In this document: piece after piece, positions 1 to 64,000 of the stretch
How the letters are laid out: each line of letters starts with the position of its first letter
How positions within the stretch are numbered: position 1 is the stretch's first letter
Sequence record: KT919972.1
Direction: 5' to 3' (one strand)
DNA: 64,000 bases
Notes under the pieces: generated by a model
Databases searched by the model: none
Seen by the model: only the letters and a program-made list of their open reading frames with translations
Told to the model about the DNA's origin: nothing
Program-made: the position numbers and the translations under genes

Positions 1-274
1 GGTCATCGAACGATTCTGGAAATTCCGTGATGTTCGTACTCGTATTGAAGCATTGATGTTACAACGTGACATGTGTAAAGTGCCAATTCGTCGTGACGCA
101 ATGCCAGGTTTCATTCACCACAACGGCGTACACGACTGTGCGAAAGATGCAATGATGCTTATCATGGCAGCGCGTTACGCACTTGATTTAGAAGAACTAC
201 CCGAGAAAATGGAATGTCATGAAGTATCGGTTGATTTCACTGACGAAGAGAAAGAGGAACTTGGGCTACTATGA
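1..274 (+). CDS. dexA: DexA-like 3'-5' exonuclease, C-terminal part (runs off the window start)
   Basis: Frame 2 is open from base 2: FWKFRDVRTRIEALMLQRDM...HNGVHDCAKDAMML...RYALDLEE, matching the T4 DexA C-terminus (RDIRTRIEALLL...HDSIHDCAKD). Confidence 0.85.
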   Translation, partial: VIERFWKFRDVRTRIEALMLQRDMCKVPIRRDAMPGFIHHNGVHDCAKDAMMLIMAARYALDLEELPEKMECHEVSVDFTDEEKEELGLL

Positions 275-432
275 TGATTGCTGTACATTTACTATCACAA
301 GCCAAGCCAGTTGTTCATGATAATGTAAAGAACGCTTACACTAAAGACGGTCTTTACTGCTTGATGATGAAAGACGGTATGGTTTACAAATACCCACTGA
401 TTAATATTTTCAGAATTACAGAAAATATGTAA
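271..432 (+). CDS. Small hypothetical protein, 53 aa (below ORF-track cutoff)
   Basis: ATG overlaps the dexA stop; MMIAVHLLSQAKPVVHDNVKNAYTKDGLYCLMMKDGMVYKYPLINIFRITENM*. Confidence 0.6.
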   Translation: MMIAVHLLSQAKPVVHDNVKNAYTKDGLYCLMMKDGMVYKYPLINIFRITENM

Positions 433-440
433 AAAAGTGG

Positions 441-469
441 TTGCGTTGTCGATGTGACTTGTGTAATAT
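441..469 (+). promoter_or_regulatory. Sigma70-like early promoter (class I) overlapped by a 14-bp inverted repeat
   Basis: TTGCGT-N17-TAATAT; cgttgtcgatgtga (444-457) / tcacatcgacaacg (472-485). Confidence 0.75.
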
Positions 470-501
470 ACTCACATCGACAACGAAAAGAGAACAATAT
501 T

Positions 502-639
502 ATGACAACGAATCGCTTAGATTGGACAATCGAAAAGAAAGCTCAGTTCATCGCGACATACAAAGACGGTACTGTTTTAGTTGCTCGTACTCGCGAAGAG
601 CTTAATTCGCAAATCAATGAGTTTGAAAAAACGTTATGA
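502..639 (+). CDS. Hypothetical protein (MTTNRLDW...)
   Basis: ATG after the AAGAGAACAATATT leader; first gene after an early promoter. Confidence 0.65.
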   Translation: MTTNRLDWTIEKKAQFIATYKDGTVLVARTREELNSQINEFEKTL

Positions 640-1034
640 ATTTGCATTCGTTCATGTACAAATGGAAAAGATTTTCATTTGAATTCAACAATTACGCGAT
701 TGAGAAGCAGCGTGGCTTAGTCGGGACTGTTGACTTTGTGATGAAGAAACACTTCACACATCGAGTATATGACCGATTCTGTGCTGCTGAACATTCAACA
801 TTGCGTAGAATGCTGTATCATACAGTAAACAAGCACTTAGGTGAAGTTCTGTATTGGTATTACAGTGCTGAAAAGCGTGAGCTTGCTATCAAGCGTGAAG
901 ATATTTACATAATATTTGAGAAGGGAATTAAAGGTTGTATTTTGATTACGACGATATATCGTAATCAAAATAAGCAAAACCATGATAAATTCTTTTTGAT
1001 TGATATAAGCAGAAAGCAAAATGAAGCAAATTAG
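636..1034 (+). CDS. regB: RegB-like sequence-specific endoribonuclease
   Basis: Colinear similarity to T4 RegB as recalled: KRFSFEFNN~RHFESEFRQ, KKHFTHRVYDR~SQHLLDRAIQR (His/Arg kept), MLYHTVNKHLGEV~ELFHKIKDHVLEV, ELAIKREDIYIIF~RLEITDGNLWLGF. Confidence 0.55.
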   Translation: MNLHSFMYKWKRFSFEFNNYAIEKQRGLVGTVDFVMKKHFTHRVYDRFCAAEHSTLRRMLYHTVNKHLGEVLYWYYSAEKRELAIKREDIYIIFEKGIKGCILITTIYRNQNKQNHDKFFLIDISRKQNEAN

Positions 1035-1266
1035 ACTTGGTGACTATATCGAGGTCACTGAAAGACTAGACCAAGAGAGCTTTTTTGGTCAGTTGGTTGA
1101 TATTGCACCGTGTCTATGGGCACGTGGTGATTTTCTACGACTTGTTGATGACGCAGGTAATGAAGTTCAATTGAACACTGTGAACATCGACATGATTAAT
1201 GGCACAGTTGTGAGTGAATTAACTAGAAACGCTCATGGCTTTATGTATTGTGAGGAAAAGATTTGA
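1021..1266 (+). CDS. Hypothetical protein
   Basis: ORF in an overlapping operon. Confidence 0.65.
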   Translation: MKQIRLGDYIEVTERLDQESFFGQLVDIAPCLWARGDFLRLVDDAGNEVQLNTVNIDMINGTVVSELTRNAHGFMYCEEKI

Positions 1267-1706
1267 AAGGTTACGTATTTGTAAATCGCTATTGTAAAGG
1301 TATTCAAGCTGGTATTCAAGGTGCACATGCGCTTCTACGTCTTGCGCGTAAAGCAGATAACCCAGTTTTCAATAAGTGGCTGAATGATCACGAGACGATT
1401 TGTGTTCTGTCAGCGGCTAGTCATGACCATCTTGAAGAAATCGAAGAGACAATTCGTGAAATGGGTGTTGTTGAAGACATTACATTTTTTCAAGAAGAAG
1501 GTTTACATCACTCACTAACAGGTGTAGCATTCATTGGCGACGACACGCTAATGCAAGTTCAAGCCGAAATGAAAGAATGGCGTGAACTGCGTAAGATCGG
1601 CGAAGGTCTAAAGCGTCGCGACTTTGATTCAGATATGTTCTACAAATACGGTCGAACATATGAACTTGCAAAATACTTAGAGGGGTTTCATTCTCATCAT
1701 GGATAA
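1263..1706 (+). CDS. Peptidyl-tRNA hydrolase type 2 (PTH2/PTRHD1)-like protein
   Basis: GIQAGIQGAHA, W...HETICVLSA..HDHLEEI and FQEEGLHHSLTGVAFIG mirror PTH2 motifs (GKxAAQxAHA, W....KIVL...EEL, DAG....TALGIGP). Confidence 0.5.
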   Translation: MKGYVFVNRYCKGIQAGIQGAHALLRLARKADNPVFNKWLNDHETICVLSAASHDHLEEIEETIREMGVVEDITFFQEEGLHHSLTGVAFIGDDTLMQVQAEMKEWRELRKIGEGLKRRDFDSDMFYKYGRTYELAKYLEGFHSHHG

Positions 1707-1929
1707 CTTAAATCTTAAATTGACTACTGCGACTCGCTTTGAAGAGCTAATGACAAAACCAGGTGTTGATGTTAAAAATAGCTCTTCTGGTCCTGAATTC
1801 ATTACGACTGTTTACGAGAATGGTGAATTACTTGCAGAGCGCGTATTGTACGTTTCACAAGCAGAGCACTTTGAAGTGAAACTACCTGAAACGGCAAAGC
1901 AAGCACGCAAAACGAGCAAACTGCCGTAA
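1699..1929 (+). CDS. Hypothetical protein
   Basis: ORF overlapping the upstream stop. Confidence 0.65.
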   Translation: MDNLNLKLTTATRFEELMTKPGVDVKNSSSGPEFITTVYENGELLAERVLYVSQAEHFEVKLPETAKQARKTSKLP

Positions 1930-1934
1930 AAACT

Positions 1935-1964
1935 GTTTATTAACTAACTTTGTGAGTGTAATAT
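1935..1964 (+). promoter_or_regulatory. Class II (GTTTA-type) promoter, probably serving td
   Basis: G-TTTATT-N17-TAATAT. Confidence 0.5.
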
Positions 1965-1965
1965 T

Positions 1966-2169
1966 ATGAAATCTAAAGGTTTTACTCTGATCGAATTGAT
2001 TGTTTTGATTGCGATTCTAGGGATTCTAGCGTCGGTAGCTGCTGGTGCGTTTTTTGGCGCTGAACAACCTACATCTTACAGTACTCAACCGCAATCAGAG
2101 ACTTATGAAATTGACGGTCAGTTGATGCAATGTACTCCCGTGCAAGCAGTATGGGACGATGATTTTTAA
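1966..2169 (+). CDS. Type IV prepilin-like mini-protein (class III signal peptide)
   Basis: MKSKG|FTLIELIVLIAILGILASVA: G-1/F+1/E+5 motif plus a ~20-residue hydrophobic helix, then only ~40 polar residues. Confidence 0.8.
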   Translation: MKSKGFTLIELIVLIAILGILASVAAGAFFGAEQPTSYSTQPQSETYEIDGQLMQCTPVQAVWDDDF

Positions 2170-2175
2170 AGGTAA

Positions 2176-3078
2176 TTGATGAAAAACTACTTGGAACTTT
2201 GTAAAGATATTCTAGAAAATGGTGATTTTCTTGAGAATAGAACAGGCACGAATACTGTTAGTGTTGTTTCGCGTGAGCTTCGATGGGACTTAGAAAAAGG
2301 TTTCCCGTTGCTAACGACTAAGAAAATGGCGACAAGAGCTATTTTCGGTGAGTTGCTATGGTTCTTGAGCGGTTCAGGTTCGATTTCTGAACTGAGAAAA
2401 TACACTGAATTATCAGACGAAGATTTCTGTATCTGGCAACAAAATCTCGACGAGCTGAACGAGCGTGCGAAAGAAGCAGGTATTGTTCGCAATGAAGACG
2501 ACCTTGGTTATGTCTATGGCAAAGTGTGGCGTAAACGTCTATCTGTAAATGCAGAGCGAGAAATTGTTGAGTTTGACCAGATTCATCAATTGCTGTGCGA
2601 TATTGCAGCGGTTAATGAAGACCCGACGCAAAGTGCGCAACGTCGTATGCTTGTTGAAGCATGGGACCCGTACTTCCATACTGAAAGTAACTCAGTTGAC
2701 GTAGCTCTACCGCCATGTCATTACGGCTTTCAAGTGTTCGTGCGTAATGGTAAGATCAGCTTGAAATGGAATCAGCGTTCAGTTGACACATTCTTAGGTC
2801 TACCGTTCAATATCGCATCGTATGCTTTGCTAGTGCATATACTAGCTAAATTGACTGGCTTAGGTGTCGGTGAATTGATTTTCTCTGGTGGTGATGTTCA
2901 CATTTATGAAGATCATCTAATACAAGTAATGAAGCAAATGAGACGTACGCCGCGTGCGCTACCTCAGATTGAACTTCCTGAATTTGAAACGTTGTCACAG
3001 TTGTTAACTAAACGCGCAAGTGATTTTCGCGTATATGACTATGACCCATACCCAACACTAAAAGGTAAAATGTCGTGA
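2176..3078 (+). CDS. td: Thymidylate synthase (no intron)
   Basis: RTGT, FPLLTTKK, ALPPCHY, WNQRSVD.FLGLPFNIASY and GDVHIY motifs. Confidence 0.97.
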   Translation: MMKNYLELCKDILENGDFLENRTGTNTVSVVSRELRWDLEKGFPLLTTKKMATRAIFGELLWFLSGSGSISELRKYTELSDEDFCIWQQNLDELNERAKEAGIVRNEDDLGYVYGKVWRKRLSVNAEREIVEFDQIHQLLCDIAAVNEDPTQSAQRRMLVEAWDPYFHTESNSVDVALPPCHYGFQVFVRNGKISLKWNQRSVDTFLGLPFNIASYALLVHILAKLTGLGVGELIFSGGDVHIYEDHLIQVMKQMRRTPRALPQIELPEFETLSQLLTKRASDFRVYDYDPYPTLKGKMS

Positions 3079-3269
3079 TTAGTAAAACAGATTATTTTGA
3101 ACTGAAAACAGGTACGCCGATCATTGTAATTGAGCGAATTGACACAATCGACGGTGAGCTTATCAAACTTCCGTACAGCAAAGTTGTTGCAGCTAACGAC
3201 CCGCTCATCGGCGATTCGCTAACTGACGGCAAGATTCACTATCTTTTTGACTTTGAAATTGGTGAGTAA
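3075..3269 (+). CDS. Hypothetical protein
   Basis: GTG start overlapping the td stop. Confidence 0.6.
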   Translation: MISKTDYFELKTGTPIIVIERIDTIDGELIKLPYSKVVAANDPLIGDSLTDGKIHYLFDFEIGE

Positions 3270-3270
3270 C

Positions 3271-3477
3271 ATGAACTTAGGTGAGTTCGTAACGGGGTTG
3301 TTGACATTGATTGCGTTCGGTATCGTCGCAATGTTGGTTATTCTCGGATTGTCAGTTGGCGGGCTTATCTTCGGTGCATGGCTCATCATTTCGGGTCATA
3401 CAGTCGCTGGGTGGGTTGTATTGTTCATCTCGGCGATTGTTTTCGCTTTAATAGGCACAATAATGAGGAATTTGTAA
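3271..3477 (+). CDS. Small membrane protein (2 TM)
   Basis: Two long hydrophobic segments; start MNLGEF. Confidence 0.65.
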   Translation: MNLGEFVTGLLTLIAFGIVAMLVILGLSVGGLIFGAWLIISGHTVAGWVVLFISAIVFALIGTIMRNL

Positions 3478-3767
3478 TGGCGTTACATATTTACGTAGAA
3501 GTTGACACCAATGATGGTGATTACGTTGGCGGTCTAATCGCAGCATCGAGTGAAGAAGTCGAGCGTTTTGAAACGCTTGTTCATCTTTCGGGTGATAGTC
3601 TAGCGAGTTGGACAGAAGGCGAATGCCAAGTTCGCCCGAATTCAGAAGTATACCCGCAGTTTAGCGAAAATGACATTGAGTTCATTTCCGATAAAATGCC
3701 TTACTGCGAATACGGCTTTCACACTGTTGAAAAAATTAAGATTGTTGATGTGTTGAATACTCTATGA
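3477..3767 (+). CDS. Hypothetical protein
   Basis: GAGG RBS, ATG at 3477 (MALHIYVEVDTNDGDY). Confidence 0.65.
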   Translation: MALHIYVEVDTNDGDYVGGLIAASSEEVERFETLVHLSGDSLASWTEGECQVRPNSEVYPQFSENDIEFISDKMPYCEYGFHTVEKIKIVDVLNTL

Positions 3768-4084
3768 TCAATGAAATTCTAGCTTCAAGTAAGCGAATCG
3801 ACAACGGTCGAACTGTTAAAGACGTTCATATGAGCGTTGTTGAAGAAGTAGGCGAACTAGCAACTGAAGTTCGCGTCAAGTACGGTACGTCGTACAAAAA
3901 CGCTGACGTTGACGGGATTCTAGGTGAATCGGTTGATGGTATTCTGTGTCTAATTGACCTAATTTACGTCGATAACCCGAACATCACTGAAGCTGAAATC
4001 ATGAACGTTGTTCGTAACAAGCTCGCTAAATGGGAGCGAAAGGAAAACGAACACAAAGCAAAAACTGAAAAAATGGTGAAATAA
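3764..4084 (+). CDS. MazG-like all-alpha NTP pyrophosphohydrolase
   Basis: EEVGELATE...GESVDGILCLIDL matches the MazG EExxE/ExxD pattern. Confidence 0.75.
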   Translation: MINEILASSKRIDNGRTVKDVHMSVVEEVGELATEVRVKYGTSYKNADVDGILGESVDGILCLIDLIYVDNPNITEAEIMNVVRNKLAKWERKENEHKAKTEKMVK

Positions 4085-4381
4085 ATGACAAATCGTTATA
4101 CATTTGAAGAAATTCTTGGTGAAGACTACGACGACAAAGACTATCTTGACTTTCTACTAGATGGTTATGGTGACTTCCCTGGTGTGAAGTTCATCGACCA
4201 AGACGGCGGTGGTGAAGGTGGTTCTGAGTACTGCTACACGATTCTTGAAAAAGACGGTCGTTACTTCAAGACTGAATACAGCTACTACAGCTACCACGGT
4301 TACGACAACTACGGGGATCACTTCGTTGAAGTTTACCCAAAGCAAGTTACAATCACCCAATACGTGAGCACTCCTCAGTAA
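4085..4381 (+). CDS. Acidic, Tyr-rich hypothetical protein
   Basis: ORF in operon; DQDGGGEGGSEY. Confidence 0.7.
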   Translation: MTNRYTFEEILGEDYDDKDYLDFLLDGYGDFPGVKFIDQDGGGEGGSEYCYTILEKDGRYFKTEYSYYSYHGYDNYGDHFVEVYPKQVTITQYVSTPQ

Positions 4382-5142
4382 TGCGTATTGTTGTCGGGTC
4401 AACTGCGTTACATCATAATGGTATTCGACTGCGTAAGACCATTAAAGATCTAGATGTATTCGTAGACTCGCCCGACTCGGCTAACGACGGGGATGATTTT
4501 ATTGTCATGCCCGTCGATATATTGCAGATGTTCGACGGTGATATAGCAACTGCTGACGAAATCTACACGATAAAATGCAGTCATCTTGGTTGGGATGAGC
4601 ATAAAGTCGGGTACAGTCAGTTTGGTGGTTCGACATTGTGGGACAAGCACAAGCGTGATGTTATGGCGCTATCGCGATTCTGCAAAATCAAGCCTGAGCT
4701 ATACGCAGCGTTGACAAATCATTGGCGAAAAGAGCTTGGCAATAAAGATTATCTGTGTTTGAACAAAGACGCAGACGACTTCTTTAATGACAAAGTTCGA
4801 TACGTGTATGAACATGATGAGCTTCATCGAATGGTCGCAGCACCTAACCGCCCGTTGTATGAGAAAATTCTCAAAGACGGCTGTGATGTTTTAGTCAGTA
4901 AAGAGAAGTTCGAACAGTTGTCATTTGAAGACAAGATCAATTTGTTCCACGAAGAAATTTCGGTAATCGCAATTGAACGATACATTGTTCACGGAATGAT
5001 GCCGTTGAATGCGTGGAATCATGCGTTGAAGAAGACAATTACACGGCTTACTAAGAATTGGGCATGTGATTTCATTTGTGCAAACATGAGTCATTACATG
5101 AAGCCGAAATATAATTTGAATATTCTTGAAGAAAAGGGTTGA
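4381..5142 (+). CDS. Pol-beta-superfamily nucleotidyltransferase-like protein
   Basis: N-terminal hGS...KDLDV motif (VGSTAL...KDLDVFVD). Confidence 0.6.
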   Translation: MRIVVGSTALHHNGIRLRKTIKDLDVFVDSPDSANDGDDFIVMPVDILQMFDGDIATADEIYTIKCSHLGWDEHKVGYSQFGGSTLWDKHKRDVMALSRFCKIKPELYAALTNHWRKELGNKDYLCLNKDADDFFNDKVRYVYEHDELHRMVAAPNRPLYEKILKDGCDVLVSKEKFEQLSFEDKINLFHEEISVIAIERYIVHGMMPLNAWNHALKKTITRLTKNWACDFICANMSHYMKPKYNLNILEEKG

Positions 5143-5168
5143 CTGCGGTCAGCCCTTTTGTGTATTAT
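5132..5168 (+). promoter_or_regulatory. Intrinsic terminator hairpin fused to an early promoter
   Basis: aaaagggttgac-tgcg-gtcagccctttt contains -35 TTGACT (5139); -10 TATTAT at 5163. Confidence 0.75.
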
Positions 5169-5212
5169 AGCTACATCAACACGATGTTGACCTAAAAAAA
5201 AGAGAGAACATT

Positions 5213-5542
5213 ATGACTGACCAAACTAAATTCGACATCAAATTTGCTGAAATCAAAGTCGTTTATTCTATGCGTGCAGAACACCAAAAAGTAGCAATGC
5301 GCCTTGAAGATGGTACAATCATGCTGCATGAAGTGCTTTTCATGGATTCGAAAGGTTCATATTGTGAAAGTCGCAAACTGTGGAGCACTACAGTTGAAAA
5401 AAAATGTGCATGGCCAGGTTATGAGTCAGCACAGCTTATTGACAAAATCAAAGCAGCGGGTAAAGTTTCACTTAAACATTGGCGTGCTGCTTCAGAAGCA
5501 GACTACGAAAACTTTCGTCTTATCGAATCATTTGAGGGTTAA
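5213..5542 (+). CDS. Hypothetical early protein
   Basis: AAGAGAGAACATTATG leader. Confidence 0.75.
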   Translation: MTDQTKFDIKFAEIKVVYSMRAEHQKVAMRLEDGTIMLHEVLFMDSKGSYCESRKLWSTTVEKKCAWPGYESAQLIDKIKAAGKVSLKHWRAASEADYENFRLIESFEG

Positions 5543-5544
5543 TC

Positions 5545-5946
5545 ATGTCAGAATTTTATCAAATGTGGGAAAAGAAAATCGGGCGTCTTGAAGAGATGCA
5601 CAAGAAAATCTACGACATGGGTCAACTTGCTGCTGGTGATGAAGGCAAGTATATTTTCAAAACTGAAATGAAGCGTGAGCATCTATCACGCGAGATTTCA
5701 CATGAAATTGACCATAAAGGTCTAGATCTACATCATCTTATGTACAAAGGTTTGCATGAGACAGCACGTGAATATCAAGGTGCAATCATGATATTCTGCA
5801 AAGAAATGCCACTCGAACAGCGTCGAGAACTTTTTGACAAGATTCGCGCAGTGTTCAATATTGATGCTTACACAGACGAAGCATGGGAAGGCGTTCTTAA
5901 ACGTTTCAAAGGTTCACTAGTAAGCCAAGGTATGATTGAGGAATAA
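5545..5946 (+). CDS. Hypothetical protein
   Basis: ORF with GAGG RBS. Confidence 0.7.
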   Translation: MSEFYQMWEKKIGRLEEMHKKIYDMGQLAAGDEGKYIFKTEMKREHLSREISHEIDHKGLDLHHLMYKGLHETAREYQGAIMIFCKEMPLEQRRELFDKIRAVFNIDAYTDEAWEGVLKRFKGSLVSQGMIEE

Positions 5947-5949
5947 ATT

Positions 5950-6018
5950 ATGAGCAGCTACAACACAAAGAAAGCAGAGTGTGAAAAACGCGCAATGATG
6001 AAATCAATTGGAGCATAA
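5950..6018 (+). CDS. Possible 22-aa peptide
   Basis: GAGG RBS; MSSYNTKKAECEKRAMMKSIGA* exactly fills the gap between two genes. Confidence 0.4.
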   Translation: MSSYNTKKAECEKRAMMKSIGA

Positions 6019-6019
6019 A

Positions 6020-6280
6020 ATGAGCTATTTACTATCAATGCAAAAAGGTTGTTCAACTGTCGTAACCGTGAGTGGTGTACCGTTAGTTGTAGATCACGAA
6101 ACTGAGTATGTGACTGTTGATGGAAACGGTTACGTAACGGGTTGGACTGACCGCCCGTACTTCGACGAAGAAGATCAGACATGGTCGTGTTATGAGCTTT
6201 ACGGTGAAGAGTGGCATTTGGCAACTATTGCAAACCCAACGAAAGAAGCAGTCGAAACGTTGATCGAGGTATACCCATGA
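6020..6280 (+). CDS. Hypothetical protein
   Basis: GGAG RBS; DGNGYVTGWTDRPYF...W. Confidence 0.7.
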   Translation: MSYLLSMQKGCSTVVTVSGVPLVVDHETEYVTVDGNGYVTGWTDRPYFDEEDQTWSCYELYGEEWHLATIANPTKEAVETLIEVYP

Positions 6281-6645
6281 GTTGTAATTTAATGGAACGT
6301 CTCGCTGATGAATATCGAAAATCAGACGTGTATGACCCTGATTTGCACTGTGATATTTTTGCTATCCCTGTTCAAGAAGACGGCGAAATGGATTCGATAT
6401 ACATCAAAGAAGCATTGTATGGTGTATATAATGAGATTCGGCGCTATACTGGCATGTCGCTAGACGAAGCCAAGGAATGGTTTAAAGTTCAAGAAGTTGA
6501 AACGTGGTTTGGTGAATCAAACACTGTAAACGAAAAAGTTTATAACACGTTTTTCGTGCGTTATGATATTCCTGACGAGTTAGTTAAGCAACAATACTCT
6601 GAGTGGAAACAAGGTCCCTCGGCAACAATTAAGGAATCATTTTGA
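6277..6645 (+). CDS. Hypothetical protein
   Basis: GAGG RBS; ATG overlaps the upstream stop. Confidence 0.7.
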   Translation: MSCNLMERLADEYRKSDVYDPDLHCDIFAIPVQEDGEMDSIYIKEALYGVYNEIRRYTGMSLDEAKEWFKVQEVETWFGESNTVNEKVYNTFFVRYDIPDELVKQQYSEWKQGPSATIKESF

Positions 6646-7403
6646 GAATTTTCATTTTTAGCGGTGCTGGTCTTGATGCAGAATCAGGTATCAGTACGTT
6701 TCGAGACGCAAATGGTCTGTGGGAAAATCATGACATCATGGAAGTGTGTAACATCAACACATTTCCAAACAATTATGAAGTGACACATCGTTTCTACAAT
6801 GAGCGTCGTAAACAATTAGCTGAAGTTCACCCGAATTCAGCACACTACAAAATTGCTGAACTGTGTGAAAAATACGACGTTGACAACTACACTGCGAACG
6901 TATCAGATTTACTTGAGCGTGCAGGTTGTAAAGACGTTAAGCATATTCACGGTGAGTTGACAAAGATCGTGCAAGATTACACGTCAAAAGACAGTACAGT
7001 TATTGACATCGGGTACAATGAATACGAGTTGCGTACAGGTCGTCGTGATAAACCGGGTGTTGTGTTCTTCAATGAAGGCGCACCATTATACACTCATTTC
7101 TGGGGTGATATTGACACTCTATTGCCGACTGACATTGCAATTGTTGTTGGTTCGACGCTTGAGATTAACCCGATTCATTGGGATTTGTCTGCGACGGGCT
7201 GTAAATTCATTCTTATTAACCCGACTGGCATTGACACTGAAAAGCATTCTGCACTAAACGAAGCGATTCGTATGTGTGACGTATTCATCAATAAGCCAGC
7301 CACTGAGGCATTCGATGAAATTGATACGCACATTGAAGAACATATTTCACGCAATTTTCCTAATGGTCTACTTGACTATCGAGGGAATAGCGTTAATCGT
7401 TAG
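6642..7403 (+). CDS. sir2: Sir2/CobB-family NAD-dependent deacylase
   Basis: GAGLDAESGISTFRDANGLW, HIHGEL, KPGVVFF, IVVGST, INP motifs. Confidence 0.92.
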   Translation: MRIFIFSGAGLDAESGISTFRDANGLWENHDIMEVCNINTFPNNYEVTHRFYNERRKQLAEVHPNSAHYKIAELCEKYDVDNYTANVSDLLERAGCKDVKHIHGELTKIVQDYTSKDSTVIDIGYNEYELRTGRRDKPGVVFFNEGAPLYTHFWGDIDTLLPTDIAIVVGSTLEINPIHWDLSATGCKFILINPTGIDTEKHSALNEAIRMCDVFINKPATEAFDEIDTHIEEHISRNFPNGLLDYRGNSVNR

Positions 7404-7545
7404 TGGAAGTGGGGCTGTTATGTCATTCATAGCAGCTTTTTTACTCATTCTAGATAAGTTGTATATTTTAGCAGGTTGTGCGTCTATACTAGGTGCATTG
7501 TTAACGTACTGCTATGTGAAATTGAGTGAGGAACATGATGTCTAA
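7363..7545 (+). CDS. Small membrane protein (start uncertain)
   Basis: Hydrophobic ORF between sir2 and gene 39. Confidence 0.45.
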   Translation: MVYLTIEGIALIVSGSGAVMSFIAAFLLILDKLYILAGCASILGALLTYCYVKLSEEHDV

Positions 7546-9331
7546 AAAAGACAACTTTCAAATTTTATCAGACAAACAACACGTTCTTAAACGACCGGGT
7601 ATGTACATCGGGTCAGTTGACCGAGAAGAACATGAGCGTTTTGTCTTAGGTGATTTCAAGAAAATCGAGTACGTACCGGGTCTTGTGAAGATTATCAACG
7701 AAGTTATTGATAACTCTCTTGATGAAGCGATTCGAACTAAGTTCAAATTTGCCAATGTTATTGAAGTGAAAATCGAAGGTAATCGAATCACTATCTCAGA
7801 TAACGGTCGCGGTATTCCGCAAGACAAAGTTCTAGACCCAGATGGTAAAGAGCTTCTTCGACCTGAAGCTGCATGGACACGTACTAAAGCAGGTAGTAAC
7901 TTCGAAGATGACCGAACAACTGTTGGTATGAACGGTGTTGGCGCTGCACTGACCAACTACTTCAGTCATCAATTCATTGGTAAGACGTGTGACGGTAAAA
8001 ACACAGTAACAGTAAGCTGTTCTAACAATGCAGATCGTATTTTCGTTAGAACTTCGAAAGGCGGTACGAAAGGGACTTCAGTTGAATTCATCCCTGATTT
8101 TAACCGCTTTGGTGTATTTGGTATCTCCCCTCAAGACGAAGAGATCATCAAAGACCGTCTCGCGTCGTTGTCAGTCGCATTCCCTGAGATTACGTTCAAG
8201 TACAACGGGAAGAAACACGCCCCTACGCTGAAGCAATACGCAAAGATGTTTAACACAGAAGTTGCGTTTGAATTTGACAACGTTGCGCTGTTTGTCGCGC
8301 CGTCTGATGAATTCAGACATAACAGCTTCATCAATGGTGTAAATACATCTAATGGTGGTACACACGTAGATTACTTCATCAATAAACTTTCAGATGAATT
8401 AATCCCGATGATTAAGCGCAAGCATAAAATCAATGTACCAAAACCACAATTAAAGAATGGTTTGACACTCGGGTTGTTCATTCGTAACTTCACAGACCCT
8501 AAGTTTGACAGTCAGACAAAAGAACGTCTAACTAGTTCCCAAGGTGAAGTGTCACCATACTTGAAAGACTTAGCATATGACAAAATCGCTAAGAAGATTC
8601 TGGCAGAAGATGATATCATCATGCCGATTATTGAAGCGTTACTTGCTAAACAACAAGCAGCCGAAGCGCGAGAACTAGCACGCAAGCAGAAGAAAGCTCA
8701 ACAAGCGAAAGTTGCAGAGCATATCAAGGCTTCGCAGCCAGGTGGTACGTTGTTCTTGACTGAGGGTAAGTCCGCGATTGGTTACTTGATTAAAGTTCGT
8801 GACAGTAAAAAGCATGGTGGTATTCCGTTGCGCGGTAAAGTACTGAGCACATGGGGTAAACGCCCTGCCGAGATCATGAAAAACAAAGAGCTATGTGATA
8901 TCATGTCAGTGCTGAACATTCAGCTCGGTAATGACGACATTCGAGACATGTACTATAAAGACATTGGTATCTTAGTTGATGCGGACGTCGATGGTAAAGG
9001 TTCGATTTTCCCGTTGTTACTTGCGTTTTTCTACAACTGGCCAGAGCTTTACAAGCAGAAGCGAATCAAGTTCGTTCGTACACCAGTAGTCATTGCATCG
9101 AAGAATAAAGAAACGAAATGGTTTTATTCTATTGAAGAGTATCGCAAGGCGAAACTGAGTAAAACGTGGAAGATTCGTTACATTAAGGGTTTGGGTTCAC
9201 TGACTGAAAAAGAATACAAAAAAGTTATTAACGAGCCAGTTTTTGATGATATTGTAATCGATGACCCAAATTGTTTTGAACTATTGTTCGGTAATGACAC
9301 TGATAAACGTAAGGATTGGATGACCCAATGA
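7538..9331 (+). CDS. gp39: Type II DNA topoisomerase large subunit (T4 gp39+gp60 as one ORF)
   Basis: HVLKRPGMYIG, EVIDNSLDE, DNGRGIP, GMNGVG, TEGKSA, PLRGKV, DADVDG, YIKGLGS. Confidence 0.96.
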   Translation: MSKKDNFQILSDKQHVLKRPGMYIGSVDREEHERFVLGDFKKIEYVPGLVKIINEVIDNSLDEAIRTKFKFANVIEVKIEGNRITISDNGRGIPQDKVLDPDGKELLRPEAAWTRTKAGSNFEDDRTTVGMNGVGAALTNYFSHQFIGKTCDGKNTVTVSCSNNADRIFVRTSKGGTKGTSVEFIPDFNRFGVFGISPQDEEIIKDRLASLSVAFPEITFKYNGKKHAPTLKQYAKMFNTEVAFEFDNVALFVAPSDEFRHNSFINGVNTSNGGTHVDYFINKLSDELIPMIKRKHKINVPKPQLKNGLTLGLFIRNFTDPKFDSQTKERLTSSQGEVSPYLKDLAYDKIAKKILAEDDIIMPIIEALLAKQQAAEARELARKQKKAQQAKVAEHIKASQPGGTLFLTEGKSAIGYLIKVRDSKKHGGIPLRGKVLSTWGKRPAEIMKNKELCDIMSVLNIQLGNDDIRDMYYKDIGILVDADVDGKGSIFPLLLAFFYNWPELYKQKRIKFVRTPVVIASKNKETKWFYSIEEYRKAKLSKTWKIRYIKGLGSLTEKEYKKVINEPVFDDIVIDDPNCFELLFGNDTDKRKDWMTQ

Positions 9332-9558
9332 TTACAGCAAAAGAGGCAAGAGCAAAGCGGAAGAAACTTTCGCCTGCTGTTGAGAAGTCACTTGAAGAGC
9401 TAGATTTTGCAATTCAAGTCGCTTCTCCCACGAAGTCACGTGTTGACTTCAAAACAGAAAAATTGACTGAAAGTGAGCGGGATACTATTCGTAGTATTTT
9501 GATTAGTCTCGGCTATGATGCGTTCATTACAGGTGAGAAACTTGAGGTGATGTGGTAA
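9328..9558 (+). CDS. Hypothetical protein
   Basis: ATG overlaps the gene 39 stop. Confidence 0.65.
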   Translation: MITAKEARAKRKKLSPAVEKSLEELDFAIQVASPTKSRVDFKTEKLTESERDTIRSILISLGYDAFITGEKLEVMW

Positions 9559-9773
9559 TGAGCAATTTCATTCGAATTCTAGAAGATATGTGTCGCGAGT
9601 TTCGCGGCGAACTGAACGAAGCAGCGACAGCCGAGGTAGATTATTACCTCGTGCAGCTTTACGTCGCTATGCTATCACTAGGTTTCGGCGTACAGATTGC
9701 GATTTACATTTTGTTTTATGTCATTTTTTATCTACCAATGACCGTAATTGGTAAGCTACTAGGGATTAAATAA
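9558..9773 (+). CDS. Small membrane protein
   Basis: Hydrophobic C-terminal half. Confidence 0.6.
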   Translation: MSNFIRILEDMCREFRGELNEAATAEVDYYLVQLYVAMLSLGFGVQIAIYILFYVIFYLPMTVIGKLLGIK

Positions 9774-9790
9774 GAGACGGAGGTGGCATT

Positions 9791-10057
9791 ATGCTAAAGT
9801 CTTTTATTGAAATATCCCTAAACGAAATGACATACCAAGAGTTGCGTGATCTCACGATAAATGAGATTCACGCGCTCGTTAAGAAGCTGAAGAGACAGCT
9901 TCCACAAGAGTACAAGGACATTATCGACGAACTTGAACCAGACATGTACGAAGATCTGATTGCAGAAATAGCATATGATGGTGGTTTGAAAGGTAAGAGA
10001 TTTGTAAACTTAAAAATCCCGAAGCGAATCTTAGATAGGTACGCTGACTACTTCTGA
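9791..10057 (+). CDS. Hypothetical protein with a capsid-targeting-like N-terminus (MLKSFIEISLNE)
   Basis: GGAGG RBS; late-promoter-like ATTAAATA at 9765-9772. Confidence 0.6.
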   Translation: MLKSFIEISLNEMTYQELRDLTINEIHALVKKLKRQLPQEYKDIIDELEPDMYEDLIAEIAYDGGLKGKRFVNLKIPKRILDRYADYF

Positions 10058-10068
10058 GAGAAAATATT

Positions 10069-10461
10069 ATGTTTGATGCTGCTAGTATGCGGTCACGCTA
10101 TAAGCCGAAGCAACCGTCCGACCGTCAGTTAAAGAAAATCGAAGAATTTCAAGATTTTCTGTATAACACTTTGAAATCAATTGATAAAATAGCTGATACA
10201 GAGCTTGAGATAAAAGTCGGTATAAAAGCTGAATTTTATGAATCAGCGGTTGCAGAGTTCGAGAAATTAGGTTACAATATCAGAGCAGTGAAGAATACAT
10301 TCGATATTAAAAATCGAATCAACCCTTACGAGCCGTCAGAAATTGGCTACTTGCAATACGAGACTCACAGTTTAGCACTTGCTTATGTGAATCGTATGTT
10401 GATGGAACACGGTTCTGAACGCATGATATTGACTATAATTGACTGGAGGCGAAAGTCATGA
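10069..10461 (+). CDS. Hypothetical protein
   Basis: GAGAG RBS. Confidence 0.65.
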   Translation: MFDAASMRSRYKPKQPSDRQLKKIEEFQDFLYNTLKSIDKIADTELEIKVGIKAEFYESAVAEFEKLGYNIRAVKNTFDIKNRINPYEPSEIGYLQYETHSLALAYVNRMLMEHGSERMILTIIDWRRKS

Positions 10462-10727
10462 GCATGATTATGAAAGCAGAAGAAGCACGCGCACGCAGCA
10501 TCAAAGTAATGGAAGAGAAGTTTCCCGTTGATGATCTAGAACATCTAGATGAGCGCATTGCACAAGCAACTGATGAAATGCGCTTTGGTATTAATATCAG
10601 AATGCAAGACGAATTGCCAGGTATTGAAAGTCATAGCATGAAACGTCTATTGATTGAATATCTGCGTTTACACAACTACAACGCATTTTATGTCGATAAC
10701 ATTTTGGAGATTCGATGGCAAATTTAA
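10458..10727 (+). CDS. Hypothetical protein
   Basis: GGAGG RBS; ends in LEIRW, like the 9328 ORF (LEVMW). Confidence 0.65.
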   Translation: MSMIMKAEEARARSIKVMEEKFPVDDLEHLDERIAQATDEMRFGINIRMQDELPGIESHSMKRLLIEYLRLHNYNAFYVDNILEIRWQI

Positions 10728-11443
10728 AAGTTTATTACTGTAGTGATATTCACAACGACTATCACGCAGAGAACGCGCTAGAATCGATTACAGGCGACAA
10801 AGACGCTGTATTGGTAGTAGCGGGTGACATTAACAGCAAAGGGCGCACAGTGCGCGATTTAGAAGCTGTAGCCGACCGTTGGCGCGCTGTTATCGCAGTG
10901 CCGGGAAATCACGATTGGTGGGGTCTTGCGATTCACGAGCGACATAAATTTGAAACTTCGGTTGACAATGTTCACGTCTTGCTTGAAAATACAGTTCAGA
11001 TTGACGACGTGACATTCTGCGGAACTACGCTGTGGCACGAAGTCAATGACTGGTTTGAGGGTCAACGTTGGAAAGACAACATGAATGACCGTCGTAAGAT
11101 TCGCGGTCCGCAATGGCGACCTTTGTACGGTGAAGATGTACATGCACTTCATTGTAAATCAGTCAAATTTATTGAGAAATGTCGCGAGATTGAAGGTAAG
11201 AAAGTGTTAATCACACATCACGCCCCTTCTCTGAAGAGCATTTCATCTTACTATGCGTATTCAAGTACGAATAGTTTTTATTGCACTGACCTTGACCATT
11301 TACTTGAAGGGTTCAGTTTTGCAATTCACGGTCATGTTCATCAAGAATTTGACTATCACGTAAATGGCTGTAATGTACTGTGTAACCCACGTGCATACGG
11401 CTCAGAAAACCCAGAATATGGGCTTAGGATTTTCGACATATGA
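10715..11443 (+). CDS. Calcineurin-like metallophosphoesterase
   Basis: SDIH, AGD, PGNHD, THHAP, HGHVH motifs. Confidence 0.88.
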   Translation: MANLKVYYCSDIHNDYHAENALESITGDKDAVLVVAGDINSKGRTVRDLEAVADRWRAVIAVPGNHDWWGLAIHERHKFETSVDNVHVLLENTVQIDDVTFCGTTLWHEVNDWFEGQRWKDNMNDRRKIRGPQWRPLYGEDVHALHCKSVKFIEKCREIEGKKVLITHHAPSLKSISSYYAYSSTNSFYCTDLDHLLEGFSFAIHGHVHQEFDYHVNGCNVLCNPRAYGSENPEYGLRIFDI

Positions 11444-11628
11444 CTTTTATTTTTGTTTACTTATTGATTGGTGCACTTTTGACAGTTGCGATTCAAGATA
11501 CATTACACGAAACGTACCGCCAAAACGGTGGTCAAGCGAGTAAAACCGTGGTGAATTTATTATCGACAGTCATCACGCCAGTACTAATGATTGCTCTAAT
11601 CGTGATGAAATTGTTCAAAATTAAATGA
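11440..11628 (+). CDS. Small membrane protein
   Basis: Two hydrophobic segments. Confidence 0.6.
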   Translation: MTFIFVYLLIGALLTVAIQDTLHETYRQNGGQASKTVVNLLSTVITPVLMIALIVMKLFKIK

Positions 11629-11668
11629 TTAAATACGTGCGTCAAATAAAACAATAAAAGGTAATACA

Positions 11669-11914
11669 ATGACGCACGATTTGAATATGCTTCTAGAGCA
11701 GTACAACCTAGCAAATTACGAATGCGATGGTGATTTTGAAGACTATTACTGGTCGGTAGCCGAATGGATTGGTCAGACTGTATTCAGTCATGGGACAATT
11801 CGTAAACATGATATTTTAGAATTGCTATGTGATTTACTAGCAATAGATGAAGACAAAATCAACGTAGATGATGTTGATGACTTCCTTAACGAAGCGTATG
11901 AGGTAATTGAATAA
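11669..11914 (+). CDS. Acidic hypothetical protein
   Basis: AAGG RBS. Confidence 0.65.
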   Translation: MTHDLNMLLEQYNLANYECDGDFEDYYWSVAEWIGQTVFSHGTIRKHDILELLCDLLAIDEDKINVDDVDDFLNEAYEVIE

Positions 11915-11973
11915 TGAAGAAATTTCATCGTAAGGAGTTGTTTCACTAAGTAATTTAACTTGGAGAAACAACG

Positions 11974-12483
11974 ATGACTGAAGTCAAAAAATACAAAGGC
12001 GTAAAAGAAAAAGATCTACCACTATACAACTCACGCGAAATGGGACCTCATCATGTTTTCGAATTATGGGATGGTGAATGGGTACCAGAGTGGGCTAGAA
12101 CATACGTTCGTTATCAGAGCTTCTGGAGCCCAGAACGTGTTGGGTTTTACATGTCAACTAGCGCAAGACGTATGATTGACCTAATTCGAAATGGTGAATG
12201 TCTAGCACGTTACAAAGGTAACTACGTGTTTCGTTACACGCCAGTGCCACATACTGGTTGCTACAAGAACTGGATTCATGCTCGACGCGGTAACGGTTTG
12301 ATGTCTGAAATGCATCATAACAAGTTCTGTGAAGACGAGATTGAAGCCGAATACGGTAAAGTAGTTCGCAAAAAACGTGCTCATACAGTTCGCTGTCTTC
12401 TAGATTGGGATGGTCTATCGTCTTACAAATCTCCGCAGCGCGGGTGGAAACGCTCTAAAAAGCGCAAACAGTGGATGAAATAA
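11974..12483 (+). CDS. Basic hypothetical protein (C-terminal WKRSKKRKQW)
   Basis: GGAG RBS. Confidence 0.7.
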   Translation: MTEVKKYKGVKEKDLPLYNSREMGPHHVFELWDGEWVPEWARTYVRYQSFWSPERVGFYMSTSARRMIDLIRNGECLARYKGNYVFRYTPVPHTGCYKNWIHARRGNGLMSEMHHNKFCEDEIEAEYGKVVRKKRAHTVRCLLDWDGLSSYKSPQRGWKRSKKRKQWMK

Positions 12484-12486
12484 ACA

Positions 12487-12521
12487 AAAGGGTTGCAATT
12501 TGCAGCCCTTTTCATTATCAT
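12487..12521 (+). promoter_or_regulatory. Terminator hairpin fused to a promoter
   Basis: aaaagggttgca-att-tgcagccctttt; TTGCAA-N17-TATCAT. Confidence 0.65.
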
Positions 12522-12547
12522 AGATGCTTCAAATAAAGGAGCACAAT

Positions 12548-12745
12548 ATGATTCAAATTTTATTAGCAACACTAGGTGTTATTCTAGTATTCGTATCAGC
12601 AACGCCATTAGTATATGTAGTCAATAAGATTATTGAAGACGAATTCGATTCAATGATAGCTAGTGTAACTGCATTGTTAGTAGCTGTTGCTGTGTTTTGT
12701 TTTACTTTTATGTTCATTGTCTTCACGGGCGCTGAATATATGTAA
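12548..12745 (+). CDS. Small membrane protein (2 TM)
   Basis: AAGGAG RBS; hydrophobic. Confidence 0.65.
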   Translation: MIQILLATLGVILVFVSATPLVYVVNKIIEDEFDSMIASVTALLVAVAVFCFTFMFIVFTGAEYM

Positions 12746-12758
12746 CGAGAAATATATT

Positions 12759-13352
12759 ATGACAGACAAGAAACAAAAACCTACTCTAATTTTCGACGTA
12801 GATGGTGTGCTTATTGATTGGGCAAGCCAGCTACCGCTATTCTGCAAGCGATGTGGTATCGACCCCGTTCTTGCATTAAAACACTTCACTGCTAAAGAGC
12901 ATGTTGACGTACGTGATTTATTCGGTGTCGAGCAGCGTTCAATAGCATTTGACTTACTTGAGAAGTATAATCTTGAGCACGGTAAGTACATGACTGCGTT
13001 CCCTGATGCGGTAGAGAACGTTCACAAAATCGCGAAAGAATACAATCTTGTTGCGCTGACTAAATTCGGTGATTCAACTGATCACTGGCTTGTGCGCAAG
13101 TTCAACTTAGAAACATTCTTCCCGGGTTGTTTCAGCGAATTGATTACTATTCGCGGTGATGAGAGCAAAGTCGGTTATGTCTCTCAGCTAGTATCAGATC
13201 ACGACGTGATCGGTTTCATTGATGATCAGTTAGAAAATACTGAGCAAATCAAGAAGTGTTTTCACGACCTTAAAGTGGTACACCTCAATCGTTATGATGA
13301 GCGAGCAGACGTTCATCATATGTCAAAGCTATTAGATTTTATTCACGAATAA
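12759..13352 (+). CDS. HAD-superfamily phosphatase (nucleotidase-like)
   Basis: LIFDVDGVL motif I; FIDD motif IV. Confidence 0.8.
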   Translation: MTDKKQKPTLIFDVDGVLIDWASQLPLFCKRCGIDPVLALKHFTAKEHVDVRDLFGVEQRSIAFDLLEKYNLEHGKYMTAFPDAVENVHKIAKEYNLVALTKFGDSTDHWLVRKFNLETFFPGCFSELITIRGDESKVGYVSQLVSDHDVIGFIDDQLENTEQIKKCFHDLKVVHLNRYDERADVHHMSKLLDFIHE

Positions 13353-13353
13353 A

Positions 13354-13407
13354 GTTTAACACGTCTTACATTCATCATATAATAAAGCTCCTGTCGGGGC
13401 TTTTTTG
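13354..13407 (+). promoter_or_regulatory. Class II promoter immediately followed by a terminator hairpin
   Basis: G-TTTAAC-N17-TATAAT (13378); aaaagctcc-tgtc-ggggctttttt (13384-13407). Confidence 0.65.
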
Positions 13408-13415
13408 GGTTAATT

Positions 13416-13715
13416 ATGATTAAACGAGCTTATATTATTCATGCTGATAGCGCACTTGCAAAACGTGCTGTTGCGTTAGATAAGCGAGAGGCAAAAGGTA
13501 AGCCGTTCTTTTCGAATCGAGAAGAATGGGAAGCTGAATTGCAAACCGATTGGCAAGAATGGAACAAAGAAGCTTGTGATTATATTGTTCACATTTACGG
13601 TGATCATATCGCAGGTAAGCCATTCTTAGTAACAATCAACAACGGCAACGTATATTTTGAGGAAAATGATGTTTGCTATACTAATGAAAAGCAACCAAGA
13701 AGTGGCGATTATTGA
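13416..13715 (+). CDS. Hypothetical protein
   Basis: ORF. Confidence 0.65.
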   Translation: MIKRAYIIHADSALAKRAVALDKREAKGKPFFSNREEWEAELQTDWQEWNKEACDYIVHIYGDHIAGKPFLVTINNGNVYFEENDVCYTNEKQPRSGDY

Positions 13716-13869
13716 TCTCGGTGATGTTACAATGCCTGCATTGTACCTGAAAGAGCAAGATGCACTTAAAGTGTTGTACAAAAATGATTTACACGAGCAG
13801 TGCTTTGTTGCACGTGTTCGTCCTGAAATTTATATAGAGGGTCCAGATGATTCTACCAATCCTGAATAA
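13666..13869 (+). CDS. Hypothetical protein
   Basis: GAGG RBS; overlaps both neighbours. Confidence 0.5.
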   Translation: MMFAILMKSNQEVAIIDLGDVTMPALYLKEQDALKVLYKNDLHEQCFVARVRPEIYIEGPDDSTNPE

Positions 13870-15184
13870 ACTAGCAGCAACGACTAAACGCACTGAAAAA
13901 GAAGCAATCCTGAAGTCTGAAAAAGACAATGAATTGCTAAAGCGTGTATTTGAGCTTGCATACACACCTACGTATCAGTTTAATATGAAGAAACTGCCTG
14001 AAGTGAATGCAGGTGAAGCATATGTGCATGAATATACCGAACTAGAAGATGCACTAGAGCAAGTGTTTAGTGCGTTGGTTGTGAATCAAGTGCGCGGTCA
14101 TTCTGCACAAGATTTTGTTGCTCGTATACTCGCTTCAGTTTCTGAAGACGACGCGGAAGTGATTCGTCGTGTTATATTGAAAGACCTTCGAACTGGTTGT
14201 ACGGGTGGTACTGCAAACAAAGTTTGGAAGAAACTGATTCCAGAACAACCTCAAATGCTTGCAAGCCCGAAGAACGACAAACTAATCGACGCGATTCTAA
14301 CTAAAATCGCATATGCTGAACTGAAAGCTGATGGTGCTCGTTGTTTCGCTCACGTTGACTTAGATGGTAACATTACTCTTACATCGCGTAACGGTAAACG
14401 CTATCAAGGTCTAGTCAAAGTTGAGAAAGGCTTGACTGAAATGGGTGTAAACGGCTTTGTTATCGACGGTGAGCTTGTGTACGCGCCAAACGGTTTACAT
14501 GAGGTTGAAGACCGTTCGACTGGTAATGGCATTGTCAACAAAGCAAGCAAAGGTACAATCACACCGAAAGAACAGGCTGACATTGTATTTCAAGTGTGGG
14601 ATATCATCCCTGAAGACGTTTATTTCGGTAAGTCGAATGAATTGAACATGCCGTACAGTAAACGTAAACAGATTCTTGCAGATGTTGCTATTAAAGCACG
14701 TGGTATCATCGAACCGATTCCGTGGCAGACTGTTTCTACAAAAGAACAAGCGTCTGAAATCTACAATCAGTACGTTGCTCAAGGTCTAGAAGGTATCATC
14801 TTGAAAGACCCAGATGCACTTTGGGAAAACAAGCGAAGTAAATCACTTGTGAAATACAAAGAAGTTCACGATGGTGATTTAGAGATCATTGAAGTAATCG
14901 AAGGCGACAAGAAGAACAAAGGCAAAATGGGTGCTCTTCTTCTTCGTTCAGCTTGCGGTATGTTGATTACTAAAGTCGGTAGTGGCTTCAGTGATAAACA
15001 GCGTGCAGACATCTGGGAACGTCGTGATGAAGTAATCGGTATGATTGTTGAAATCAACTACAACGCAATCACACGCGCACGTAATAAAGAAACATGGTCT
15101 TGTTTCTTGCCTATTTTCGTGCAATTCCGTGATGACAAAGATGTTGCGAATGCGCTTGAAGAAATGAGCGGGTTCAAAGGTTAA
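13847..15184 (+). CDS. gp30: ATP-dependent DNA ligase
   Basis: ELKADGAR adenylation motif, DGEL, EGIILK, WENKRSK.LVKYK, VGSGFSD. Confidence 0.97.
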   Translation: MILPILNKLAATTKRTEKEAILKSEKDNELLKRVFELAYTPTYQFNMKKLPEVNAGEAYVHEYTELEDALEQVFSALVVNQVRGHSAQDFVARILASVSEDDAEVIRRVILKDLRTGCTGGTANKVWKKLIPEQPQMLASPKNDKLIDAILTKIAYAELKADGARCFAHVDLDGNITLTSRNGKRYQGLVKVEKGLTEMGVNGFVIDGELVYAPNGLHEVEDRSTGNGIVNKASKGTITPKEQADIVFQVWDIIPEDVYFGKSNELNMPYSKRKQILADVAIKARGIIEPIPWQTVSTKEQASEIYNQYVAQGLEGIILKDPDALWENKRSKSLVKYKEVHDGDLEIIEVIEGDKKNKGKMGALLLRSACGMLITKVGSGFSDKQRADIWERRDEVIGMIVEINYNAITRARNKETWSCFLPIFVQFRDDKDVANALEEMSGFKG

Positions 15185-15185
15185 T

Positions 15186-15208
15186 AAAGGGGGCTTATGC
15201 CCCTTTTT
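15186..15208 (+). terminator. Intrinsic terminator
   Basis: aaagggggc-ttat-gcccctttttg. Confidence 0.8.
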
Positions 15209-15219
15209 GCGTTTGTGCG

Positions 15220-15227
15220 TATAAATA
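15220..15227 (+). promoter_or_regulatory. T4-type late promoter
   Basis: Perfect TATAAATA. Confidence 0.8.
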
Positions 15228-15250
15228 CTTTCATTTAGAGAGACAATAAA

Positions 15251-16138
15251 ATGATTATATTCGAGGGATATGACGCGCTATTTGAAGCGTTTGATAGAGC
15301 AGCGAATTATGACTGGCTGACCGACGACGAAGCGTTTTTTGAAATCGGCGGGACTATGTATAAGGCAATCATAACTAGCAAAGATGAAGCACGCGGACGC
15401 ATAATTGACGTTTCATTTATGTGGAAAAGACCAGATGGTCAGTATTCATATGAATTAAAGAAATCGGGCAACGCGAAAGATTCATTGATGGTAATGAGTA
15501 CGGTGCTTGCAGCTACGTTTGACAAGGCTAAACGAGAAAACCCAGATTACATTACATTCAGCGCATTTGCAGACCATGACGACAGAGATGCAAAGAAACG
15601 CTATAATCTTTACAAGCGCATGGCTGAACGATACGCAAAGCAGATGGACTATACTTTACAAACGCACGGGCGTATGTTTGTATTAAAAAACAACAACCCA
15701 TCTAATGAAATTAGACGACTACCTAATGATGGTATTAAAGTCGAAGATGAGATCACATATGTTGATTTCCCTAGAGTGAACGCATTCACGTGGGCGACGC
15801 TATTTGAGTGTGAACGACCTGGTGATTTTGAATTGGTTCGTATGACAAATGGGTTCGCTACAATCAAACGGGTTAATGATAAAACAGTTCAAATTAAAGC
15901 ATCAATCAATGGTAATAAATTTGATAACTTAGACACGGTTGAAATCTGGGAAAGTCTTCTAGGTACTATTATTGCTAAACCTGCATGGGGTGGTGATGGA
16001 GAAGCTGAATTACTAGAGAAGGGCGCGATTCTAGAAGATGGTAAAATGCTGATTCTTGACTACAACACACTGTATATGGTTGAAAAGGTAAGCGACTTTG
16101 AAGATGTTTGGGGTCATAGTCTTATTAGAGTTGAATAA
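15251..16138 (+). CDS. Putative internal head/injected protein, paralog family member
   Basis: MIIFEGYDALFEAFDR N-terminus; shares ITFSAF.D...KKR..LYKRMAER with the 50797/51250/52172 ORFs. Confidence 0.65.
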   Translation: MIIFEGYDALFEAFDRAANYDWLTDDEAFFEIGGTMYKAIITSKDEARGRIIDVSFMWKRPDGQYSYELKKSGNAKDSLMVMSTVLAATFDKAKRENPDYITFSAFADHDDRDAKKRYNLYKRMAERYAKQMDYTLQTHGRMFVLKNNNPSNEIRRLPNDGIKVEDEITYVDFPRVNAFTWATLFECERPGDFELVRMTNGFATIKRVNDKTVQIKASINGNKFDNLDTVEIWESLLGTIIAKPAWGGDGEAELLEKGAILEDGKMLILDYNTLYMVEKVSDFEDVWGHSLIRVE

Positions 16139-16164
16139 AAAAGGGAGCAATTTGCTCCCTTTTT
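16137..16164. terminator. Bidirectional intrinsic terminator
   Basis: aaaaaagggagc-aattt-gctcccttttt between convergent genes. Confidence 0.85.
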
Positions 16165-16167
16165 CGA

Positions 16168-17796
16168 TCATGGTGTTAGAGGACTACGCTCTTTTGTTAG
16201 TCTATCTGCATCGATATCTACATCAACAGAACGCATGAAATTAGCTACTTCTGAAAGCTCGTGTAAACGGTCTTGCTTTTTGAAAGCAGACAATACACCT
16301 TGCTTCGTATCTTCTTTGATTTTCAATCGAATTACAGCGTCGTATTCAGACATTTGAACAACGTCAGCTTCAAACATCGTATTACGGTTGATGATAATCT
16401 CTTTTGAGTCTTTCATACCGTGTTTACCTGAAGCTAAAACAGGCAAGCCGCTCGCTTCTATGATGAATACAACATTCATTTTCTTATCTGACTCAAGCAG
16501 AGAACGCATATCTGATTTACTATTCTTAGCAGTTGAATCAATGATGTTCTTAGAGCTTGATTCAACGAACTTACAAGCAACAAGAGGGTCGATTGACGTT
16601 GAGATAAACGCAGTCGAAACAAACGAGCCAGATTCAAGAATAGAGCGCACATGTTTACTTGACATTTCACAGCCACGATATAACGTCATTCCACCAGCAA
16701 TCATACCAGCTTCAGAAAACGCTTGGTCGATGCGTGAGACAATCTGTGATTCTTTATCAACACCCGTTCCGTGTAATAACTCTTCATTCACCTTCCATGA
16801 AAAACGAGTCGCGGAGTATCTAGCAATAGCAGCTTGTGTAAGTGACGATAGACCCGCAAATGAATCTTCCTGCATAAGTTGCAAAGAAAGACGTTCATAC
16901 TGACTTGCATGAGCACGTGAGCGAGATTCCATGATACTATTCAGAACGCTTTGAGGCTTCTTCGATTCGGCGATATATGAATTCAATGAAACTGCCACAG
17001 TTTCAAGATTCAAACTCATATCAATTAAACCTTTCGCAGCATTAGCAAGAACATGTTCATTGCTTTCATTCAATTGAGAACGAACAGACGAACTTACACG
17101 CGCTTCATATTGAGGCATTTGAAGAACATCATTTGGAACACGTGCAGCGGGGTTTTCTTCTACCCATTTACCTAGTACGTCATCTTCATAGTCGTCATAC
17201 GCAGCATCGGCAGTTACGATAATCGTTTTCTTGCTTGAAATATCAGTTTCGAGTGACATTTTTAACGCAATATCGTTAATTGTTTCTTCAGATGCTTCGA
17301 ATAGCTTATCGGCATTATACCCTGGTTTGGTTACAATAAAGAAGCTGTAATCTTGCGAAATTTCTTCACCACCCACGCCAATAATCTTAGTTGTATCACA
17401 GCCGTAACGTAGCTTTTTAAACAACGTTTTAACCCGCAAGTCGAACATCTTACCCGTACCTAGTTTCTGCACACGCATTGAAACGACATTCGCACGACGT
17501 TTGATCATGAAATCTTGAACCACTTTAACAATAGTTTGTTGAAGCTTTTGTTCATCTCCCATTTCACGAATAGTAACACCGCCTTTTTTGCCGCGCATTG
17601 CTGATACAGTACAGAACCAAGAACGTTTACCGCGATTTCCGATATCTGATTTTGTTTTAGTTGTGAACGAAACAACGATGTCTCTGGCTTCGCCTTTCAT
17701 GTCGATCACAAAGAATTTGTTTTCTTTGGTCGAGCGAGCCGGATAATAGTCGTACGTTGCGCTCATGTTTTCATTTAATTGTTGAAATCCAATCAT
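16168..17796 (-). CDS. alt: Alt-like ADP-ribosyltransferase (R-S-E clade)
   Basis: C-terminal TLYRG, FISTS and KEIIINRN motifs; N-terminus MIGFQQLNE; late-promoter-like motif upstream. Confidence 0.75.
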   Translation of the reverse strand: MIGFQQLNENMSATYDYYPARSTKENKFFVIDMKGEARDIVVSFTTKTKSDIGNRGKRSWFCTVSAMRGKKGGVTIREMGDEQKLQQTIVKVVQDFMIKRRANVVSMRVQKLGTGKMFDLRVKTLFKKLRYGCDTTKIIGVGGEEISQDYSFFIVTKPGYNADKLFEASEETINDIALKMSLETDISSKKTIIVTADAAYDDYEDDVLGKWVEENPAARVPNDVLQMPQYEARVSSSVRSQLNESNEHVLANAAKGLIDMSLNLETVAVSLNSYIAESKKPQSVLNSIMESRSRAHASQYERLSLQLMQEDSFAGLSSLTQAAIARYSATRFSWKVNEELLHGTGVDKESQIVSRIDQAFSEAGMIAGGMTLYRGCEMSSKHVRSILESGSFVSTAFISTSIDPLVACKFVESSSKNIIDSTAKNSKSDMRSLLESDKKMNVVFIIEASGLPVLASGKHGMKDSKEIIINRNTMFEADVVQMSEYDAVIRLKIKEDTKQGVLSAFKKQDRLHELSEVANFMRSVDVDIDADRLTKERSPLTP

Positions 17797-17828
17797 TTTT
17801 ATAGACTCACCCTTTAGAAATATATGTG

Positions 17829-17836
17829 TATTTATG
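17829..17836 (-). promoter_or_regulatory. Late-promoter-like motif for the alt-like gene
   Basis: CATAAATA on the minus strand (1 mismatch to TATAAATA). Confidence 0.6.
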
Positions 17837-17887
17837 ATTGCTCATAACACCCGTTGAAATTATTTTAAACTTTTTGTCAGAAAAAGG

Positions 17888-17955
17888 TTGCTTTGTTTTC
17901 GTTTTAACCATATTATAGCTTCATCGAAACGAATTAACGAACAGAGAGAATAATT
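17888..17955 (+). promoter_or_regulatory. Class I early promoter plus conserved leader
   Basis: GG-TTGCTT-N17-TATTAT-AGCTTCATCGAAACGA...AGAGAGAATAATT. Confidence 0.8.
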
Positions 17956-18462
17956 ATGAATGTACAATCACTGACTAACGAACAACTTGCAGCACGTTAC
18001 AACATGACAGTAGACTCAAACGGCTTTCAAGCTGTTGATGATAAAGGTCGTCGTCATTATCTAACAGACTTGCGTCAGAAAGCGATGAAAGAAGCTAAGA
18101 CGAAACGTACTTCAAAAGTTAAAGCAGCGGCAAGCAAAATCGCTTTACCAACCGCAGAAGAGAACTTAGCGCGTCTGAACGGTGATTTTACTGAACATCA
18201 ATGGTTTATTCGTGAATCTCAGCCGGGTCTTGATATTGAAGAATTAGGTCTGCGATTCTACTTTATTGGTGGTCACGAACGTCATCAATTGAACATTCGT
18301 ACAAAGCACTTCAGTAACAAAGAGTTGAATAACTTTTACGCTGACAAAAAGATTCTGAAAGCTCACAAAGGTACAGGTTCAATCACAATCGGTTCTCTGA
18401 GTTATGATGAAGTAGTCGAAATTGCTAACGATATCATCGAAAAGAGCAAAAACGAGATCTAA
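17956..18462 (+). CDS. Hypothetical early protein
   Basis: First ORF after an early promoter. Confidence 0.75.
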   Translation: MNVQSLTNEQLAARYNMTVDSNGFQAVDDKGRRHYLTDLRQKAMKEAKTKRTSKVKAAASKIALPTAEENLARLNGDFTEHQWFIRESQPGLDIEELGLRFYFIGGHERHQLNIRTKHFSNKELNNFYADKKILKAHKGTGSITIGSLSYDEVVEIANDIIEKSKNEI

Positions 18463-18483
18463 ATCACGAAAAAAGTAGTTTTA

Positions 18484-18516
18484 GGGATTGACAATAACAC
18501 GTCAATCCCCGATAAT
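18484..18516 (+). promoter_or_regulatory. Early promoter within an inverted repeat
   Basis: TTGACA-N17-GATAAT; gggattgac / gtcaatccc. Confidence 0.75.
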
Positions 18517-18560
18517 AAACACATCAAGACGAGATACGAACTACTTAAAGAGAGAACATT

Positions 18561-19376
18561 ATGACAATCACTAAAGCAGAAATGAAAGCTATCGCAATCG
18601 ACCTTATGTCTGGTAACAACTTGATGAAGCGCGATCTGATTGCAGAAGGTTGGTCATTTGAATTTTCAAAACGTAAAGCTGCACTAGGTGATTGTAACTA
18701 CCGTACTAAAACGCTACGTATTTCTGAAGAATTCTTGAACGCTCGTACTAAAGAAGAGCAAATCAACACAATCACTCACGAAATGGCTCATGCGATTGCT
18801 TACACTGATTACAACGAACGTGGTCACGGTGCTATCTGGAAGCGTGTACACCGTCAACTAGGTGGCGATGCAAAGCGTTGCTCAACCGTATCTAACCCTG
18901 ATGCTGTAGATAGCAAGTACGTTGTTTTCTTCGAAAACGCTCAAGGTGAACTTGAAGTAGTTCAGAAAATGGATCGTTTGACTAAGCGTTTTCAACCAGT
19001 ACACATCAAGGCTCTATACTTGAAAGGTCGTAAAGCTGAAACTGAAGGTCAACTTCGTTGCGTTGCAACATCAACATTCAACGCTATCAAAGCAGATCAC
19101 GAAGCTAAGAAAGCTGAAAATACTAAAGCAGTTGAACCTGTAGCAGCACCTGCACCGAAAGCTGAAGCGCCTAAGCCTGCTAAGAAAGTAAACGCACGTG
19201 GTCAAGCTGCTCGTGACGCAATCGCAGAAATCGTAATGAATACTACTCACAAAGGTTGTAAGTCAGTGTCATTTGAACAGCGTGGTAAATACAAAGATTG
19301 GTACATCATTATTGAACTAGAAGCTCACACAATCGAAAAGCGTCTAGACACTTTCAAAAAATCTCACGGTTTATAA
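18561..19376 (+). CDS. SprT-like zinc metalloprotease
   Basis: FSKRKAALGDC, ITHEMAHA, HG..WK motifs. Confidence 0.8.
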   Translation: MTITKAEMKAIAIDLMSGNNLMKRDLIAEGWSFEFSKRKAALGDCNYRTKTLRISEEFLNARTKEEQINTITHEMAHAIAYTDYNERGHGAIWKRVHRQLGGDAKRCSTVSNPDAVDSKYVVFFENAQGELEVVQKMDRLTKRFQPVHIKALYLKGRKAETEGQLRCVATSTFNAIKADHEAKKAENTKAVEPVAAPAPKAEAPKPAKKVNARGQAARDAIAEIVMNTTHKGCKSVSFEQRGKYKDWYIIIELEAHTIEKRLDTFKKSHGL

Positions 19377-19395
19377 CATTGTTGTTCTCTTTATA

Positions 19396-19416
19396 GCCCC
19401 GAAAGGGGCTTTTTTT
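19396..19416 (+). terminator. Intrinsic terminator
   Basis: agcccc-gaaa-ggggctttttt. Confidence 0.85.
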
Positions 19417-19444
19417 GGTTTGAGCGGAAAAATTCCGTCTCATC

Positions 19445-19489
19445 TTAGTAGTATTAGTGCTTTTAGTAATATTAGAAGTATTAGTAAGA
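19445..19489. repeat. Five tandem imperfect 9-bp repeats
   Basis: ttagtagta|ttagtgctt|ttagtaata|ttagaagta|ttagtaaga. Confidence 0.75.
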
Positions 19490-19492
19490 TTT

Positions 19493-19522
19493 GTTTAATA
19501 ACCACCTTGGCAGACGTATAAT
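19493..19522 (+). promoter_or_regulatory. Class II promoter
   Basis: G-TTTAAT-N17-TATAAT. Confidence 0.65.
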
Positions 19523-19540
19523 ATAGGTCGAGGTGAAGAA

Positions 19541-19780
19541 ATGATAACGATATACACAATTCCCAACTGTGACGGCTGTCGTCACGCAATTTCCCTCTGT
19601 AAGTTCAAAAACGTCCCGTACACTGTAATAGAGTTACAGTCTCAATCTGATATCGATAAATTGCATGAGAAACTTGGTGGGGTGCGCAACATTCGCGTGC
19701 CTCTTGCTATGCATGGTGATACATACATAGGTCATCTTCCAGAACTCAAGCAATGGGTTGATAACCAGACATATAAATAA
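19541..19780 (+). CDS. Glutaredoxin (NrdC/NrdH-like)
   Basis: IYTIPNCDGC CxxC; VP...IG. Confidence 0.85.
   Translation: MITIYTIPNCDGCRHAISLCKFKNVPYTVIELQSQSDIDKLHEKLGGVRNIRVPLAMHGDTYIGHLPELKQWVDNQTYK
19772..19779 (+). promoter_or_regulatory. T4-type late promoter
   Basis: Perfect TATAAATA upstream of gene 24. Confidence 0.85.
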
Positions 19781-19835
19781 AAGAAAATAACATTCTCTCC
19801 GCTGAAATGCGGCAATAAATTAAAGGAATCATACA

Positions 19836-20735
19836 ATGACTGTATCTAATAGTAACGGTTTACCAGACATTGTTTCTGTTCAAAAACGACTATACCCGTT
19901 AATATTTACGCAAATCGTTTCAGAACAGCCAACAACTCAACCGGTTGCGACTGCGTTCGGTTTCAAATCTGTAGCTGAAGCTGATGACGCGAGTGGGTGG
20001 CTGCCACATGGTTTTAGACTTGATCGCTGGTATGCACAAGTTCAATCATCAAAGCTAAAAACTGAAATCTCACTTGAAACAATTCAAGACATGCAAGCAC
20101 TTGGTGTCAATGAATCGATTATCACAGATTCTATTGCTGATCAAATCGCAGATGACATCAACACTAATATCATCGATGCACTAAACAGTATTTCAACTGT
20201 TGGTAGTGCAATTACGCTATCTGCTATTACTAACCGTTTTGATAAAGGTCGAGAATTATACTCGTTCGTCCATGCATCTGCTGCTGAGATTGAAAAGTCA
20301 ACGGGTTGTACAGGTACATATATCGTAGCAGGTGGTGAAGCATTTGGTCTATTGACGGGCACTGGTATGGCTACACAGATTGGTGATACTAGCATGTATA
20401 AATGTGACTCTGGGTTATATCTAGTTCATGACAAGTATGCAACGACTGACTACGTAACAATTGGTGTTAAGAAAGAACTTGGTGATTATGAAATCTCAAG
20501 TTTAGTATTCAGCCCATACAACTTTGACAAAGCAACAGACGCTGGTATTGCATATCAATATAAAACACAAGACTCAAAATCATTCCACCCAATTTACGGT
20601 GTGATTGCTCGATACGCATTGACCGTAGCCCCATTAGAAGACAATCAAACGGGTGCAGTTGAAATCGACTGGGATAATCTTGGTGTTCTTGCGAACAGTT
20701 CTAAGCTGTCATACACTCACGCAGTAACGGTATAA
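19836..20735 (+). CDS. gp24: Capsid vertex protein
   Basis: LIFTQIVSEQPTTQPVA, RW...SSKLKTEISLE.IQDM, IADDINT.II, LVFSPY: HK97-fold gp23/gp24 signatures. Confidence 0.85.
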   Translation: MTVSNSNGLPDIVSVQKRLYPLIFTQIVSEQPTTQPVATAFGFKSVAEADDASGWLPHGFRLDRWYAQVQSSKLKTEISLETIQDMQALGVNESIITDSIADQIADDINTNIIDALNSISTVGSAITLSAITNRFDKGRELYSFVHASAAEIEKSTGCTGTYIVAGGEAFGLLTGTGMATQIGDTSMYKCDSGLYLVHDKYATTDYVTIGVKKELGDYEISSLVFSPYNFDKATDAGIAYQYKTQDSKSFHPIYGVIARYALTVAPLEDNQTGAVEIDWDNLGVLANSSKLSYTHAVTV

Positions 20736-20743
20736 GGTGTGAC

Positions 20744-21256
20744 ATGAAAAATCATTATGTAGATAATAAAGCTCTGTACGCATCTTTGTGCGAATGGAAA
20801 AACGAAATGAAGAAACACCCTGATGCTGCAATTCCCGTCCCTGACGTGGTAGCAATCAGTATCATGAAGATTAGCGAGAATTTATCTCGCCGTTACAATT
20901 TTAGTGGGTATACTGCAACATGGAAAGAAGAGATGATCGGTGACGCGATTGAACATTGCTTGCGCTATATCAAGAACTTCGACACTGACAAGTATAACAA
21001 CCCACACGCTTATATCACTCGTATTTGCTTCAATGCGTTTGTACAACGTATTAAGAAAGAAAGAAAAGATACAGCGATTAAATATAAAGTATTCTTATGT
21101 GATTCGTCTAACTACTCGATTGATGGTGAAGAAACTGATTTCGATTTTCTTCAACAGATGTTAGAACGTGTCAATTCTTACGAATCTGGCAAGACTGCTA
21201 AAGCTCAACCAGATGAACAGAAAGAACCACTTAACTTACAGAAATTTTACGATTAA
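20744..21256 (+). CDS. gp55: Late transcription sigma factor
   Basis: HYVDNK.L...W, RYNFSGYT..WKEEMIGDA, NPHAYITRICFNAFVQRIKKE. Confidence 0.95.
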   Translation: MKNHYVDNKALYASLCEWKNEMKKHPDAAIPVPDVVAISIMKISENLSRRYNFSGYTATWKEEMIGDAIEHCLRYIKNFDTDKYNNPHAYITRICFNAFVQRIKKERKDTAIKYKVFLCDSSNYSIDGEETDFDFLQQMLERVNSYESGKTAKAQPDEQKEPLNLQKFYD

Positions 21257-21265
21257 GGAATTAAC

Positions 21266-22711
21266 ATGTTAGGTAACTTTGACTCATTTCTGAGTGAAAA
21301 TCGCCGTCAAACTCAGGGTGGTAAAATCTACCCTAAGTTTGGTCAAGTTATTGTTGAGCTAGGCACTGCATCTACTGAGTTCAGCAAAGGCAAAGGCGTT
21401 GAAACAACTATCGGCATGATGGAAAAGGCAAATGAGCTTAAATCTATCATGGGTACTAAACTTGCTGAAGATAAAAACGTCGATGAGAAAAACTTCGATA
21501 TCAATCTGAGCGAGAACGTAAGCACAATCAACTTGCTTATGGAAAACGAATTCTTATCATTGCCAGCACATGAGCTACAGCAAGTTAAGTCTATGATCAT
21601 GTGTACTGAAGCGCGTCTTCCTAGCATCGTGATTAAAGGCGGTTACTTAGATCAAGTTGTTGCTGAAGCGACTAAGCTTGGTTATAAGAAAAATGACATT
21701 CACGTTGTTTTCCCTATGCGTGAAATGAAAATTAATCTTGCTGATTCTGATAAGCTTGTAATTGAATCGCTATCAATTGACGACAATTCAGCATCTGAAG
21801 TACTGTCAATGGCTGAAAACATTGAGCTTGGTGACGTTTATGTGACTGTTGAATCGGTTGATTCAAAAGCTGAACTGTCTGACATCACTGAGATGAAAAT
21901 CAAGTCTGGTAAAAATGCACTTACATTGGCTGCACTGAACCGTAAAATCATGGACTTGTTCATTGTAAAAGAAGCGAAAGACGTATCATACGCTCGTGAA
22001 CGTAAAGACGATACTGGCTTGCCGATGCTAGAAGGCTTCAAAGCATACGATCTGAAACAGAACATCACCATGATTGAACATGCTCAGAACGTTTTCACGA
22101 AAGAAATCGCGACTGCGCCACTGACATCGACTGCATGGCAAAATCTTGTTGATGTGAAAGAAGCGTATTTTGACAACGGTTGGAAGCTGAAACACAACAA
22201 CACAAGTATTGTTCTAACAAACGCGGAACATGCTATGCGTGCAAGTCGTACGTGTTATGAATACCGTGTTGAACTGTCTGAAGCTGGTTACCCGCTTCTT
22301 GATATGATTGCGATGATGGAACGTAAAGGCGTGAAACGTTTTGACTGTAAAGCATTTGCTGAAGCTATGCTATCGTTCGATGGTTGTGTTACCCCTGAGC
22401 GTCAAACAGTGACTGCATTTTCAACAATGGCTGAGTCGAATCGTGTATTCCACCCGAATATCATGTCTAGTCTACGTCCAGTGACTGAAATGGTTGATGA
22501 TGTTGATTCACTGATTCGTGCTCTTGCAAATGATCAGTTCAGTTCATTCAAGGTTGGTCAATCTTTCTCTGAAGCGATGCTTGATCAAGAAACACTTTAC
22601 TCGATGATGGAAAACATCGTTGAAAACGGCGTTGACGTTTCGGTTGACGGTACTTTGATTGAGTTCAGCGTTAACGCAACGAACTATCTGATTGATATTG
22701 ATATTAAGTAG
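21266..22711 (+). CDS. Hypothetical 481-aa protein, candidate internal head protein
   Basis: N-terminus MLGNFDSFLSE; lies in the 24-55 transcription unit. Confidence 0.6.
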   Translation: MLGNFDSFLSENRRQTQGGKIYPKFGQVIVELGTASTEFSKGKGVETTIGMMEKANELKSIMGTKLAEDKNVDEKNFDINLSENVSTINLLMENEFLSLPAHELQQVKSMIMCTEARLPSIVIKGGYLDQVVAEATKLGYKKNDIHVVFPMREMKINLADSDKLVIESLSIDDNSASEVLSMAENIELGDVYVTVESVDSKAELSDITEMKIKSGKNALTLAALNRKIMDLFIVKEAKDVSYARERKDDTGLPMLEGFKAYDLKQNITMIEHAQNVFTKEIATAPLTSTAWQNLVDVKEAYFDNGWKLKHNNTSIVLTNAEHAMRASRTCYEYRVELSEAGYPLLDMIAMMERKGVKRFDCKAFAEAMLSFDGCVTPERQTVTAFSTMAESNRVFHPNIMSSLRPVTEMVDDVDSLIRALANDQFSSFKVGQSFSEAMLDQETLYSMMENIVENGVDVSVDGTLIEFSVNATNYLIDIDIK

Positions 22712-22718
22712 GTGTACA

Positions 22719-23366
22719 ATGAAGCAATTTGGTGAATTTTTAACTGAAGTACAAAAGTACAGTTCCGCAGCAACGTCGATACGTGGTAAAGAAGTAGCAG
22801 CACTGGTTAAACTATACAAGAAAGGTATGTTTACACCGGGTGGTACTGCTCTTGACTATGGTGCTGGTAAATACGGTCGTAACGCTGAATTTTTACGCTC
22901 TGAAGGCATCAAAACGTATGCATATGACAAATTCAATGGTACATCTGCTGATGGTTGGACTGATGTCAGTCTGACTATCCCAAATGGGGAATCATTCGAT
23001 ACGGCGTTTACTTCTTACGTACTGAACGTTGTACCTGAAGAAGTCGAAGCAGAGATTATTCGTGATGTTGAGTCTCGTGCTCGTGGTAAAGTTTTCCATA
23101 TCACTCGCGGTACTGACATTACTCAAACTGTGTTGAACGTGATCAGTGGTAAAAGCAAAAACGATATCATGATGCAATTCATTGCTCAAGAATATCCAGA
23201 TCTGTCTATGCAGATTGAAGCAGGTAATGCAACAAGAGACGTGGCTAAAGAAATTGCTACTCGCGGTGTAGTTACAGCGAAAGACAGCTTTCAACGTATT
23301 CCAGACCTTTCAAAGTACGGTTACAAGAAATCTGGTTCAGGTGCTTCGGTAGTTTGGACAAAATAA
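22719..23366 (+). CDS. Class I SAM-dependent methyltransferase with a capsid-targeting-like N-terminus
   Basis: MKQFGEFLTE; motif I LDYGAGKYG; YD acidic motif; FDTAFTSYVLNVV. Confidence 0.75.
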   Translation: MKQFGEFLTEVQKYSSAATSIRGKEVAALVKLYKKGMFTPGGTALDYGAGKYGRNAEFLRSEGIKTYAYDKFNGTSADGWTDVSLTIPNGESFDTAFTSYVLNVVPEEVEAEIIRDVESRARGKVFHITRGTDITQTVLNVISGKSKNDIMMQFIAQEYPDLSMQIEAGNATRDVAKEIATRGVVTAKDSFQRIPDLSKYGYKKSGSGASVVWTK

Positions 23367-23383
23367 TTTGAAATTATTTGAAT

Positions 23384-23460
23384 AAAAGGGTTGCTTCGGC
23401 AACCCTTTTTGCGTATTATAGCTCTATCGAAACGAGATACGAAAACAAAGAGAGTACATT
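23384..23460 (+). promoter_or_regulatory. Terminator-promoter fusion plus conserved leader
   Basis: aaaagggttgc-ttcg-gcaacccttttt; TTGCTT-N17-TATTAT; 40 nt identical to 38148-38187. Confidence 0.85.
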
Positions 23461-23727
23461 ATGATGATTACTGAATCAATTCGCCTTACTACTGTACGTG
23501 ATATGCTAGACTGCCCTGCTACGTCTTTCGCATTCTGGTCGCGAGAATTCATGATTATGCCTGACGAAGATTTAACAATCAAGACAGACGAAGAAAAAGT
23601 GACATTTATTCTTCTTGACTCTATGTGTGTTGTTACTGTAACATTAGACGATACATTAGAAACATTAGAAGCGGAATTCTCAGATGCACTTACAGAACGA
23701 GCAAAACGAGCAAAACGAATAGTTTAA
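23461..23727 (+). CDS. Hypothetical early protein
   Basis: AAGAGAGTACATTATG leader. Confidence 0.7.
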   Translation: MMITESIRLTTVRDMLDCPATSFAFWSREFMIMPDEDLTIKTDEEKVTFILLDSMCVVTVTLDDTLETLEAEFSDALTERAKRAKRIV

Positions 23728-23751
23728 CTGCTCGTATTTGTTAGATATAAT
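23722..23751 (+). promoter_or_regulatory. Class II promoter
   Basis: G-TTTAAC-N17-TATAAT. Confidence 0.7.
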
Positions 23752-23774
23752 ACTCAAACATTGAAGGAAACATT

Positions 23775-24236
23775 ATGATTTATATTGAAACGAGCAACAT
23801 TCTATCTGATGACACTCTTGGGTTTGCAATTGCAGGTGCGCCTCAAATCGACCAGCTTGAGAAAAAAGAGCGTGACAACGTACTCAATAAAGCAATTGAA
23901 GTCAAGCTTTATGAGCGTCTACCGTCAACTGCTGTCCTTGATTTTCTCTTAAATCAAAAGATTTCATTCATTGCCGTTTTGAGCAAAGTTTCGGTTATTG
24001 CTGAACAACAACGCGCTTGGTTTGATACGCTCGGTAAGCAATTAAACGTTGATGTAATGTACACTGACTTTCAAGAAGTCGAGCATACTCGCGATACACT
24101 ATTGATTGCTGAAGATCGTCATGAACTGAAGCTTCACGCTCAGAAAGATGGTAAGATTCTTCCATTTTCAACACATACACAATTTCAATTCATCATCGAC
24201 CATTTAAAGATTCAGGTCGATACTAAGGAGCAGTAA
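23775..24236 (+). CDS. Hypothetical protein
   Basis: AAGG RBS. Confidence 0.7.
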   Translation: MIYIETSNILSDDTLGFAIAGAPQIDQLEKKERDNVLNKAIEVKLYERLPSTAVLDFLLNQKISFIAVLSKVSVIAEQQRAWFDTLGKQLNVDVMYTDFQEVEHTRDTLLIAEDRHELKLHAQKDGKILPFSTHTQFQFIIDHLKIQVDTKEQ

Positions 24237-24586
24237 TGCAAGAAAAGCCAGATTTACTTAAAGACGACGAAATTGTTGATGTAGTCGATGATCAAGAGGT
24301 ACAAGAATATCTCGAACAGATTAACGCTCAACGCCGTGCTTTGATTGAGAAAGAAGCTAAACGACGCATCAAAAAGAACTCGCGTGAGATTAAACGTCTG
24401 CGTAAGCACGCTGAAAAGTGTTTAATTGAAGAGAACAAAGCGGGTTATATCTACGCAATTCGTAAGCTGCGTTCTATTACTGGTCAAACTGTCGGTGACG
24501 ATGTGCTTGAGACGCTTTGGGAAACAAGTCGCGAACAAGTATTGACTATCGTACGCTCTTTCGCAGAAGCGAAAGCGGGTCAGTAA
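24236..24586 (+). CDS. T4 a-gt.4-like conserved protein
   Basis: EAKRRIKKNSREIKRLRKHAE...YIYAIRKLR...LETLWETSREQ. Confidence 0.75.
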   Translation: MQEKPDLLKDDEIVDVVDDQEVQEYLEQINAQRRALIEKEAKRRIKKNSREIKRLRKHAEKCLIEENKAGYIYAIRKLRSITGQTVGDDVLETLWETSREQVLTIVRSFAEAKAGQ

Positions 24587-25050
24587 TGGACATCAAATCA
24601 GGCGCTGGTTACCCAGCCAGTGCGCTGTCGAACTTTGCGCCACACGCATTCACTGTGCGTGGCGTTGAATGTGCTTCAATGGAAGGGTTTCTTCAGTCAC
24701 TGAAGTTTAAAAACCCTGATATGCAACGTGAAGTCTGCAAGCTTGTAGGTAAAGTTGCTAAAGCACGCGGTGCAAAGAAGAACTGGCAGCGCACTCAGAC
24801 ACTTTATTGGCAAGGTGAGCCGATTCAGAGAGGTTCGGTTGGTTATCAATTGTTACTCGATGATGCGTACGCTGCGTTGGCTCAGAACGTCAAATTTCAA
24901 AAGGCACTGCTTGCTACTGGTAAAGCTACCCTTACTCATTCAATCGGGCGTAAGAAGCAGGCAGAGACGGTTTTAACTGTACAAGAATTCTGTAGCCGAT
25001 TGACAGAGATTCGGGAACATTTGCAGAATGAAGCTTATGAACGTAGTTAA
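24586..25050 (+). CDS. NADAR-family hydrolase (T4 gp30.3-like)
   Basis: ALSNFAPHAF, MEGFLQSLK, TLYWQG, QN..FQKALLAT...LTHS, TVLT..EF match T4 30.3. Confidence 0.85.
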   Translation: MDIKSGAGYPASALSNFAPHAFTVRGVECASMEGFLQSLKFKNPDMQREVCKLVGKVAKARGAKKNWQRTQTLYWQGEPIQRGSVGYQLLLDDAYAALAQNVKFQKALLATGKATLTHSIGRKKQAETVLTVQEFCSRLTEIREHLQNEAYERS

Positions 25051-25537
25051 ATTGATGATTCGTGCGATCACTCGCGCTAAGAAAGCAAAGCCGATTGTTT
25101 ACATTGACATGGACAATGTGCTTGTTGACTTCAAAAGCGGTATTGATGCTCTTTCAATATGGGAGCGCAATCAATATGAAGGTCGCTACGATGAATGCCC
25201 GGGTATTTTCGCTCACATGAAACCACTCAACGGTGCAGTTTCTGCATTTGAAATGTTGAACAAACACTTCGATTGCTATATACTATCTACCGCACCGTGG
25301 GATAATCCCGGTGCATGGCAAGATAAACGATTGTGGGTTGAGCGTTACTTAGGTAAAGGCGCTTACAAACGACTGATCTTGTCACACAATAAGCAGTTAA
25401 ACTTCGGTCATTATCTCATCGACGACCGCACTAAAAACGGTGCAGGTGAGTTTATGGGCGAACACATTCACTTTGGCACAGACGAATTCCCTGATTGGGC
25501 TTCGGTTGTGACTTACCTTACGAGTGAGAAAAAATGA
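25028..25537 (+). CDS. 5'(3')-deoxyribonucleotidase (HAD, NT5C-type)
   Basis: IVYIDMDNVLVDF, ILSTAPW, DK..WV, YLIDDR. Confidence 0.85.
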   Translation: MKLMNVVKLMIRAITRAKKAKPIVYIDMDNVLVDFKSGIDALSIWERNQYEGRYDECPGIFAHMKPLNGAVSAFEMLNKHFDCYILSTAPWDNPGAWQDKRLWVERYLGKGAYKRLILSHNKQLNFGHYLIDDRTKNGAGEFMGEHIHFGTDEFPDWASVVTYLTSEKK

Positions 25538-26577
25538 GCAAAATAGCACTGGTTGGTGACTTACATATCGGCATTAAAGATGACGACTTGTGGGTTCAAA
25601 ACTACCAACGAGAATTCTTCGATTTTATGTTTGCTGAACTTGAAGAGCGCGGTGTAAAACAGATCATTCAGCTAGGCGACTGGTTTGATGTTCGACGCGG
25701 TGCGACTCAAGAAACATTGATGTTTCAGCGAACGTATCTAAATGGCATGCTGAAGGGATATGACACTCACGTTCTAGTGGGTAACCATGACATGCACTTG
25801 CGTGAATGCATTGTACCTAATACACCGTATGAAGTACTGAGCATTGTCCCTGATGTGACTATCTATGAAAAACCGACAACGGTTGAGTTTGATGGCGTGA
25901 AAATCGACATTATTCCGTGGATTTGTAAAGAAAATGCGGTTGAAATCGATGAATTCATCAAAAAATCGACATCTGAATACTGTGTCGGTCACTTCGAACT
26001 AAATGGTTTTGAATTTCATCGCGGTCAGAAAGCAACGGGCTGTCTTGATGCTGGCTTCTTGAAGAAGTACAAGCAAGTATGGTCTGGTCACTTTCACACT
26101 CAGTCTGAAGCAGGCAACATCAAGTATCTTGGTACTCCGTATACATTGACACTTGCAGATGCTGACGACAAGCGTGGTTTTTGGTTGTTCGATACTGAAA
26201 CTCATGAAATGGAGTTTATCGAGAACCCTAACTGTTGGCATACAAAGCTTTACTTTGATGCCGAGACGTTTGACCCGAAAACAATCCCGAGCTATGAAAA
26301 CCGTAACGTCAAGATTATCGTTGAACGTCGTTCAAGCGACAAGCGAGAAATCTCGTTTGATGTCGTCGAAGACCGTATTGCACAAATCGCACATGCGTGT
26401 CAAACGCTTGATGAATTGGATATCAAGAAAGATGTTGCCGAAGACATCAAATCGATCAAAGACATTGACGACTATGTTGCTGAGTATGCAGATACGCTTG
26501 ACGAATCGACTGATGTTAAGACGAAAGTTAAATCTATCTTCTCGGCGCTTCGTGCTGAAGCTTTGGAGAATGCATAA
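25534..26577 (+). CDS. gp47: Recombination nuclease, Mre11/SbcD-like
   Basis: GDLH.G, LGDWFD.R, GNHD, GHFEL.GF, SGHFH, YLGTP. Confidence 0.95.
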   Translation: MSKIALVGDLHIGIKDDDLWVQNYQREFFDFMFAELEERGVKQIIQLGDWFDVRRGATQETLMFQRTYLNGMLKGYDTHVLVGNHDMHLRECIVPNTPYEVLSIVPDVTIYEKPTTVEFDGVKIDIIPWICKENAVEIDEFIKKSTSEYCVGHFELNGFEFHRGQKATGCLDAGFLKKYKQVWSGHFHTQSEAGNIKYLGTPYTLTLADADDKRGFWLFDTETHEMEFIENPNCWHTKLYFDAETFDPKTIPSYENRNVKIIVERRSSDKREISFDVVEDRIAQIAHACQTLDELDIKKDVAEDIKSIKDIDDYVAEYADTLDESTDVKTKVKSIFSALRAEALENA

Positions 26578-26801
26578 TGGAACGTGAATTAGTAAGTCCT
26601 TGTAAAATCTGCGGCAAACTTCCGTTTATTCATAAGGCGCCAGTAATGGCAAATGGGTGTAGTTTCACAGCGTGGATTGTTGAATGTGACAACGACGATG
26701 ATGATCAGCGCACTCCTCCTTTCGTTGAGCATAGTCTAGTCGTCTATGGTTCTACGAAAGAAGAAGCAGTTGACCGATGGGATGAAATAGCCAATGATTA
26801 A
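26577..26801 (+). CDS. Lar (restriction-alleviation)-like small zinc-binding protein
   Basis: SPCKICG...WIVEC...STKEEAVDRW resembles the Lar pattern PCPFCG...V.C...T.EEAI.AWN. Confidence 0.45.
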   Translation: MERELVSPCKICGKLPFIHKAPVMANGCSFTAWIVECDNDDDDQRTPPFVEHSLVVYGSTKEEAVDRWDEIAND

Positions 26802-29031
26802 GTTTAAAGACGTAACATATAGTAATATCATGTCAGTAGGCAACACGCCTATTACAGTAGATTTATCTGAGTTTAATAAGACATTGATTACTGGTACAAA
26901 CGGTGCTGGTAAATCGACGTTTATCGAAGCAGTTTGTTTCGCGTTGTACGGTAAACCATTCCGTAATATCAAAAAGACTCAGATAGTCAACGCCGTGAAT
27001 AAGAAAAAGTTATTGGTTGAAATTACATTTCAAGACAATAAGCATGTTTATAAAATCATTCGCGGTATTAAACCAAACAAGTTCGAAATCTACAAAGACG
27101 ATGAACTAATCCCGCAAGAAGCTGCTGTTGCTGATTATCAAGACATGCTCGAAAAGAACATCTTGAAAATGAGTCTAAGCACGTTTAAACAGATTGCGGT
27201 GCTAGGCACAGCGGGTTATACACCATTTATGCTTTTACCTGCTGGTAAACGTCGTGAGATTGTAGAAGACTTGCTTGATATCGGTATCTTCAGTGATATG
27301 GCAGCGTTGAACAAAGTTGCGCTGAAACAACTCAATGAGAAGATCAAAGATACCGAAGCTGAAATCGAACGTCGAATGGGTGAGCTTAAACTACACATTC
27401 AGTTTCAGAAAGAACAGCAAGATAACCGTGATGGTGACCTTGCTCAACTTGAAGCGCGTAAGAAAGAAGCTGAAGCAGAGCTTGTACCTATTGGTATTGC
27501 AATCGCAGAGCTTGAAAATCAAATCAGCGGCGATAGCAAGATTCTACGTGATCTGAAACAGAAGCTTGATTTTGAACTGTCAGCGGCAGAAGAAGAGCAC
27601 GAAACTGAACTTGCTGCGTTAGATTCTGAGCATCGTGCCAATATCAACGAGATCGAATCTAAACAGAAAGAAGAACTTGATGAACTCAAGGCGAAGCAAA
27701 CAAGCGAACAGAACGTAATCGACGAGCTGAATGAACAAGAAGTTCTCGACCTCGACAAAGAACACTCACAAGAACTGATTGATTTCGATAAAGAGACCGA
27801 GAAAAACACACCAGAAGCACCAGATGCTGATGCTATTGCTGCTGATACTTCGACGGTGTTGAGCAACAAGAAAGAAATCGCGAAGCTCAAAGAGAATAAA
27901 GAATTCTTTGAGAAGAACGGTGACTGTGAATGTTCGACGTGTAAGCAAACAATTTCGTCTGATTTCGCGCAAAGTGTCATTGATATGGCTGATTCGCAGA
28001 TCGCAACTCTTACTGAAGAAAGCAAAGCACTTGCTGAAAAGATTCGTGCTGCTCAAGCGCAGTCTAAAGCTCGTAGTGAGTATATTAGCACTCGTGCGAG
28101 TGAACGTTCAGCTTTAGATGAGAAACAGCGTACAGAGCGTTCTGTGCTCGTTAAGAAGCAATCAGAGAAGCGTGCTGAAGTAATCGAAGCGCAGCGTGAA
28201 GAAATGTCGAAGAAAACCAGTATTTTCAACGATACACTGACGTTGTTACGTGAAGAACAATCTAAAGCTCGTGCAGAATCAGTTGCGCAGTTTGCTGACA
28301 TCAAAGCGTCATTGACCGATAAGGGTGCGAGTGAACGCGAAGAATTAGCGAATAACATCGCTAAAGACAAAGCTGAATTAGCGAAAGCAATAACTAACGA
28401 GCAGAACTTGACGTCCAAGATTGCGACTATCAATGCAGACATTGAAGACGTAAAAGCGAAAGCTGCAACGGAAGACCGCTCGGCGCTGATCAAGAAACTG
28501 ACTGCTGAAGTTCGTGAAGTGAAAGCAGGCTTGCAAAATGATTTGCAGACTAAGCACTGTCGTACCATCGTTGGTACATTATTGAAAGATGACGGCGTGA
28601 AGTCGATGATCGTTCGCCAGTACATTCCGATGATCAACAAGTATATCAATGACTACTTGAAGACTATGAATGCAAACTACAACTTTGTTCTTGATGAAGA
28701 ATTCAACGAGACGATTAAATCTCGTGGTCGTGACGACTTTAGTTACACGTCATTCTCTCAAGGTGAACGTTGTCGTATTGACTTGGCATTGCTATTCGCG
28801 TTCCGTGACTTAGTAAGTGCTCGTACAGGTTCGATGACCAACCTATTAGTACTCGATGAAGTATTTGATTCGGCTGCTGATACTGATGGTGTTGATTCTA
28901 TCAATCAAATCTTGAGCAGTATTCAAGATAACGTGTTTATCATCTCACACAGTGAGAAGCATGAACAAAGCATGTTTGATAAGCATATTAAATTTGCCAA
29001 GAAAGGTAATTTCACAAGAGAGGTCAAATGA
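26794..29031 (+). CDS. gp46: Recombination ATPase, Rad50/SbcC-like, with extended coiled coil
   Basis: GTNGAGKST Walker A, CSTC zinc hook, FSQGE signature, LDEVFD Walker B, IISH. Confidence 0.96.
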   Translation: MIKFKDVTYSNIMSVGNTPITVDLSEFNKTLITGTNGAGKSTFIEAVCFALYGKPFRNIKKTQIVNAVNKKKLLVEITFQDNKHVYKIIRGIKPNKFEIYKDDELIPQEAAVADYQDMLEKNILKMSLSTFKQIAVLGTAGYTPFMLLPAGKRREIVEDLLDIGIFSDMAALNKVALKQLNEKIKDTEAEIERRMGELKLHIQFQKEQQDNRDGDLAQLEARKKEAEAELVPIGIAIAELENQISGDSKILRDLKQKLDFELSAAEEEHETELAALDSEHRANINEIESKQKEELDELKAKQTSEQNVIDELNEQEVLDLDKEHSQELIDFDKETEKNTPEAPDADAIAADTSTVLSNKKEIAKLKENKEFFEKNGDCECSTCKQTISSDFAQSVIDMADSQIATLTEESKALAEKIRAAQAQSKARSEYISTRASERSALDEKQRTERSVLVKKQSEKRAEVIEAQREEMSKKTSIFNDTLTLLREEQSKARAESVAQFADIKASLTDKGASEREELANNIAKDKAELAKAITNEQNLTSKIATINADIEDVKAKAATEDRSALIKKLTAEVREVKAGLQNDLQTKHCRTIVGTLLKDDGVKSMIVRQYIPMINKYINDYLKTMNANYNFVLDEEFNETIKSRGRDDFSYTSFSQGERCRIDLALLFAFRDLVSARTGSMTNLLVLDEVFDSAADTDGVDSINQILSSIQDNVFIISHSEKHEQSMFDKHIKFAKKGNFTREVK

Positions 29032-29492
29032 AACTCGTACCGATGACGGTCGATTACAGTGAAGATATTTACACGATGTGTAAGTATCTTTTACTTAACG
29101 ACACACACACAGAATGTCCAGAAACGAAGATCGGGCGCTTTATGCTCGGTCGTGCGACTGGTCATACAACTTCGATGGTAAAAGCCGCAGAGCGTCTACG
29201 ACGCGAAGGTTTCAATGTGCTTGAAGTCTATTACAACGAATTAAATCGTTCGATGAATCGCCGTGGTTGTAATCATGACATGGCAACGACTTATGACAAG
29301 ATCGTTCGTGATGGGGTTTATCACAACGCATTCGTAGGTCGTGGCAATGCAAATATGCCAGACATCATCTTGTTTGACACATATTCGTTTGCTGAACAAC
29401 GCATTCGCGGTGTATCTACGAAAGTAGATGAATTGATGCATATTTTGCATCGTGAGTTTAACAAGAAAACTGCGTTTTTCTTCATTCAATAG
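29028..29492 (+). CDS. Hypothetical protein with degenerate P-loop-like motifs
   Basis: GRATGHTT and IILFD. Confidence 0.55.
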   Translation: MKLVPMTVDYSEDIYTMCKYLLLNDTHTECPETKIGRFMLGRATGHTTSMVKAAERLRREGFNVLEVYYNELNRSMNRRGCNHDMATTYDKIVRDGVYHNAFVGRGNANMPDIILFDTYSFAEQRIRGVSTKVDELMHILHREFNKKTAFFFIQ

Positions 29493-29493
29493 T

Positions 29494-29523
29494 GTTTAGA
29501 CCGGTAAATAGCCGTGCTAATAT
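29494..29523 (+). promoter_or_regulatory. Class II promoter upstream of the 45-44-62 unit
   Basis: G-TTTAGA-N17-TAATAT with TGn extended -10. Confidence 0.65.
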
Positions 29524-29542
29524 AAGCGCAGCTATTGAGGAA

Positions 29543-29758
29543 ATGCAAATGAACTTAGACAATTATCAATCTATGCCAGAGATAAAACATTGGGTTATCA
29601 TTGATGCATTCACTGGCGAAGAAAAAATCATCCCTGAGGCTCAACTACTAGAAGCGTTCGGTAAAGAGCGTTGGTTGAAAATCACATCTGGTCTAGACGA
29701 CTACTTTACTGCTTACGAGTATAACTTTGAATATACTGAACGTGGCTTTAAACTTTAA
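29543..29758 (+). CDS. Hypothetical protein
   Basis: GAGG RBS before ATG 29543. Confidence 0.6.
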   Translation: MQMNLDNYQSMPEIKHWVIIDAFTGEEKIIPEAQLLEAFGKERWLKITSGLDDYFTAYEYNFEYTERGFKL

Positions 29759-29792
29759 TTGAATAAAATATCATAATCTTGAAGGTAAAAGA

Positions 29793-30458
29793 ATGAAACT
29801 ATCTAAATCTACAATCGAAGTACTGAAAAACTTTGCAGGCATCAACAACGGCATGGTTATCCATCAAGGTTCTCGACTACGTACTCAAGACAACTTGAAC
29901 AAGCAAATCGCTTACGCTGACATCGAAGATTCGTTCCCTGTAGAGTTTGCAGTGTACGATCTGGGTGAGTTTCTAAGCGCGTTGAACTTGCTTGACAATG
30001 CTGAACTTGATTTCCAAGAAAAATACGTTGTCGTTACTGGTGATGGTGGTACGAAGCTTACGTTCCAATATGCAAACGCTGAGTTTGTAACTGAAGCACC
30101 TGAAAAAGTAAACTTCCCTACTGAACTAGACGGCGGTGCTGAGTTTGATCTCAAAGGTGAAGATCTACAGCGCGTTAAAAAAGCGTCTGCGACACTAGGT
30201 CTTTCTGACATCTGTGTTCGAACTGAAGCGGGTAGCACTGCAATCACGCTATCAGCTACTGATGCACAAGGTTCAAGCAAACACACGTTTGAAATCAACG
30301 TTGGTGAAGTTGAATCAGACGTTGAATTCAAGTTCTTCTTCAAAGCAGAGCGTTTGAACATCGTTGACCAAGACTACAAAGTTTCGATTCACCCAGCGGG
30401 TATTTCTCGCTTCTTGGGTCTATCACTTGAGTACTTCATTGCAACCGAAGCACTTTAA
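29793..30458 (+). CDS. gp45: Sliding clamp
   Basis: MKLSKSTIEVLKNFAGIN, FAVYDLGEFLS.L.L; position before gene 44. Confidence 0.95.
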   Translation: MKLSKSTIEVLKNFAGINNGMVIHQGSRLRTQDNLNKQIAYADIEDSFPVEFAVYDLGEFLSALNLLDNAELDFQEKYVVVTGDGGTKLTFQYANAEFVTEAPEKVNFPTELDGGAEFDLKGEDLQRVKKASATLGLSDICVRTEAGSTAITLSATDAQGSSKHTFEINVGEVESDVEFKFFFKAERLNIVDQDYKVSIHPAGISRFLGLSLEYFIATEAL

Positions 30459-30475
30459 GTTATTTGTAAGTTATC

Positions 30476-30497
30476 GGGGCTGCAAAGCCCCTTTTTT
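30476..30497 (+). terminator. Intrinsic terminator
   Basis: ggggct-gcaa-agcccctttttt. Confidence 0.75.
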
Positions 30498-30524
30498 GAA
30501 AATTTTATTATGGGAAACGACTAA

Positions 30525-31475
30525 ATGAATTTTGATCCGAAAGAACTTCTATGGGAACAACGCTACCGTCCACAAACAATCAACGACTGTGTATTACCCG
30601 AGCGCGTGCGTGAACACTTTCAAGCGATGATTGATTCGGGTGAAATCCCAAACATGCTGTTAGCAAGTTCTTCACCTGGTACTGGTAAAACGACTGTTGC
30701 GCGTGCTGTGCTTGCAGATATGGGTTATGAAGTGCTTTTCATTAACGCATCATCTAGTCGCGGCATCAAGCTTGTACAGAACGATTTACCTGCATTCTGT
30801 TCGACTGTATCATTCTCTGGTAAGCCAAAAGCAATCATTCTTGATGAGGCAGACAACTTAACACCAGATGCTCAGAAAGCACTACGTGGTTTGATTGAGC
30901 AATACAGCAAAAACGTTCGCTTTATTCTGACATGTAACTATTCTCAGAAAATCTTAACACCGATTCGTTCACGTCTACAGACATTCGAGTTTGTATACGA
31001 CAAAGACGAGCGACTATCGTGTATCAAGCAAATGATTCTGCGTTCGATGAGTATTTGTAAGCAAGAAGGCATTTCTGTGACCAATGCAGCGGTGTTGAAA
31101 GAGCTTGTAAAACGCAATTACCCAGACAATCGTAAAACTGTTGTTGCGTTGCAGAATTATTCTCGTAAAGGTGTTATCGACGAAGGTATTCTTTCAGAGA
31201 TCACAGCAAACGATGATATTTCTGAAATGATTGCGGCTTTGAAATCGAAAGACTTCAAAACGATTCGCGGTCTGATTCCGAAATACTCTGGAGATCTTGC
31301 GTCGTTTCTACATAATCTTTACAAAGCGGCATATACTGACTTAGACGGTAATAGCATCCCGACATTCATTCAAATTGTAGGCGAAGCAAACAACAACGCT
31401 ACAACTTGTGTCGATACTGAAATTCTACTAGCGTACACGCTTGTTCAAATCATGCTTGAGTGTACTTTCGTATAA
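30525..31475 (+). CDS. gp44: Clamp loader large subunit
   Basis: WEQRYRP, SPGTGKTT, INAS, IILDEAD, LRSR. Confidence 0.96.
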   Translation: MNFDPKELLWEQRYRPQTINDCVLPERVREHFQAMIDSGEIPNMLLASSSPGTGKTTVARAVLADMGYEVLFINASSSRGIKLVQNDLPAFCSTVSFSGKPKAIILDEADNLTPDAQKALRGLIEQYSKNVRFILTCNYSQKILTPIRSRLQTFEFVYDKDERLSCIKQMILRSMSICKQEGISVTNAAVLKELVKRNYPDNRKTVVALQNYSRKGVIDEGILSEITANDDISEMIAALKSKDFKTIRGLIPKYSGDLASFLHNLYKAAYTDLDGNSIPTFIQIVGEANNNATTCVDTEILLAYTLVQIMLECTFV

Positions 31476-31485
31476 GGGGGGTTTG

Positions 31486-31977
31486 ATGGACATCTTTGAA
31501 TTCCTAGCGAAAGGCGAAGAAACTGAAGCGAGAATCGCGGAAGAAGAAAAAGAATACGAAGAAGAGCTGAAGAAAGCGAAGAAAGCAGAGAAATATTCAC
31601 CGTTTGATTTCGTTGACAGTATCTACATGAAGAAACGTTTACCAGATGCGGTTGTTGATGAGCAATATCTACCATTTATGGTGAATCGCGCATTGAGCAA
31701 CGGCATCGATACAGTTCTTCATGCGTATATCATGGATTCGGTTGGTAGTAAGTTACCGAATGAAATGCAATATGATTATTTGTATCATGCAGTTCGTAAA
31801 GGTAAGCGATTCAATTCATGGGCAAAAGAACCGAAATATGACTATGTTGATCTAATTGTTGATGTATACAACGTCAATAAATCACATGCAATTAGTATTT
31901 CAAATCGTCTAACGCCCGAAGAGTTGAATCAATTACAAGAATGGTACGACTCACGAACGGGGGGCTTAACACGCTAA
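31486..31977 (+). CDS. gp62: Clamp loader small subunit
   Basis: SPFDFVDSI, PFMVNRALS, QYDYLYHAVRKGKRF..WAK. Confidence 0.92.
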   Translation: MDIFEFLAKGEETEARIAEEEKEYEEELKKAKKAEKYSPFDFVDSIYMKKRLPDAVVDEQYLPFMVNRALSNGIDTVLHAYIMDSVGSKLPNEMQYDYLYHAVRKGKRFNSWAKEPKYDYVDLIVDVYNVNKSHAISISNRLTPEELNQLQEWYDSRTGGLTR

Positions 31978-32011
31978 TAAATATATTTTTATTATGCTGT
32001 TGAGATTAATC

Positions 32012-32392
32012 ATGGACATTATTAACAAACTTGAAATTCAATTACCAGACGACGATGCATTTCTAAAGATTCGCGAGACATTAACGCGAATCGGCATCGC
32101 GAACAACAAAACAAATACTCTATATCAATCGTGCCATATTCTTCAGAAACGTGGCGTTTATTTCCTCGTACATTTTAAAGAGCTTTTAGCACTTGACGGT
32201 CGTTGCGTTGAAATAACAGACGAAGATATTGAGCGTCGTAATAACATTGCTAAATTACTTGAAGATTGGAATCTATGTAAGATCGCGCACCCTGAGTCGC
32301 ACGAATTTACTGGCGATAATAAGTTTCGAGTTATTTCGTTCCGTGATTCTAAAAACTGGAATTTACGATACAAATATAAAATTGGCGGTTAA
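32012..32392 (+). CDS. regA: Translational repressor RegA
   Basis: FLKIRETLTRIGIAN, LYQSCHILQKRG.YF.VHFKEL..LDG. Confidence 0.96.
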   Translation: MDIINKLEIQLPDDDAFLKIRETLTRIGIANNKTNTLYQSCHILQKRGVYFLVHFKELLALDGRCVEITDEDIERRNNIAKLLEDWNLCKIAHPESHEFTGDNKFRVISFRDSKNWNLRYKYKIGG

Positions 32393-32424
32393 TATGAGAC
32401 GCGAAGAAGACTGGTTTTAATTAA

Positions 32425-32449
32425 TAAGGGGCAATTAAGCCCCTTTATT
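32425..32449 (+). terminator. Intrinsic terminator after regA
   Basis: aaggggc-aatta-agcccctttatttt. Confidence 0.65.
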
Positions 32450-32463
32450 TTGAGGAATGTATT

Positions 32464-33075
32464 ATGGCAGACGCAAGATTTGAAATTGGTTTAGTTGGTG
32501 AATATCTAGCTGAAGCAATCTTACCTGACTATCTCGGATGTACTCTTGTCGCTCGTACTGACAAATATCGAGATCAACATGGTCGTTGCAATTATGATTA
32601 TGATGTTGTTTTCGAAGGTGCTCATCGTTTCGGCGGAGACATCATTTACGGGCTTGATGCCAAAGTCAAGTCATACGTATCTTATCACCCAAGCATCGAC
32701 GGTGTGAAAATACTTTATATCGATCAATTCAAATATCATGACTATATTGGTATTGTCAACGACGAGGGTCGAGATAATATAAAGTTTTATTTTCTATTCG
32801 TTGATCGCTCAACATATGACATCTATCTTATCAGTGATTTACCTGATTATACCAATCTCTATATTTCATCTAGTGAATTCAATACGCACGGGAAAAACCC
32901 TGAGAACTTACATATTGCATGGGATTTATCTAAACACAAGCCAATTGTTCGATTTAATAAAGACGCCAGATACGCAATTAATCGCTCAGTTGAAAAGTAT
33001 ACAAATGAGAAAATCACTAAAGAATATTTGAAAAAATACATAAAGAATGTTTATAAGAAGTGTATTGCACTTTAA
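32464..33075 (+). CDS. Putative PD-(D/E)xK nuclease inserted between regA and 43
   Basis: G..GEYLA helix, YDYD, LDAKVKS; noticeably AT-richer codons than the flanking genes. Confidence 0.5.
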   Translation: MADARFEIGLVGEYLAEAILPDYLGCTLVARTDKYRDQHGRCNYDYDVVFEGAHRFGGDIIYGLDAKVKSYVSYHPSIDGVKILYIDQFKYHDYIGIVNDEGRDNIKFYFLFVDRSTYDIYLISDLPDYTNLYISSSEFNTHGKNPENLHIAWDLSKHKPIVRFNKDARYAINRSVEKYTNEKITKEYLKKYIKNVYKKCIAL

Positions 33076-33078
33076 TAT
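33049..33078 (+). promoter_or_regulatory. Class II promoter for gene 43
   Basis: G-TTTATA-N17-TAATAT. Confidence 0.6.
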
Positions 33079-33112
33079 AACAACACGTAACAACTTGTGA
33101 AGGAATATCATG
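33073..33112 (+). promoter_or_regulatory. Candidate gp43 autogenous translational operator
   Basis: TAATATA-acaa-CACG[taacaact]TGTG-AAGGAATATC-ATG resembles the T4 operator layout (UAAUAUA...hairpin with AAUAACUC loop...AAGGAAUAUCUAUG). Confidence 0.55.
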
Positions 33113-35662
33113 GCAATCTATACATCAATTGAACGAATCGGCTCTAATCTTTGTGAACGTTATTTAGATGATGACGGGTTTGAGCATATGCGCAAAGTCA
33201 AATATGAACCGACTCTGTTCATTCACTGTAACGAAGAAACTGGTTACAACGACATCTACGGTCGCAACTGTCGCCCAAAGATGTTTGACACAATGGGCGA
33301 AGCTAGTAAGTACATCAAAGACACTAAGCAGCATCATGAAGTACTCGGTATGGACGACTTCGTTGTAACTTATATCTCTGATACTTACAAAGAACGTAAC
33401 TTCGACATCAATCGTATTCGAATTGCAAATATCGATATCGAAACCCCGTCTGTTGAGTTCCCTGAAGCAGCGCACGCTCCAGTGCCTATTACTTCAATCG
33501 GTCACTATGACAACATCGACGATAAATTCTACGTTTACGGTATTCCATCAAATGAAGAATGGTCGCGTGAAAGCAGCATCGTTAAGCCAGAACTTCTAGA
33601 AAAAACAGTGTATATTCGCTGTGCAACTGAAAAAGAGTTACTTGTTAAGTATCTGCAATTCTGGCGCGAAAAGACCCCAGCAATCGTAACAGGTTGGAAC
33701 ATTGAATCGTTCGATATGCCATACATTGTCAATCGATACAAAAATCTGTTTGGTGAGAAGGTGATGAATAGCTTGTCACCGTGGGGTAAAGTTCACATTT
33801 CGACGATGACTAACGATTACGGTCAAGAAATCTGTAAAGTGAATATCGTCGGCGTATCTGAACTCGATTATCTTCAGCTTTACAAGAAATTCACTTACGT
33901 GACTCGACCATCTTATCGTCTTGATTACATCGGTGAAGTTGAACTTGATGAGAAAAAAGTTGAGTTTACACAAGCGAACTACTTAGAGTTCTATGAGCAA
34001 GATTATCAGAACTTCATTGACTATCAGATTCAAGACGTTAACTTGGTTAAACGACTTGATGAGAAACTTCAGTTGATGCTTTTGACTGTTTCTCTAGCGT
34101 ACTATGCGGGTATCAACTATCAGACGGTACTTGGTACGATTAAACCGTGGGATGCAATCATCTTCAACAGTTTGAAAGCTGAGAAGAAAGTAGTACCAAT
34201 GATGACATCGCACGAAGGTGGTCGATTCATGGGCGCGTTTGTAAAAGCACCTCAAGTGGGTTATCATCGCGGCATTGGCTCTTTCGACTTAACATCACTG
34301 TACCCGTCGATTATTCGTGAGTGTAACATTTCACCAGAAACAATCGTTGGTCAGCTTGACTATGAAGGTACACTTGAAGATCGTATCGACAAGATTGTTG
34401 ACATGGCTATTACGTTCCCTGCTGATGACATTTCAAACAGCGCGAACGGTATGCAATATCGCAAAGACGTGCGTGGTGTAATCCCGATTGAGATTGAGAA
34501 AGTCTTCTTCCAGCGTAAAGCTAATAAGAAGAAAGCGTTCGAATACGAACAGCAAGCAATCGACATCAAGAAAAAAATGGACGAAGAAGGTGAAACACCT
34601 GAACTTCGTGAAGCATACGAGCACGCGAAACATGAAGCGAAGATCTACGACGTACAGCAAATGGCTCGTAAGATCTTGATCAACTCACTCTATGGTGCGT
34701 TAGGTAACGAATACTTCCGCTTCTACGATCTACGTAATGCAGAAGCTGTAACCGCATACGGTCAGCTTGCAATCAAATGGGTAGCGCGTGACGTTAACAT
34801 CTGGTTGAACAAAGTTTGTAAGACAACTGACAAAGACTACGTGATTTACGGTGATACCGACTCAATCTACGTTAACTTTGATCCGCTTCTTGAACTTACT
34901 GGCGTTAACAAACTTGAAGGTGATGAATACACAGATAAATTCTCTAAAGTCTGTGAGACAGTTGAAACGAAAGTTATCAACCCGTCATACGAAGCACTGC
35001 ACAAGTACATGAACACGTATGAGCGTCAAATGTTCATGGACCGAGAAGTTCTAGCACGTACTGGCTTCTTTATCGCGAAAAAGCGTTACGCGCTTGACGT
35101 ACAAGATAACGAAGGCATTCGTAAACCGAAGCTGAAAATCATGGGTATTGAAACTCAACGTAGTTCAACACCACCACTTTGCCAAAAAGGTCTTAAAGAA
35201 GCAATTCGTTTGATTCTGCAAGAAGGCGAAGAGAAGCTTCAAGAATTCGTTAAAGAGTATGAGAAAGAGTTCAAAGTAGCTCCGTATCAAGAAGTGTCGT
35301 TTGTGTCTAGCGCGAACAACATGAACAAATACTCTGACGAGCAAGGTAACCCAGGTAAAGGTTGTCCAGGTCATGTAAAAGGTGCGTTGTACTACAACAA
35401 ACTAGCTGCACAACATGGGTTCGACAAGATCAACGAAGGTGATAAAATCGCTGTTGTGTTCTTGACTCGAAACAAACACGGCATTGACCGTATTGCTTAC
35501 CCATCTGGTGGTAAACTACCTGAACCAATCTCATACTTGATTGACCACGTAGATTACAATCGTTTGTACGAAGATAAGTTCATCAAACCATTGACTGCGA
35601 TTTCTGAAGCAATCAAGTTTGACTACAAGAAAACCATCACATTGGAGAGCTTCTTTGGCTAA
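33110..35662 (+). CDS. gp43: B-family DNA polymerase
   Basis: DIET exonuclease, [43 protein letters not shown]. Confidence 0.98.
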
Positions 35663-35921
35663 TGTAGATAAAATTGAAATCAGTAGCGCAGAAATGCGCA
35701 CTGATTTTGCTCGTGAACTCGGTATTGATGAAATAAGATACGTCAAATACGAGCGTGACATTCAACTCGATATTTCATCTTGGTATGTTGAACATGATAA
35801 TAATGTATTATCGTTGACGTTTAAAAACGAAGAGCCGTCGATTCATGGCATCGTCATTCCGCCCCGAGTCGAACTTAACCTATCAAAGGTTAAAGAAATC
35901 ATCACAGAAATCTTGAAATAA
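35655..35921 (+). CDS. Hypothetical protein (TTG start)
   Basis: GGAG at 35643 precedes an in-frame TTG at 35655 (MANVDKIEI...). Confidence 0.55.
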
Positions 35922-35925
35922 GTTG

Positions 35926-35956
35926 TTGACAGTGTGCATGAACTCATGTACACTGT
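35926..35956 (+). promoter_or_regulatory. Sigma70-like promoter whose spacer is a palindrome
   Basis: TTGACA-N17-TACACT; acagtgtgcatga-ac-tcatgtacactgt. Confidence 0.75.
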
Positions 35957-35984
35957 TAAAAGACTATTTTGAGAGGAAAATAAC

Positions 35985-37130
35985 ATGAACGTACAAGAAT
36001 TATACAAAAATTTGATGTCTCTAGCTGATGACGCTGAAGGCAAGTTCTTCTTTGCTGATCATCTTTCACCGCTTGGTGAAAAGTTTCGCGTGTTTAGCTA
36101 TCATATTGCTTCATATTCTGATTGGCTTTTGCCGGGTGCTCTTGAAGCGCGTGGTATCATGTTTCAATTAGATGATAATGATGACATGATTCGTATCGTA
36201 TCTCGCCCGATGGAGAAATTCTTCAATCTAAACGAGAATCCCTTTACGATGGAACTTGACTTGACGACCACTGTACAACTAATGGACAAAGCTGATGGTT
36301 CATTGATTAGCACGTATTTGTCAGGTGAGAACTTCGCGCTGAAGTCAAAAACAAGCATCTTTTCGGAGCAAGCTGTTGCGGCTAATCGCTACATCAAAAA
36401 GCCAGAGAATCGTGACTTGTGGGAATTCTGTGACGATTGTACTCAAGCGGGTTTGACTGTCAACATGGAATGGTGTGCGCCTAACAACCGCATCGTTCTT
36501 GAGTACCCAGAAGCTAAACTGGTTATCTTGAATATTCGTGACAACGAAACAGGTGATTATGTAAGTTTCGACGACATTCCACAATCTGCGTTGATGCGTG
36601 TTAAACAGTGGCTTGTTGACGAGTACGACCCAGCGACTGCACATGAACCAGATTTCGTTGAGAAATTGCGAGATACGAAAGGTATTGAAGGCATGATCTT
36701 GCGTCTTGCAAACGGTCAATCTGTGAAAATCAAAACTCAATGGTATGTTGATTTACACTCGCAAAAAGACTCAGTGAATGTTCCGAAGAAGTTGGTAACA
36801 ACTATCTTGAACGGCAATCACGATGATCTCTATGCGCTATTCGCAGATGACAAACCGACGATTGAGCGTATTCGTGAATTTGATTCTCACGTGACGAAGA
36901 CTCTTACGAATTCATTCAATGCAGTTCGTCAGTTCTATGCTCGTAATCGCCATCTAGCGCGTAAAGACTATGCAATTGCAGGTCAGAAAGTATTAAAACC
37001 ATGGGAATTCGGGGTAGCTATGATCGCGTATCAGAAGCAGACAGTCGAAGGTGTCTATGAATCTTTAGTTACTGCATATCTGAAGCGACCAGAACTAGCA
37101 ATCCCAGAGAAATATCTAAACGGGGTGTAA
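35985..37130 (+). CDS. rnlA: RNA ligase 1
   Basis: ECRG-like LEARG, SRPMEKFFN.NE, KADGSLI, LKSK, EG.I, K.K..WY motifs. Confidence 0.95.
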   Translation: MNVQELYKNLMSLADDAEGKFFFADHLSPLGEKFRVFSYHIASYSDWLLPGALEARGIMFQLDDNDDMIRIVSRPMEKFFNLNENPFTMELDLTTTVQLMDKADGSLISTYLSGENFALKSKTSIFSEQAVAANRYIKKPENRDLWEFCDDCTQAGLTVNMEWCAPNNRIVLEYPEAKLVILNIRDNETGDYVSFDDIPQSALMRVKQWLVDEYDPATAHEPDFVEKLRDTKGIEGMILRLANGQSVKIKTQWYVDLHSQKDSVNVPKKLVTTILNGNHDDLYALFADDKPTIERIREFDSHVTKTLTNSFNAVRQFYARNRHLARKDYAIAGQKVLKPWEFGVAMIAYQKQTVEGVYESLVTAYLKRPELAIPEKYLNGV

Positions 37131-37400
37131 ATGCATTTTGTATTTCAAGACGGGGAGCCGATGCAAGTCGGTGACCCGAATGTATTCATTAAAAAGTTAC
37201 AAGAAGAGTTTTTACCTGCGTTGCAGAAGAAACTCGAAGAAGACCCAAAAAATCGAGGCGGTAAAATCGTCTACGTGGGCTCATCAAAAACAGATACTAT
37301 TCAAGGTCTTGACGTTCAAATATCAGACAAGAATGGTGTCGTATCTACGTTTTATCTAAATCCCTTCACACAGACGTTCGCTCCAGTCTTCTATTCTTAA
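37131..37400 (+). CDS. Hypothetical protein
   Basis: ORF abutting the rnlA stop. Confidence 0.65.
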   Translation: MHFVFQDGEPMQVGDPNVFIKKLQEEFLPALQKKLEEDPKNRGGKIVYVGSSKTDTIQGLDVQISDKNGVVSTFYLNPFTQTFAPVFYS

Positions 37401-37401
37401 T

Positions 37402-37436
37402 AATAAATACTCTCGTATACAACTAATACGGGAGTA
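37402..37436 (+). promoter_or_regulatory. Late promoter overlapping an RBS-sequestering hairpin
   Basis: AATAAATA (37402-37409); tactctcgta (37408-37417) pairs with tacgggagta (37427-37436), which contains the GGAG SD. Confidence 0.7.
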
Positions 37437-37442
37437 CCTATC

Positions 37443-37826
37443 GTGTTTTCACAATATAAAATTTACGTGCTCTTGGCGGTTGCTGCTGTTTTCATTGGTT
37501 CTATTGGTTACTTGAAGTATGAGAATGTAAGTCTTGAGAAAGATTTAGTTACTCAAACTGCTGAAGTTGAGCGACTAACGGGTGATAATGAGCGTTTGCA
37601 AACAACTATCAAGAACAAAAACTTAACAATAGATCAATGGCGAAGTGTTTACCGTGAACAGGAACAATATCGCAAAACTCTTCAAACAGAATTGGACAAG
37701 TTAACCGCGACTATTGACACATACAAATCACGTCAAGATATCGTATTTCAAAAACCTGGTCTAGTTCAAATAAAAGAGCAAAAAGCTCTTGACAAGTTCT
37801 TCGACGAGGTGCGAAATGGTCAATAA
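37443..37826 (+). CDS. pseT.3: Inner-membrane spanin (i-spanin)
   Basis: N-terminal TM plus coiled coil, KPGLV motif; synteny rnlA..pseT. Confidence 0.85.
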   Translation: MFSQYKIYVLLAVAAVFIGSIGYLKYENVSLEKDLVTQTAEVERLTGDNERLQTTIKNKNLTIDQWRSVYREQEQYRKTLQTELDKLTATIDTYKSRQDIVFQKPGLVQIKEQKALDKFFDEVRNGQ

Positions 37827-38145
37827 AATCATAGCAATTGCTCTATGCTTCATGCTGGTCGGTTGTATCGGTACACCAAAAGAGCCAGTACCTGAGCCGC
37901 AAAAGAATGAAATCGTCCACCCCAATATTCCAACACCACCGCCAAATCCCGGTGTCAAAATATTGGTCATTACGACTGATACAATCAAAGCTAATACAGC
38001 TTATGTGGGTTTTGAATACGACGAATGGTTAGATTTCGCGAAGTGGATGCATTCGTACAAGACATATAACTTTGATTTACTTGAGGTTATTCGACTGTAC
38101 AAAGAGCAAGATGCAAATATTCAGAAAAAAGATGAAAATAATTAA
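37816..38145 (+). CDS. pseT.2: Outer-membrane lipoprotein spanin (o-spanin)
   Basis: Lipobox LVGC after a signal peptide; Pro-rich linker. Confidence 0.85.
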   Translation: MVNKIIAIALCFMLVGCIGTPKEPVPEPQKNEIVHPNIPTPPPNPGVKILVITTDTIKANTAYVGFEYDEWLDFAKWMHSYKTYNFDLLEVIRLYKEQDANIQKKDENN

Positions 38146-38147
38146 AG

Positions 38148-38224
38148 AAAAGGGTTGCTTCGGCAACCCTTTTTGCGTATTATAGCTACATCGAAACGAC
38201 ATCGACTAACAAAGAGAGTAAATT
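38148..38224 (+). promoter_or_regulatory. Terminator-promoter fusion plus conserved leader
   Basis: Same 40-nt block as at 23384; TATTATAGCTACATCGAAACGACATCGACTA shared with 53128. Confidence 0.85.
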
Positions 38225-38524
38225 ATGATTCAATTCAAAGGCAGAAAAATTATCTCTGACAATCAATATTCCATATGGGTTTATGATTCTATTGACTCGC
38301 TTAAAAGCGACGACTTAAATGAGCGTAACTTTTATAACAACGTAACTGGTGAAACTCATAAAAAGCTGCGTATTCGTCGCGGTCGCTTTGGCAAGAATTG
38401 GGTTCTCCGTGCTACGTCGAAAGACGACGACTCTACAATGTTAGTAGTTGCAGAAGGCTTCAAAACGAAGAAAGAAGCAATTGAATACGTAAATGACGTT
38501 TACTTAAACACAAAAGGGCTGTAA
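38225..38524 (+). CDS. Hypothetical early protein
   Basis: After an early promoter. Confidence 0.7.
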   Translation: MIQFKGRKIISDNQYSIWVYDSIDSLKSDDLNERNFYNNVTGETHKKLRIRRGRFGKNWVLRATSKDDDSTMLVVAEGFKTKKEAIEYVNDVYLNTKGL

Positions 38525-38525
38525 T

Positions 38526-38759
38526 ATGAAGCATCTAGAAAATGCATACAACGAAGCGAATACTCAGTTTCACCAATATGGTGTATGTAGTGTATTTCAG
38601 CTTGAAAGTTTAATCGAAGAGCTTGAATCTTCTGTTCCGAGTAACGTGTTTGTTAAAGCAGCACGCAATGAACTCGATTCATTCAGTGCTCTATCTGGAA
38701 CTCGTACAACACAACTTCTCGAAATTGCCGAGTCTATCGTGACTCGATACAAGAAATAA
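38526..38759 (+). CDS. Hypothetical protein
   Basis: ORF. Confidence 0.65.
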   Translation: MKHLENAYNEANTQFHQYGVCSVFQLESLIEELESSVPSNVFVKAARNELDSFSALSGTRTTQLLEIAESIVTRYKK

Positions 38760-38767
38760 GGACAAAT

Positions 38768-39685
38768 ATGAAACTGATTGTAACAGTCGGTGTGCCTGCG
38801 TCCGGCAAAACTACGTGGGCTGAGAAATTCTGTGCAAACGGAAAAGCAGTAAATGTCAATCGCGACGATACTCGTCAAGAACTGTTCGGTCCCTTCAAGT
38901 GGGGCGAATACAAATTCACGAAGCAAAACGAAGAACTTGTAACTAAAGTCAACAAAGACAAAGCTATGCTTGCACTTCGTCAAGGTAAGAGTGTTGTTAT
39001 CTCTGATACAAACCTTGTGCCTGAACGTCGCGAAGTGTGGCGAAACATCGCACAAGAGCTAGGTGCTGAATACGAAGAGAAGTTATTTCATATCTCTTTC
39101 GATGAAGCATTTGCACGCGATAAGGCTCGTGAAATGTCAGTCGGTGGTAAAGTTCTAACAACTATGTTCCAGAACTATCACAAACACAATCGCGATTTGA
39201 TTATCGCGCATTTCAAATCACTGCTTGAACCTCTGTGGGAAGCAGGTACTGATTTGTGTGTATTGTCAGACATCGACGGTACGGTTGCTGAAATGCATAA
39301 AGGTATCAAAGGTCGTCGTAGCCCATTTGAATGGCTACGTGTTGAAGAAGATTCGCCGCGTGATACTGTAATCGAAATGCTAGATCTTCTAAGCGCCCAC
39401 TACCCAATCATCTTCATGAGCGGTCGTGATGGTATTTGTGAAGAGCATACGCGCCGTTGGTTATCTAAGCACATGCCATTCACACACTCAAGTGGTTTTG
39501 ATTTGGTAATGCGCAAGAAAGGCGATTCTCGCCCGGATTGGGTAATCAAACTAGAATTGCTGCTAGAATTAGCAGAACGCGGTTTCCGTCGTCCTATTGT
39601 GATGTTCGATGATCGTGACCAAGTAGTCAATACTCTACGTGAAGTAGGTGTTGAAGTGTTCCAAGTACAACCAGGTAACTTTTAA
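38768..39685 (+). CDS. pseT: Polynucleotide 5'-kinase/3'-phosphatase
   Basis: TVGVPASGKTT, NRDD.R, SDTNL, DIDGT, SGR, FDDR.QV. Confidence 0.95.
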   Translation: MKLIVTVGVPASGKTTWAEKFCANGKAVNVNRDDTRQELFGPFKWGEYKFTKQNEELVTKVNKDKAMLALRQGKSVVISDTNLVPERREVWRNIAQELGAEYEEKLFHISFDEAFARDKAREMSVGGKVLTTMFQNYHKHNRDLIIAHFKSLLEPLWEAGTDLCVLSDIDGTVAEMHKGIKGRRSPFEWLRVEEDSPRDTVIEMLDLLSAHYPIIFMSGRDGICEEHTRRWLSKHMPFTHSSGFDLVMRKKGDSRPDWVIKLELLLELAERGFRRPIVMFDDRDQVVNTLREVGVEVFQVQPGNF

Positions 39686-39695
39686 AGGTAAAAAT

Positions 39696-40247
39696 ATGAT
39701 TGAATTATCAGTAACAGTAGCGGCAATCTTGTTTGTATTGTTTGTAATTTACATGTACAAACGTGCGGCAGACAAGCAAAAAGCAGAAAACGCGAAGTCG
39801 ATGCGTGAACAAGCAAACCCTGACATTCTCGACCGTCTGCGTGACCGCGATGCAAAAGAACTTCGTTCGTTGAATGGTACATCAAGCAATGCAAAATCTC
39901 GCGTGACTCATTCAGTGCGTCATAATGTACCAAAAACTCAATCACTGTCGCGTACTTCTCGTAAGCGTCGTGAAGATGATGACATCGTGACAAATCCGCT
40001 GCATCCCTTAAACCCGATTACTGACCCTGTAGGTCTGTATTCAGATGACGAGCCAGCACGCTCACGACCTGAACCAAGCTACTCTGCTCCTGAGCCGAGT
40101 TACAGCGAACCAGAGCGCGTGTCTAGCCCGGGTAGTTACTCATTCGGTGGTAGTTCTGACAGCTCTTCAAGCTACTCAAGTTCGAGTGATAGTGGTTCAA
40201 GCTACTCAAGCAGCGATAGCAGTTCTGGTGGTGGGAGCTTTGACTAA
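39696..40247 (+). CDS. Membrane-anchored protein with a Ser/Gly-rich tail
   Basis: N-terminal TM; PEPSYS x2; SSSDSGSSYSSSDSSSGGG. Confidence 0.7.
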   Translation: MIELSVTVAAILFVLFVIYMYKRAADKQKAENAKSMREQANPDILDRLRDRDAKELRSLNGTSSNAKSRVTHSVRHNVPKTQSLSRTSRKRREDDDIVTNPLHPLNPITDPVGLYSDDEPARSRPEPSYSAPEPSYSEPERVSSPGSYSFGGSSDSSSSYSSSSDSGSSYSSSDSSSGGGSFD

Positions 40248-40759
40248 TGATTGTATCTGAGATTCGTGGCGATTTAGTCGCCACTCTCGCTCACGCGATT
40301 GAAAACCCTAATCATCAACGCACTTTTATCATGGGACAAGGTTGTAACTGTTTTATCAGACAAGGTGCAGGTATTGCAGGTCAATTACGACGTTTCCCCG
40401 AAGTTTACCAAGCTGATATCGACTTCGGTCGTAGCGGTGACCCACTGAAGCTAGGTGAATACTCGGTTGCGTTGTTTGATGACCACGGAACTGTCCCTCA
40501 AGCTGTTGTGTTTAACATGTACACACAGTTCAGCATGGGTACGAAAGAGAGACACGCTGAATACTCTGCAATTGCTGAATCTGTGCGTGGTATCGTTCGC
40601 TATCTTGAAGGCAATGACGATAAAATCTACTTACCTCTTATTGGTGCGGGTCTAGCGGGTGGTGATTGGGAAATTATTCGTGATATCATCGACCGTGCAA
40701 GCGGTAGTAAAGAAATCGTTATTGTTCATTTTGAAGAAGATAAATTAATCGACTGGTGA
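40247..40759 (+). CDS. Macrodomain (ADP-ribose hydrolase-like, T4 Tk.4/DarG type)
   Basis: IRGDL, GCNCF..QGAGIA, FNMYTQ, PLIGAGLAGGDW..I. Confidence 0.88.
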   Translation: MIVSEIRGDLVATLAHAIENPNHQRTFIMGQGCNCFIRQGAGIAGQLRRFPEVYQADIDFGRSGDPLKLGEYSVALFDDHGTVPQAVVFNMYTQFSMGTKERHAEYSAIAESVRGIVRYLEGNDDKIYLPLIGAGLAGGDWEIIRDIIDRASGSKEIVIVHFEEDKLIDW

Positions 40760-40762
40760 TGT

Positions 40763-40933
40763 ATGTTCCCTTCCGAACTTGCGTTTAATGCATTGATTTT
40801 ATTGCTTATTCTGTCATTGATTGCATTATTTGTATATTTTATTACGAAAATGATTGACAAGAGTGAGGCTAAACGTGTTAAACTACGTCATAAGATCATA
40901 AGGCAACGAGCTAGAAAGAGATTACCTAAATGA
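40763..40933 (+). CDS. Small membrane protein, 56 aa (below track cutoff)
   Basis: MFPSELAFNALILLLILSLIALFVYFITKMIDK...; TM plus basic tail; stop overlaps the next ATG. Confidence 0.6.
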   Translation: MFPSELAFNALILLLILSLIALFVYFITKMIDKSEAKRVKLRHKIIRQRARKRLPK

Positions 40934-41160
40934 GTTTTGAAACAAATAAAAAACTTGCTGAAGCTTTCGACTCGTGGCGCATTGTCCCTCGAATTTTAGT
41001 TGCAATGTATTGCTACTTGCTTTATACTACAGCAATATGGTTCATGGCACTGCCTGACCCTTCAGCAACACAATCTGCATTTGTATCGACTATTGTCGGT
41101 GCAGGTGCAGCGATATTCGGTTTATACACAAATTCTGGAAAAGGAAAAACAAATGGCTAA
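40930..41160 (+). CDS. Small 2-TM membrane protein
   Basis: DSWRIVPR...WFMALPDPS..QSAFVSTIVGAG. Confidence 0.7.
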   Translation: MSFETNKKLAEAFDSWRIVPRILVAMYCYLLYTTAIWFMALPDPSATQSAFVSTIVGAGAAIFGLYTNSGKGKTNG

Positions 41161-41344
41161 ATTACTTTACGCACACGAAGTTGAACATGAAATGCAACGA
41201 CGCGACGTGTGGTTGAAAGCATGGTGTCATACTGCGAACGCAAATGACTGTAAAGAAACATCAACTGCAACAAACTATGCTGATGCATGTCTAGCTGCGT
41301 TTGACCGTCGATTTGAAAATATTAAGGTGGTATCAGATGCTTGA
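41153..41344 (+). CDS. Hypothetical protein
   Basis: AAGG RBS. Confidence 0.65.
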   Translation: MAKLLYAHEVEHEMQRRDVWLKAWCHTANANDCKETSTATNYADACLAAFDRRFENIKVVSDA

Positions 41345-41735
41345 TTTAGATGTAGTACTACTCAACCCAAATATCATCAAGTCAACTGAAATCGCTGGTC
41401 ATAACTTCGGTGTTCAGGTCATTGAAATTGTAAGTGATAATATTTCTGGCGACGACGTTGATAACTTTATTGATTTCATCGTTGAAGCTGAAACACAAGA
41501 ACGTGAGCACCCGTATGTTGGTCACTTCTACGGCGACTTACTAGTATTGAACGTAGCTGAAGAACGTCACCACTTCGAAGCGCGTATGTCTGAAGAAGAC
41601 ATTGCGAATCTAACAATCGAGCTTGATGATGCATTCATTCAACACACATACGAGTTTATTGAATGGTACAAGCGAAAAGCGCGAGAGTTCTTCGATGATG
41701 ATGAATTAGAATTCGAAATTGACAATCAAATCTAG
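41337..41735 (+). CDS. Acidic hypothetical protein
   Basis: AAGGTG RBS. Confidence 0.65.
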   Translation: MLDLDVVLLNPNIIKSTEIAGHNFGVQVIEIVSDNISGDDVDNFIDFIVEAETQEREHPYVGHFYGDLLVLNVAEERHHFEARMSEEDIANLTIELDDAFIQHTYEFIEWYKRKAREFFDDDELEFEIDNQI

Positions 41736-41737
41736 TT

Positions 41738-41767
41738 AAATCCCGTCTTAACCGACGGGATTTTTTT
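41738..41767 (+). terminator. Intrinsic terminator
   Basis: aaatcccgtc-ttaacc-gacgggatttttttt. Confidence 0.85.
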
Positions 41768-41773
41768 GTTTTG

Positions 41774-41781
41774 TCTAAATA
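41774..41781 (+). promoter_or_regulatory. Late-promoter-like motif
   Basis: TCTAAATA (1 mismatch to TATAAATA). Confidence 0.6.
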
Positions 41782-41809
41782 GAAGAAACAACATTAAAAG
41801 GTTAATTAA

Positions 41810-43261
41810 ATGAAACAATTTAACGAATTTTATCAAGAAGTTCGCCTTGATGAGATTTCTGACCGTGCGAATATAGACATTGATTGGGATTGGGGGCATG
41901 AGAACGGTACAGGCGAGACTTCAGCGCGATTCAACGCAGCGGGGGAAGGATTCTCGGTTAGCGTAGACGAAAGCAACCCTGGTTATTTCTCAATCACATT
42001 CCAAAACTCAGGTGGCTATGCTCAGACAGGTAAAGCAGGACACTCTGCGGCTGCGGTATTCTCTGGTGTATTGACGACTCTACGTGAATTCACCGAGACG
42101 TATGAAGAAGAAATGGGCATGAAGCCGTATGAATATGACTTCAGCGCAGCGTACGAGCTACCAGCAAATCATGAGTACTACGCACTGAATAACAATCGAC
42201 GCGAAGCAACTCGCTTAGACGAAGAAAGTAAGAAAAAGCTATTGAAAGACTTGATTTCCCGTCCAATGCTGTACTACGCACTGTCACTGACTTTCGGTAA
42301 AGAATATGGCTATTCGACTGAGATTAGCGACCGCTGGCTTGCACGTCTAGCAGGTGGTGCAAACGATTTCCGTTCTGTTCGTAAGAACGTGACGCGCAGC
42401 ATTCTTTCAATGAGCGACAGCGACGTTAACCAAGCGTTGATGAGTATGAGCGGTTCAGTTTCGTTTACTCTTACCAATGAACACGAACGTCCTAGCAGCT
42501 ACGACACTGCATTCGGTGGCGGTCCGTCTCTTGAAGATTACGTCGATGAAGCAGATCAATACCAAATCGAAGCATGGATCAATGAAGGTCGTGAAGATGA
42601 AATCATTGAACACGCAGATTGGCAAACTCTAGTTCGTATTGCTAGTTGGGGTCTGATGCACGAAGAGCTGATTTTCCATGATGACGAAGACGTTCGTAAT
42701 GCAGTTATTGCCTCTGATTACGAAATGGGTGAGAAACTTGCAACATCTGATGAAGGGGAACATCGTAAGCAAGCTGCTGAAAATGGTTTTGCTATCTGGG
42801 ATCTTGTTCTTGACTCGGACGAGGACGTGCGAGAAGCGGCATGGGAATGGTCTTTCGAGAACGACGACGCAGATACACGTATCACATATGCGAAACGCTA
42901 CGAAAGTGAATTCGGTCGTGATATGGCAGAAGATATCTGGGATAGAATGGTCGATGATACAGATGATTACGAAGAACGCCAATACGTAGCCGAGCAAGGT
43001 TATCGAGTTGATGAACTTCTAGCAGACCATGACGAAGATGTTCGCGAATCTGCAATTGGTGCGGTATTTAACGTACTGGGGTTAGAGGGTCGCGAAGCTG
43101 CTGAGTTCTTGATGAATAACTCAGATCCATATCAAGAAGAAGTGTTTGAATACGCTATAAATGGTAACTTCGGTCCGTCATTTGATGAAGCACTTATTGA
43201 GCTTGCTGAAGAAAACGGCGTTGATGTATCTGAGTACAAAGACGACGAAGACGAAGAATAA
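41810..43261 (+). CDS. Candidate internal head protein with an acidic HEAT/LRV-like repeat C-terminus
   Basis: MKQFNEFYQEVRLDE; repeats HDDEDVRNAV, DSDEDVREAA, DHDEDVRESA. Confidence 0.65.
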   Translation: MKQFNEFYQEVRLDEISDRANIDIDWDWGHENGTGETSARFNAAGEGFSVSVDESNPGYFSITFQNSGGYAQTGKAGHSAAAVFSGVLTTLREFTETYEEEMGMKPYEYDFSAAYELPANHEYYALNNNRREATRLDEESKKKLLKDLISRPMLYYALSLTFGKEYGYSTEISDRWLARLAGGANDFRSVRKNVTRSILSMSDSDVNQALMSMSGSVSFTLTNEHERPSSYDTAFGGGPSLEDYVDEADQYQIEAWINEGREDEIIEHADWQTLVRIASWGLMHEELIFHDDEDVRNAVIASDYEMGEKLATSDEGEHRKQAAENGFAIWDLVLDSDEDVREAAWEWSFENDDADTRITYAKRYESEFGRDMAEDIWDRMVDDTDDYEERQYVAEQGYRVDELLADHDEDVRESAIGAVFNVLGLEGREAAEFLMNNSDPYQEEVFEYAINGNFGPSFDEALIELAEENGVDVSEYKDDEDEE

Positions 43262-43266
43262 TATTT

Positions 43267-43305
43267 AAAAAAGGGTTGACAGATGTCAGCCCTTTTTTGT
43301 ATCAT
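43267..43305 (+). promoter_or_regulatory. Terminator-promoter fusion
   Basis: aaaaaagggttgaca-ga-tgtcagccctttttt; TTGACA-N18-TATCAT. Confidence 0.7.
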
Positions 43306-43334
43306 GTGTGTATCGAAAACGAAAAGAGAATAAT

Positions 43335-43607
43335 ATGAACATTAATGACTTAACAGAAATATTCATCAACATTCACGACGAGCATTATGACGTTGATGAT
43401 ACATTAGATCGAATCGAAGCATCGATTGACCGTGACGACGTACATGGTATGTTTATGCCTTTTACACAAGGCGTGAGCATCTTTTTCGAGAAGTTTGACG
43501 ACGAAACGCTTGAATTAGAAAAGTATCAAGAATTCGTCATCGAGAAACTACAGAGTGAGTTCGGTGACGAGATTGGTGAAATTGAATTTGAACTTAGAGA
43601 GAAGTAA
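43335..43607 (+). CDS. Acidic hypothetical early protein
   Basis: AAGAGAATAATATG leader. Confidence 0.7.
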   Translation: MNINDLTEIFINIHDEHYDVDDTLDRIEASIDRDDVHGMFMPFTQGVSIFFEKFDDETLELEKYQEFVIEKLQSEFGDEIGEIEFELREK

Positions 43608-43608
43608 G

Positions 43609-44232
43609 ATGTTATTAGCCGACTACATTAAACACGTGATGCAAGAATATCACACGATTTTCCCGACTCGATTTTCAGTACTAGATCATCTTTTCGCTAC
43701 GAACGGAAATGGGATTACTCTCAAAGATGGTTATATCATGGATTTCGAGACTCGGCAAGTCAAAGAGCCTACACGTTTATCGCGTGAAGAGATTATTCAA
43801 CATGTGAAAGACTCTTCAGATTATAGACTTGGGTTGTGTGCTCGTGTGATTAAAGAAATCGGTGATGAGTACCCCGAAGCAACAGAAAAGTTGAAGAAGC
43901 GTTTAGAATCTCATATGGCAGAAGACGAGCGAACAATCGAACGTCTGTGCAACATTGACGAAGCATACAAAATTCAACCCGATTTAACACGACTTGAAGT
44001 GTATGCATGGGGTGGTGAGCGTCGCTACATCCCGATGTATGACTTTGAAAAATCGAAGTATGATGACACAATCGAGCAGCTTGAGTACTTCAGAGATTGC
44101 ATTGTCAACGCGACACCATATGAACTAACTGAAGATTCTTCTGACACAGAAAAATTCTACGCTCGTGGAGTTCTGTCGTGGAAAGAAAACGTCGGCGAAA
44201 TCGACAAAATCATTAAAAAACTTCGCAAATGA
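43609..44232 (+). CDS. Hypothetical protein
   Basis: ORF with GAGAG RBS. Confidence 0.7.
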   Translation: MLLADYIKHVMQEYHTIFPTRFSVLDHLFATNGNGITLKDGYIMDFETRQVKEPTRLSREEIIQHVKDSSDYRLGLCARVIKEIGDEYPEATEKLKKRLESHMAEDERTIERLCNIDEAYKIQPDLTRLEVYAWGGERRYIPMYDFEKSKYDDTIEQLEYFRDCIVNATPYELTEDSSDTEKFYARGVLSWKENVGEIDKIIKKLRK

Positions 44233-44233
44233 T

Positions 44234-44262
44234 GTTTATCTTTGCTGTGTTTTTCTTATAAT
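44234..44262 (+). promoter_or_regulatory. Class II promoter
   Basis: G-TTTATC-N16-TATAAT. Confidence 0.55.
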
Positions 44263-44276
44263 AGAGTAATCATGTT

Positions 44277-44654
44277 ATGTTACACAAATATTCGACCAAT
44301 CGTTTTATGAACATGGTTAATTACATGAGTTCTCAATTCGTGCAAGGTACGATATTCTTGGGATTCATGCCGATTACAGCGCCTAGCGATTCTTGGGGAA
44401 TGTACGTACCTGAGAGTGACCATCGCTGGTGCGCTGTCCATTTATTTGACTCTGAACAACAAGCGACTCGTTCAGATGAAGAAGAACGAGAGCAGAAGCG
44501 AATCAATAAAGGTTATGAGTGGTTAATTGTTCTTTACGGTACAGACAATTCATCATATATGAAACGCTTTAAGCGTCGTGAAGACGCAATCGCATGGTTC
44601 TTCAATGAAGAGTCAGTGAAAACATTAGATGGGCTATTCTTTTATAATAGCTGA
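44277..44654 (+). CDS. Hypothetical protein
   Basis: ORF; start uncertain. Confidence 0.65.
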   Translation: MLHKYSTNRFMNMVNYMSSQFVQGTIFLGFMPITAPSDSWGMYVPESDHRWCAVHLFDSEQQATRSDEEEREQKRINKGYEWLIVLYGTDNSSYMKRFKRREDAIAWFFNEESVKTLDGLFFYNS

Positions 44655-44666
44655 TAGAGAGAAAAC

Positions 44667-45287
44667 ATGAACGTTGAACAGACCCTACGTGAATTGAATC
44701 AAGTCAACAACAAGGTTTACACGCGAATTATAAATGAGGCAATAAAACCGAATATTCTTTCAATTTACGAGTATATGAAATCGAAAATTGGCTACAATAA
44801 AGAAATCTGGTATGGTGATGCTGACGTATATGTGTCAATCGAGCCTGCATATGTGAAATACCGAGAAGAACACGACGTACTAATCATCAAAAACGTAGTA
44901 TCGTGCTTTGACCGTGCAATAGTTGTCGCGATCATCAACAAAGAGACTGGTGATATCCCGCTCTGTAAGTGTGTTGAATCATGTGGTGTGAAGCGCGAGG
45001 GTTATAGTTTCGGGGATCATCGTGATTGGGAAGTTGAAGGTCTTGATACGCTTCGAGAACACGATTGGAAATTCGGTTATGAAGATCTTCGCGATGATTC
45101 GTTAGTATTCAAGCTAGAATCTTATTGGGAAGACGTTCGACCTGACAAGCCATATAACGGCTGGATGCGTTCATCACATGGCTGTGGATTTCTTGTGGAT
45201 AACTTGCTATACGCTGAACGAGAAATCCGATGGACATATCACACTATCGTCGAAGATGAAGCATATACGATTTGCGATGGAGAATGA
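44667..45287 (+). CDS. Hypothetical protein
   Basis: GAGAGAG RBS. Confidence 0.7.
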   Translation: MNVEQTLRELNQVNNKVYTRIINEAIKPNILSIYEYMKSKIGYNKEIWYGDADVYVSIEPAYVKYREEHDVLIIKNVVSCFDRAIVVAIINKETGDIPLCKCVESCGVKREGYSFGDHRDWEVEGLDTLREHDWKFGYEDLRDDSLVFKLESYWEDVRPDKPYNGWMRSSHGCGFLVDNLLYAEREIRWTYHTIVEDEAYTICDGE

Positions 45288-45310
45288 AAAAGGGGCTTTC
45301 GCCCCTTTTT
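45288..45310. terminator. Bidirectional intrinsic terminator
   Basis: aaaaggggc-tttc-gccccttttt between convergent genes. Confidence 0.85.
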
Positions 45311-46364
45311 ATGGTCGGTAAATCATGTGATTCGACCCCATTCTCTCCCACGTACCTAGATTCATGCGATTGCGCATTTCAGCGAATAATGCTGGGTTTG
45401 CTCGTATGTCATCGAGTGGTAGTGCAACGACACCTTCAGTTTTATGTGCTAGTAGCTCAAGTTTATCTAGTAAATCACTAGAGTTGCGACCGTCGTATTT
45501 AAACTGACTAAACCAATAACCAATCTTACTAAATTTCTGATCTCTGGTGTATCTTACATCAAATCCTTTCAACGAATACTTCAAACTACTTTCTTTACCT
45601 TTGAACGGCTGTCTCGACTCGCTGTGTTCAGCACCCGCACGTGAGATCAATCGTTTCTTAGCATCACTTGGTATATTTTCCCACCCATCAAAGTTGTGTT
45701 TAAATCGATTAATCCATGCCTGAGCAGTAGCTGGTGAATTTTTAAAATCTGCTTTAGTATCAGCGATAGCTTGAGCATAACGAGCGTTTATCTCATGCGA
45801 ATAGTTCTGATATTCGTCGTGAGTCGCTTTGTGTCCGCTTTTAGCGTGACGGATGAACTCTTTGTCGATGTAAGCTCTATTGCGCCCTGAGTGTTGATAC
45901 ACACCCTCTTCGTCGCGTGTCTCGAAGTCTTCTATATCACCAGAACGCCAGTTATCATAAGCATGTTGCAGTTCATGCAATGCAGTGCTGTACATTTGCT
46001 CTTTCTTGACTCTAAACTTAGCCATAATCTGACTCACCGCAGTAACACCGGTTATATCAACGGTGATTTGCAAGTTCCCTGCTTCACCTGCTTCTGGGTC
46101 GTGTAAAGCACCGCGCCAAACACCCATTTCGGTTGGGTTTTGGTTATCAAGTTTAAGATAAGCAACGATACCACGCGCAAGAAGCGCATCGAACTCAGTT
46201 TCACCAGTTTTGATGTTCAGATTCTTGGTATTAAGTGCGAGTTTGTTCGGGTCGAATGGTGGGCTACTCAGAGCAGCTTCTAATTGTGTTTCAAGCTTAT
46301 CGACGATAAACTTAGATGCGTACTCTAATGCACGCTGCGATTGAACGCTTTCAAAAATAATCAT
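45309..46364 (-). CDS. Zincin-like metallopeptidase, candidate injected protein
   Basis: ALHELQHAYD plus downstream Y.N..HEINAR; N-terminus MIIFESVQSQRALE; minus-strand CCTAAATA upstream. Confidence 0.7.
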   Translation of the reverse strand: MIIFESVQSQRALEYASKFIVDKLETQLEAALSSPPFDPNKLALNTKNLNIKTGETEFDALLARGIVAYLKLDNQNPTEMGVWRGALHDPEAGEAGNLQITVDITGVTAVSQIMAKFRVKKEQMYSTALHELQHAYDNWRSGDIEDFETRDEEGVYQHSGRNRAYIDKEFIRHAKSGHKATHDEYQNYSHEINARYAQAIADTKADFKNSPATAQAWINRFKHNFDGWENIPSDAKKRLISRAGAEHSESRQPFKGKESSLKYSLKGFDVRYTRDQKFSKIGYWFSQFKYDGRNSSDLLDKLELLAHKTEGVVALPLDDIRANPALFAEMRNRMNLGTWERMGSNHMIYRP

Positions 46365-46382
46365 CTTTTTTCTCGAATTCGG

Positions 46383-46441
46383 TTGACTGTATTACTTATT
46401 TAGGTTAATATCTATCGCATCGAAACGAAAGAGAGAACACT
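46383..46441 (+). promoter_or_regulatory. Early promoter and leader overlapping a divergent late-promoter-like motif
   Basis: GG-TTGACT-N18-TAATAT; CATCGAAACGA; minus-strand TAAATA inside the spacer (46398-46403). Confidence 0.65.
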
Positions 46442-47137
46442 ATGACTAATGCAGCTCGCAAATATGTGTACGACATCTTCCATGATGAGCTTCAAAAGCC
46501 GTCTGTGAATCTAGACGCCTTTAAAATTAAAGGTTCAAATGGTAAACCACTTCTCGGTTATCTGACTGACACACATCTACGCAAACTACGATTTGTTATG
46601 TTCGTGAGTAAGCGACATGCATCCGAGTACGGACGTTCTTATTGGTCTCATGATGTTCGTGATGATTGTGACAAAATCGAAGGTACTTGGTCGAGCGTAG
46701 CGAAAGAAATTATAAAGCGCAAAGCTGAATACGCAAATTACGTGACTAAGACGTATCTTGATTACGACTATGGTGTTGAAGAGCCGACCCTTGCAATCAT
46801 CGACAAGATGCTGAATAAACCGAAGCGTTTTCACGTTGCAAAGTACGTCAACAATGAAATGTGTGTTAGTGAGAATAATGATTCAATTGTGCTAATTGAT
46901 CGTGATACTGATGTGAAATTCGTTGTGAAGTATCAAGATTTTCGCTATACTGGCGAATTGATGCGTCTCGCGACGCCTGCAAACGTGTTTACCAATAACG
47001 AAGAGAAAGCACTTTGCAGTGCAATTTCAAATCTCGTGAGTTCTCGAATCAACGATATTCTTGCTAAGAAGCGAGCGAAAGAAGAGAAACGTCGCCAAGC
47101 AAAACGCCAACAACTAATTGAAGCATACGGAGCTTAA
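46442..47137 (+). CDS. Hypothetical early protein
   Basis: AAGAGAGAACACTATG leader. Confidence 0.75.
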   Translation: MTNAARKYVYDIFHDELQKPSVNLDAFKIKGSNGKPLLGYLTDTHLRKLRFVMFVSKRHASEYGRSYWSHDVRDDCDKIEGTWSSVAKEIIKRKAEYANYVTKTYLDYDYGVEEPTLAIIDKMLNKPKRFHVAKYVNNEMCVSENNDSIVLIDRDTDVKFVVKYQDFRYTGELMRLATPANVFTNNEEKALCSAISNLVSSRINDILAKKRAKEEKRRQAKRQQLIEAYGA

Positions 47138-47139
47138 TC

Positions 47140-47532
47140 ATGGCATATCAAGTAATCAACGGCAAATTGCGTAAAGTAAAGAAAAACAAGCCACGCGACT
47201 ATGATAAAGAGTGGTCAAAGATGCACGAAACTGCCAAGAAGCAAGCAGAAATCATGGATCGCATTCATGAACGTGAGCGCATTGAACGTCTAGGTTCTCG
47301 TGAGCGTCATGAAGCAATGATTGACCTTGCTAAACGCAATGTTCGTAAAGGTAAGAAAGGCGGCGACTGTAACGTAACTCAGTGTCAAAAGCCCGGTGCA
47401 AGCTCGTATAACGTTGCAATGAGAGCGTATTACTGCGAGTCTTGTGCTCAAGAAATTTGGTTAGTAGGTCAACGTCAAGGTCGTGATTTCATTCGACCAA
47501 CACCAGATTACACATACAAGTACGAGGGTTAA
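47140..47532 (+). CDS. Hypothetical protein with a Cys4 zinc-finger-like motif
   Basis: CNVTQC...YYCESCA. Confidence 0.65.
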   Translation: MAYQVINGKLRKVKKNKPRDYDKEWSKMHETAKKQAEIMDRIHERERIERLGSRERHEAMIDLAKRNVRKGKKGGDCNVTQCQKPGASSYNVAMRAYYCESCAQEIWLVGQRQGRDFIRPTPDYTYKYEG

Positions 47533-47536
47533 TCTC

Positions 47537-47776
47537 ATGGGCGAATTTTTATTTCTTATGTTCATTATCACGTTTGTAATTTCAAACATCATCGCGATTT
47601 TCATGGGTCTGCATATAATATTCGAACGAACATACAATATACCCATGATTATGGTCATGTTATATGGCTTCATCGGTACGCTACTCGTAGCAACTGTCAT
47701 GTCTATTCTGTTCGTCTTATGTAAAATCGAAGAAACAGAATTTTGGCGAAAAATTTCTAAAATGAGGGAAATCTAA
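47537..47776 (+). CDS. Small membrane protein
   Basis: Two hydrophobic segments. Confidence 0.6.
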   Translation: MGEFLFLMFIITFVISNIIAIFMGLHIIFERTYNIPMIMVMLYGFIGTLLVATVMSILFVLCKIEETEFWRKISKMREI

Positions 47777-47886
47777 TGAAAAACATTATTCTAGTAGATC
47801 ATAAAGAACCGACGACTGCAATCGCCGTCAAATGTGATGTAGTTGAGCAGAAACAATATTTCGACTTAGAGATACGTGGACTATGA
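47776..47886 (+). CDS. 36-aa hypothetical peptide
   Basis: GAGG RBS; start and stop overlap both neighbours. Confidence 0.45.
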   Translation: MKNIILVDHKEPTTAIAVKCDVVEQKQYFDLEIRGL

Positions 47887-48164
47887 GTTTTGAAACAAAG
47901 ATTGTATGTTACGGTGCACTTGTAACAGAAGTTGAGCATGGTTGGGGTTCTCGCCCAGACGGCTACATCATTGCGAAAAGCGAAGCTGAGGTGCTTAAAA
48001 AAGGCGCTGAAATGCGAGAAATCGCTTCTAAGTCGAAGTACGGTTATGAATATATCGGTGAAGTGTTCACATTTGAACCAACTCAAAAGGCTATCGATAA
48101 GTTAACTGATAACGAGTTTGTTTGGACTGGTCGAGACTTCTCTGAATGGGGCAAGCGAATTTAA
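47883..48164 (+). CDS. Hypothetical protein
   Basis: TEVEHGWGSRPDGY. Confidence 0.7.
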   Translation: MSFETKIVCYGALVTEVEHGWGSRPDGYIIAKSEAEVLKKGAEMREIASKSKYGYEYIGEVFTFEPTQKAIDKLTDNEFVWTGRDFSEWGKRI

Positions 48165-48172
48165 AAATATTA

Positions 48173-48216
48173 TGAAACTAGTTTAATATCAACGACATGA
48201 TGTTATACTAGTTTCA
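48173..48216 (+). promoter_or_regulatory. Class II promoter inside a long inverted repeat
   Basis: G-TTTAAT-N16-TATACT; tgaaactagt (48173-82) / actagtttca (48207-16). Confidence 0.6.
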
Positions 48217-48293
48217 CATTGCAGCAATGTACTGCAATTCGCGTCTGGTTAGGTTGTACAGATAAAATAAAACTTAAAAATAATAGGTATAAA

Positions 48294-49670
48294 ATGAAAA
48301 AACTTTGGCTTTCATTAGCATTGTTATGTTCTACAGCGTCAACAACAGCGGCTACATTCACGGGACTACCTGCTGAGGGTGTTGAAACCCCGAGTCCTTT
48401 CACAACTGAGTTCACGTTCCCTTACATGACGAACGGCTATCATAACTCAGTGTTACGTACTTGGTTAAACAGCGCGATGCAAGAAGCAGACGCTGAATAT
48501 AAGAAAACAGGTGAAATCAGTCAGACCGTTAACAGTACTTACATTTCGATGGATAGTAACGGTTACGGGTTCTGGAAAGATTCAACTGACATGCGTACAA
48601 TGTCACCGAGTGATGACATGCGTGCTCTTAGTACACTTGCTATGGCACCATTGAAATGGGCGTGTTCGGTATCTGGTAGCGCATGTTTCGACAGCGGTTT
48701 TGAGTACTCGCTTCGTATGAATGCAGACTCAAGTAAGTTTGATGTGAATGGCTCGCTTGATGTGGGTTGGGCTAACTTACGTCGCGAGAGCTGTCGCTAT
48801 CAGCTCGGTAAGCGTGTATGTTACACAGTAAACGACATGAACTACGGTGGTGACCTAGCGGGCTTCTGGATCAAAGCGTTGAACTGGTTGAATACGACTG
48901 AAGATCTATCAAACATCAAGACATCAATTGACCAAGCGACCAAGACGTTTGACCGCCCTTACTTGATGGTTAATGCAACGTTAATCCCGGGCATGGGTGG
49001 TGATGGTAATCTATCATACTTCCACATGGCAGACTCTAAGTGGTGGGAAACATGGCAAAAGCAAGTGAACTCGAACTCAGTTCAAGTTGGTTACAAACTA
49101 GCCTTAATTGAACCGATTCTGACTGGTAACAGTTCTGGTCTATATCAGACATACTCACCGCAGACTGACGATCTACGAAACTTCCCGCACTTGGAAGGTC
49201 GTATTCCACTGTATGAATACAGCTCAGTACGTGCAATTGAGATTTTGAAGATGCAGCGTGAAAACGCATTGATCGGCGCGTCGATGAAAGCATATGCAGG
49301 GTTCAATAACAACTTCGAGTCGTGCCGTGCGAACATGATCATGACAGGCGATGAAGGTTACTTACCTGCACCTGGTTATTCAGGTGGCGTCACTTCAATT
49401 TACGGTGTTGCACCGTCATACGACGAACACACAACCTTTGCGATTTTCGCATGGGCGGCAAACACCAAGTCTGAGTCGAAGATGTACGATCTTGCAAACT
49501 ACGACCACAACACTCGCGTATTCTTACACGAAATCGGTCATAACTACGGCTACGGTCATAACTCAACACCGAACACAGATCAATACTGGAAAGATTTGAG
49601 CGAAGAGCGTGTTCCGTACGTACGCTCTAAGATTGATAAGGGCGAACATTGCGGTGGGCGCGTACTTTAA
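48294..49670 (+). CDS. Exported zinc metalloprotease-like protein
   Basis: Sec-type signal MKKLWLSLALLCSTASTTAA; C-terminal HEIGHNYGYGH (HExxHxxGxxH). Confidence 0.75.
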   Translation: MKKLWLSLALLCSTASTTAATFTGLPAEGVETPSPFTTEFTFPYMTNGYHNSVLRTWLNSAMQEADAEYKKTGEISQTVNSTYISMDSNGYGFWKDSTDMRTMSPSDDMRALSTLAMAPLKWACSVSGSACFDSGFEYSLRMNADSSKFDVNGSLDVGWANLRRESCRYQLGKRVCYTVNDMNYGGDLAGFWIKALNWLNTTEDLSNIKTSIDQATKTFDRPYLMVNATLIPGMGGDGNLSYFHMADSKWWETWQKQVNSNSVQVGYKLALIEPILTGNSSGLYQTYSPQTDDLRNFPHLEGRIPLYEYSSVRAIEILKMQRENALIGASMKAYAGFNNNFESCRANMIMTGDEGYLPAPGYSGGVTSIYGVAPSYDEHTTFAIFAWAANTKSESKMYDLANYDHNTRVFLHEIGHNYGYGHNSTPNTDQYWKDLSEERVPYVRSKIDKGEHCGGRVL

Positions 49671-49892
49671 TGATTTAGTGGCGGCGATTGTCGCCACTCT
49701 AAAACGAGGTTATTATGAGAAAGCATGAAATACGAGATATGGTTGAACGTCAAGGGTTCATTCTGAACGAAGAAATTGACGAACACAATCAATCACTCTG
49801 GCAGATAAAAGACAACGGTCAAGTTGTTTACGAATCGTATAATGAATATTGCCTTGAGGCATTTCTCAAAGGTGTTAGATATTCAGAACAGT

Positions 49893-49914
49893 AAGCGCCT
49901 TTATGGCGCTTTTT
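49893..49914 (+). terminator. Probable intrinsic terminator
   Basis: aagcgcc-tttat-ggcgcttttt. Confidence 0.6.
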
Positions 49915-49923
49915 GAGGTTATT

Positions 49924-50229
49924 ATGAGACGACAAATCAATAGAATGAAAAACGATAATGGTGATTTCGAGCGTTATATGCGCACGCAAGCAGCTAGATA
50001 CGCTCGAAGAGAGATCATCAACAATATAGCCGATGACAATGACATCTTCTTAGTCGGTTCTTACACGATGTACAAAGATTGTGATGAAAAGGTTGTTCTT
50101 CAGCTTGTACGATACGCAGGTTACGAGCGTGCTGAAGTTAAAGCAGTGCCGATTGTCGGTAGTCTTGTTGATTGTGTTAATGTCATTCACGGTGTTGGGT
50201 TTAGAGTGGTGCTAAATAATGATAGTTAA
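49924..50229 (+). CDS. Hypothetical protein
   Basis: GAGG RBS. Confidence 0.65.
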   Translation: MRRQINRMKNDNGDFERYMRTQAARYARREIINNIADDNDIFLVGSYTMYKDCDEKVVLQLVRYAGYERAEVKAVPIVGSLVDCVNVIHGVGFRVVLNNDS

Positions 50230-50503
50230 CATTGCTCATCATTCTTTTGATGTGTACATTGGTCGCGGCACCCCGTTTGGGAACCCATTTAAATCAGGGA
50301 TTGACGGTACTCGAAGCGAAGTTATTGAGCTTTATCGCGAGTGGTTACGCATTCAATTACAAGACGACGAATTTAAAAAGCAGTTTATGCAACTAAAAGG
50401 AAAGATTCTCGGCTGTCATTGTAAGCCTAAAGCGTGTCATGGTGATGTAATATTAGAAGAACTTGATAGATTGAGCAGCCCATTAAACAATTTTATAGGT
50501 TAA
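50219..50503 (+). CDS. DUF4326-like protein
   Basis: DVYIGRG..FGNPF, LKGK.LGC.C.P..CHGDV. Confidence 0.85.
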   Translation: MIVNIAHHSFDVYIGRGTPFGNPFKSGIDGTRSEVIELYREWLRIQLQDDEFKKQFMQLKGKILGCHCKPKACHGDVILEELDRLSSPLNNFIG

Positions 50504-50506
50504 TCT

Positions 50507-50800
50507 ATGAGAGAAGCAATTGCATTATTGAAAAACACGAAGATGAGTTATACGGACATTAGCGCATTCGGCGACCCCGTAGTATATGTTCATGCAGGTC
50601 ATGAAACGATTTTGAAAGTAGAATACACTGAAGATTGCTACTCATTTTTCGATTACAGAAGCAAGTACCTCTATACTGAACAATCAATCGACGACTTAGA
50701 AATACATTTAAAATCAATAGATGTCGGTCTTGACGACGATCTACCATTGAATGGTAATATCGACAAAGACACGATACCCGACGGGGAATTTTTAGAATGA
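50507..50800 (+). CDS. Hypothetical protein
   Basis: ORF. Confidence 0.65.
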   Translation: MREAIALLKNTKMSYTDISAFGDPVVYVHAGHETILKVEYTEDCYSFFDYRSKYLYTEQSIDDLEIHLKSIDVGLDDDLPLNGNIDKDTIPDGEFLE

Positions 50801-51246
50801 AATTTAGCGAATATCAAAACGAGCTAACAGAAGCATTTGACCGACCAGCACAGATCACAGCACGTCGTGGAAATAAGAGCTTTTTTAACGTCGGTGACAA
50901 ACGTTACATCGTCGAACTCGCATATGAAGAATACGATAAATCTATAAATGTTGAGTTTATGTATATGTCCAGAGAATCACTAACATGGAGCTATAATCTC
51001 GCGAAAGGCGATGCTAGAGACGCGATTACAGTTTTTGCAACTGTTATATCTGAAATTGAAGAATTAATGCGTAGCAAAGATGTAAATTATATACATTTCA
51101 ACGCATTTAGCGATTCGAACGCGGATGATTATCGTAAGAGACTTAGTGTATACAAACGTATTGCAAAACGATTTGCTGATGAACTTGGGTTTAAGGTTGT
51201 GTATGACATGGGTTCTATTTCACTTGAAAGACTTGATAAAAGGTAG
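50797..51246 (+). CDS. Putative internal head/injected protein, paralog family (shared domain only)
   Basis: MKFSEYQNELTEAFDRPA. Confidence 0.65.
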   Translation: MKFSEYQNELTEAFDRPAQITARRGNKSFFNVGDKRYIVELAYEEYDKSINVEFMYMSRESLTWSYNLAKGDARDAITVFATVISEIEELMRSKDVNYIHFNAFSDSNADDYRKRLSVYKRIAKRFADELGFKVVYDMGSISLERLDKR

Positions 51247-51249
51247 AAA

Positions 51250-52170
51250 ATGAAATTTAGCGAATATCAAAGACTCAACGAGTCGTTAGATCGACCAGCG
51301 AAATATAATCTCGTCCGTGAGTTACCAAATTTAAACGTGTATGAGTTTCAAGTTGATGGTGTTTATTATGAAATAGACATTCAGAAAGGCATTATACGTG
51401 AACCGAACGGGATGAAGTCTATGAAGGCTGATGTGTCGTTCAAAGCTCTTGATGGTAGTGGTTATAATCTAACTAAGAAAGATGATAAAACAGCACGAGT
51501 CGTATTATCAACGGTTGTCGATGCGATTTTCAGTTTTGTTAGAGACAATTCACCTGCTCAAATAACATATAGCGCGTTCAATGACGCTGATCAGCGTGAT
51601 GCAGATAAACGTCTCAGACTGTATAAGATCATGACAAAGGCGAAACTTAGAGAATTCCCTCAGTATGATTACAGAAACGTAGGTCGTGAATTCATTGTGT
51701 ATGATGTGGGTTATCAACAACGTGTAGATGACTTTTCACGTCGAGCACGTCGTCCAGTCGGGTTTGAAGAACATAGCGACCATGTTGAAGTTAATTTATC
51801 TCACGCCAATGCATATGCATTTGTAAGAGCGTTTGAAGTTGAAGATGGTTCGATGATTAGTGGTGTTCTAGGGCAAGGTCGTGCAGTTGTAAAAGCGGCT
51901 GACGAAATTGCAGCTAGGTTACGTGTAAATCGCGTTGTGTATGAAATGTCTGACCGAGAGGGATGGTTAGCAGCACTACAGCACCCAATTTTCGACTATG
52001 GTGAGGGTCCTGAAGAAGATAGAACATATCTGGTTGGTGCATTCAAGAACTTCTATATCGTCTTGACTAGTCAAACAAGTCTAAAAATATACACCGACGA
52101 TGCAGCGTTTACCAAATATGTGAATGCATTCGATGCGCCGTGGTTAAACCCAGAAATAATGGAATCTTAA
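51250..52170 (+). CDS. Putative internal head/injected protein, paralog family plus unique C-domain
   Basis: MKFSEYQRLNESLDRPA; ITYSAF.D...DKRLRLYK. Confidence 0.65.
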   Translation: MKFSEYQRLNESLDRPAKYNLVRELPNLNVYEFQVDGVYYEIDIQKGIIREPNGMKSMKADVSFKALDGSGYNLTKKDDKTARVVLSTVVDAIFSFVRDNSPAQITYSAFNDADQRDADKRLRLYKIMTKAKLREFPQYDYRNVGREFIVYDVGYQQRVDDFSRRARRPVGFEEHSDHVEVNLSHANAYAFVRAFEVEDGSMISGVLGQGRAVVKAADEIAARLRVNRVVYEMSDREGWLAALQHPIFDYGEGPEEDRTYLVGAFKNFYIVLTSQTSLKIYTDDAAFTKYVNAFDAPWLNPEIMES

Positions 52171-52171
52171 A

Positions 52172-53047
52172 ATGAAATTTAGCGAATATCAAAACGAGCT
52201 AACAGAAGCGTTTAACCGCGCTGCACCCATAACAGCACGCCGTGGTAATCAGAGTTACTTCGAAATAGACGGCGCAGAGTATATGATTGGTCTGTATTAT
52301 GAAGAAGATCGCAAAGCTCTAGGTGTCGATTTTATGTATAAGCCAGCGGGTGCAATGTCTTACAGTTACAGCCTAGCAAAGGGTGATTCTAAAGACGCGA
52401 TGACTGTTTTCGCCACGGTTATTTCTGAAATTAAGCACGTGATGCAAAACAACATCGTAAATCGAATCACATTTGCAGCATTTGATGACACAAATCGTTC
52501 TGATTCCCGTAAGCGTACTCGATTATACAAAAGAATGGCTGAACGATTTGCCAAAGATTTAGGTTTCAAATTGAGAGTATCAAATGAATCTGAAGGTGCG
52601 TCATTCGTGATGGAAAGAATCGTTCCTATTGAAGACCCAAAGCCTGTTCACACTGATAACCCGACTGGATATGATACAGAAATGGGAACTGAATTGCTCG
52701 ATTTACCTACAATCAACGACGCTGCTATTGTTAAAGTAACGGGTGGTGATGGTATTTGGTATCTTCGTGGCGGTCACTCGTTAAACATCGAAGCTGGTAT
52801 TGTTGAACTTTCGCCAGGTAGCATCAATGATGATGTTGCTTGGTATAAATCATTTTACACGTTAGAGTGGTATTATGAACCTGAAGACGAGCTTTTCTAC
52901 GATGATGAGCAACGTATAGCAATGATTTCTGGTAAGATCTGGGTAATCAATGGAAATGAGATCACCGTTTGGAGTGATGTTAGTTCTCTTGAAGCCCAAA
53001 GTGATTCGAAATTGAGTCAAACAACGTTAGAACGAATTGGTGCTTAA
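52172..53047 (+). CDS. Putative internal head/injected protein, paralog family plus unique acidic C-domain
   Basis: MKFSEYQNELTEAFNRAA; first 38 nt identical to the 50797 gene. Confidence 0.65.
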   Translation: MKFSEYQNELTEAFNRAAPITARRGNQSYFEIDGAEYMIGLYYEEDRKALGVDFMYKPAGAMSYSYSLAKGDSKDAMTVFATVISEIKHVMQNNIVNRITFAAFDDTNRSDSRKRTRLYKRMAERFAKDLGFKLRVSNESEGASFVMERIVPIEDPKPVHTDNPTGYDTEMGTELLDLPTINDAAIVKVTGGDGIWYLRGGHSLNIEAGIVELSPGSINDDVAWYKSFYTLEWYYEPEDELFYDDEQRIAMISGKIWVINGNEITVWSDVSSLEAQSDSKLSQTTLERIGA

Positions 53048-53057
53048 ATTAAATACA

Positions 53058-53083
53058 GAAAGGTAGCTTCGGCTACCTTTTTT
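53058..53083 (+). terminator. Intrinsic terminator
   Basis: gaaaggtagc-ttcg-gctacctttttt. Confidence 0.85.
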
Positions 53084-53104
53084 CGTTTTAGAGCAAAAAA
53101 ACGG

Positions 53105-53179
53105 TTGCATGAATTTCACGAAACGCCTATTATAGCTACATCGAAACGACATCGACTACTAACAAAGAGAGAGAACATT
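53105..53179 (+). promoter_or_regulatory. Class I early promoter plus conserved leader
   Basis: GG-TTGCAT-N17-TATTAT-AGCTACATCGAAACGACATCGAC...AAGAGAGAGAACATT. Confidence 0.8.
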
Positions 53180-53374
53180 ATGAAAGCACGCATCAATCAA
53201 GGTTTTGGCAAATACACTGAAGTTGAAATCGTTTCACACGACGAAAACTCAGTAAACCGTCTTGGTAACAAAGACAACTACACTGTTAGAATCACAGGCG
53301 GTGTTGACTGTTTCGGCAAACCTGCTAAAATCGGTGCTGTTCAGACAGTTCAAGCATCAAACATCGAATTTTAA
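53180..53374 (+). CDS. Hypothetical early protein
   Basis: Start MKARINQG after the leader. Confidence 0.7.
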   Translation: MKARINQGFGKYTEVEIVSHDENSVNRLGNKDNYTVRITGGVDCFGKPAKIGAVQTVQASNIEF

Positions 53375-53386
53375 GAGGTAACAAAC

Positions 53387-53686
53387 ATGGATATTACTGG
53401 TAAATTAGAACTATCAATTAAGCAGTTTGTGAACACAGGGTTCAACCCGAATAAAACTCACATTCTAGTTGGTCAAGCAAGCGGTCACTCAATCGAGCGA
53501 TTCAATGACGCAGGCGAAATCATGACTTCTAATGTCATGTATGTTGAAATCAATGGCGGTATTGTGTATGCTGTGACGCACTATAAGAGTCGTTATCAAC
53601 TAACCAACGTGTCTTTTGACGAGATTACGCAAATGATTAAAGACGCTGCTGAACGCGGTATTAACATTCCGCTTTACAACAACTAG
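53387..53686 (+). CDS. Hypothetical protein
   Basis: GAGG RBS. Confidence 0.7.
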   Translation: MDITGKLELSIKQFVNTGFNPNKTHILVGQASGHSIERFNDAGEIMTSNVMYVEINGGIVYAVTHYKSRYQLTNVSFDEITQMIKDAAERGINIPLYNN

Positions 53687-53747
53687 AAATTCTGCTTTAA
53701 TACAAACGAATTCACTATTTTTGATTACTTTTTGAGAGAAATATATT

Positions 53748-54065
53748 ATGACTACATTCAACGTTAACTTCACTGCTGCAATCGAACTTACTTCTAAAGA
53801 ATTCGTTGAGACGAATCGCATCAAAGGTCGTTTCTTCAATTCAATGGTTGGTCATGAGCAAGGCGAGCACGCATTAACTGCGCCGATTGAATCATTCAAA
53901 GTAATCGACAACAAAGTATACGCAGAGACGCGCAACGCAGTATATCACATTCGTAACCTATCTGCTGTTGCTCTTGCTGACTTCAACACAATCAACGCAC
54001 CAGTTTACGTAAAAAAAGCTGATGCGCAGTTTGATGAACTAGTTAAATCTGCTCTGTTATCGTAA
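53748..54065 (+). CDS. Hypothetical protein
   Basis: GAGAG RBS. Confidence 0.7.
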   Translation: MTTFNVNFTAAIELTSKEFVETNRIKGRFFNSMVGHEQGEHALTAPIESFKVIDNKVYAETRNAVYHIRNLSAVALADFNTINAPVYVKKADAQFDELVKSALLS

Positions 54066-54517
54066 TGTACCCGAAGAATAAAAGCTATTATGACTTGGTG
54101 TATCTTGACATCGCCAAGTCATTTGCTAAGAAAAGCACCTGCAAGCAGAAGCAAGTAGGTGCTGTCATCGTCAAGAATGATCGTATTATCTCACACGGTT
54201 ACAATGGTGTTCCTGCGGGTGTGACACACTGTAATAAAATCGAAGACTATGGCGATTTATCACATCGCGAATGGTCAGAAATTCACGAGATACATGCGGA
54301 ACAAAACGCGATTTGCTACGCTGCACGCGCTGGCATATCTACTGAAGGCGCGACTATGTATGTTACAACGTCGCCGTGTCATAACTGTGCCAAGCTGATA
54401 GTCGCGGCTGGTATCAAAATTCTCATTGTAGGTTCGATTTACAGCGGTTCACAACCCGATTGGTGGCATTGGCTAGATGCTCGTGGTGTGAAAGTTATTA
54501 TGTTCGAAGACGAATAA
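54065..54517 (+). CDS. cd: dCMP deaminase
   Basis: STC..KQVGAVIV, GYNG, HAEQNAI, SPCHNCAK. Confidence 0.93.
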   Translation: MYPKNKSYYDLVYLDIAKSFAKKSTCKQKQVGAVIVKNDRIISHGYNGVPAGVTHCNKIEDYGDLSHREWSEIHEIHAEQNAICYAARAGISTEGATMYVTTSPCHNCAKLIVAAGIKILIVGSIYSGSQPDWWHWLDARGVKVIMFEDE

Positions 54518-54518
54518 T

Positions 54519-54547
54519 GTTTAATATAAGTAATTCGGACTTATAAT
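54519..54547 (+). promoter_or_regulatory. Class II promoter for the deazaguanine cluster
   Basis: G-TTTAAT-N16-TATAAT. Confidence 0.6.
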
Positions 54548-54571
54548 AGAGCTTTAACAAGAGAGAAACAT

Positions 54572-55504
54572 ATGAAAAGTACAATGTTTTTAAACAACAT
54601 CACATGCATCGATCACGCATACGTTGATGAAAACGGTAAAATTAACGGTATGAGTTACAATCTATGTGTTGAAATCACCGGCGAAGTAGATGAAACTGAG
54701 CAAGTCGTAATTGACTTCAGCGGTTGCAAGAAAGCGATCAAGCAGTTAGTAGACGAATCTGAACACGCAATTGATCACCGTCTAGTTCTTGTCAACGGAT
54801 ACAGTGAATATGTGTTAAGCGATATTGAAAATCGTGACCGTACACAAATCGACTCTCCGTTATTCACTGCTGTTTCGTCTGTCAATGACTGGTATCAAGA
54901 GATCGTCGATGTATCGCTATTCGATACTGATCTTCACATCCCGTCGGATACGCTGTACATGAACTATCTAACCGAGTATCTTGAAAATATGTTGCTGAAT
55001 CAGCTTAAACTACAAGGCTATCCGGTCACACACGTCACTGTAGAGCTTTCAGAGAGCTTTGACTTGCCATCATGGGCAAACACGCACGTTTCATTTCATT
55101 ACGCTCATGGCTTGCGTTCTAGCTCTTCTTATGGGTGTCAGAACATTGCACATGGACATCGTTCGTTCATTGCAGTTGATGCCATGTTAAACAGTCGTGG
55201 TCGCAAAGTACTGAAGCGCATTGCTGAAGAAATGAGCGGCTACATCGTATGGAACGACAATCTAACTGCGGAAGGTGCGGTAGCGTATTGTTCACAGCGT
55301 GGTAATTTCTATTTGAACATCGATTCAGAAGAAACAATCGTAATCAACACTGAAACTACAGTTGAAAATCTCGCGAACTACATTGCAAAAACATACGAAG
55401 ACGAGTTTCAGCGTATGGGTGTACAGCGTGTATGGGTATCTGAAGGTCTTTCGAAAGGCGCAGTCGTTGACATCAAAATCAACAAAGAATTACTCTATAA
55501 GTAA
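54572..55504 (+). CDS. queD: QueD-like 6-carboxytetrahydropterin synthase (two-domain gammaproteobacterial type)
   Basis: VIDFSGCKKAIKQ..DH, HYAHGL...CQNIAHGHRS, ETTVENLA.YI, EGLSKGA. Confidence 0.8.
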   Translation: MKSTMFLNNITCIDHAYVDENGKINGMSYNLCVEITGEVDETEQVVIDFSGCKKAIKQLVDESEHAIDHRLVLVNGYSEYVLSDIENRDRTQIDSPLFTAVSSVNDWYQEIVDVSLFDTDLHIPSDTLYMNYLTEYLENMLLNQLKLQGYPVTHVTVELSESFDLPSWANTHVSFHYAHGLRSSSSYGCQNIAHGHRSFIAVDAMLNSRGRKVLKRIAEEMSGYIVWNDNLTAEGAVAYCSQRGNFYLNIDSEETIVINTETTVENLANYIAKTYEDEFQRMGVQRVWVSEGLSKGAVVDIKINKELLYK

Positions 55505-55516
55505 TCAACAATTAAT

Positions 55517-55546
55517 GTTTAGTAGCACGCTTCGGCGTGCTATTAT
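55517..55546 (+). promoter_or_regulatory. Class II promoter with a hairpin in the spacer
   Basis: G-TTTAGT-N17-TATTAT; tagcacgc-ttcg-gcgtgcta. Confidence 0.65.
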
Positions 55547-55571
55547 TGTTTTCTGACTAAGAGGAAATAGA

Positions 55572-56240
55572 ATGTTAGACAAAAATAAAGTAGATCCAAT
55601 TCTTGGACAAAAAGTTGAAGCGCATCTTCGTGAAATCGGAATGCACACGCCGACTGTTGAAAACGGTCTAACTGATGATGAAAAGAAAGTAATTCTTGAA
55701 GATCGATTCACTGACATCATGCAAGCTCTAGGTCTTGACCTTACTGACGATTCACTTGTTGATACACCGAAGCGTTGGGCTAAGATGATGGTCAATGAAC
55801 TCATGAGCGGTCTATCACCAGATATGTTCCCTAAATGTACTGCTGTAGACAACAAAATGAACTACGATCAGATGGTTTGTGAAAAAGGCATTACTGTTCT
55901 TTCACAATGTGAGCATCACATCGTAACAATCGACGGCTTTGCAACAGTTGCATATATCCCAAATAAGAAAGTACTTGGTCTTTCTAAGATGAATCGCATC
56001 GTCGAGTACTTTGCTCGACGCCCACAGATTCAAGAGCGTTTGACTGTTCAAATCGCTGAAGCACTGAAGTTCATTCTTGAAACTGAAGACGTGGCAGTAT
56101 TGATCGACGCAAAACACTATTGCGTCAAGGCACGCGGTGTTGAAGACAACAACTCAAGCACTGTTACAAGTCACCTATCAGGTGCATTTCGTACCGAACC
56201 AGAAGCACGCGCCGAATTCATGTCTCTAGCACGAGGGTAA
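55572..56240 (+). CDS. folE: GTP cyclohydrolase I
   Basis: DTPKR.AKM, SQCEHH, GLSKMNRIV..FARRPQIQERLT, HYCVKARG. Confidence 0.97.
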   Translation: MLDKNKVDPILGQKVEAHLREIGMHTPTVENGLTDDEKKVILEDRFTDIMQALGLDLTDDSLVDTPKRWAKMMVNELMSGLSPDMFPKCTAVDNKMNYDQMVCEKGITVLSQCEHHIVTIDGFATVAYIPNKKVLGLSKMNRIVEYFARRPQIQERLTVQIAEALKFILETEDVAVLIDAKHYCVKARGVEDNNSSTVTSHLSGAFRTEPEARAEFMSLARG

Positions 56241-56243
56241 TTG

Positions 56244-57620
56244 ATGATAATTGAATACGTTATGTCTGCGACGGGTCATGCTCGTCTTGGTGCAGCACAT
56301 AAACTAATGGACGTGGTTGACACGTCCTATTTGCGTAAAATACTAGACACAGCACAAGATCTCGACGGTGTTCATAAAATCAGTATGTTGTATAACGCAT
56401 ACACTGAAAAGAAAGTCGGTAAGCAAATTAAAGAATTGTTCGGTGATTCTGTATACAAGATTCATGTCGATTCTGGCGGTCTTCAGATTGTTAACTTAGG
56501 TCTAGAGAATACACCAGAACTTCGTAAAGCAGTTTACGAGAATCAAGCAGAGTCTGGTGATATTGGCATGTGTTTCGATGAAATCCCGTTGCACAATGAA
56601 GCACAAGGTGGTGGTTCTGCTCGTATCAACACGAAAGACAAGGTCTTCATGTATGATCTAGCGTACAAATACGGTGTTAAAACAGGTAAGAACATACGCG
56701 CTCAGATTGAAACATATCTTGAGAAAGAAAGCGATTGTAAACCGTACATAATCTTACAAGGCAACTCAGACGATGACTTTAAGGCATTCAGTGATGGTAT
56801 AATGTCACAACTTGAAGGCGTTGAGCATCACATTGCTGGTTGTGCTGCTGCCGATACATGTATTGGTAATGGCGTGCGTGAGTCTATTGACATGATGAGT
56901 GTCATTCCGAAGCTCAACATCCCAGATAAAGCAAAGAAATCTGTGCATATGCTAGGTGTCGGTTCTGTTAAGCGATTGTTGCCTGCTGTAGCTCTTATCA
57001 GAAGCGGTTATTTCGGTGACGATTTTCACATTAGCTACGACTCATCAACTCACACTGGTTGTTTAACCAATCGTGAATACACAGATAAGCTCGGTCGTCG
57101 TCGTAAGATCTCAGGTCACGGTATATTTAAAGATGGTAAGAAATTACCGTCGCGTGAACTAGATGAAATGCTAGATGAAGTGTGGGGTCGTTTCGGTCAT
57201 GTATTACCGCGAGGTAAAGAAGAGTTCAAGGAGTTCGCAACACGATTGTGGTTGAAAGAACTCGACAAAGAAACGATGACAGACGAAGATATTGTGTTTG
57301 AAGTTGCTTGTAATATGTGTATAATCTTATCACAAGTCAATAACTTCCAAGCAATCATCTCCGAAACTCTTGACTTGAATACACCGAAAGCAGTTGACTT
57401 ATCATCATTCTTCGGCGGGGTTGTAGAAGAAAAAGAACCGCAAGAAGGGTTTAAGAAATGGTCTGCGATTCGTCGTCTAGACGTTTTAGACAAACTACTT
57501 GATGTGAAAGACGTTGCTGCATATCAGCGATGGCACGCAAGTCATATTGACAAGCTACCATCTATGCGTATTCGTCGCGGTACAACTGCTGAATTCCCAG
57601 CTTTCAAAGAACAAGAATAG
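56244..57620 (+). CDS. dpdA: TGT-like DNA 7-deazaguanine transglycosylase (DpdA-type)
   Basis: HVDSGGLQ, GMCFDEIP, IILQG, HMLGVG, ISYDSSTH: TGT-barrel signatures; sits inside the queD-folE-queF-queC cluster. Confidence 0.8.
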   Translation: MIIEYVMSATGHARLGAAHKLMDVVDTSYLRKILDTAQDLDGVHKISMLYNAYTEKKVGKQIKELFGDSVYKIHVDSGGLQIVNLGLENTPELRKAVYENQAESGDIGMCFDEIPLHNEAQGGGSARINTKDKVFMYDLAYKYGVKTGKNIRAQIETYLEKESDCKPYIILQGNSDDDFKAFSDGIMSQLEGVEHHIAGCAAADTCIGNGVRESIDMMSVIPKLNIPDKAKKSVHMLGVGSVKRLLPAVALIRSGYFGDDFHISYDSSTHTGCLTNREYTDKLGRRRKISGHGIFKDGKKLPSRELDEMLDEVWGRFGHVLPRGKEEFKEFATRLWLKELDKETMTDEDIVFEVACNMCIILSQVNNFQAIISETLDLNTPKAVDLSSFFGGVVEEKEPQEGFKKWSAIRRLDVLDKLLDVKDVAAYQRWHASHIDKLPSMRIRRGTTAEFPAFKEQE

Positions 57621-57649
57621 CGCCTACGGGCGCTCTTTATGAGGTATAC

Positions 57650-58558
57650 ATGAGCAATTATGATGAAGTATCAGCTATTGCGGCTGAGCATTTAGGTAAA
57701 AAAGCTGGCGATTACAGCGATTTCGTTAATATCGTAGACGTTCGACCAGATTTACTTGTACCAATCCCGCGTGAGCTAAATCGAACTGATTACGGTATCA
57801 CAAACGAAGACTTTGCAGGGTTTGATACATGGCATGGCTTCGAAGTATCGGCACTGACTGAACAAGGTCTGCCTGTATCTGGTATGGCGAAAGTCGTGTA
57901 CCCAAGCGATTCACCGAATATCGTTGAAAGTAAATCAATGAAACTGTATTGGAACAGCTTCAACATGGCTAAAGTCGCTGCGACTCGTGCTGAAGTACAA
58001 GGTGCAATTGAAGCTATCGCGTCGCGTGATCTATCTGAAGTCATCGGTGCTGAAGTACAAGTGAGCTTCTTCACAATCAGATCAACGCAGCCGCACGGTA
58101 TGACAGGTTACGTAGAACTTGACAAATTTGTATCTGAAGACACTGTATTCGACTCAGAAAGCGGTGCAGATGCTGATTTACTGCAAGAATCTCACGTGAA
58201 GCGCATGAAAGTGTTCACACCGAATCTACGTTCTAACTGTCGCGTGACGCATCAACCAGATTTCGGCGATCTGTATGTGTACATGAAAGGTGATAAAACA
58301 CCAACTATTGACAGTCTCATGCAATACATTGTGTCATTCCGTAAAGAGAATCATTTCCATGAAGAATGTGTTGAAATGATTTACAAAGCGTTACTTGATA
58401 AGTTCGACCCACAAGAGCTTATGGTAACAGCGTTATACACACGTCGCGGTGGTTGGAATATCTGCCCAGCACGTGCAACGCATGAAGAACTACTACCAGA
58501 AGCACTTGGTAGTGAAGTTGTCTCGCACACTAACGGAAGTTGTTTATTCCGTCAGTAA
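57650..58558 (+). CDS. queF: NADPH-dependent preQ0 reductase, bimodular QueF
   Basis: FE.S.L...GLP, ESKSMKLY.NSFN, LRSNCRVTHQPDFG (catalytic Cys/Asp), FHEECVE, YTRRGG. Confidence 0.92.
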   Translation: MSNYDEVSAIAAEHLGKKAGDYSDFVNIVDVRPDLLVPIPRELNRTDYGITNEDFAGFDTWHGFEVSALTEQGLPVSGMAKVVYPSDSPNIVESKSMKLYWNSFNMAKVAATRAEVQGAIEAIASRDLSEVIGAEVQVSFFTIRSTQPHGMTGYVELDKFVSEDTVFDSESGADADLLQESHVKRMKVFTPNLRSNCRVTHQPDFGDLYVYMKGDKTPTIDSLMQYIVSFRKENHFHEECVEMIYKALLDKFDPQELMVTALYTRRGGWNICPARATHEELLPEALGSEVVSHTNGSCLFRQ

Positions 58559-58594
58559 TAAGAGCTATGATGAGTGTTCAATTGTGAGCACTCA
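58542..58594 (+). promoter_or_regulatory. Class II promoter followed by a 5'-UTR hairpin
   Basis: G-TTTATT-N17-TATGAT; tgagtgttca-attg-tgagcactca. Confidence 0.6.
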
Positions 58595-58613
58595 TATACT
58601 TGAGAGGTTAAAA

Positions 58614-59330
58614 ATGAAAGTAGTATCTGTTCTAAGCGGTGGCTTGGACTCAACAATCCTTACGTACAAACTAGTAGATGAATACGGCAAAGACAATGTG
58701 TTTGCATTATCGTTCTACTACGGTCAAAAACAGTCGATTGAGCTAGAAAAAGCTAAATTGACATGTCAAAAGCTCGGTATCGAGCATCGTCTAATCGACA
58801 TCTCATTCTTAGGTGAAGTAGTAGCACCTGTATGTGCAAATATCGCTGGTTCAGATGTTGCTATGCCAACTATTCAAGACGTTCTAGGCGACCCTCAACC
58901 GCCAACTGAAGTCCCATATCGTAATATGCTATTGAACACAATCGCGTTCTCATTCGCGCAAGCAAATGGCTGTGCAGCGGTGTTTACTGGCATTCAAGTG
59001 CATGACGCATACGGTTACTGGGACTGCACACAAGACTTTCTTGACGGCATGAACAATATATCTGCACTGAATCGTCAACACGAGATTGCATTACTTGCTC
59101 CGTTCGCTCGTATGTCAAAGGCAGATGAAATCGCTATTGGTGTTAAGCTCGGTGTACCGTTTGAAGATAGTCTAACGTGTTACGACCCTAACGAAGCAGG
59201 TGAAAGCTGTGGTAAATGTCCGTCATGTGCTGAACGCATCATGAACTTCGGTAAGGCGGGTATTAAAGACCCAGCACCTTACTCGATTGACATCCCATGG
59301 GAACAAGTATTTGCTAAGGCAGGTCATTAA
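58614..59330 (+). CDS. queC: 7-cyano-7-deazaguanine synthase
   Basis: SGGLDS PP-loop, FYYGQK, VPYRN, YWDC, TCY...CGKCPSCAER; GAGG RBS places the start at 58614. Confidence 0.95.
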   Translation: MKVVSVLSGGLDSTILTYKLVDEYGKDNVFALSFYYGQKQSIELEKAKLTCQKLGIEHRLIDISFLGEVVAPVCANIAGSDVAMPTIQDVLGDPQPPTEVPYRNMLLNTIAFSFAQANGCAAVFTGIQVHDAYGYWDCTQDFLDGMNNISALNRQHEIALLAPFARMSKADEIAIGVKLGVPFEDSLTCYDPNEAGESCGKCPSCAERIMNFGKAGIKDPAPYSIDIPWEQVFAKAGH

Positions 59331-59938
59331 TGTGTGGACTATTTGCTGCTAGAAGCAAGCAAGAGCTTATTGAATTGTCAAAGAGTAACATTCATCGTGG
59401 TTCGCGTACTCACTCTGTGAGTACGTTTAAGAACGGTCACGTGACGGTTCACAAGTTTACAGGTGCGTTCAATACAACTAATGTGCCTGATAGTGCAGAT
59501 TTTTATATCTGTCATGTACAAGCACCAACGGGAACAAGTGCTCAAGCACATCCCGCTATTGTAACAATTGAAGAGAACGGTCAGTTGCATGATTCACACG
59601 TGTGGCATAATGGCATTCTCAAAGATCATTACATGAAAAAACAGACTCAAGAATGGGATACTGCACACATCGCTGAAGCGATTTGCTACGGCAAATTAAA
59701 CGAACTTGACGGTACGTTTGCTTGTTTTCACTTCATTAACGGCAATTTGCGTGTATTTCGTAATGAAATTAGCCCGTTGTTCATGAGCGAAGACGGTACA
59801 TCGTTTAGCAGCACGCGAACGATTTTAACTCCAGAGCATGTTGAGCCAAATAAAGTGTTTAACATCGACTTGAAGACGTTTAAGATGACAGTCGTAAACG
59901 AGTTCAAGACTCTTGAAAATCCCTATTTCTTTATGTGA
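59330..59938 (+). CDS. Class II (Ntn) glutamine amidotransferase
   Basis: N-terminal MCGLF, RG, H..APT, HP, HNG.L, WDT, GTFAC, RNEISPL; ATG overlaps the queC stop. Confidence 0.85.
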   Translation: MCGLFAARSKQELIELSKSNIHRGSRTHSVSTFKNGHVTVHKFTGAFNTTNVPDSADFYICHVQAPTGTSAQAHPAIVTIEENGQLHDSHVWHNGILKDHYMKKQTQEWDTAHIAEAICYGKLNELDGTFACFHFINGNLRVFRNEISPLFMSEDGTSFSSTRTILTPEHVEPNKVFNIDLKTFKMTVVNEFKTLENPYFFM

Positions 59939-59947
59939 GGTTAAAAC

Positions 59948-60223
59948 ATGATTGAAGTGAATATCGACGACTTGCTGAAAAATGGTAAAGTCACATTTGA
60001 ATTTGAGAAAGCAGATGGTTCTATTAAGACTGTAACTGGTACGCGCAATCTCGATTTCATCCCTGCTGAGTTTCACCCGAAAGAAAAGCCTTTAGCTGAA
60101 GGTGAGACAAAGCCAGAGAAAACAGAAAAGCAAAAAGCGACATGCGGTTACTTCGATCTCGAAGCTAATGGCTGGCGTTCGTTTAAACGAGCTAATTTAC
60201 GCGAAGTGAAATCGTTTGATTAA
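59948..60223 (+). CDS. WYL_2/SH3-like small beta-barrel protein
   Basis: L..G.VTF.FEKADGS.K...GT....YFDLE..GWRSF. Confidence 0.6.
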   Translation: MIEVNIDDLLKNGKVTFEFEKADGSIKTVTGTRNLDFIPAEFHPKEKPLAEGETKPEKTEKQKATCGYFDLEANGWRSFKRANLREVKSFD

Positions 60224-60425
60224 AGACCCGTTTGCTGAACACTTGCGCGTCGGACAGTGTATTATTCACAAGAAGACGAGCAATGTGTATACAGTAACGA
60301 GTAAAGGCAAACTCAAGTTCGACGGTAAGTGGTACAATGCTATCACTTACACGAGCGAACTAGGCGACGTATACACAAGAACATACGACGACTTCCGCGG
60401 GTTTGAACTAAATAGTCCGCACTGA
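60216..60425 (+). CDS. DUF1653-like protein
   Basis: HKKT..VY.V...GK.K....W..AITY...G.VYTR..DDF..F. Confidence 0.5.
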   Translation: MIKDPFAEHLRVGQCIIHKKTSNVYTVTSKGKLKFDGKWYNAITYTSELGDVYTRTYDDFRGFELNSPH

Positions 60426-60519
60426 GAGACGGTCGCAGTGCGCTGATAAAACAGCGATTAACAAATAGGAGTGATGGGCCCTAACTCATCAAATCATCAA
60501 CTTTCGTGAGATCTATATA

Positions 60520-60726
60520 ATGGCTACAGAAAAAGAATTACTCGATGACGTGAATAACTTCTGGATTGGTTGGGACCAACGTGGTCCTGAGAGTCGAGAT
60601 TATGACATCGAAGATGGTAATATGCGCAAGAAATGTCGTGAGTTTGAAGAGCGAAAGAAAGCTACAGACGAACGCATTGCAGCATTTGAAGCAACACGAA
60701 ACAAATACAAAAGACGAGAGAAATAA
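60520..60726 (+). CDS. Hypothetical protein
   Basis: ORF upstream of gene 31. Confidence 0.65.
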   Translation: MATEKELLDDVNNFWIGWDQRGPESRDYDIEDGNMRKKCREFEERKKATDERIAAFEATRNKYKRREK

Positions 60727-61064
60727 TGACACTTAAAGCACACGCAATGGGCGAACAAATCATCATCGACACTAAAGCAGTTAAAGAAGGTGAAGAAATC
60801 AAATCTGAAGGTGGTATCGTTCTCGGGCGTGCTACTCAACCCGAAGTTCCGCTTCACGGTATTGTGATTTCTGTCGGCGAAGACGTAGACCAAAAGGTCA
60901 TCAAAGTAGGTGACAAAGTTCTATTACCACTAGGTAATATCAAAAACGTACCTGACCCACGCATTATCGAAGGTATCATGAAGCCAGACGATCAAGATCG
61001 TGCGCTATGGGTGCATACACACTACAAAAACATCGCGGCTGTATATCGCGACGACGAGGCATAA
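60726..61064 (+). CDS. gp31: Co-chaperonin (GroES analogue) for capsid folding
   Basis: AMGEQIII, KSEGGIVLG, G.VISVG, VGDKVLLP.G, HYKNI.A. Confidence 0.9.
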   Translation: MTLKAHAMGEQIIIDTKAVKEGEEIKSEGGIVLGRATQPEVPLHGIVISVGEDVDQKVIKVGDKVLLPLGNIKNVPDPRIIEGIMKPDDQDRALWVHTHYKNIAAVYRDDEA

Positions 61065-61066
61065 CA

Positions 61067-61456
61067 ATGAACGACAATCTTAGACTAATTGAAGTATCAG
61101 CAACTGGCTACTACAGCAACGCGACCGCAGCACACACGTGCTGGGTTACGGCTGAGTTCGTTGAGAAATATGAAGATGCGATTTGCGCATTTAGCTTTTC
61201 TTTCAGTGACCTAGACGGTAAGCATTCTGAAACAGAAGCTGAAGTTTGCATACATGAAGAACAGCGCGACATGGCACTGGCTTGGAGTGAGTCTCAAGGC
61301 GAAGATTGGTCAATCACTGAAATCATGTTCGACCATGAAGCATTCGAGAGCGATGACATTGAAGAAATGATCAGCTTGAACGAAGACATGAACAACACGA
61401 TTGAAGTCAAGACACAAACAGTCATTACAATCGGTACTGAAACTATCATTGTATAA
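61067..61456 (+). CDS. Acidic hypothetical protein
   Basis: GAGG RBS. Confidence 0.7.
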   Translation: MNDNLRLIEVSATGYYSNATAAHTCWVTAEFVEKYEDAICAFSFSFSDLDGKHSETEAEVCIHEEQRDMALAWSESQGEDWSITEIMFDHEAFESDDIEEMISLNEDMNNTIEVKTQTVITIGTETIIV

Positions 61457-61483
61457 AAAAAGGGAGCTAATTGCTCCCTTTTT
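61456..61483. terminator. Bidirectional intrinsic terminator
   Basis: aaaaaagggagc-taatt-gctcccttttt. Confidence 0.85.
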
Positions 61484-61484
61484 G

Positions 61485-61991
61485 CTATTCGTCATCTCCA
61501 TAACCATACTTGTTGTTGTCAAAGTCACAACGCGGGTTATTCAAGAAACTCTTTCTGTAAATCTTTTCCAATTCGCTTTTCTTCGCACCATCTGGGTACT
61601 TAATACCTAGACTGTCTAAATGTTCTTTTTGTTCTTGCAGTTTTAATCGACTGAAGATCTTAGTTTGGTCTTTTGGGTGCTGAGGGTGATAATCATTATC
61701 TGAGTAATCAGCTTCTAGGTATTCTACTAGATTTTTAAGCCACTGAATGTAATCAATTCCACGACCTTTCAAACCACTTCTTGTAAACTTATGAATCACA
61801 ACGCCTTCGTAAGTATTGCACGCTCGACACAGAACGCCTCGAATATGCCCCGTGTTGTGGTCGTGGTCAGTATGTGGCGTGCTTTTCTCTTCACTCAATT
61901 TAGTACCGCACAACACACATCTGTCCAATTGATCCATGATTAGTTCATTACGGCATTCTGTCAGTTCTGATTGTTTAAGTTGTTTGCTCAT
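61485..61991 (-). CDS. gp49: Endonuclease VII (Holliday junction resolvase)
   Basis: C.LC...H.DHDH..G..RG.LC..CN..EG, YLE.DYS..YHP. Confidence 0.95.
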   Translation of the reverse strand: MSKQLKQSELTECRNELIMDQLDRCVLCGTKLSEEKSTPHTDHDHNTGHIRGVLCRACNTYEGVVIHKFTRSGLKGRGIDYIQWLKNLVEYLEADYSDNDYHPQHPKDQTKIFSRLKLQEQKEHLDSLGIKYPDGAKKSELEKIYRKSFLNNPRCDFDNNKYGYGDDE

Positions 61992-62010
61992 GTTTTTCTC
62001 AAAAAAGTTA

Positions 62011-62039
62011 TTGACTATGCTATTGTTTATATGTACAAT
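62011..62039 (+). promoter_or_regulatory. Sigma70-like promoter with a divergent late-like motif in its spacer
   Basis: TTGACT-N17-TACAAT; minus-strand TATAAACA at 62024-62031 facing gene 49. Confidence 0.65.
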
Positions 62040-62064
62040 GAGAAGGCAAATTCATATAAGGAAT

Positions 62065-62325
62065 ATGACAATGACATTGAGACATTTAAGACAACGACTC
62101 GAAACTCTTGCGATATGTGAATTCAGCGTCGTCGAAATTCGATACTTTGAAGATGGTCGAGAGCGTTATATCACGCCAGAGTTCGAAATCGAATTCAACC
62201 CAGAAGTGACAATCATCATGTTGTCAGATTCAAAAGGTCGAATCTCTTACAATGAGATCGAAATAGAAAAAGAAATCGCAAGTCATGAAGAGCTTGCACA
62301 TCGTGAACGTTTTTTAGGAATTTAA
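62065..62325 (+). CDS. Hypothetical protein
   Basis: AAGG RBS before ATG 62065. Confidence 0.65.
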   Translation: MTMTLRHLRQRLETLAICEFSVVEIRYFEDGRERYITPEFEIEFNPEVTIIMLSDSKGRISYNEIEIEKEIASHEELAHRERFLGI

Positions 62326-62334
62326 GGTAAAATT

Positions 62335-63342
62335 ATGAGCTTTGTGAAATACACATCATTAGAAAACAGCTACCGTCAAGCATTCGTAGACAAATGTGAC
62401 ATGCTTGGCGTCAAAGAATGGGTAGCTCTTGAGAAGATCCACGGTGCCAACTTCAGCTTTATCGTCGAATTCAACCCAAGCACTGAGGAAGTACCTGGAG
62501 AGATGTCTGTAACGCCCGCTAAACGCACTTCTACTATTGGCGCTAATGCTATGGGTGATTACGACTTCTACGGTTGTACGAGCGTTGTAGAAGCTCACAT
62601 CGAAAAAATGCAAGATATCTCAAATTGGCTATTTGCCAATGATTTTATCAAAAACGATGAAACGATCATCGTCTATGGTGAACTTGCAGGTAAAGGCATT
62701 CAAAAAGAAGTCAACTACGGTGATAAAGATTTCTGGGCTTACGATATCTTATGCCCAGAAACCGGTGAGTTTCTAGATTGGGATGTTGTGCTCAAAGCAT
62801 GTAAGTTTGCTGGAGTCAAGACGACTCACGAAATCGCACGCGGTACACTTGATGAACTACTTAAAATCGATCCCCTCTTCAGAAGCTTTCACACGCCCGC
62901 TGACGTTGATAGTGAAAACGTAGCAGAAGGGTTCGTAGTTAAGCAATTGAAAGCGGAGAAACGCTTACACAACGGTTCTCGTGCAATCTTGAAGGTTAAG
63001 AATGAGAAATTCAAAGAGAAAAAGAATAAGCAGGGAAAAACGCCGCGAGCTAAAGTTGTTCTTACAGAAGAACAAGAAAAACTGCACGCTGCATTTAGTT
63101 GTTATCTAACTGAAAACCGCTTGCGCAATGTACTGAGTAAGATCGGCAAAGTTGAAGCGAAGCAGTTCGGTATGGTAAGTGGTTTGTTTGTCAAAGACGC
63201 GAAAGATGAGTTTGAACGTGACGAACGAGACGAAGTAGCAATCCCTCGTGATGATTGGGATGTTATCAAGCGTTCTCTAGTCAATGTAGCCAACGAGATC
63301 TTGCGTAAGAACTGGTTGAATATCGTTGATGGTACTTTTTAA
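62335..63342 (+). CDS. rnlB: RNA ligase 2
   Basis: EKIHGANFS motif I, YGELAG, AEGFVVK, ILKVKNEKF, YLTENRL.NV.SK. Confidence 0.96.
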   Translation: MSFVKYTSLENSYRQAFVDKCDMLGVKEWVALEKIHGANFSFIVEFNPSTEEVPGEMSVTPAKRTSTIGANAMGDYDFYGCTSVVEAHIEKMQDISNWLFANDFIKNDETIIVYGELAGKGIQKEVNYGDKDFWAYDILCPETGEFLDWDVVLKACKFAGVKTTHEIARGTLDELLKIDPLFRSFHTPADVDSENVAEGFVVKQLKAEKRLHNGSRAILKVKNEKFKEKKNKQGKTPRAKVVLTEEQEKLHAAFSCYLTENRLRNVLSKIGKVEAKQFGMVSGLFVKDAKDEFERDERDEVAIPRDDWDVIKRSLVNVANEILRKNWLNIVDGTF

Positions 63343-63454
63343 ACACTTTCGTAAACTATACTGCAAGCACACTAACAGGAATGAAACAAGTGTATGTGGC
63401 ATTATATTCTGGTCGTGTCCTGACTGCGGCGATGATAATTATCGCGATAGATAA
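63329..63454 (+). CDS. 41-aa zinc-ribbon-like peptide (below track cutoff)
   Basis: MVLFKHFRKLYCKH...C...WSCPDCGDDNYRDR*; stop lies at the terminator. Confidence 0.5.
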   Translation: MVLFKHFRKLYCKHTNRNETSVCGIIFWSCPDCGDDNYRDR

Positions 63455-63476
63455 AGCTCCTTCGGGAGCTTTTTTT
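63453..63476 (+). terminator. Intrinsic terminator
   Basis: aaagctcc-ttcg-ggagctttttt. Confidence 0.85.
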
Positions 63477-63528
63477 GTATCTGAAACATGACATAAGTAC
63501 TCATAACAGTATATGAGTGAGACTTATC

Positions 63529-64000
63529 ATGGCATTTATGAAAAAAGAGAAAGACACAAAAGACATTACAGAAGCAGATGTACAGTACGCAATTGCCGTA
63601 CAAAGCGTATGGATTCACAAGAGATACACAGCGGTTATACCAAACTGTTACACCAAGTTCGATAATGAAGCTGATTTATTTGGTATTCGACCAAGTGGTT
63701 TATGTGATGAGATTGAAATCAAAGTATCTAAAGCAGATTATCGAGTTGACGAGCAGAAAACTGTTCTAATCGAAAATGAGTCTTACGATCACTGGCGTGA
63801 CAAGTATACCAAAACACCAAAACGTGATGCATTGCAAGATGGTAAAATGAGCAATTACTTCTGGTATGCATTCCCGCAAGGTCTTGTAGACCATGCTGAT
63901 GTACCTGAGTGGGCTGGTATAATCGAAGTAGATGGTTTTCTCAATGCAAGAGAAGTAAGAATGCCAAAACGTCTACACGGTGGAAAGATGACAATCGAAG
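63529..64000 (+). CDS. MmcB-like PD-(D/E)xK nuclease-fold protein (truncated by the window end, absent from the ORF track)
   Basis: Frame open to 64000: NEADLFGI..SG..DEIEIKVSKADY..D...NYFWYA.P...WAGII. Confidence 0.65.
   Translation, partial: MAFMKKEKDTKDITEADVQYAIAVQSVWIHKRYTAVIPNCYTKFDNEADLFGIRPSGLCDEIEIKVSKADYRVDEQKTVLIENESYDHWRDKYTKTPKRDALQDGKMSNYFWYAFPQGLVDHADVPEWAGIIEVDGFLNAREVRMPKRLHGGKMTIE

Follow-up and report, generated by a model that had tools for sequence, protein, structure and literature searches.

Phage phi-Grn1 (KT919972.1) is a virulent T4-like phage of Vibrio alginolyticus. It is KVP40-like and is placed in Schizotequatrovirus valkk3 of the Straboviridae. Near the start of the 64,000-nucleotide stretch of this record that was analysed here (the window), there is a small gene that begins like a type IV pilin and ends without a pilin head. 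Its entry in the record, phiGrn1_0145, reads 'hypothetical protein'. An original prediction took it for a truncated, phage-encoded mimic of a type IV pilin. The question is what a virulent phage does with the front end of a pilin, and what the residues behind that front end are for.

That the protein looks like a pilin has been noticed before. Its orthologue in phage KVP40, KVP40.0030, carries the record note 'identified by match to PFAM protein family HMM PF00114', which we take to be the Pilin family of Pfam. The record of the QD01 orthologue says 'Tfp pilus assembly protein PilE', the one in phage 6E35.1a is named 'type IV pilus biogenesis protein', and the UniRef cluster of the KVP40 protein is named as a prepilin-type N-terminal cleavage/methylation protein. 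In phage ValKK3, ORF231 was reported with a weak PilE match in a virulence database (PMC13142089); this ORF is likely the counterpart of phiGrn1_0145. Since the pilin-like flag already stands in public records, and truncated PilA-like phage proteins have been discussed (PMC12952977), the idea is less new than the original prediction implied. The pilin-like call for phiGrn1_0145 is not new. New here are the tail module and its conservation, the data on selection, a synteny kept strictly over several lineages, and a probable N4-like member. In the literature searched, which did not include the KVP40 genome paper (PMC180978), neither expression nor proteomic nor functional results turned up for KVP40.0030 or for its relatives.

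The gene itself is easily delimited. On the plus strand, an ATG at 1966 opens a frame of 67 codons that closes with a TAA at 2167-2169, exactly the span that had been predicted, and this is the sole ORF of at least 30 amino acids there when both strands are considered. The translation begins with MKSKG, followed by FTLIE, and is hydrophobic without a break up to about residue 30. The leader thus has five residues, two of them Lys, with Gly5 at position -1, Phe6 at +1 and Glu10 at +5. Hydropathy analysis gives a single transmembrane (TM) segment.

The signal is also recognised by established models. Pfam PF07963 (N_methyl) scores 30.3 bits, where the gathering score is 21.2 (E 2.7e-7), and NCBIfam TIGR02532 scores 26.6 with a cut-off of 16.3. 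Both lie above their cut-offs, which bears out the claim of a complete class III signal with its assembly helix. Scanning the whole 64 kb in six frames for the class III core returned phiGrn1_0145 and one match at 50298 that lacks a hydrophobic helix. Since the core is otherwise nearly absent from the window, the signal is no chance match. The parts of the locus are listed in Table 1.

Table 1. Parts of the phiGrn1_0145 locus, in coordinates of the window.
Feature	Coordinates	Strand	Basis
Spacer of 36 nt and translation-initiation region	1930..1965	+	Alignment, RNA fold
Mini-pilin ORF, 67 codons and stop, phrog_13280	1966..2169	+	PF07963; phrog_13280 E 3.6e-46 over the full length
Class III leader, residues 1-5, basic, ends in Gly-1	1966..1980	+	Sequence; M1, K4, G5 invariant in 9/9
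Mature N-terminus and alpha1-N-type helix, residues 6-30 (Phe+1, Glu+5, Gly+14)	1981..2055	+	F6, T7, L8, E10, G19 invariant in 9/9
Polar linker rich in Ser/Thr/Gln/Pro, residues 31-44, variable	2056..2097	+	Alignments; pLDDT 51-59
C-terminal beta-hairpin module, residues 45-58, invariant G51, C56, T57	2098..2139	+	AF2, alignments
Acidic C-terminal end, residues 59-67, present in only some lineages	2140..2166	+	Alignment

AlphaFold2 (AF2) models the protein as a helix from residue 8 to 29 or 30, a disordered linker, and one beta-hairpin with strands at 45-49 and 52-56. The mean pLDDT is about 67, a moderate confidence, and the outcome was the same when the model was run with 4 and then with 9 aligned sequences. 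Confidence is best in the helix (pLDDT 86-89 for residues 11-20). There is no globular pilin domain in this model. True pilins have an amphipathic alpha1-C, a beta-sheet head and a disulfide-bonded D-region, and going by the model and the single Cys, C56, these are absent here. About 37 residues lie beyond the helix, so a tail of some 40 residues with one Cys and no pilin head, as first described, is what the model returns: a hairpin only. Compared with the PDB by Foldseek, the model, which is too small and too low in confidence for this to be telling, had no match at E <= 0.001. A Pfam scan of the tail alone gave no meaningful match.

The charges are unevenly divided. The tail holds seven Asp and Glu residues and zero Lys or Arg, for a pI of about 4.1; across the family the tails have 3-8 acidic residues and a pI of about 4.1-4.8, and most members have no Lys or Arg there. 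Basic residues ahead of the helix, combined with an acidic tail that has none, fit an N-in/C-out topology. Family members have one Cys each, with the exception of P0044, which has two. The one conserved Cys would lie in the oxidising periplasm, which suggests that its thiol has a function, for example in a homodimer or a mixed disulfide.

The word 'truncated' invites the thought that the gene is a remnant, and here the relatives are informative. In PHROGs, phiGrn1_0145 falls in phrog_13280, a family with function unknown, which matches it over positions 1-67 of 67. The same family profile matches the proteins P0041 (3e-12) and P0044 (8.6e-11), the latter over nearly its whole length. Lengths within phrog_13280 run from 58 to 73 aa. 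With the phiGrn1_0145 protein as query, tblastn finds 46 records, from Vibrio phages only, and the 2-kb neighbourhood of the gene is found in 29 phage records, every one of them from Vibrio phages. A profile search of 1.84 billion representative proteins yields 18,459 matches at E <= 0.001. In the best 150 of these 18,459, the C-terminal module is present in P0002, P0008, P0009, P0014, P0041 and P0044, which measure 61-73 aa.

An alignment of 9 family members, 44-96% identical, has eleven invariant columns: M1, K4, G5, F6, T7, L8, E10, G19, G51, C56 and T57 (phiGrn1_0145 numbering). The 8 from M1 to G19 are determinants of processing and assembly in type IVa pilins and pseudopilins, and the remaining 3 are in the tail. 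The hairpin is conserved in phages of V. alginolyticus, V. parahaemolyticus, V. harveyi, V. natriegens, V. splendidus and V. crassostreae.

Position is conserved as well. KVP40, QD01, nt-1 (Mylasvirus), 6E35.1a and F86 all have a small ORF with this signal directly upstream of the thymidylate synthase gene (td). It encodes 61-67 aa at 52-77% identity to phiGrn1_0145. Metagenomic T4-like contigs with P0041 and P0014 have the same synteny upstream of td. In total, at least 6 lineages of T4-like vibriophages keep the gene in this place.

Pairwise dN/dS for phiGrn1_0145 is 0.06-0.41 over 11 non-saturated pairs. The upstream ORF has 0.05-0.24 in the same genome pairs, and td has 0.035-0.11. phiGrn1_0145 changes more quickly than the genes beside it, yet both of its halves are clearly under purifying selection. 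Conserved length, conserved position and a hairpin under purifying selection make the tail a functional module, and on these comparisons phiGrn1_0145 is a real gene of a full-length, conserved, phage-only family.

The prediction that the protein is phage-encoded stands, given that it is a phi-Grn1 gene with relatives in Vibrio phages. The label 'truncated' does not: it is contradicted by the conserved length of 58-73 aa, the position, the C-terminal hairpin and the purifying selection. The same data dispose of the idea that this is a decaying, functionless fragment of a captured host pilin gene. It is true that the globular domain is missing and that the N-terminal look-alikes are bacterial pilins. 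Against this, the ORF is intact and its length conserved in all related genomes examined (the 29 neighbourhood and 46 tblastn records), dN/dS stays far under 1, the family has a conserved C-terminal module of its own, and the GC fraction of 0.417 equals that of the phage (0.410 for the 64-kb stretch). The pseudogene reading is effectively ruled out by the conservation and dN/dS data, and we regard decay as barely credible.

If the gene is real, it has to be named. The protein has the signal domain of the type IV pilin superfamily and lacks the globular domain. Like MshA (9LAB), PilA (9LAA), PilE and GspG (5WDA), it has a class III signal, an alpha1-N helix, Phe+1, Glu+5 and Gly+14; unlike the type IVa pilins and pseudopilins, it is without alpha1-C, beta-sheet head and disulfide-bonded D-region. 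It falls far short of the NCBIfam equivalog cut-offs for GspG (26.7 vs 88.85) and GspH (28 vs 80), and in both cases the match covers the N-terminal 33-34 residues only.

Flp/Tad (type IVc) pilins are defined in part by a Flp-type processing motif. In phiGrn1_0145 the residue after Glu+5 is Leu, which departs from that motif, and no Flp-family Pfam entry matches the protein at E up to 1.

The best matches among solved structures are to Geobacter PilA-N ('geopilin domain 1'; 2M7G, 6VK9, 7TGG, 9EGP), a naturally short pilin of type IVa type, at E 4e-8 to 3e-6 and over the N-terminal 36-41 residues only. The helix of Geobacter PilA-N is long, and its partner PilA-C is the product of a gene of its own. 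Unlike that pair, phiGrn1_0145 is not flanked by a gene for a secreted partner: no split-pilin partner adjoins it, the neighbours being thymidylate synthase and an ORF of 76 aa that lacks a hydrophobic signal. The protein is therefore best termed a class III signal protein of phrog_13280, and not a pilin, pseudopilin, Flp pilin or split Geobacter-type pilin.

As to function, the best explanation is that phiGrn1_0145 interferes with the type IV filament machines of its host. We put the probability of this at roughly 0.45, judging from sequence and predicted structure. The class III signal would insert the protein N-in/C-out in the inner membrane. A host prepilin peptidase of the PilD/VcpD type would, we infer, cut after Gly5 and methylate Phe6, so that leader residues 1-5 are predicted to be removed. 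The mature protein of 62 residues would then join the membrane pool of host pilins and pseudopilins. It would bring along the residues for docking and assembly (Phe+1, Glu+5, Gly+14 and the hydrophobic helix) with no head to contribute, and in place of a pilin head it would display a short acidic periplasmic tail with its conserved one-Cys hairpin.

The targets could be MSHA or ChiRP-type pili, the type II secretion pseudopilus, or both. How such interference would work allows for several options. A defective subunit may be loaded; the peptidase or the platform may be kept occupied; or the hairpin may bind a conserved periplasmic part of the machine, possibly by a disulfide. The benefit would probably be the exclusion of pilus-dependent competitors, or the shutdown of pili or secretion in the infected cell. 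The enzyme is presumed to be the host's, since there is no polytopic peptidase-like ORF within the 64-kb window, which is about a quarter of the 249-kb genome.

Several observations speak for this explanation: signal scores above the curated thresholds, the charge pattern, purifying selection on both halves, the fixed place upstream of td, the early gene block with its open initiation region, the probable N4-like member, and precedents in Pseudomonas phages. The complete prepilin determinant is invariant, including an acidic residue within a membrane helix, which argues for recognition by the host prepilin pathway over a generic anchor. And the hairpin is near-invariant over the phages of at least six Vibrio species, where surface mimics of the P-FimU type are highly diverse. 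This points to a target that is itself conserved, perhaps the peptidase or a part of the machine, and not to a variable filament surface. The helix counts against it: at about 22 predicted residues it is, to our knowledge, shorter than that of any pilin known to polymerise.

We attempted to read the target system from the N-terminal helix and rejected this approach. Similarity is about equal to MshA, PilA, Geobacter PilA-N and GspG, and with scores this much alike the target system is unreadable from the sequence.

The receptor of KVP40 is OmpK and not a pilus, according to a review (PMC13609209). Blocking pili would therefore give such a phage no obvious self-exclusion, and any exclusion benefit would concern other phages that do depend on pili.

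The receptor also matters to the strongest competing account, which is that the class III signal serves for export and anchoring only. The protein would then be a bitopic inner-membrane protein, and its periplasmic hairpin would act on a target that has nothing to do with type IV filaments. Examples would be a component of superinfection immunity (T4 Imm-like or Sp-like), receptor maturation or envelope stress. It fits this account that the known receptor of the KVP40 phage group is an outer-membrane protein, and that other small membrane ORFs of unknown function are in the same gene block. After the signal, the hairpin with its invariant Cys is the most distinctive part of the protein, and no pilin counterpart or bacterial homologue of it was found among the matches listed. 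What a generic anchor does not need is an invariant Gly-1, Phe+1, Glu+5 and Gly+14 in relatives down to 44% identity. Ordinary signal and TM sequences drift, and in this family dN over the N-terminal 30 codons is as low as 0.09-0.12. We consider the account unlikely, if still a serious one.

A phage pilin that enters working pili is known. P-FimU is a prophage minor pilin of Pseudomonas aeruginosa phages, which is incorporated into pili and blocks phages (PMC12952977). It works through the host's pilus machinery and has an effect on other phages, and phiGrn1_0145 resembles it in being encoded by a phage and belonging to the type IV pilin superfamily. The Vibrio protein could likewise enter working pili and change their surface or tip, barring competing phages that bind there; every N-terminal residue relevant to assembly has been kept. 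The resemblance ends soon, however. P-FimU is a full-size, functional minor pilin of temperate phages, as diverse as would be expected from an arms race, and it replaces host FimU at the tip without loss of function. At 67 residues phiGrn1_0145 has no head and lacks that full-size fold, and phrog_13280 is conserved under purifying selection. The exposed hairpin is near-invariant over phages of six Vibrio species, and a virulent phage has a short window in which to act. All this makes a masking or replacement role improbable.

Closer in form to the interference we favour are proteins of about 60 residues from six virulent Pseudomonas phages, described as truncated PilA-like, for which both incorporation into the pilus and inhibition of assembly have been put forward (Sztanko et al. 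2026, PMC12952977). These share with the Vibrio family the virulent phage, the pilin N-terminal helix without a head, and a similar size. Going by their description they are set apart from it: the Pseudomonas-phage proteins correspond to the N-terminal 60 residues of PilA, whereas the Vibrio family has about 25 pilin-like residues and then a hairpin of its own.

Phages also disable type IV pili by other means. Aqs1, Zip, Tip and PfsE are non-pilin phage inhibitors that act on cytoplasmic or platform components. The proposed outcome for phiGrn1_0145 is the same as theirs, a disabled host pilus, but unlike it they are not pilin homologues. Aqs1 is reported to disable the host type IV pilus and to hold off competitors in this way, and Zip has served as a control inhibitor (PMC12952977).

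The surroundings of the gene say something about when it is used. In KVP40 the order is rnh, 59, 32, frd, uvsX, 41, nrdD/G, 61, dut, dexA, the phiGrn1_0145 orthologue and td, followed by 39, 30, 46/47, 45, 44/62, regA and 43, all co-directional. The T4 counterparts of these genes are pre-replicative. There is no T4-type late promoter motif within 13 kb of phiGrn1_0145. A sigma-70-like match at 1940-1967 was considered as its promoter and rejected, given that it runs into the start codon and is thus placed too far downstream to serve the ORF. With the sole nearby match of this kind unusable, read-through transcription from upstream is likely. phiGrn1_0145 is most likely a pre-replicative protein, on a timing that is inferred.

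This bears on a further proposal, that the protein regulates lysis or its timing by means of a weakly hydrophobic, releasable, SAR-like N-terminal helix, in a layout analogous to the T4 RI antiholin. It is small, and has a Gly/Ala/Ser-rich N-terminal helix followed by a periplasmic tail, as this proposal would have it. The neighbours are genes of replication and nucleotide metabolism and not of lysis, though, the late promoter motif is absent nearby, and the SAR model does not require the exact prepilin consensus that is conserved here. A role in lysis is thus very improbable.

The spacer in front of the gene is A/U-rich, and it is far better preserved than the coding DNA around it. phi-Grn1, KVP40, QD01 and nt-1 agree in every letter of its 3' half and of the codons that follow, to about 1980, in genomes only 77-85% identical. 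The conservation does not extend to the 6E35.1a and F86 lineages, which have a gap of 4-10 nt. RNA folding of the initiation region gives z = +1.81, with 197/200 shuffles folding at least as well, and comparing 1-6000 with Rfam brought up nothing but one chance match below threshold. A conserved, unstructured initiation region fits efficient or regulated initiation of translation, and the spacer may be a translational control site.

Several other genes in this region drew attention. Two genes upstream of phiGrn1_0145, at 1263-1706, is a 147-aa ORF that matches the PTH2 peptidyl-tRNA hydrolase family (26.1 bits vs 23) and is annotated 'hydrolase' in related phages. The same early block has a 76-aa ORF with 3 predicted TM segments (3247-3477) and an 89-aa ORF with 2 (7276-7545); the phage may send several small proteins into the inner membrane of its host. 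The KVP40 gene corresponding to 6642-7403, KVP40.0043, is annotated as a Sir2-type NAD-dependent deacetylase / ADP-ribosylase and lies just upstream of the gene for the topoisomerase II large subunit. On one metagenomic T4-like contig (L007, 6222-8099), thymidylate synthase is split by an inserted ORF with GIY-YIG/I-TevI-type domains, which recalls the td intron of T4 and the homing endonuclease it carries. In ValKK3 as well, a homing endonuclease is inserted in this neighbourhood.

Outside the T4-like vibriophages there is one probable family member. P0044 (73 aa) is encoded on a 5.7-kb metagenomic contig, among small co-directional ORFs and beside an RNA polymerase gene whose product shares 47% identity with the 'RNA polymerase 2' from an Alteromonas phage that is N4-like. 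When the tail of P0044 alone is aligned to the family tail profile with hhalign, the probability is 86% (E 4.9e-6, 13 columns). P0044 thus probably belongs to the family, and its contig is one of an N4-like marine phage.

In bacteria the resemblance mostly stays with the signal. Among the matches listed from a scan of 185,579 species-representative bacterial genomes, which is biased by its exact N-terminal seed pattern, most cover the N-terminal 21-56 residues. A few, at 30-44% identity and mainly from candidate-phyla genomes, span nearly the whole query and might carry the hairpin; apart from these, no bacterial homologue of the phrog_13280 tail was found among the matches listed. The nearest marine look-alikes are pilin genes of Thalassotalea and Colwellia, in an operon with an ATPase that has an MshE-type c-di-GMP domain, and solitary Photobacterium pilins. 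In the Thalassotalea and Colwellia loci (L098 139-7360, and L100), six consecutive pilin genes include the best bacterial N-terminal look-alikes. This array is downstream of the ATPase with the MshE-type c-di-GMP domain and a GspF/PilC-type platform gene, which makes it an MSHA-type operon.

Other viruses have small proteins of this design with different tails. From IMG/VR, seed patterns reach 151 viral stretches with class III signal proteins; 18/79 of the complete pilin-like ORFs are at most 80 aa long, with several unrelated tails. PHROGs has five other families with pilin-type N-termini, two of them short (59 and 72 positions) and one annotated 'pilin'. Judging by these families, headless pilin-like proteins are a recurrent phage invention, and phrog_13280 is one lineage of it.

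Two sets among the IMG/VR contigs can be described further. Four related jumbo-phage contigs of 224-258 kb (L013-L016) encode at 4001-4195 a separate class III signal protein of 64 aa, whose tail is different and has two Cys. Its neighbours are small ORFs with several TM segments and an ORF of 270 aa with a hydrophobic segment at its N-terminus. In three more (L019, L025, L047), ORFs from 4001 form a mini-pilin family of 76-82 aa with a common two-Cys tail unrelated to that of phrog_13280.

Taken at its broadest, interference would mean that virulent T4-like and N4-like marine phages have in common a phage-only kind of headless 'poison pilin', matured by the host, whose Cys-hairpin would fasten on a conserved part of the filament machines of Vibrio and so stop pili, type II secretion or both within minutes of infection. 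In this full form the idea is doubtful. If true, this would be the first characterised pilin mimic of a lytic phage that acts as an inhibitor and not as a replacement subunit.

As it is, the finding is a sound annotation with a plausible candidate mechanism. KVP40-like phages are widely proposed for biocontrol in aquaculture, and the role of a pilin-like gene is relevant to their annotation; the ValKK3 study raised this gene as a 'virulence-database hit' (PMC13142089). Type IV pili and type II secretion are central to adhesion, chitin colonisation, DNA uptake, secretion and phage adsorption in Vibrio. A small, conserved phage protein that enters this pathway as a prepilin would offer a natural tool, and a compact one, for studying the selection and loading of pilins. 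With it, pilin mimicry by phages would reach beyond the temperate ones of Pseudomonas to virulent ones from the sea.

Follow-up and report, generated by a model that had tools for sequence, protein, structure and literature searches.

Leaders resembling the T4 capsid-targeting sequence on ten proteins of Vibrio phage phi-Grn1

At least ten genes of Vibrio phage phi-Grn1 (KVP40-like, Schizotequatrovirus) encode proteins beginning with a short leader that resembles the tag by which T4 internal proteins are loaded into the head. Judging from sequence, capsid targeting of the kind used by T4-type head-internal proteins is the best explanation for this set, and on balance a probable one. With a head-loading tag of the T4 type at their start, these proteins are likely to be packaged and may also be injected. 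The window analyzed here is a stretch of 64,000 nucleotides, corresponding to bases 124001-188000 of the genome. All ten open reading frames listed in the initial annotation were recovered at their coordinates when the sequence was re-read, with exactly matching N-terminal strings:

9791..10057, + strand: 88-aa acidic protein; leader MLKSFIEISLNE at aa 1-12 (nt 9791-9826), then a highly conserved body starting MTYQELRDL
15251..16138, + strand: 295-aa paralog; leader MIIFEGYDALFE at aa 1-12, DUF6934 at aa 13-148 (nt 15287-15694), uncharacterised C-terminal domain
16168..17796, - strand: Alt ADP-ribosyltransferase, 542 aa; leader MIGFQQLNE at aa 1-9, Alt-N/DUF6934-like region at about aa 10-112, ART domain at aa 317-495 (nt 16312-16848)
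21266..22711, + strand: 481-aa uncharacterised protein; leader MLGNFDSFLSE at aa 1-11
22719..23366, + strand: 215-aa class I SAM-methyltransferase-like protein; leader MKQFGEFLTE at aa 1-10
41810..43261, + strand: 483-aa very acidic protein, pI 4.2; leader MKQFNEFYQE(VRLDE), DUF6934-like region at aa 25-175 (nt 41882-42334), HEAT/armadillo-like DEDVR repeats
45309..46364, - strand: 351-aa protein; N-terminus MIIFESVQSQRALE, HELQH at aa 130-134 (nt 45963-45977), HEINAR at aa 190-195
50797..51246, + strand: 149-aa protein with a DUF6934 domain only; leader MKFSEYQNELTE; partial duplicate of ORF 52172
51250..52170, + strand: 306-aa paralog; leader MKFSEYQRLNE, DUF6934 at aa 12-135, uncharacterised C-terminal domain
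52172..53047, + strand: 291-aa paralog; leader MKFSEYQNELTE, DUF6934 at aa 13-150, uncharacterised C-terminal domain

phi-Grn1 is a giant phage related to T4. Two of its leader genes have GenBank starts that are too short, at 17709 instead of 17796 for Alt and at 9827 instead of 9791 for the 88-aa protein; the longer starts are correct, since alignments with five related genomes begin at residue 1 and the long forms are the ones annotated there. In coordinate order, the leaders end in LNE, LFE, LNE, LSE, LTE, YQE or LDE, ALE (an atypical site), LTE, LNE and LTE. F or Y is found at position 3-5 in 10/10 leaders and is followed three positions further by an aromatic residue in 7/10, and by I, V or L in the others. 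The (L/I/A)-x-E ending by which the leaders had initially been recognized is weak when used alone, as a loose regular expression matches 48 starts genome-wide, approximately one in ten. A stricter motif was set beforehand from published work on T4, in which residues 4 and 7 determine targeting and residues 8 and 10 processing (PMC9026906); it consists of an aromatic residue, a second one at +3 and then [LIVA]-x-E within 17 residues. It is matched by 14 genes genome-wide, whereas shuffled N-termini give 1.5 +/- 1.2 (maximum 6 of 500) and internal Met positions lead one to expect 1.9, an enrichment of about eightfold over both controls, and it also takes in a few doubtful genes (e.g. the portal protein, window 5545). 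Up to six of the ten leaders are not independent of each other, since the four paralogs, the acidic repeat protein and probably Alt share a leader-plus-DUF6934 module.

All ten genes are present and conserved in every relative examined. Their leaders are retained in KVP40, nt-1, 6E35.1a, F86 and 1.081.O, down to about 40-50% protein identity, and the terminal (L/I)-x-E is conserved with one exception, the 1.081.O ortholog of 21266, in which Ala replaces the predicted P1 Glu. In the 9791 protein, the leader opens with a conserved head (M[LH]KSFIE), its linker differs in length, and x-x-E precedes the conserved M in 6/6 phages. A linker of variable length before a fixed mature N-terminus is the behaviour of a propeptide.

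The likeness of these leaders to T4 internal proteins stands, as they are near-identical to the N-termini of IPII/IPIII (MKTYQEFIAE) and IPI (MKTFKEF...) in the T4 record. IPI, IPII and IPIII carry a 10-19-aa N-terminal propeptide with key positions 4 and 7 and an (I/L)-x-E end (Mullaney and Black 1996; reviews PMC9026906, PMC3012670), and the two phages further share a gp21-type protease, diverse and unrelated mature parts, and dispersed genes. Dispersal had been singled out in the initial annotation; the genes are indeed scattered, but this is not unusual, given that ipI, ipII/III and alt also lie apart from one another in T4. In contrast to the T4 proteins, which are basic, most phi-Grn1 candidates are acidic or neutral; they are also larger (88-542 aa) and include some predicted enzymes, and none is homologous to IPI-III. 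Homologs of gp21, gp22, gp67 and gp68 are annotated in phi-Grn1 (record 86544-88728). The gp21 homolog retains LIE near its N-terminus, and the gp23 cleavage site is conserved, with ...GLNE/AVVNGDHGY of phi-Grn1 aligning with ...FLTE/AEIGGDHGY of T4 (slashes mark the junction here and below). The searchable literature yielded neither virion proteomics nor transcript data on the leader genes, and no proteomic study of any KVP40-like virion. Small basic IP-like ORFs also exist in phi-Grn1 outside the window (record 34378-34584).

The leader genes had also been proposed to lie behind late promoters, for which the relevant motifs are:

9765: motif ATTAAATA, overlapping the upstream stop codon; its motif class is not enriched
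15220..15227, + strand: perfect late-promoter motif TATAAATA, after a terminator-like hairpin and 31 nt before ORF 15251; conserved in 5/5 relatives
17829..17836, - strand: late-promoter-like motif CATAAATA, 40 nt before the Alt start; conserved in 5/5 relatives
19772..19779, + strand: perfect late-promoter motif TATAAATA, before gp24
41774..41781, + strand: late-promoter-like motif TCTAAATA, directly after a terminator-like hairpin and 36 nt before ORF 41810
46397..46404, - strand: late-promoter-like motif CCTAAATA, 40 nt before ORF 46364(-); CTAAATA core conserved in 5/5 relatives
50211: motif GCTAAATA, in overlapping coding sequence

Instances of TATAAATA, VATAAATA and NCTAAATA lie 12-80 nt upstream of same-strand genes in 10/14, 11/19 and 15/29 cases, respectively, versus 0.8-1.6 expected, and the genes behind these enriched motifs include known late genes. 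CTAAATA is also found upstream of tail-tube and tail-fibre genes, and the first base of KVP40 late promoters is reported to be variable (PMC1524935). The proposal holds for part of the set: 15251, Alt, 41810 and 46364 have conserved motifs of their own, and 21266 and 22719 are downstream of the gp24 promoter (19772), which could also drive gp55, ORF 21266 and ORF 22719, next in line with short gaps, presumably by read-through. The motif at 41774 was found upstream in four relatives; in 1.081.O, the 45 nt examined in front of the gene contain none. No convincing motif accompanies 9791, 50797, 51250 or 52172; the one at 50211 is unconvincing because it falls in overlapping coding sequence and is altered to GTTAAATA in two relatives. 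Overall, there is an association between leader genes and late promoters (Fisher p 0.007 on the ten, 1e-5 when extra candidates are included). T4 alt shows the same layout of a hairpin plus TATAAATA.

The identification of the ADP-ribosyltransferase as Alt is confirmed by Pfam ADPrib_exo_Tox (PF03496; 24.2 bits versus a cut-off of 23.4) and PHROG 802 (E 1.5e-88), and the catalytic motifs R, S-x-S and E are conserved in six phages as LYRG, S-[TSA]-S and [ED]-x-x-INR. The gene, ORF 16168-17796(-), adjoins DNA ligase on the opposite strand and has its late-promoter motif. T4 Alt is experimentally packaged and cut at ITE-6 and LTE-619 (PMC5694885); both proteins present an N-terminal xxE junction and an [LIM]xE near the C-terminus, which in phi-Grn1 is conserved about 33 aa before the end. 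The T4 Alt N-terminus, MELITE/LFDE, has a junction matching LTE/AFD, LNE/SLD and LFE/AFD of phi-Grn1, with a leader of 6 aa as opposed to the 9-aa leader of phi-Grn1 Alt with its IP-like aromatic residue. Comparison of Alt-N with DUF6934 by hhalign yields a probability of 83% (E 9e-6). In searches with the DUF6934 HMM, the link to Alt-N is lost once the leader columns are dropped. T4 Alt was not detected by the DUF6934 HMM, and the relationship of its N-terminal domain rests on profile-profile and fold matches, not on direct sequence similarity. In T4 the first part of alt is present in duplicate (alt.-1/alt.-2), just as phi-Grn1 carries DUF6934 paralogs.

A new result of this analysis is that in five proteins, namely the acidic repeat protein (41810) and the paralogs at 15251, 50797, 51250 and 52172, a DUF6934 domain sits directly behind the leader; Alt probably shares this arrangement. 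A local HMM built from the single-domain members recovers the four paralogs with E-values of 1e-22 to 1e-33, and 41810 with 2.6e-8. Protein by protein, the values are 1.3e-29 (15251), 1e-32 (50797), 9e-22 (51250) and 1.9e-31 (52172), those of 15251 and 41810 having been obtained with the leader columns removed. Against Pfam DUF6934 (PF22028), the window proteins score 13.6-17.9 bits versus a gathering cut-off of 27, and a profile made from them retrieves 716 proteins, of which 7/7 sampled pass the Pfam cut-off (29.6-162.6 bits). Membership in DUF6934 is therefore supported by transitive profile search, and not by Pfam's own threshold. The DUF6934 fold matches Alt/ART proteins of T4-like phages, and other phages combine it in one protein with ART, ParB/Srx, zeta-toxin and deaminase domains.

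At the family level the methyltransferase call is supported: motif I (D/E-x-G-x-G) is invariant as DYGAGKYGR and many homologs carry a precomputed PF13489, which the window protein itself matches weakly (E 0.014). The single [LI]xE of the entire protein is that of the leader, and many distant homologs begin with leaders resembling the T4 capsid-targeting sequence (CTS). The 21266 family is confined to the phi-Grn1 lineage; its distant members retain CTS-like leaders, and the pattern F-x-[DS]-[FY]-L-x-E/N persists down to 37% identity, except in 1.081.O. The 351-aa protein had been called a zincin, and the motifs are the sole basis for this: 23 homologs share HELQH and, further downstream, HEINAR without change, and the AF2 model (pLDDT 86) predicts each of them on a helix, while no Pfam, NCBIfam or PDB sequence match was found and a Foldseek search against PDB returned nothing with E below 0.4.

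The leading alternative, which we regard as unlikely, is that the shared N-terminus is only a structural element, the first helix of DUF6934 and of the HExxH family, with an inherited or coincidental likeness to the T4 tag, and that the proteins are cytoplasmic and unpackaged. Such an element would fit the single homologous module carried by up to six of the ten. In metagenomic phage proteins, an [LIVMF]xE junction precedes 231/244 DUF6934 copies, internal (141/152) as well as N-terminal (90/92), and in the AF2 model of the 50797 protein (pLDDT 85) residues 3-14 form a helix continuous with the domain, so that the junction could be structural. Likewise, in the HExxH family E5, Q10 and E14 show little or no variation, even where distant homologs carry an N-terminal extension in front of them, and four leader genes lie in early-type operons without a late promoter. 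However, the aromatic pair is mostly confined to N-terminal DUF6934 copies (38/92 versus 10/152 internal ones), and the same leader occurs on families without detectable kinship (the methyltransferase, 21266, 9791 and the small basic ORFs) and on T4 internal proteins. T4 Alt, moreover, is packaged and cut exactly at the matching junction, and two opposite-strand genes have their own conserved late motifs.

A further alternative, quite unlikely in our assessment, has the proteins packaged for a role in assembling the prohead, which is elongated and unusually large, that is, as extra core or scaffold that is degraded by gp21 and expelled or left as peptides instead of serving as effectors. The phi-Grn1 gp68 homolog begins with MKFISEAVQE, similar to the leaders, all ten genes are as conserved among relatives as core genes, and KVP40 head-size determination is unexplained (PMC3012670). 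The 9791 protein is rich in cleavage motifs, its [LI]xE density (98th percentile) being similar to that of gp21 and of the core proteins gp22 and gp68. T4 gp67/gp68, on the other hand, are products of the head gene cluster and are degraded, whereas most candidates have few internal sites and an ordinary or low [LI]xE density (92nd-100th percentile for scaffold proteins), and should survive the protease. The conserved enzymatic motifs of Alt, the methyltransferase and the HExxH protein, and the ejection of T4 Alt, also argue against a core role. That short N-terminal strings of an AT-rich genome were merely selected by eye is highly improbable, since, for all the permissiveness of the loose rule and the doubtful genes collected by the strict one, the enrichment over two controls, the conservation across relatives and the late-promoter association already disfavour chance, and the leader recurs in hundreds of metagenomic homologs.

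The description of the set as a "split polyvalent protein" arsenal survives only as an analogy. Polyvalent proteins combine 2-15 disparate effector domains per polypeptide, and here the genes are separate and encode at most one recognisable catalytic or repeat domain each. The window proteins gave no Pfam match to polyvalent-specific domains, nor did they show detectable homology to MuF, to the metallopeptidase of polyvalent proteins or to DNA methyltransferases of the polyvalent type; no domain is shown to be homologous to those of polyvalent proteins. What is shared with polyvalent proteins and MuF-fused effectors (Iyer et al. 2017, PMC5512222; PMC9503650) is the notion that the virion delivers ART, methyltransferase and zincin activities, and that a head-associated N-terminal module bears variable effector domains; the phi-Grn1 proteins differ in having one or two domains each and in being targeted by a T4 tag, not MuF. 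The ejection proteins of phiKZ-like phages and SPN3US are likewise numerous head-internal proteins, comprising paralog families with identical N-termini and cut after Glu at a short motif by a gp21-related protease, but their propeptides are far longer, with an A/S-x-E motif, and they belong to another lineage and to other proteins.

Under capsid targeting, the propeptide would comprise the 9-15 N-terminal residues, with two hydrophobic or aromatic residues at a spacing of three followed by (L/I/..)-x-E, and would attach the protein to the gp22/gp67/gp68 scaffolding core during prohead assembly. The gp21-type prohead protease would then cleave after Glu, releasing the mature protein within the head, from which it would exit with the DNA at infection, like T4 Alt and the T4 internal proteins. 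In five proteins, and probably in Alt, the tag would be part of a larger module in which the leader is followed by a DUF6934 domain of the Alt N-terminal type, bearing a variable C-terminal cargo (the ART domain, HEAT-like repeats or uncharacterised domains). The 9791 protein may differ from the rest of the set in being a core-type protein that ends up as peptides. Packaging, cleavage, ejection and any host-directed or anti-defence activity are steps that we infer. The phi-Grn1 set would thus extend the known T4 mechanism to new cargo, and not constitute a new type of system.

The window is 100% identical to positions 124001-188000 of KT919972.1, the 248.6-kb genome of the KVP40-like Vibrio phage phi-Grn1 (Schizotequatrovirus, Straboviridae), and was compared with the remainder of that genome and with syntenic 50-kb regions of KVP40, nt-1, 6E35.1a, F86 and 1.081.O, relatives in which the products of the ten leader genes range from ~95% protein identity down to 35-50%. 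All ten ORFs (named by their window start: 9791, 15251, 17796(-) or Alt, 21266, 22719, 41810, 46364(-), 50797, 51250 and 52172) begin exactly as quoted in the initial annotation, which had read their short leaders as T4-like capsid-targeting sequences (CTS). The bare (L/I/A)-x-E rule used there is unspecific, a loose regular expression matching 48 starts genome-wide, and a stricter motif was therefore drawn up in advance from the T4 literature. The T4 CTS spans 10-19 residues, with residues 4 and 7 chiefly governing targeting and residues 8 and 10 processing (PMC9026906). The strict motif, defined as Met, 1-4 residues, an aromatic, two residues, an aromatic, 0-6 residues and [LIVA]-x-E within 17 residues, matches 14 genes genome-wide, versus 1.5 +/- 1.2 for shuffled N-termini (maximum of 6 in 500) and 1.9 predicted from internal Met positions. 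The MKTYQEFIAE leader ascribed to T4 IPII and IPIII reads the same in the T4 record, where IPI starts with MKTFKEF, and the leaders of 22719 (MKQFGEFLTE) and 41810 (MKQFNEFYQE) lie very near to these. The leader observation is real and non-random.

GenBank places the starts of Alt (window 16168-17796, - strand) and of the small ORF 9791 (9791-10057, + strand) at downstream Met codons (17709 and 9827, respectively), losing both leaders. Since alignments of the long forms begin at residue 1 in all five relatives, and other records annotate the long starts, the longer starts proposed initially are correct. The head of the leader and its terminal x-E are kept in every family among the relatives compared, with a linker of varying length. 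In 9791, MLKSFIE continues as ISLNE, LNE, HDRFTE, HQALMTE or HNIICE, followed by a near-invariant MTYQELRDL; the MIIFE leader continues as GYDALFE, DINPLCE, nothing or PFQLDE, followed by AFDR. Fixed ends with a variable linker would be expected of a removable propeptide. The 21266 family is confined to the phi-Grn1 lineage; its distant members (37-44% identity) keep F-x-D-[FY]-L-x-E/N (slash, junction), and the 1.081.O ortholog presents Ala at P1. Many distant members of the 22719 family (>230 matches, proteins of ~215 aa) start with MK[SQT]F.[EQN][FL][LI].E. Leader residues E5, Q10 and E14 of 46364(-) show little or no variation even in N-terminally extended homologs, which weakens the tag reading for this protein.

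The best explanation of the leaders is T4-type capsid targeting followed by gp21 processing. We regard this as highly probable for Alt, as fairly likely for the four DUF6934 paralogs (15251, 50797, 51250 and 52172) and the acidic repeat protein 41810, as marginally favored for 21266 and 22719, and as falling slightly short of an even chance for 9791 and 46364(-). The genome encodes homologs of portal, gp67, gp68, gp21, gp22 and gp23. The gp23 site (...GLNE/AVVNGDHGY) lies opposite that of T4 (...FLTE/AEIGGDHGY), gp21 keeps LLIE near its N-terminus and gp68 begins with MKFISEAVQE; given the preservation of these sites, prohead-protease specificity is very likely the same as in T4. gp68, gp21 and gp22 rank at the 92nd-100th percentile for [LI]xE density, which is ordinary or low in most leader candidates, the methyltransferase 22719 having a single instance in 215 residues, located in its leader. 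The 88-aa 9791 protein, with a density at the 98th percentile, may be a degradable core-type protein.

The late promoter motif TATAAATA occurs 14 times in the phi-Grn1 genome, 10 of them at 12-80 nt ahead of a gene on the same strand, as are 11 of 19 instances of VATAAATA and 15 of 29 of NCTAAATA, for expected counts of 0.8-1.6; two control motif variants presented no enrichment, or a weak one. Most genes behind these motifs are established late genes (gp22, gp23, sheath, tube, baseplate, fibres). The first base of KVP40 late promoters is variable, and a CTAAATA variant occurs in Aeh1 (PMC1524935). Among the late motifs proposed initially, those at 15220, 19772, 17829, 41774 and 46398 held up, and ATTAAATA at 9765 and GCTAAATA at 50211 were dropped as promoter evidence. 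Alt is preceded by CATAAATA, 41810 by a hairpin and TCTAAATA, and 46364(-) by CCTAAATA; the late motifs of these genes and of 15251 are conserved in the relatives, bar the 1.081.O ortholog of 41810, for which none was found in the 45 nt read upstream. The perfect motif at 19772 precedes gp24 and gp55, with ORFs 21266 and 22719 coming next, and no convincing late promoter was found upstream of 9791, 50797, 51250 or 52172. Leader genes are associated with late motifs (Fisher P = 0.007 for the ten; 1e-5 with six further genome candidates added). In the 60 nt read ahead of them, T4 internal-protein genes themselves lack TATAAATA, and a missing late promoter therefore does not rule out packaging. 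The perfect motif of 15251 sits behind a terminator-like hairpin (both within 15190-15227), an arrangement found also at 41810 (41738-41781) and at T4 alt; such hairpin-plus-motif units suggest self-contained late transcription units inside early-gene regions. In 1.081.O (L008), an extra opposite-strand SGNH hydrolase (42834-44306, - strand, 490 aa) with TATAAATA upstream lies where phi-Grn1 carries different genes; lacking a CTS-like leader, it was left out of the set.

Further candidates were found in KT919972.1, outside the window:
34378-34584, - strand: unannotated 68-aa ORF, lysine-rich, pI 10.1, leader MSDKTFDKFMSELQE, CTAAATA 39 nt upstream
39841-40116, - strand: CTS-like start MSIKTFSEYLNE, TATAAATA upstream
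33437-33808, + strand: CTS-like start MNDEKIKSFEEYLNE, GATAAATA upstream
95566-96159, - strand: CTS-like start MIEFLTE, CTAAATA upstream
97213-97701, - strand: CTS-like start MLRFNEYEN
195695-196246, - strand: CTS-like start MELKTFDEYKETELKE

By its predicted sequence, the unannotated ORF resembles a small, basic internal protein of the classical kind. Hydrophobic, membrane-like stretches are present in two of the other five.

The paralog family recognized in the initial annotation was borne out, its four members aligning across ~140 N-terminal residues. A profile of this region retrieved 716 proteins at E <= 0.001 among 1.84 billion representatives, many of them 800-2,200 aa long with three to five domain copies, and all seven sampled matches passed the Pfam threshold for DUF6934, on whose function no paper was found. 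A local HMM was built from 41 members with a single domain. Among the 404 ORFs of phi-Grn1, all of them screened, it matched 41810 (E 2e-10), Alt (E 1e-3) and the C-terminal copy in gene 0103 besides the four paralogs; with the leader columns removed, 41810 was retained (E 2.6e-8, residues 25-175) and Alt was lost. The acidic repeat protein predicted at 41810 is accordingly a DUF6934-like domain plus acidic DEDVR (HEAT/armadillo-like) repeats, and five of the ten proteins consist of leader, DUF6934-type domain and variable C-terminus. Neither pairwise BLASTP of the Alt N-terminal region against the paralogs nor a shallow local hhalign gave a match, and the HMM detected none of T4 Alt, alt.-1 and alt.-2. 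Profile-profile comparison of the Alt N-terminal region from six phages (phi-Grn1 and the five relatives) with a 38-sequence DUF6934 alignment yielded a probability of 83% (E 9e-6) and placed LNE on the family l-x-E. Because only this deeper profile matched, and the leader-free HMM lost Alt, we rate the link as probable: Alt probably carries a DUF6934-type domain after its leader. The AlphaFold model of 50797 (pLDDT 85, pTM 0.78) matched, at TM 0.55-0.7, predicted viral structures of Alt/ART proteins from the T4-like phages phiAS5, HY03, SP18, CF1, Henu6 and Melville, and also proteins annotated as ParB/Srx, zeta toxin and cytidine deaminase. In the PDB, Foldseek related the DUF6934 model only weakly to GNAT-like and RNase E DNase-I-domain structures (TM 0.36-0.43), and no function was assigned on this basis. 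ORF 50797 (50797-51246), found in neither KVP40 nor nt-1, duplicates part of 52172 and comprises the DUF6934 domain alone, much as the T4 annotation traces alt.-1/alt.-2 to an old duplication of the initial portion of alt. The other nine leader genes have orthologs in nt-1. Gene 0103 (KT919972.1 94643-95563, - strand, 306 aa) carries its C-terminal DUF6934 (E 2e-34) behind an internal ...NLTE/AFDRPS sequence, giving phi-Grn1 itself an example of two parts joined by a protease-type junction.

T4 Alt begins with MELITE/LFDE in the T4 record, and by mass spectrometry loses six residues at ITE-6 and 63 at LTE-619 (PMC5694885). The phi-Grn1 paralogs and the metagenomic family share this [IL]-[TN]-E/[ALS]-[FL]-D junction, which anchors the cuts predicted in the DUF6934 subset to an experimental site, and [LIM]-x-E lies ~33 residues from the C-terminus of phi-Grn1 Alt in 6/6 phages, recalling the T4 C-terminal cut. 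It is equally possible that the LxE junction belongs to the structure of the domain, residues 3-14 being modeled as a helix by AF2. [LIVMF]-x-E precedes 90/92 N-terminal and 141/152 internal DUF6934 copies, the aromatic pair being mainly on N-terminal ones (38/92 versus 10/152 internal), and the junction before internal copies raises the idea of a polyprotein. DUF6934 would then be the Alt N-terminal domain and a module widely present inside the heads of phages that mature them as T4 does, cut at [LIVMF]-x-E/[ASL]-[FL]-D. The protein would be attached to the scaffolding core through an N-terminal tag like that of T4, the protease would trim the tag, and metagenomic giants (1,000-2,200 aa, three to five copies) would be cut inside the capsid into single domains, releasing ART, ParB/Srx, zeta-toxin, deaminase and GNAT cargo; the phi-Grn1 genes would be the unfused counterpart of these polyproteins. 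We consider this unlikely. It is the literal form of the 'split polyvalent protein' arsenal proposed initially, a comparison with phage polypeptides of several fused effector domains that holds conceptually only. Neighbourhoods of metagenomic DUF6934 genes were phage-like in 3/3 read. Flanks of such genes had nothing else in common with phi-Grn1, so the phages carrying them are at most putatively T4-like.

Under T4-type capsid targeting and processing, the preferred reading, the cargo would be varied. Alt was confirmed as an ART, and the methyltransferase call for 22719 agrees with an invariant motif I and with Pfam Methyltransf_23 in many family members. The zincin proposed at 46364(-) presents invariant HELQH and HEINAR on predicted helices; as no family, PDB-sequence or fold match was obtained (including Foldseek of its model against the PDB), it stands as a motif-level call. 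NCBIfam gave no match for any of the ten proteins, and PDB sequence searches with the HExxH protein 46364(-), the methyltransferase and Alt returned nothing useful. Elsewhere in the window, a cluster at 54572-59938 holds the annotated 7-deazaguanine (queuosine-precursor) pathway genes 6-pyruvoyl-tetrahydropterin synthase, GTP cyclohydrolase I, 7-cyano-7-deazaguanine reductase and QueC, interrupted by a 458-aa hypothetical gene, and a large ORF at 48219-49670 (+ strand, annotated start 48294, ortholog in nt-1) has a signal-peptide-like N-terminus (MKKLWLSLALLCSTASTTAA).

That T-even phages carry a variety of CTS-tagged internal proteins is already accepted, and the tag-plus-gp21 mechanism is established, so the advance lies in scope and cargo, not principle. 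The phi-Grn1 paper makes no mention of the leaders, and the DUF6934 link is an unreported, testable side result. By extrapolation from T4, the leader proteins may be ejected and serve in anti-defence or takeover. If confirmed, KVP40-type jumbo vibriophages would package at least ten kinds of protein, versus Alt and three internal proteins in T4, including an ART, a methyltransferase-like enzyme, a possible metallopeptidase and a multi-gene DUF6934 family. This would list candidate first-minute host-takeover or anti-defence factors for aquaculture-biocontrol phages, give a testable role to DUF6934, common in phage metagenomes, and provide natural leaders with which foreign proteins could be packaged in the heads of Vibrio phages.

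Follow-up and report, generated by a model that had tools for sequence, protein, structure and literature searches.

The window analyzed here, a 64-kb stretch of DNA, comes from a KVP40-like Vibrio phage, and phage ValKK3 is 99.7% identical to it over the gene trio 50797/51250/52172. Six genes in the window, named by their first position except for alt, carry a domain of about 140 aa: 15251, 41810, 50797, 51250, 52172 and, probably, alt. ValKK3 has a seventh domain-bearing gene beyond the span of the window. Paralog A (295 aa; 15251..16138, plus strand), the orthologue of KVP40.0058, is located between the DNA ligase gene (gp30) and alt, which it adjoins, and consists of an N-domain (aa 1-147, 15251-15691) and a C-domain (aa 160-295, 15728-16135); its AlphaFold model has a pLDDT of 90.5. 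The alt gene (16168..17796, minus strand) encodes a 542-aa Alt-like ADP-ribosyltransferase (Pfam ADPrib_exo_Tox, phrog_802) with a probable DUF6934-like N-domain at aa 5-131 (17404-17784) and an ART domain at aa 317-495 (16312-16848). The distant paralog 41810 (483 aa; 41810..43261, plus strand; phrog_13195), the orthologue of KVP40.0097, has a diverged N-domain at aa 7-175 (41828-42334) and an acidic HEAT-like repeat region at aa 240-483 (42527-43258).

The remaining three genes are in tandem on the plus strand, at the end of an operon and surrounded by genes for nucleotide metabolism and small uncharacterized genes. These are the domain-only paralog (149 aa; 50797..51246; phrog_27801), paralog B (306 aa; 51250..52170; orthologue of KVP40.0115) and paralog C (291 aa; 52172..53047; orthologue of KVP40.0116). 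The N-domain and C-domain occupy aa 1-145 (51250-51684) and about aa 150-306 (51697-52167) in paralog B, and aa 1-140 (52172-52591) and aa 146-291 (52607-53044) in paralog C. Paralogs A, B and C all match phrog_6387 at full length (positions 1-301, E 1e-113 to 1e-125).

The sequence flanking these genes was read for transcription signals. A terminator-like hairpin with a T-run follows the DNA ligase gene (15189..15208, plus strand) and would isolate gene 15251 from the upstream transcript; phage 1.081.O has an equivalent hairpin of different sequence at the same place. A perfect T4-type late promoter, TATAAATA (15220..15227, plus strand; consensus from PMC1524935), ends 23 nt before the 15251 ATG. 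It is one of just two exact matches in the 64 kb, the other of which precedes the head vertex gene gp24, and it is kept ahead of the 15251 orthologues in KVP40 and 1.081.O despite differing flanks. A late-promoter-like sequence, CATAAATA (17829..17836, minus strand), is found 33 nt before the alt ATG and is conserved in KVP40 and 1.081.O; position -13 of late promoters is reportedly variable in KVP40 (PMC1524935). Ahead of 41810, a terminator-like hairpin with a T-run (41742-41767) is followed on the plus strand by a candidate late-type promoter, TCTAAATA (41774-41781), which has a C at -12 and lies 28 nt before the ATG. This arrangement also precedes KVP40.0097 and is absent before the 1.081.O orthologue; the motif recurs after terminators ahead of ValKK3 ORF270 and ORF275. 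The conserved TATAAATA thus predicts late transcription for 15251, with 41810 as a candidate. A sequence scan of the tandem trio revealed no T4-type late promoter. A strong hairpin at 53057..53082, terminator-like on either strand, begins 10 nt after the 52172 stop codon and is predicted to end the operon carrying the trio.

The N-domains of 15251, 50797, 51250 and 52172 matched one another in pairwise BLASTP comparisons (E 1e-13 to 2e-56, 32–58% identity), and their alignment over about 140 aa contains 23 invariant columns. This agrees with the preliminary description, in which these ORFs were assigned a common N-domain and 50797 was taken to be the domain by itself; all four ORFs were also confirmed at their stated positions. 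The 50797 product shares 58% identity with the 52172 N-domain and arose recently as a copy of the N-domain without a C-domain. The same description had claimed a more distant version for 41810, followed by acidic repeats. That copy was missed by pairwise BLAST and by an HMM of the four sequences; it was detected by a 242-instance domain HMM when all 426 window ORFs were scanned (E 2e-10) and by profile-profile comparison (hhalign 98%, E 2e-12; reversed control 0.9%). In the 41810 N-domain, strand 5 and helix 4 are separated by an insertion, and the C-terminal half of the protein is strongly acidic with repeated HEAT-like motifs, so the claim holds in both its parts.

A faint similarity to the Alt N-terminus had also been suspected, with T4 Alt offered as a guess at the fold. 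The 242-instance HMM matched the window's Alt N-terminus at E 0.0024, the next of the 426 ORFs scoring E 2.7. In hhalign comparisons, the domain matched the N-termini of Vibrio Alt at 65–69% and of T-even-type Alt at 92% (reversed control 2.9%), and Foldseek matched six Alt proteins at probability 1.0. One Foldseek match is annotated as a structural protein. In both the window's Alt and T-even-type Alt proteins, the N-terminal ~130-160 aa are colinear with the domain. The similarity is therefore weak but probably real for the window's Alt N-terminus, and the guess at T4 Alt gains some support. The presence of this domain at the front of T-even-type Alt proteins is a new finding. The ART domain is absent from the paralogs, and in the window only ORF 16168-17796 has one. 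The shared domain, about 140 aa long, is ancient and of alpha/beta type, and it defines a paralogous family including 41810 and probably the Alt N-terminus.

The C-termini of 15251, 51250 and 52172 had been described as unrelated to each other and, indeed, pairwise BLAST among them revealed no similarity. Profiles built from their orthologues nevertheless cross-matched (HMM E down to 2e-7), with hhalign values of 92% for A-B and 60% for B-C (reversed controls 0.1%). The AlphaFold models of the 15251 and 52172 C-domains (pLDDT 91.4 and pTM 0.83 for paralog C) have an identical order of secondary-structure elements, and an alignment of 20 C-domain sequences has three invariant columns (G, G, W) and one nearly invariant (N). 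An A-type model aligned over 293 columns (E 1e-18) with a protein of 279 aa, which is as long as the members of the C-type group. The description of the C-termini as unrelated was thus wrong: they are mutually homologous, which by the refutation criterion set in that description indicates duplication of a two-domain gene rather than payload swapping. A single gene encoding an N-domain and a C-domain has thus been duplicated as a whole to give 15251, 51250 and 52172. Each C-domain type is represented by one orthologue per genome across 25–48 phage records, so the types are inherited and not shuffled. In the models, the C-domain is beta-rich and confidently predicted, and it is confined to this two-domain architecture. 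It found no match in the PDB by Foldseek (best E 0.19), no toxin or enzyme family was found for the C-termini in Pfam, NCBIfam or the PDB, and there was no sign of immunity genes.

By sequence profile, the N-domain can be placed as a diverged member of the uncharacterized DUF6934 (PF22028) superfamily. The four window N-domains give weak colinear matches to the Pfam model (13.6, 17.7, 17.9 and 16.9 bits), below its gathering score of 27 bits. The placement is based on homology through intermediates, because the N-domain profile retrieves proteins that pass the Pfam threshold. It recovered 730 representative relatives at E <= 1e-3, with DUF6934 scores of up to 162.6 bits and up to five copies per protein; 16 of the 18 large relatives scanned scored 38–163 bits. 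In an alignment of 31 stand-alone relatives with the four window N-domains, 26 of the 35 sequences matched DUF6934 at E <= 0.1.

Across its relatives the domain occurs alone (36 of the 150 best representatives), in arrays of 2–5 copies or fused to enzymes, and it is promiscuous across phages. Fusion partners include GNAT, poly(A) polymerase, amidoligase with gamma-glutamyl cyclotransferase (GGACT) and a zeta-toxin-domain protein; within the window they are the ADP-ribosyltransferase of Alt and the HEAT-like repeats of 41810. The domain's distant relatives occur, often as multiple copies, in proteins of 600–2215 aa that also have GNAT, poly(A) polymerase, amidoligase/GGACT and ParB-like domains, and one large-protein relative is encoded on a 210-kb T4-like or jumbo-phage contig. 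These partner enzymes are of the kind usual in phage multi-domain conflict proteins (PMC5512222); a term search of that paper found no passage on the domain itself. The idea of a constant module with varied partners therefore stands across phages, where the partners are many different enzymes, but not within the window, where the three C-termini are homologous.

The AlphaFold N-domain comprises a helix, three long antiparallel strands (with a short one before), a helix, a strand, a helix and two strands. Judged from order alone, this arrangement is consistent with a GNAT-like fold. When the two-domain model was used as the query against the PDB, GNATs were the only high-probability Foldseek matches (E 0.012–0.022, probability 0.90–0.94, TM <= 0.35), the best of these being ICL2 with acetyl-CoA and glyphosate N-acetyltransferase. 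No GNAT model in Pfam matched any of the four window proteins or of the stand-alone relatives aligned with them, a test of four GNAT segments for a sequence link gave nothing beyond overlapping cut-outs, and the standard Q/R-x-x-G-x-G/A motif is absent from the window's proteins. The earlier guess of a GNAT-like domain thus finds some support in the element order and the weak Foldseek matches but not in Pfam or the motif, and the modeled resemblance is marginal and at the fold level only. Near-invariant polar residues are E12, D/N15, the G-x-G-D/N loop preceding helix 3, T84, S/K116-R117 and Y121, with S/K-R-x-x-L-Y within helix 4. The first G of the loop, present in most of the family, is K in the window's four proteins. 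In the model, the conserved polar residues map to those elements which in GNATs make up the cofactor cleft. These columns are equally kept in N-terminal and internal copies, and in every copy of multi-copy proteins.

Sequence comparison shows that the domain family evolves fast; family members of this phage and 1.081.O are 33–49% identical, as compared to 77% for DNA ligase. At the 15251 locus of close phages, the entire gene has been replaced by a 47%-identical allele between flanks that are 98–100% identical. This exchange covers both domains and is not C-terminus swapping. The 50797 gene is present in ValKK3, phi-Grn1 and phi-ST2 and absent from KVP40 by its annotation; against VH7D, R10Z, R11Z and PVA23, only 84% of the trio, with its three genes, aligned, consistent with absence of 50797.

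Most likely, these are rapidly evolving accessory proteins that target the host and are based on a GNAT-like module with a ligand-binding role. The domain would derive from a GNAT and bind a small ligand or host component, and the proteins would act on the host, in take-over or counter-defence; action on the host is suggested because the polar residues sit on cofactor-cleft elements and are kept in every copy. The members predicted to be expressed late (15251, 41810 and Alt) may be packaged in the head and enter the cell along with the DNA, like T4 Alt, and the trio would act from within the infected cell. The assignment of a GNAT-derived binding module acting on the host, with late members perhaps head-loaded, is tentative, with the odds somewhat against it. 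The explanation as a whole (shared domain, duplication, host-directed GNAT-derived module, late members perhaps packaged) is slightly favored over its negation.

A different role for the domain, and an unlikely one, is that of a carrier that places a protein in the prohead scaffolding core, the part that follows being ejected cargo; this is the carrier/ejection reading of the preliminary description. The domain heads Alt proteins, and T4 Alt is located in the scaffolding core, trimmed N-terminally and ejected (PMC9958956). The conserved late promoter of alt's neighbor 15251, the candidate late-type promoters at 41810 and ValKK3 ORF275-276, the many different enzymes joined to the domain in large phage proteins and the match annotated as a structural protein all point the same way. 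However, the trio lacks a late promoter and shares its operon with nucleotide-metabolism genes and small uncharacterized ones, the stand-alone representatives have no cargo, ValKK3 ORF276 has the domain at its C-terminus, and many proteins have it internally or repeated 2–5 times. The equal conservation of the polar residues in internal copies is more easily reconciled with a binding or active site than with a passive handle. Close to the N-terminus, an (L/I/V)-x-E is similar to the site of the T4 prohead protease, but it too is equally conserved in internal copies and is therefore part of the fold.

It is more doubtful still that every domain copy is a genuine GNAT enzyme, an active acyl-CoA-dependent acyltransferase that modifies a host or phage molecule. 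The element order, the two best PDB matches, the conserved loop before helix 3, the helix 4 motif and E12 would suit such an enzyme, and repeated enzymatic domains in one polypeptide occur in phage polyvalent proteins (PMC5512222). Yet no sequence profile links the domain to any GNAT family, the Foldseek scores are marginal, and K replaces the first loop G in the window's four proteins. Large relatives also have a canonical GNAT domain besides the domain copies, which suggests a different role for the latter. The polymorphic effector or toxin cassette proposed in the preliminary description, with a constant N-module and unrelated exchangeable C-terminal toxins, is highly improbable: the blank BLAST comparison of the C-termini, fast gene evolution and allele exchange at one locus would favor it, but it is contradicted by the cross-matching profiles, shared element order and invariant columns of the C-domains, and disfavored by the single orthologue of each type per genome, the exchange of both domains at the 15251 locus, the lack of toxin or enzyme family matches and conserved C-domain residues (G, N, G, W) that are not a catalytic set.

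The host-directed module preferred here can be compared with several known systems. The window proteins share a superfamily with DUF6934, and relatives found with their profile pass the Pfam threshold, but they form a diverged, sub-threshold phage branch (phrog_6387, phrog_27801, phrog_16075), and three of them have an extra C-domain unseen with other DUF6934 proteins. In the predicted model their helices and strands follow an order consistent with that of GNATs, which are the sole high-probability PDB matches, but they have no GNAT signature or Pfam match, and the structural scores are marginal. The distant relatives, multi-copy and beside enzyme domains, resemble the polyvalent proteins of phages and conjugative elements described by Iyer et al. 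2017 (PMC5512222), whereas the window proteins are small and comprise only one or two domains. With T4-type Alt (phrog_802), an RNA polymerase ADP-ribosyltransferase that is packaged in the head and ejected, the family shares its N-domain, and 15251 is a neighbor of alt that also has a late promoter; in contrast, the window paralogs have no ART domain, and packaging and processing are known for T4 Alt only. No sequence or fold relation was found between the window paralogs and the T4 internal head proteins, and the paralogs' (L/I/V)-x-E belongs to the domain and is not a detachable targeting peptide. Nevertheless, IPI, IPII and IPIII are likewise small, non-essential-looking, fast-evolving late proteins associated with Alt biology. 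Internal-protein loci are polymorphic in T-even phages, and the allele replacement at the 15251 locus recalls that polymorphism.

The paralog genes at 50797-53047 are 99.7% identical to ValKK3 (reverse strand), 97-99% identical to phi-Grn1 and phi-ST2, and about 78% identical to KVP40. The window is therefore assigned to a KVP40-like, T4-type Vibrio myovirus of the genus Schizotequatrovirus. In all four phage records, the paralogs are labelled 'hypothetical protein' throughout. Four open reading frames were confirmed: 15251-16138 (295 aa; paralog A), 50797-51246 (149 aa; domain only), 51250-52170 (306 aa; paralog B), and 52172-53047 (291 aa; paralog C). As the preliminary description had stated, they have an N-terminal domain of about 140 residues in common. 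Alignment of their first ~140 residues contains 23 invariant columns, and N-domain pairs match one another in BLASTP searches at E 1e-13 to 2e-56 with 32-58% identity, far beyond chance. In PHROGs, the three long paralogs belong to a single full-length family (phrog_6387) and 50797 belongs to phrog_27801. The domain-only gene, which shares 58% identity with the N-domain of 52172, has the look of a recent partial duplicate. It is present in ValKK3, phi-Grn1, and phi-ST2. No counterpart was found in KVP40's annotation, and in VH7D-type genomes 84% of the tandem trio (50797, 51250, and 52172) aligned and three genes lie there, which fits the absence of 50797.

All four paralogs gave weak, colinear matches to the Pfam family DUF6934, scoring 13.6-17.9 bits, under the 27-bit cut-off. 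A search of 1.84 billion representative proteins with an N-domain profile built from the four copies, as the preliminary description had envisaged, recovered 730 relatives at E <= 1e-3. Sixteen of the 18 large relatives scanned are clear DUF6934 proteins (up to 162.6 bits, with up to five copies per chain), and a DUF6934 match is present in 26 of 35 aligned domain sequences, comprising 31 stand-alone relatives and the four window N-domains. Among the best 150 of the 730 representatives, one copy was found in 63, two in 62, three in 19, four in 4, and five in 2; 36 of the 63 single-copy members stand alone, with lengths of at most 200 aa, and 43 of the same 150 are 600-2215 aa long. GNAT is a partner domain in four or five DUF6934-type proteins (P0020, P0028, P0035, and P0086 are named). 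Other partners are a poly(A) polymerase head, an amidoligase with a gamma-glutamyl cyclotransferase, DUF5661, a ParB-like domain (weak match), and, in BFVD, a zeta-toxin domain. The gene for one multi-domain relative sits on a 210-kb T4-like or jumbo-phage contig. NCBIfam gave no match, PDB sequence searches with the domain profiles gave chance matches only, and in the literature searched one paper mentions DUF6934, in passing. These results provide a first context for DUF6934 (730 representative clusters) as a phage-borne, repeated domain joined to host-directed enzymes.

The full-length AlphaFold model of 15251 (pLDDT 90.5) contains, in its N-domain, a helix (7-14), a short strand (20-22), and three long antiparallel strands (27-59), followed by a helix (75-96), a strand (100-104), a helix (111-131), and two strands (134-147). 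This predicted order of elements is that of GNATs. A GNAT-like fold had been raised as a question to be put to structure prediction and Foldseek, and the likeness receives some support. The only high-probability PDB matches are GNAT domains, those of ICL2 with acetyl-CoA and of glyphosate N-acetyltransferase (probability 0.90-0.94), but they align at TM <=0.35. No PDB Foldseek match with the 15251 model fell below E 1e-3, a search in which the two-domain query depresses scores. Likewise, no sequence link between the N-domain and GNATs was found in Pfam, among aligned stand-alone relatives, or by hhalign against four GNAT segments; the matches returned for those segments were merely to the tail of the preceding DUF6934 copy within the cut-outs.

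Across 242 domain instances, the near-invariant polar positions (15251 numbering) are E12, D/N15, a G-x-G-D/N loop before helix 3, T84, S/K116-R117, and Y121. Judged from the order of the fold and not from superposition, these residues would lie on the elements that form the GNAT cofactor site. They are equally conserved in N-terminal and internal copies, with E12, for example, retained by 100 of the 101 N-terminal copies and by 134 of the 141 internal ones. The N-terminal (L/I/V)-x-E could also be read as the prohead-protease site of a detachable targeting peptide. This was rejected as its sole meaning because the E is also kept in the internal copies.

The C-terminal ~150 residues of 15251, 51250, and 52172 show no mutual similarity by pairwise BLASTP, and they had been described as unrelated, swappable payloads. 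Profile comparison contradicts this description. With a profile drawn from the B-type orthologue alignment, all A members were detected (E 2e-7 to 1e-3) along with most C members (E 7e-6 to 0.1), and hhalign, colinear throughout, gave 92% for A-B, 60% for B-C, and 11% for A-C, with reversed controls at 0.1%. In a joint alignment of 20 C-domain sequences, G, G, and W columns are invariant and an N is nearly so. AlphaFold models of the C-domains of 15251 (pLDDT above 90) and 52172 (pLDDT 91.4, pTM 0.83) have an identical order of elements: two strands, helix, three or four strands, helix, four strands, helix, strand. Furthermore, a 279-aa protein, equal in length to C-type members, aligned with the 15251 model across 293 columns (E 1e-18). 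As judged from profiles and predicted structures, the three C-termini are homologous. Orthologues of each type occur exactly once per genome (A in 48, B in 25, and C in 48 phage records). This distribution, together with the homology of the C-domains in profiles, element order, and invariant columns, indicates diverged whole-gene duplicates and not exchanged payloads. The proposed polymorphic effector or toxin cassette is contradicted on both counts, and a tempting 'polymorphic toxin' annotation is removed. Many relatives of ~300 aa are tandem pairs of the N-domain, and the C-terminal halves were for this reason considered as a degenerate second N-domain; they gave no match to the 242-instance HMM. 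Neither Pfam nor NCBIfam places the C-domain in a family of known activity, its model matched nothing in the PDB (best E 0.19, probability <=0.08), and it is absent elsewhere among 155 collected proteins and the window ORFs.

Further copies of the N-domain were sought with a broad HMM built from the 242 instances, 41810 and Alt being left out, and run on all 426 stop-to-stop ORFs of the window. The four paralogs were recovered at E 1e-26 to 1e-31, gene 41810 (residues 7-175) at E 2e-10, and the Alt-like ADP-ribosyltransferase gene at 16168-17796 on the minus strand (residues ~5-105) at E 0.0024; the next-best ORF scored E 2.7. For 41810 with two orthologues, hhalign against the domain gave 98% (E 2e-12; reversed control 0.9%). 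The diverged N-domain proposed for 41810 thus stands, although the evidence first offered for it was insufficient. The remainder of this protein is very acidic, with at least three HEAT-like repeats. Gene 41810 and the ORF at 48219-49670 (both exactly 483 aa, 6 kb apart) were considered as paralogs and are unrelated (BLASTP E 0.16). In the mechanical ORF list the latter begins with TTG; the ValKK3 annotation gives a shorter product.

The window's Alt is a member of the T4 Alt PHROG, with its ART domain at residues 317-495, and its N-terminus had been called faintly similar to the domain. This similarity is weak but probably real. Across residues 5-131, a profile of ten Vibrio Alt N-termini is colinear with the domain (hhalign 65-69%, E 6e-6 to 6e-5). 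A profile of eight T-even-type Alt N-termini (T2, Klebsiella, Enterobacter, Yersinia, and Aeromonas phages and two Acinetobacter phages contributing three proteins) gave 92% (E 7.5e-8, 123 columns; reversed control 2.9%). In BFVD, the AlphaFold model of 15251 matched six annotated Alt proteins at probability 1.0 (E 3e-4 to 1e-3). On the evidence of these profile matches and of the independent structural matches, the first ~130-160 residues of Alt proteins are probably a diverged member of the DUF6934-type family. No description of an Alt N-terminal domain was found in the literature searched. Two tandem Alt-type genes are present in T2 (gp210, gp211) and in Acinetobacter phage Ac42 (alt.-1, alt); beyond the Vibrio phages as well, then, domain-bearing genes are commonly duplicated at the alt locus. 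A seventh domain gene, ORF276, was found by scanning the part of ValKK3 beyond the window's span, except for ~3 kb adjacent to rIIA. It lies at 146811-147731 of KP671755.1, encodes 306 aa (phrog_16075), and carries the domain at its C-terminus, where the broad HMM scores best of all (E 5e-34). Alt's unassigned N-terminal region thereby gains a defined, widespread domain, with extra stand-alone and two-domain copies in one phage.

The family diverges rapidly. Between the window phage and the distant phage 1.081.O, DNA ligase is 77% identical, as compared to 39%, 34%, and 38% for types A, B, and C, 49% for the 41810 type, and 47% for Alt. Against VH7D, the DNA is 98-100% identical through ligase and alt and only 44-66% identical exactly across the 15251 gene, a sharp island at window 15230-16140. 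The A-type proteins are 47% identical (N-domain 51%, C-domain 44%). VH7D's A-type allele is 71% identical to KVP40's, and the nearest other allele to the window's is about 50% identical. A divergent gene between near-identical flanks, with the VH7D allele nearer to KVP40's, indicates that the ValKK3-type lineage acquired a foreign whole-gene allele at 15251. In the trio, the adjacent types B and C are 86% and 58% identical to KVP40 (C-domain of C about 51%), which suggests a second mosaic boundary there. DUF6934 thus appears in a fast-evolving setting, with whole alleles exchanged between near-identical phages.

T4 late promoters read TATAAATA from -13 to -6, and position -13 is variable in KVP40 (PMC1524935). 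Only two exact copies of TATAAATA occur in the 64-kb window. The first stands upstream of the head vertex gene gp24 (19836-20735), with 56 nt between its end and the gene. The second directly follows a terminator-like hairpin, and its end lies 23 nt upstream of 15251. Only five copies of ATAAATA occur in the 64 kb, a third lying 33 nt before alt. The TATAAATA upstream of 15251 orthologues is kept in KVP40 and in 1.081.O, where a terminator of different sequence occupies the same place and an extra gene is inserted upstream. A terminator-like hairpin and TCTAAATA precede 41810; this pair is also found before KVP40.0097 and not before the 1.081.O orthologue. In ValKK3, TCTAAATA follows terminators before ORF270 and ORF275, the latter heading the two-gene unit ORF275-276. 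A gene of unknown family at 45309-46364 (351 aa, phrog_15811), one of only three minus-strand genes among 102 rough window gene calls, has CTAAATA 32 nt upstream, as before 41810, and may be another late-type transcription unit. No late-promoter-like motif was found in the window sequence before the tandem trio, which is packed against upstream genes in an operon that ends at a strong terminator (53057-53082).

Downstream of the trio, 54065-59330 (+) encodes a dCMP deaminase and then, by ValKK3 annotation, 7-deazaguanine-pathway ORFs, all on the plus strand: a 6-pyruvoyl-tetrahydropterin synthase-like protein (54572-55504), GTP cyclohydrolase I (55572-56240), a 459-aa unknown (56241-57620), a 7-cyano-7-deazaguanine reductase-like protein (57650-58558), and 7-cyano-7-deazaguanine synthase (start ~58614 by ValKK3 coordinates; the listed ORF ends at 59330). 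The pathway presumably serves DNA or tRNA modification. The same 64 kb as alt also holds NAD/ADP-ribose-related genes, including 40247-40759 (+); by ValKK3 or KVP40 annotation, the set comprises a macro-domain (Tk.4-like) protein, a NADAR-like 30.3 homologue, and a Sir2-like deacetylase.

The account given here of the family's evolution and structure is well supported; function we infer. The favoured reading is that the domain is a GNAT-derived module that binds a ligand or a target and is used in host-directed accessory proteins, because the polar set is kept even in multi-copy proteins and because of the partner enzymes, the fast evolution, and the allele exchange. The domain's kinship with Alt, added to the late promoters, makes it a fair possibility that 15251, 41810, and ORF276 are packaged in the head. 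It is unlikely that the DUF6934/Alt-N domain is itself the missing T4-type head localisation device, docking Alt, 15251, 41810, and ORF276 to the scaffolding core. If it were, KVP40-like phages would inject an entire family of effectors that evolve fast, and the multi-copy DUF6934 proteins present in their thousands in metagenomes would be head-delivered cargo carriers. Searches of the literature gave nothing useful on the virion proteomes of KVP40-like phages. A pure 'carrier' role is argued against by the trio's operon context and by the stand-alone and internal copies of the domain.

With Alt's N-terminal region assigned to a defined domain that has further copies in one phage, the question of how Alt and other proteins are localised becomes approachable descriptively, through virion proteomics, expression timing, and structures. 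In T4, about 40 copies of Alt reside in the scaffolding core, a short N-terminal peptide is removed by gp21, and the protein is ejected (PMC9958956); the placement of proteins in this core was still called mysterious in a 2023 review (PMC9958956).
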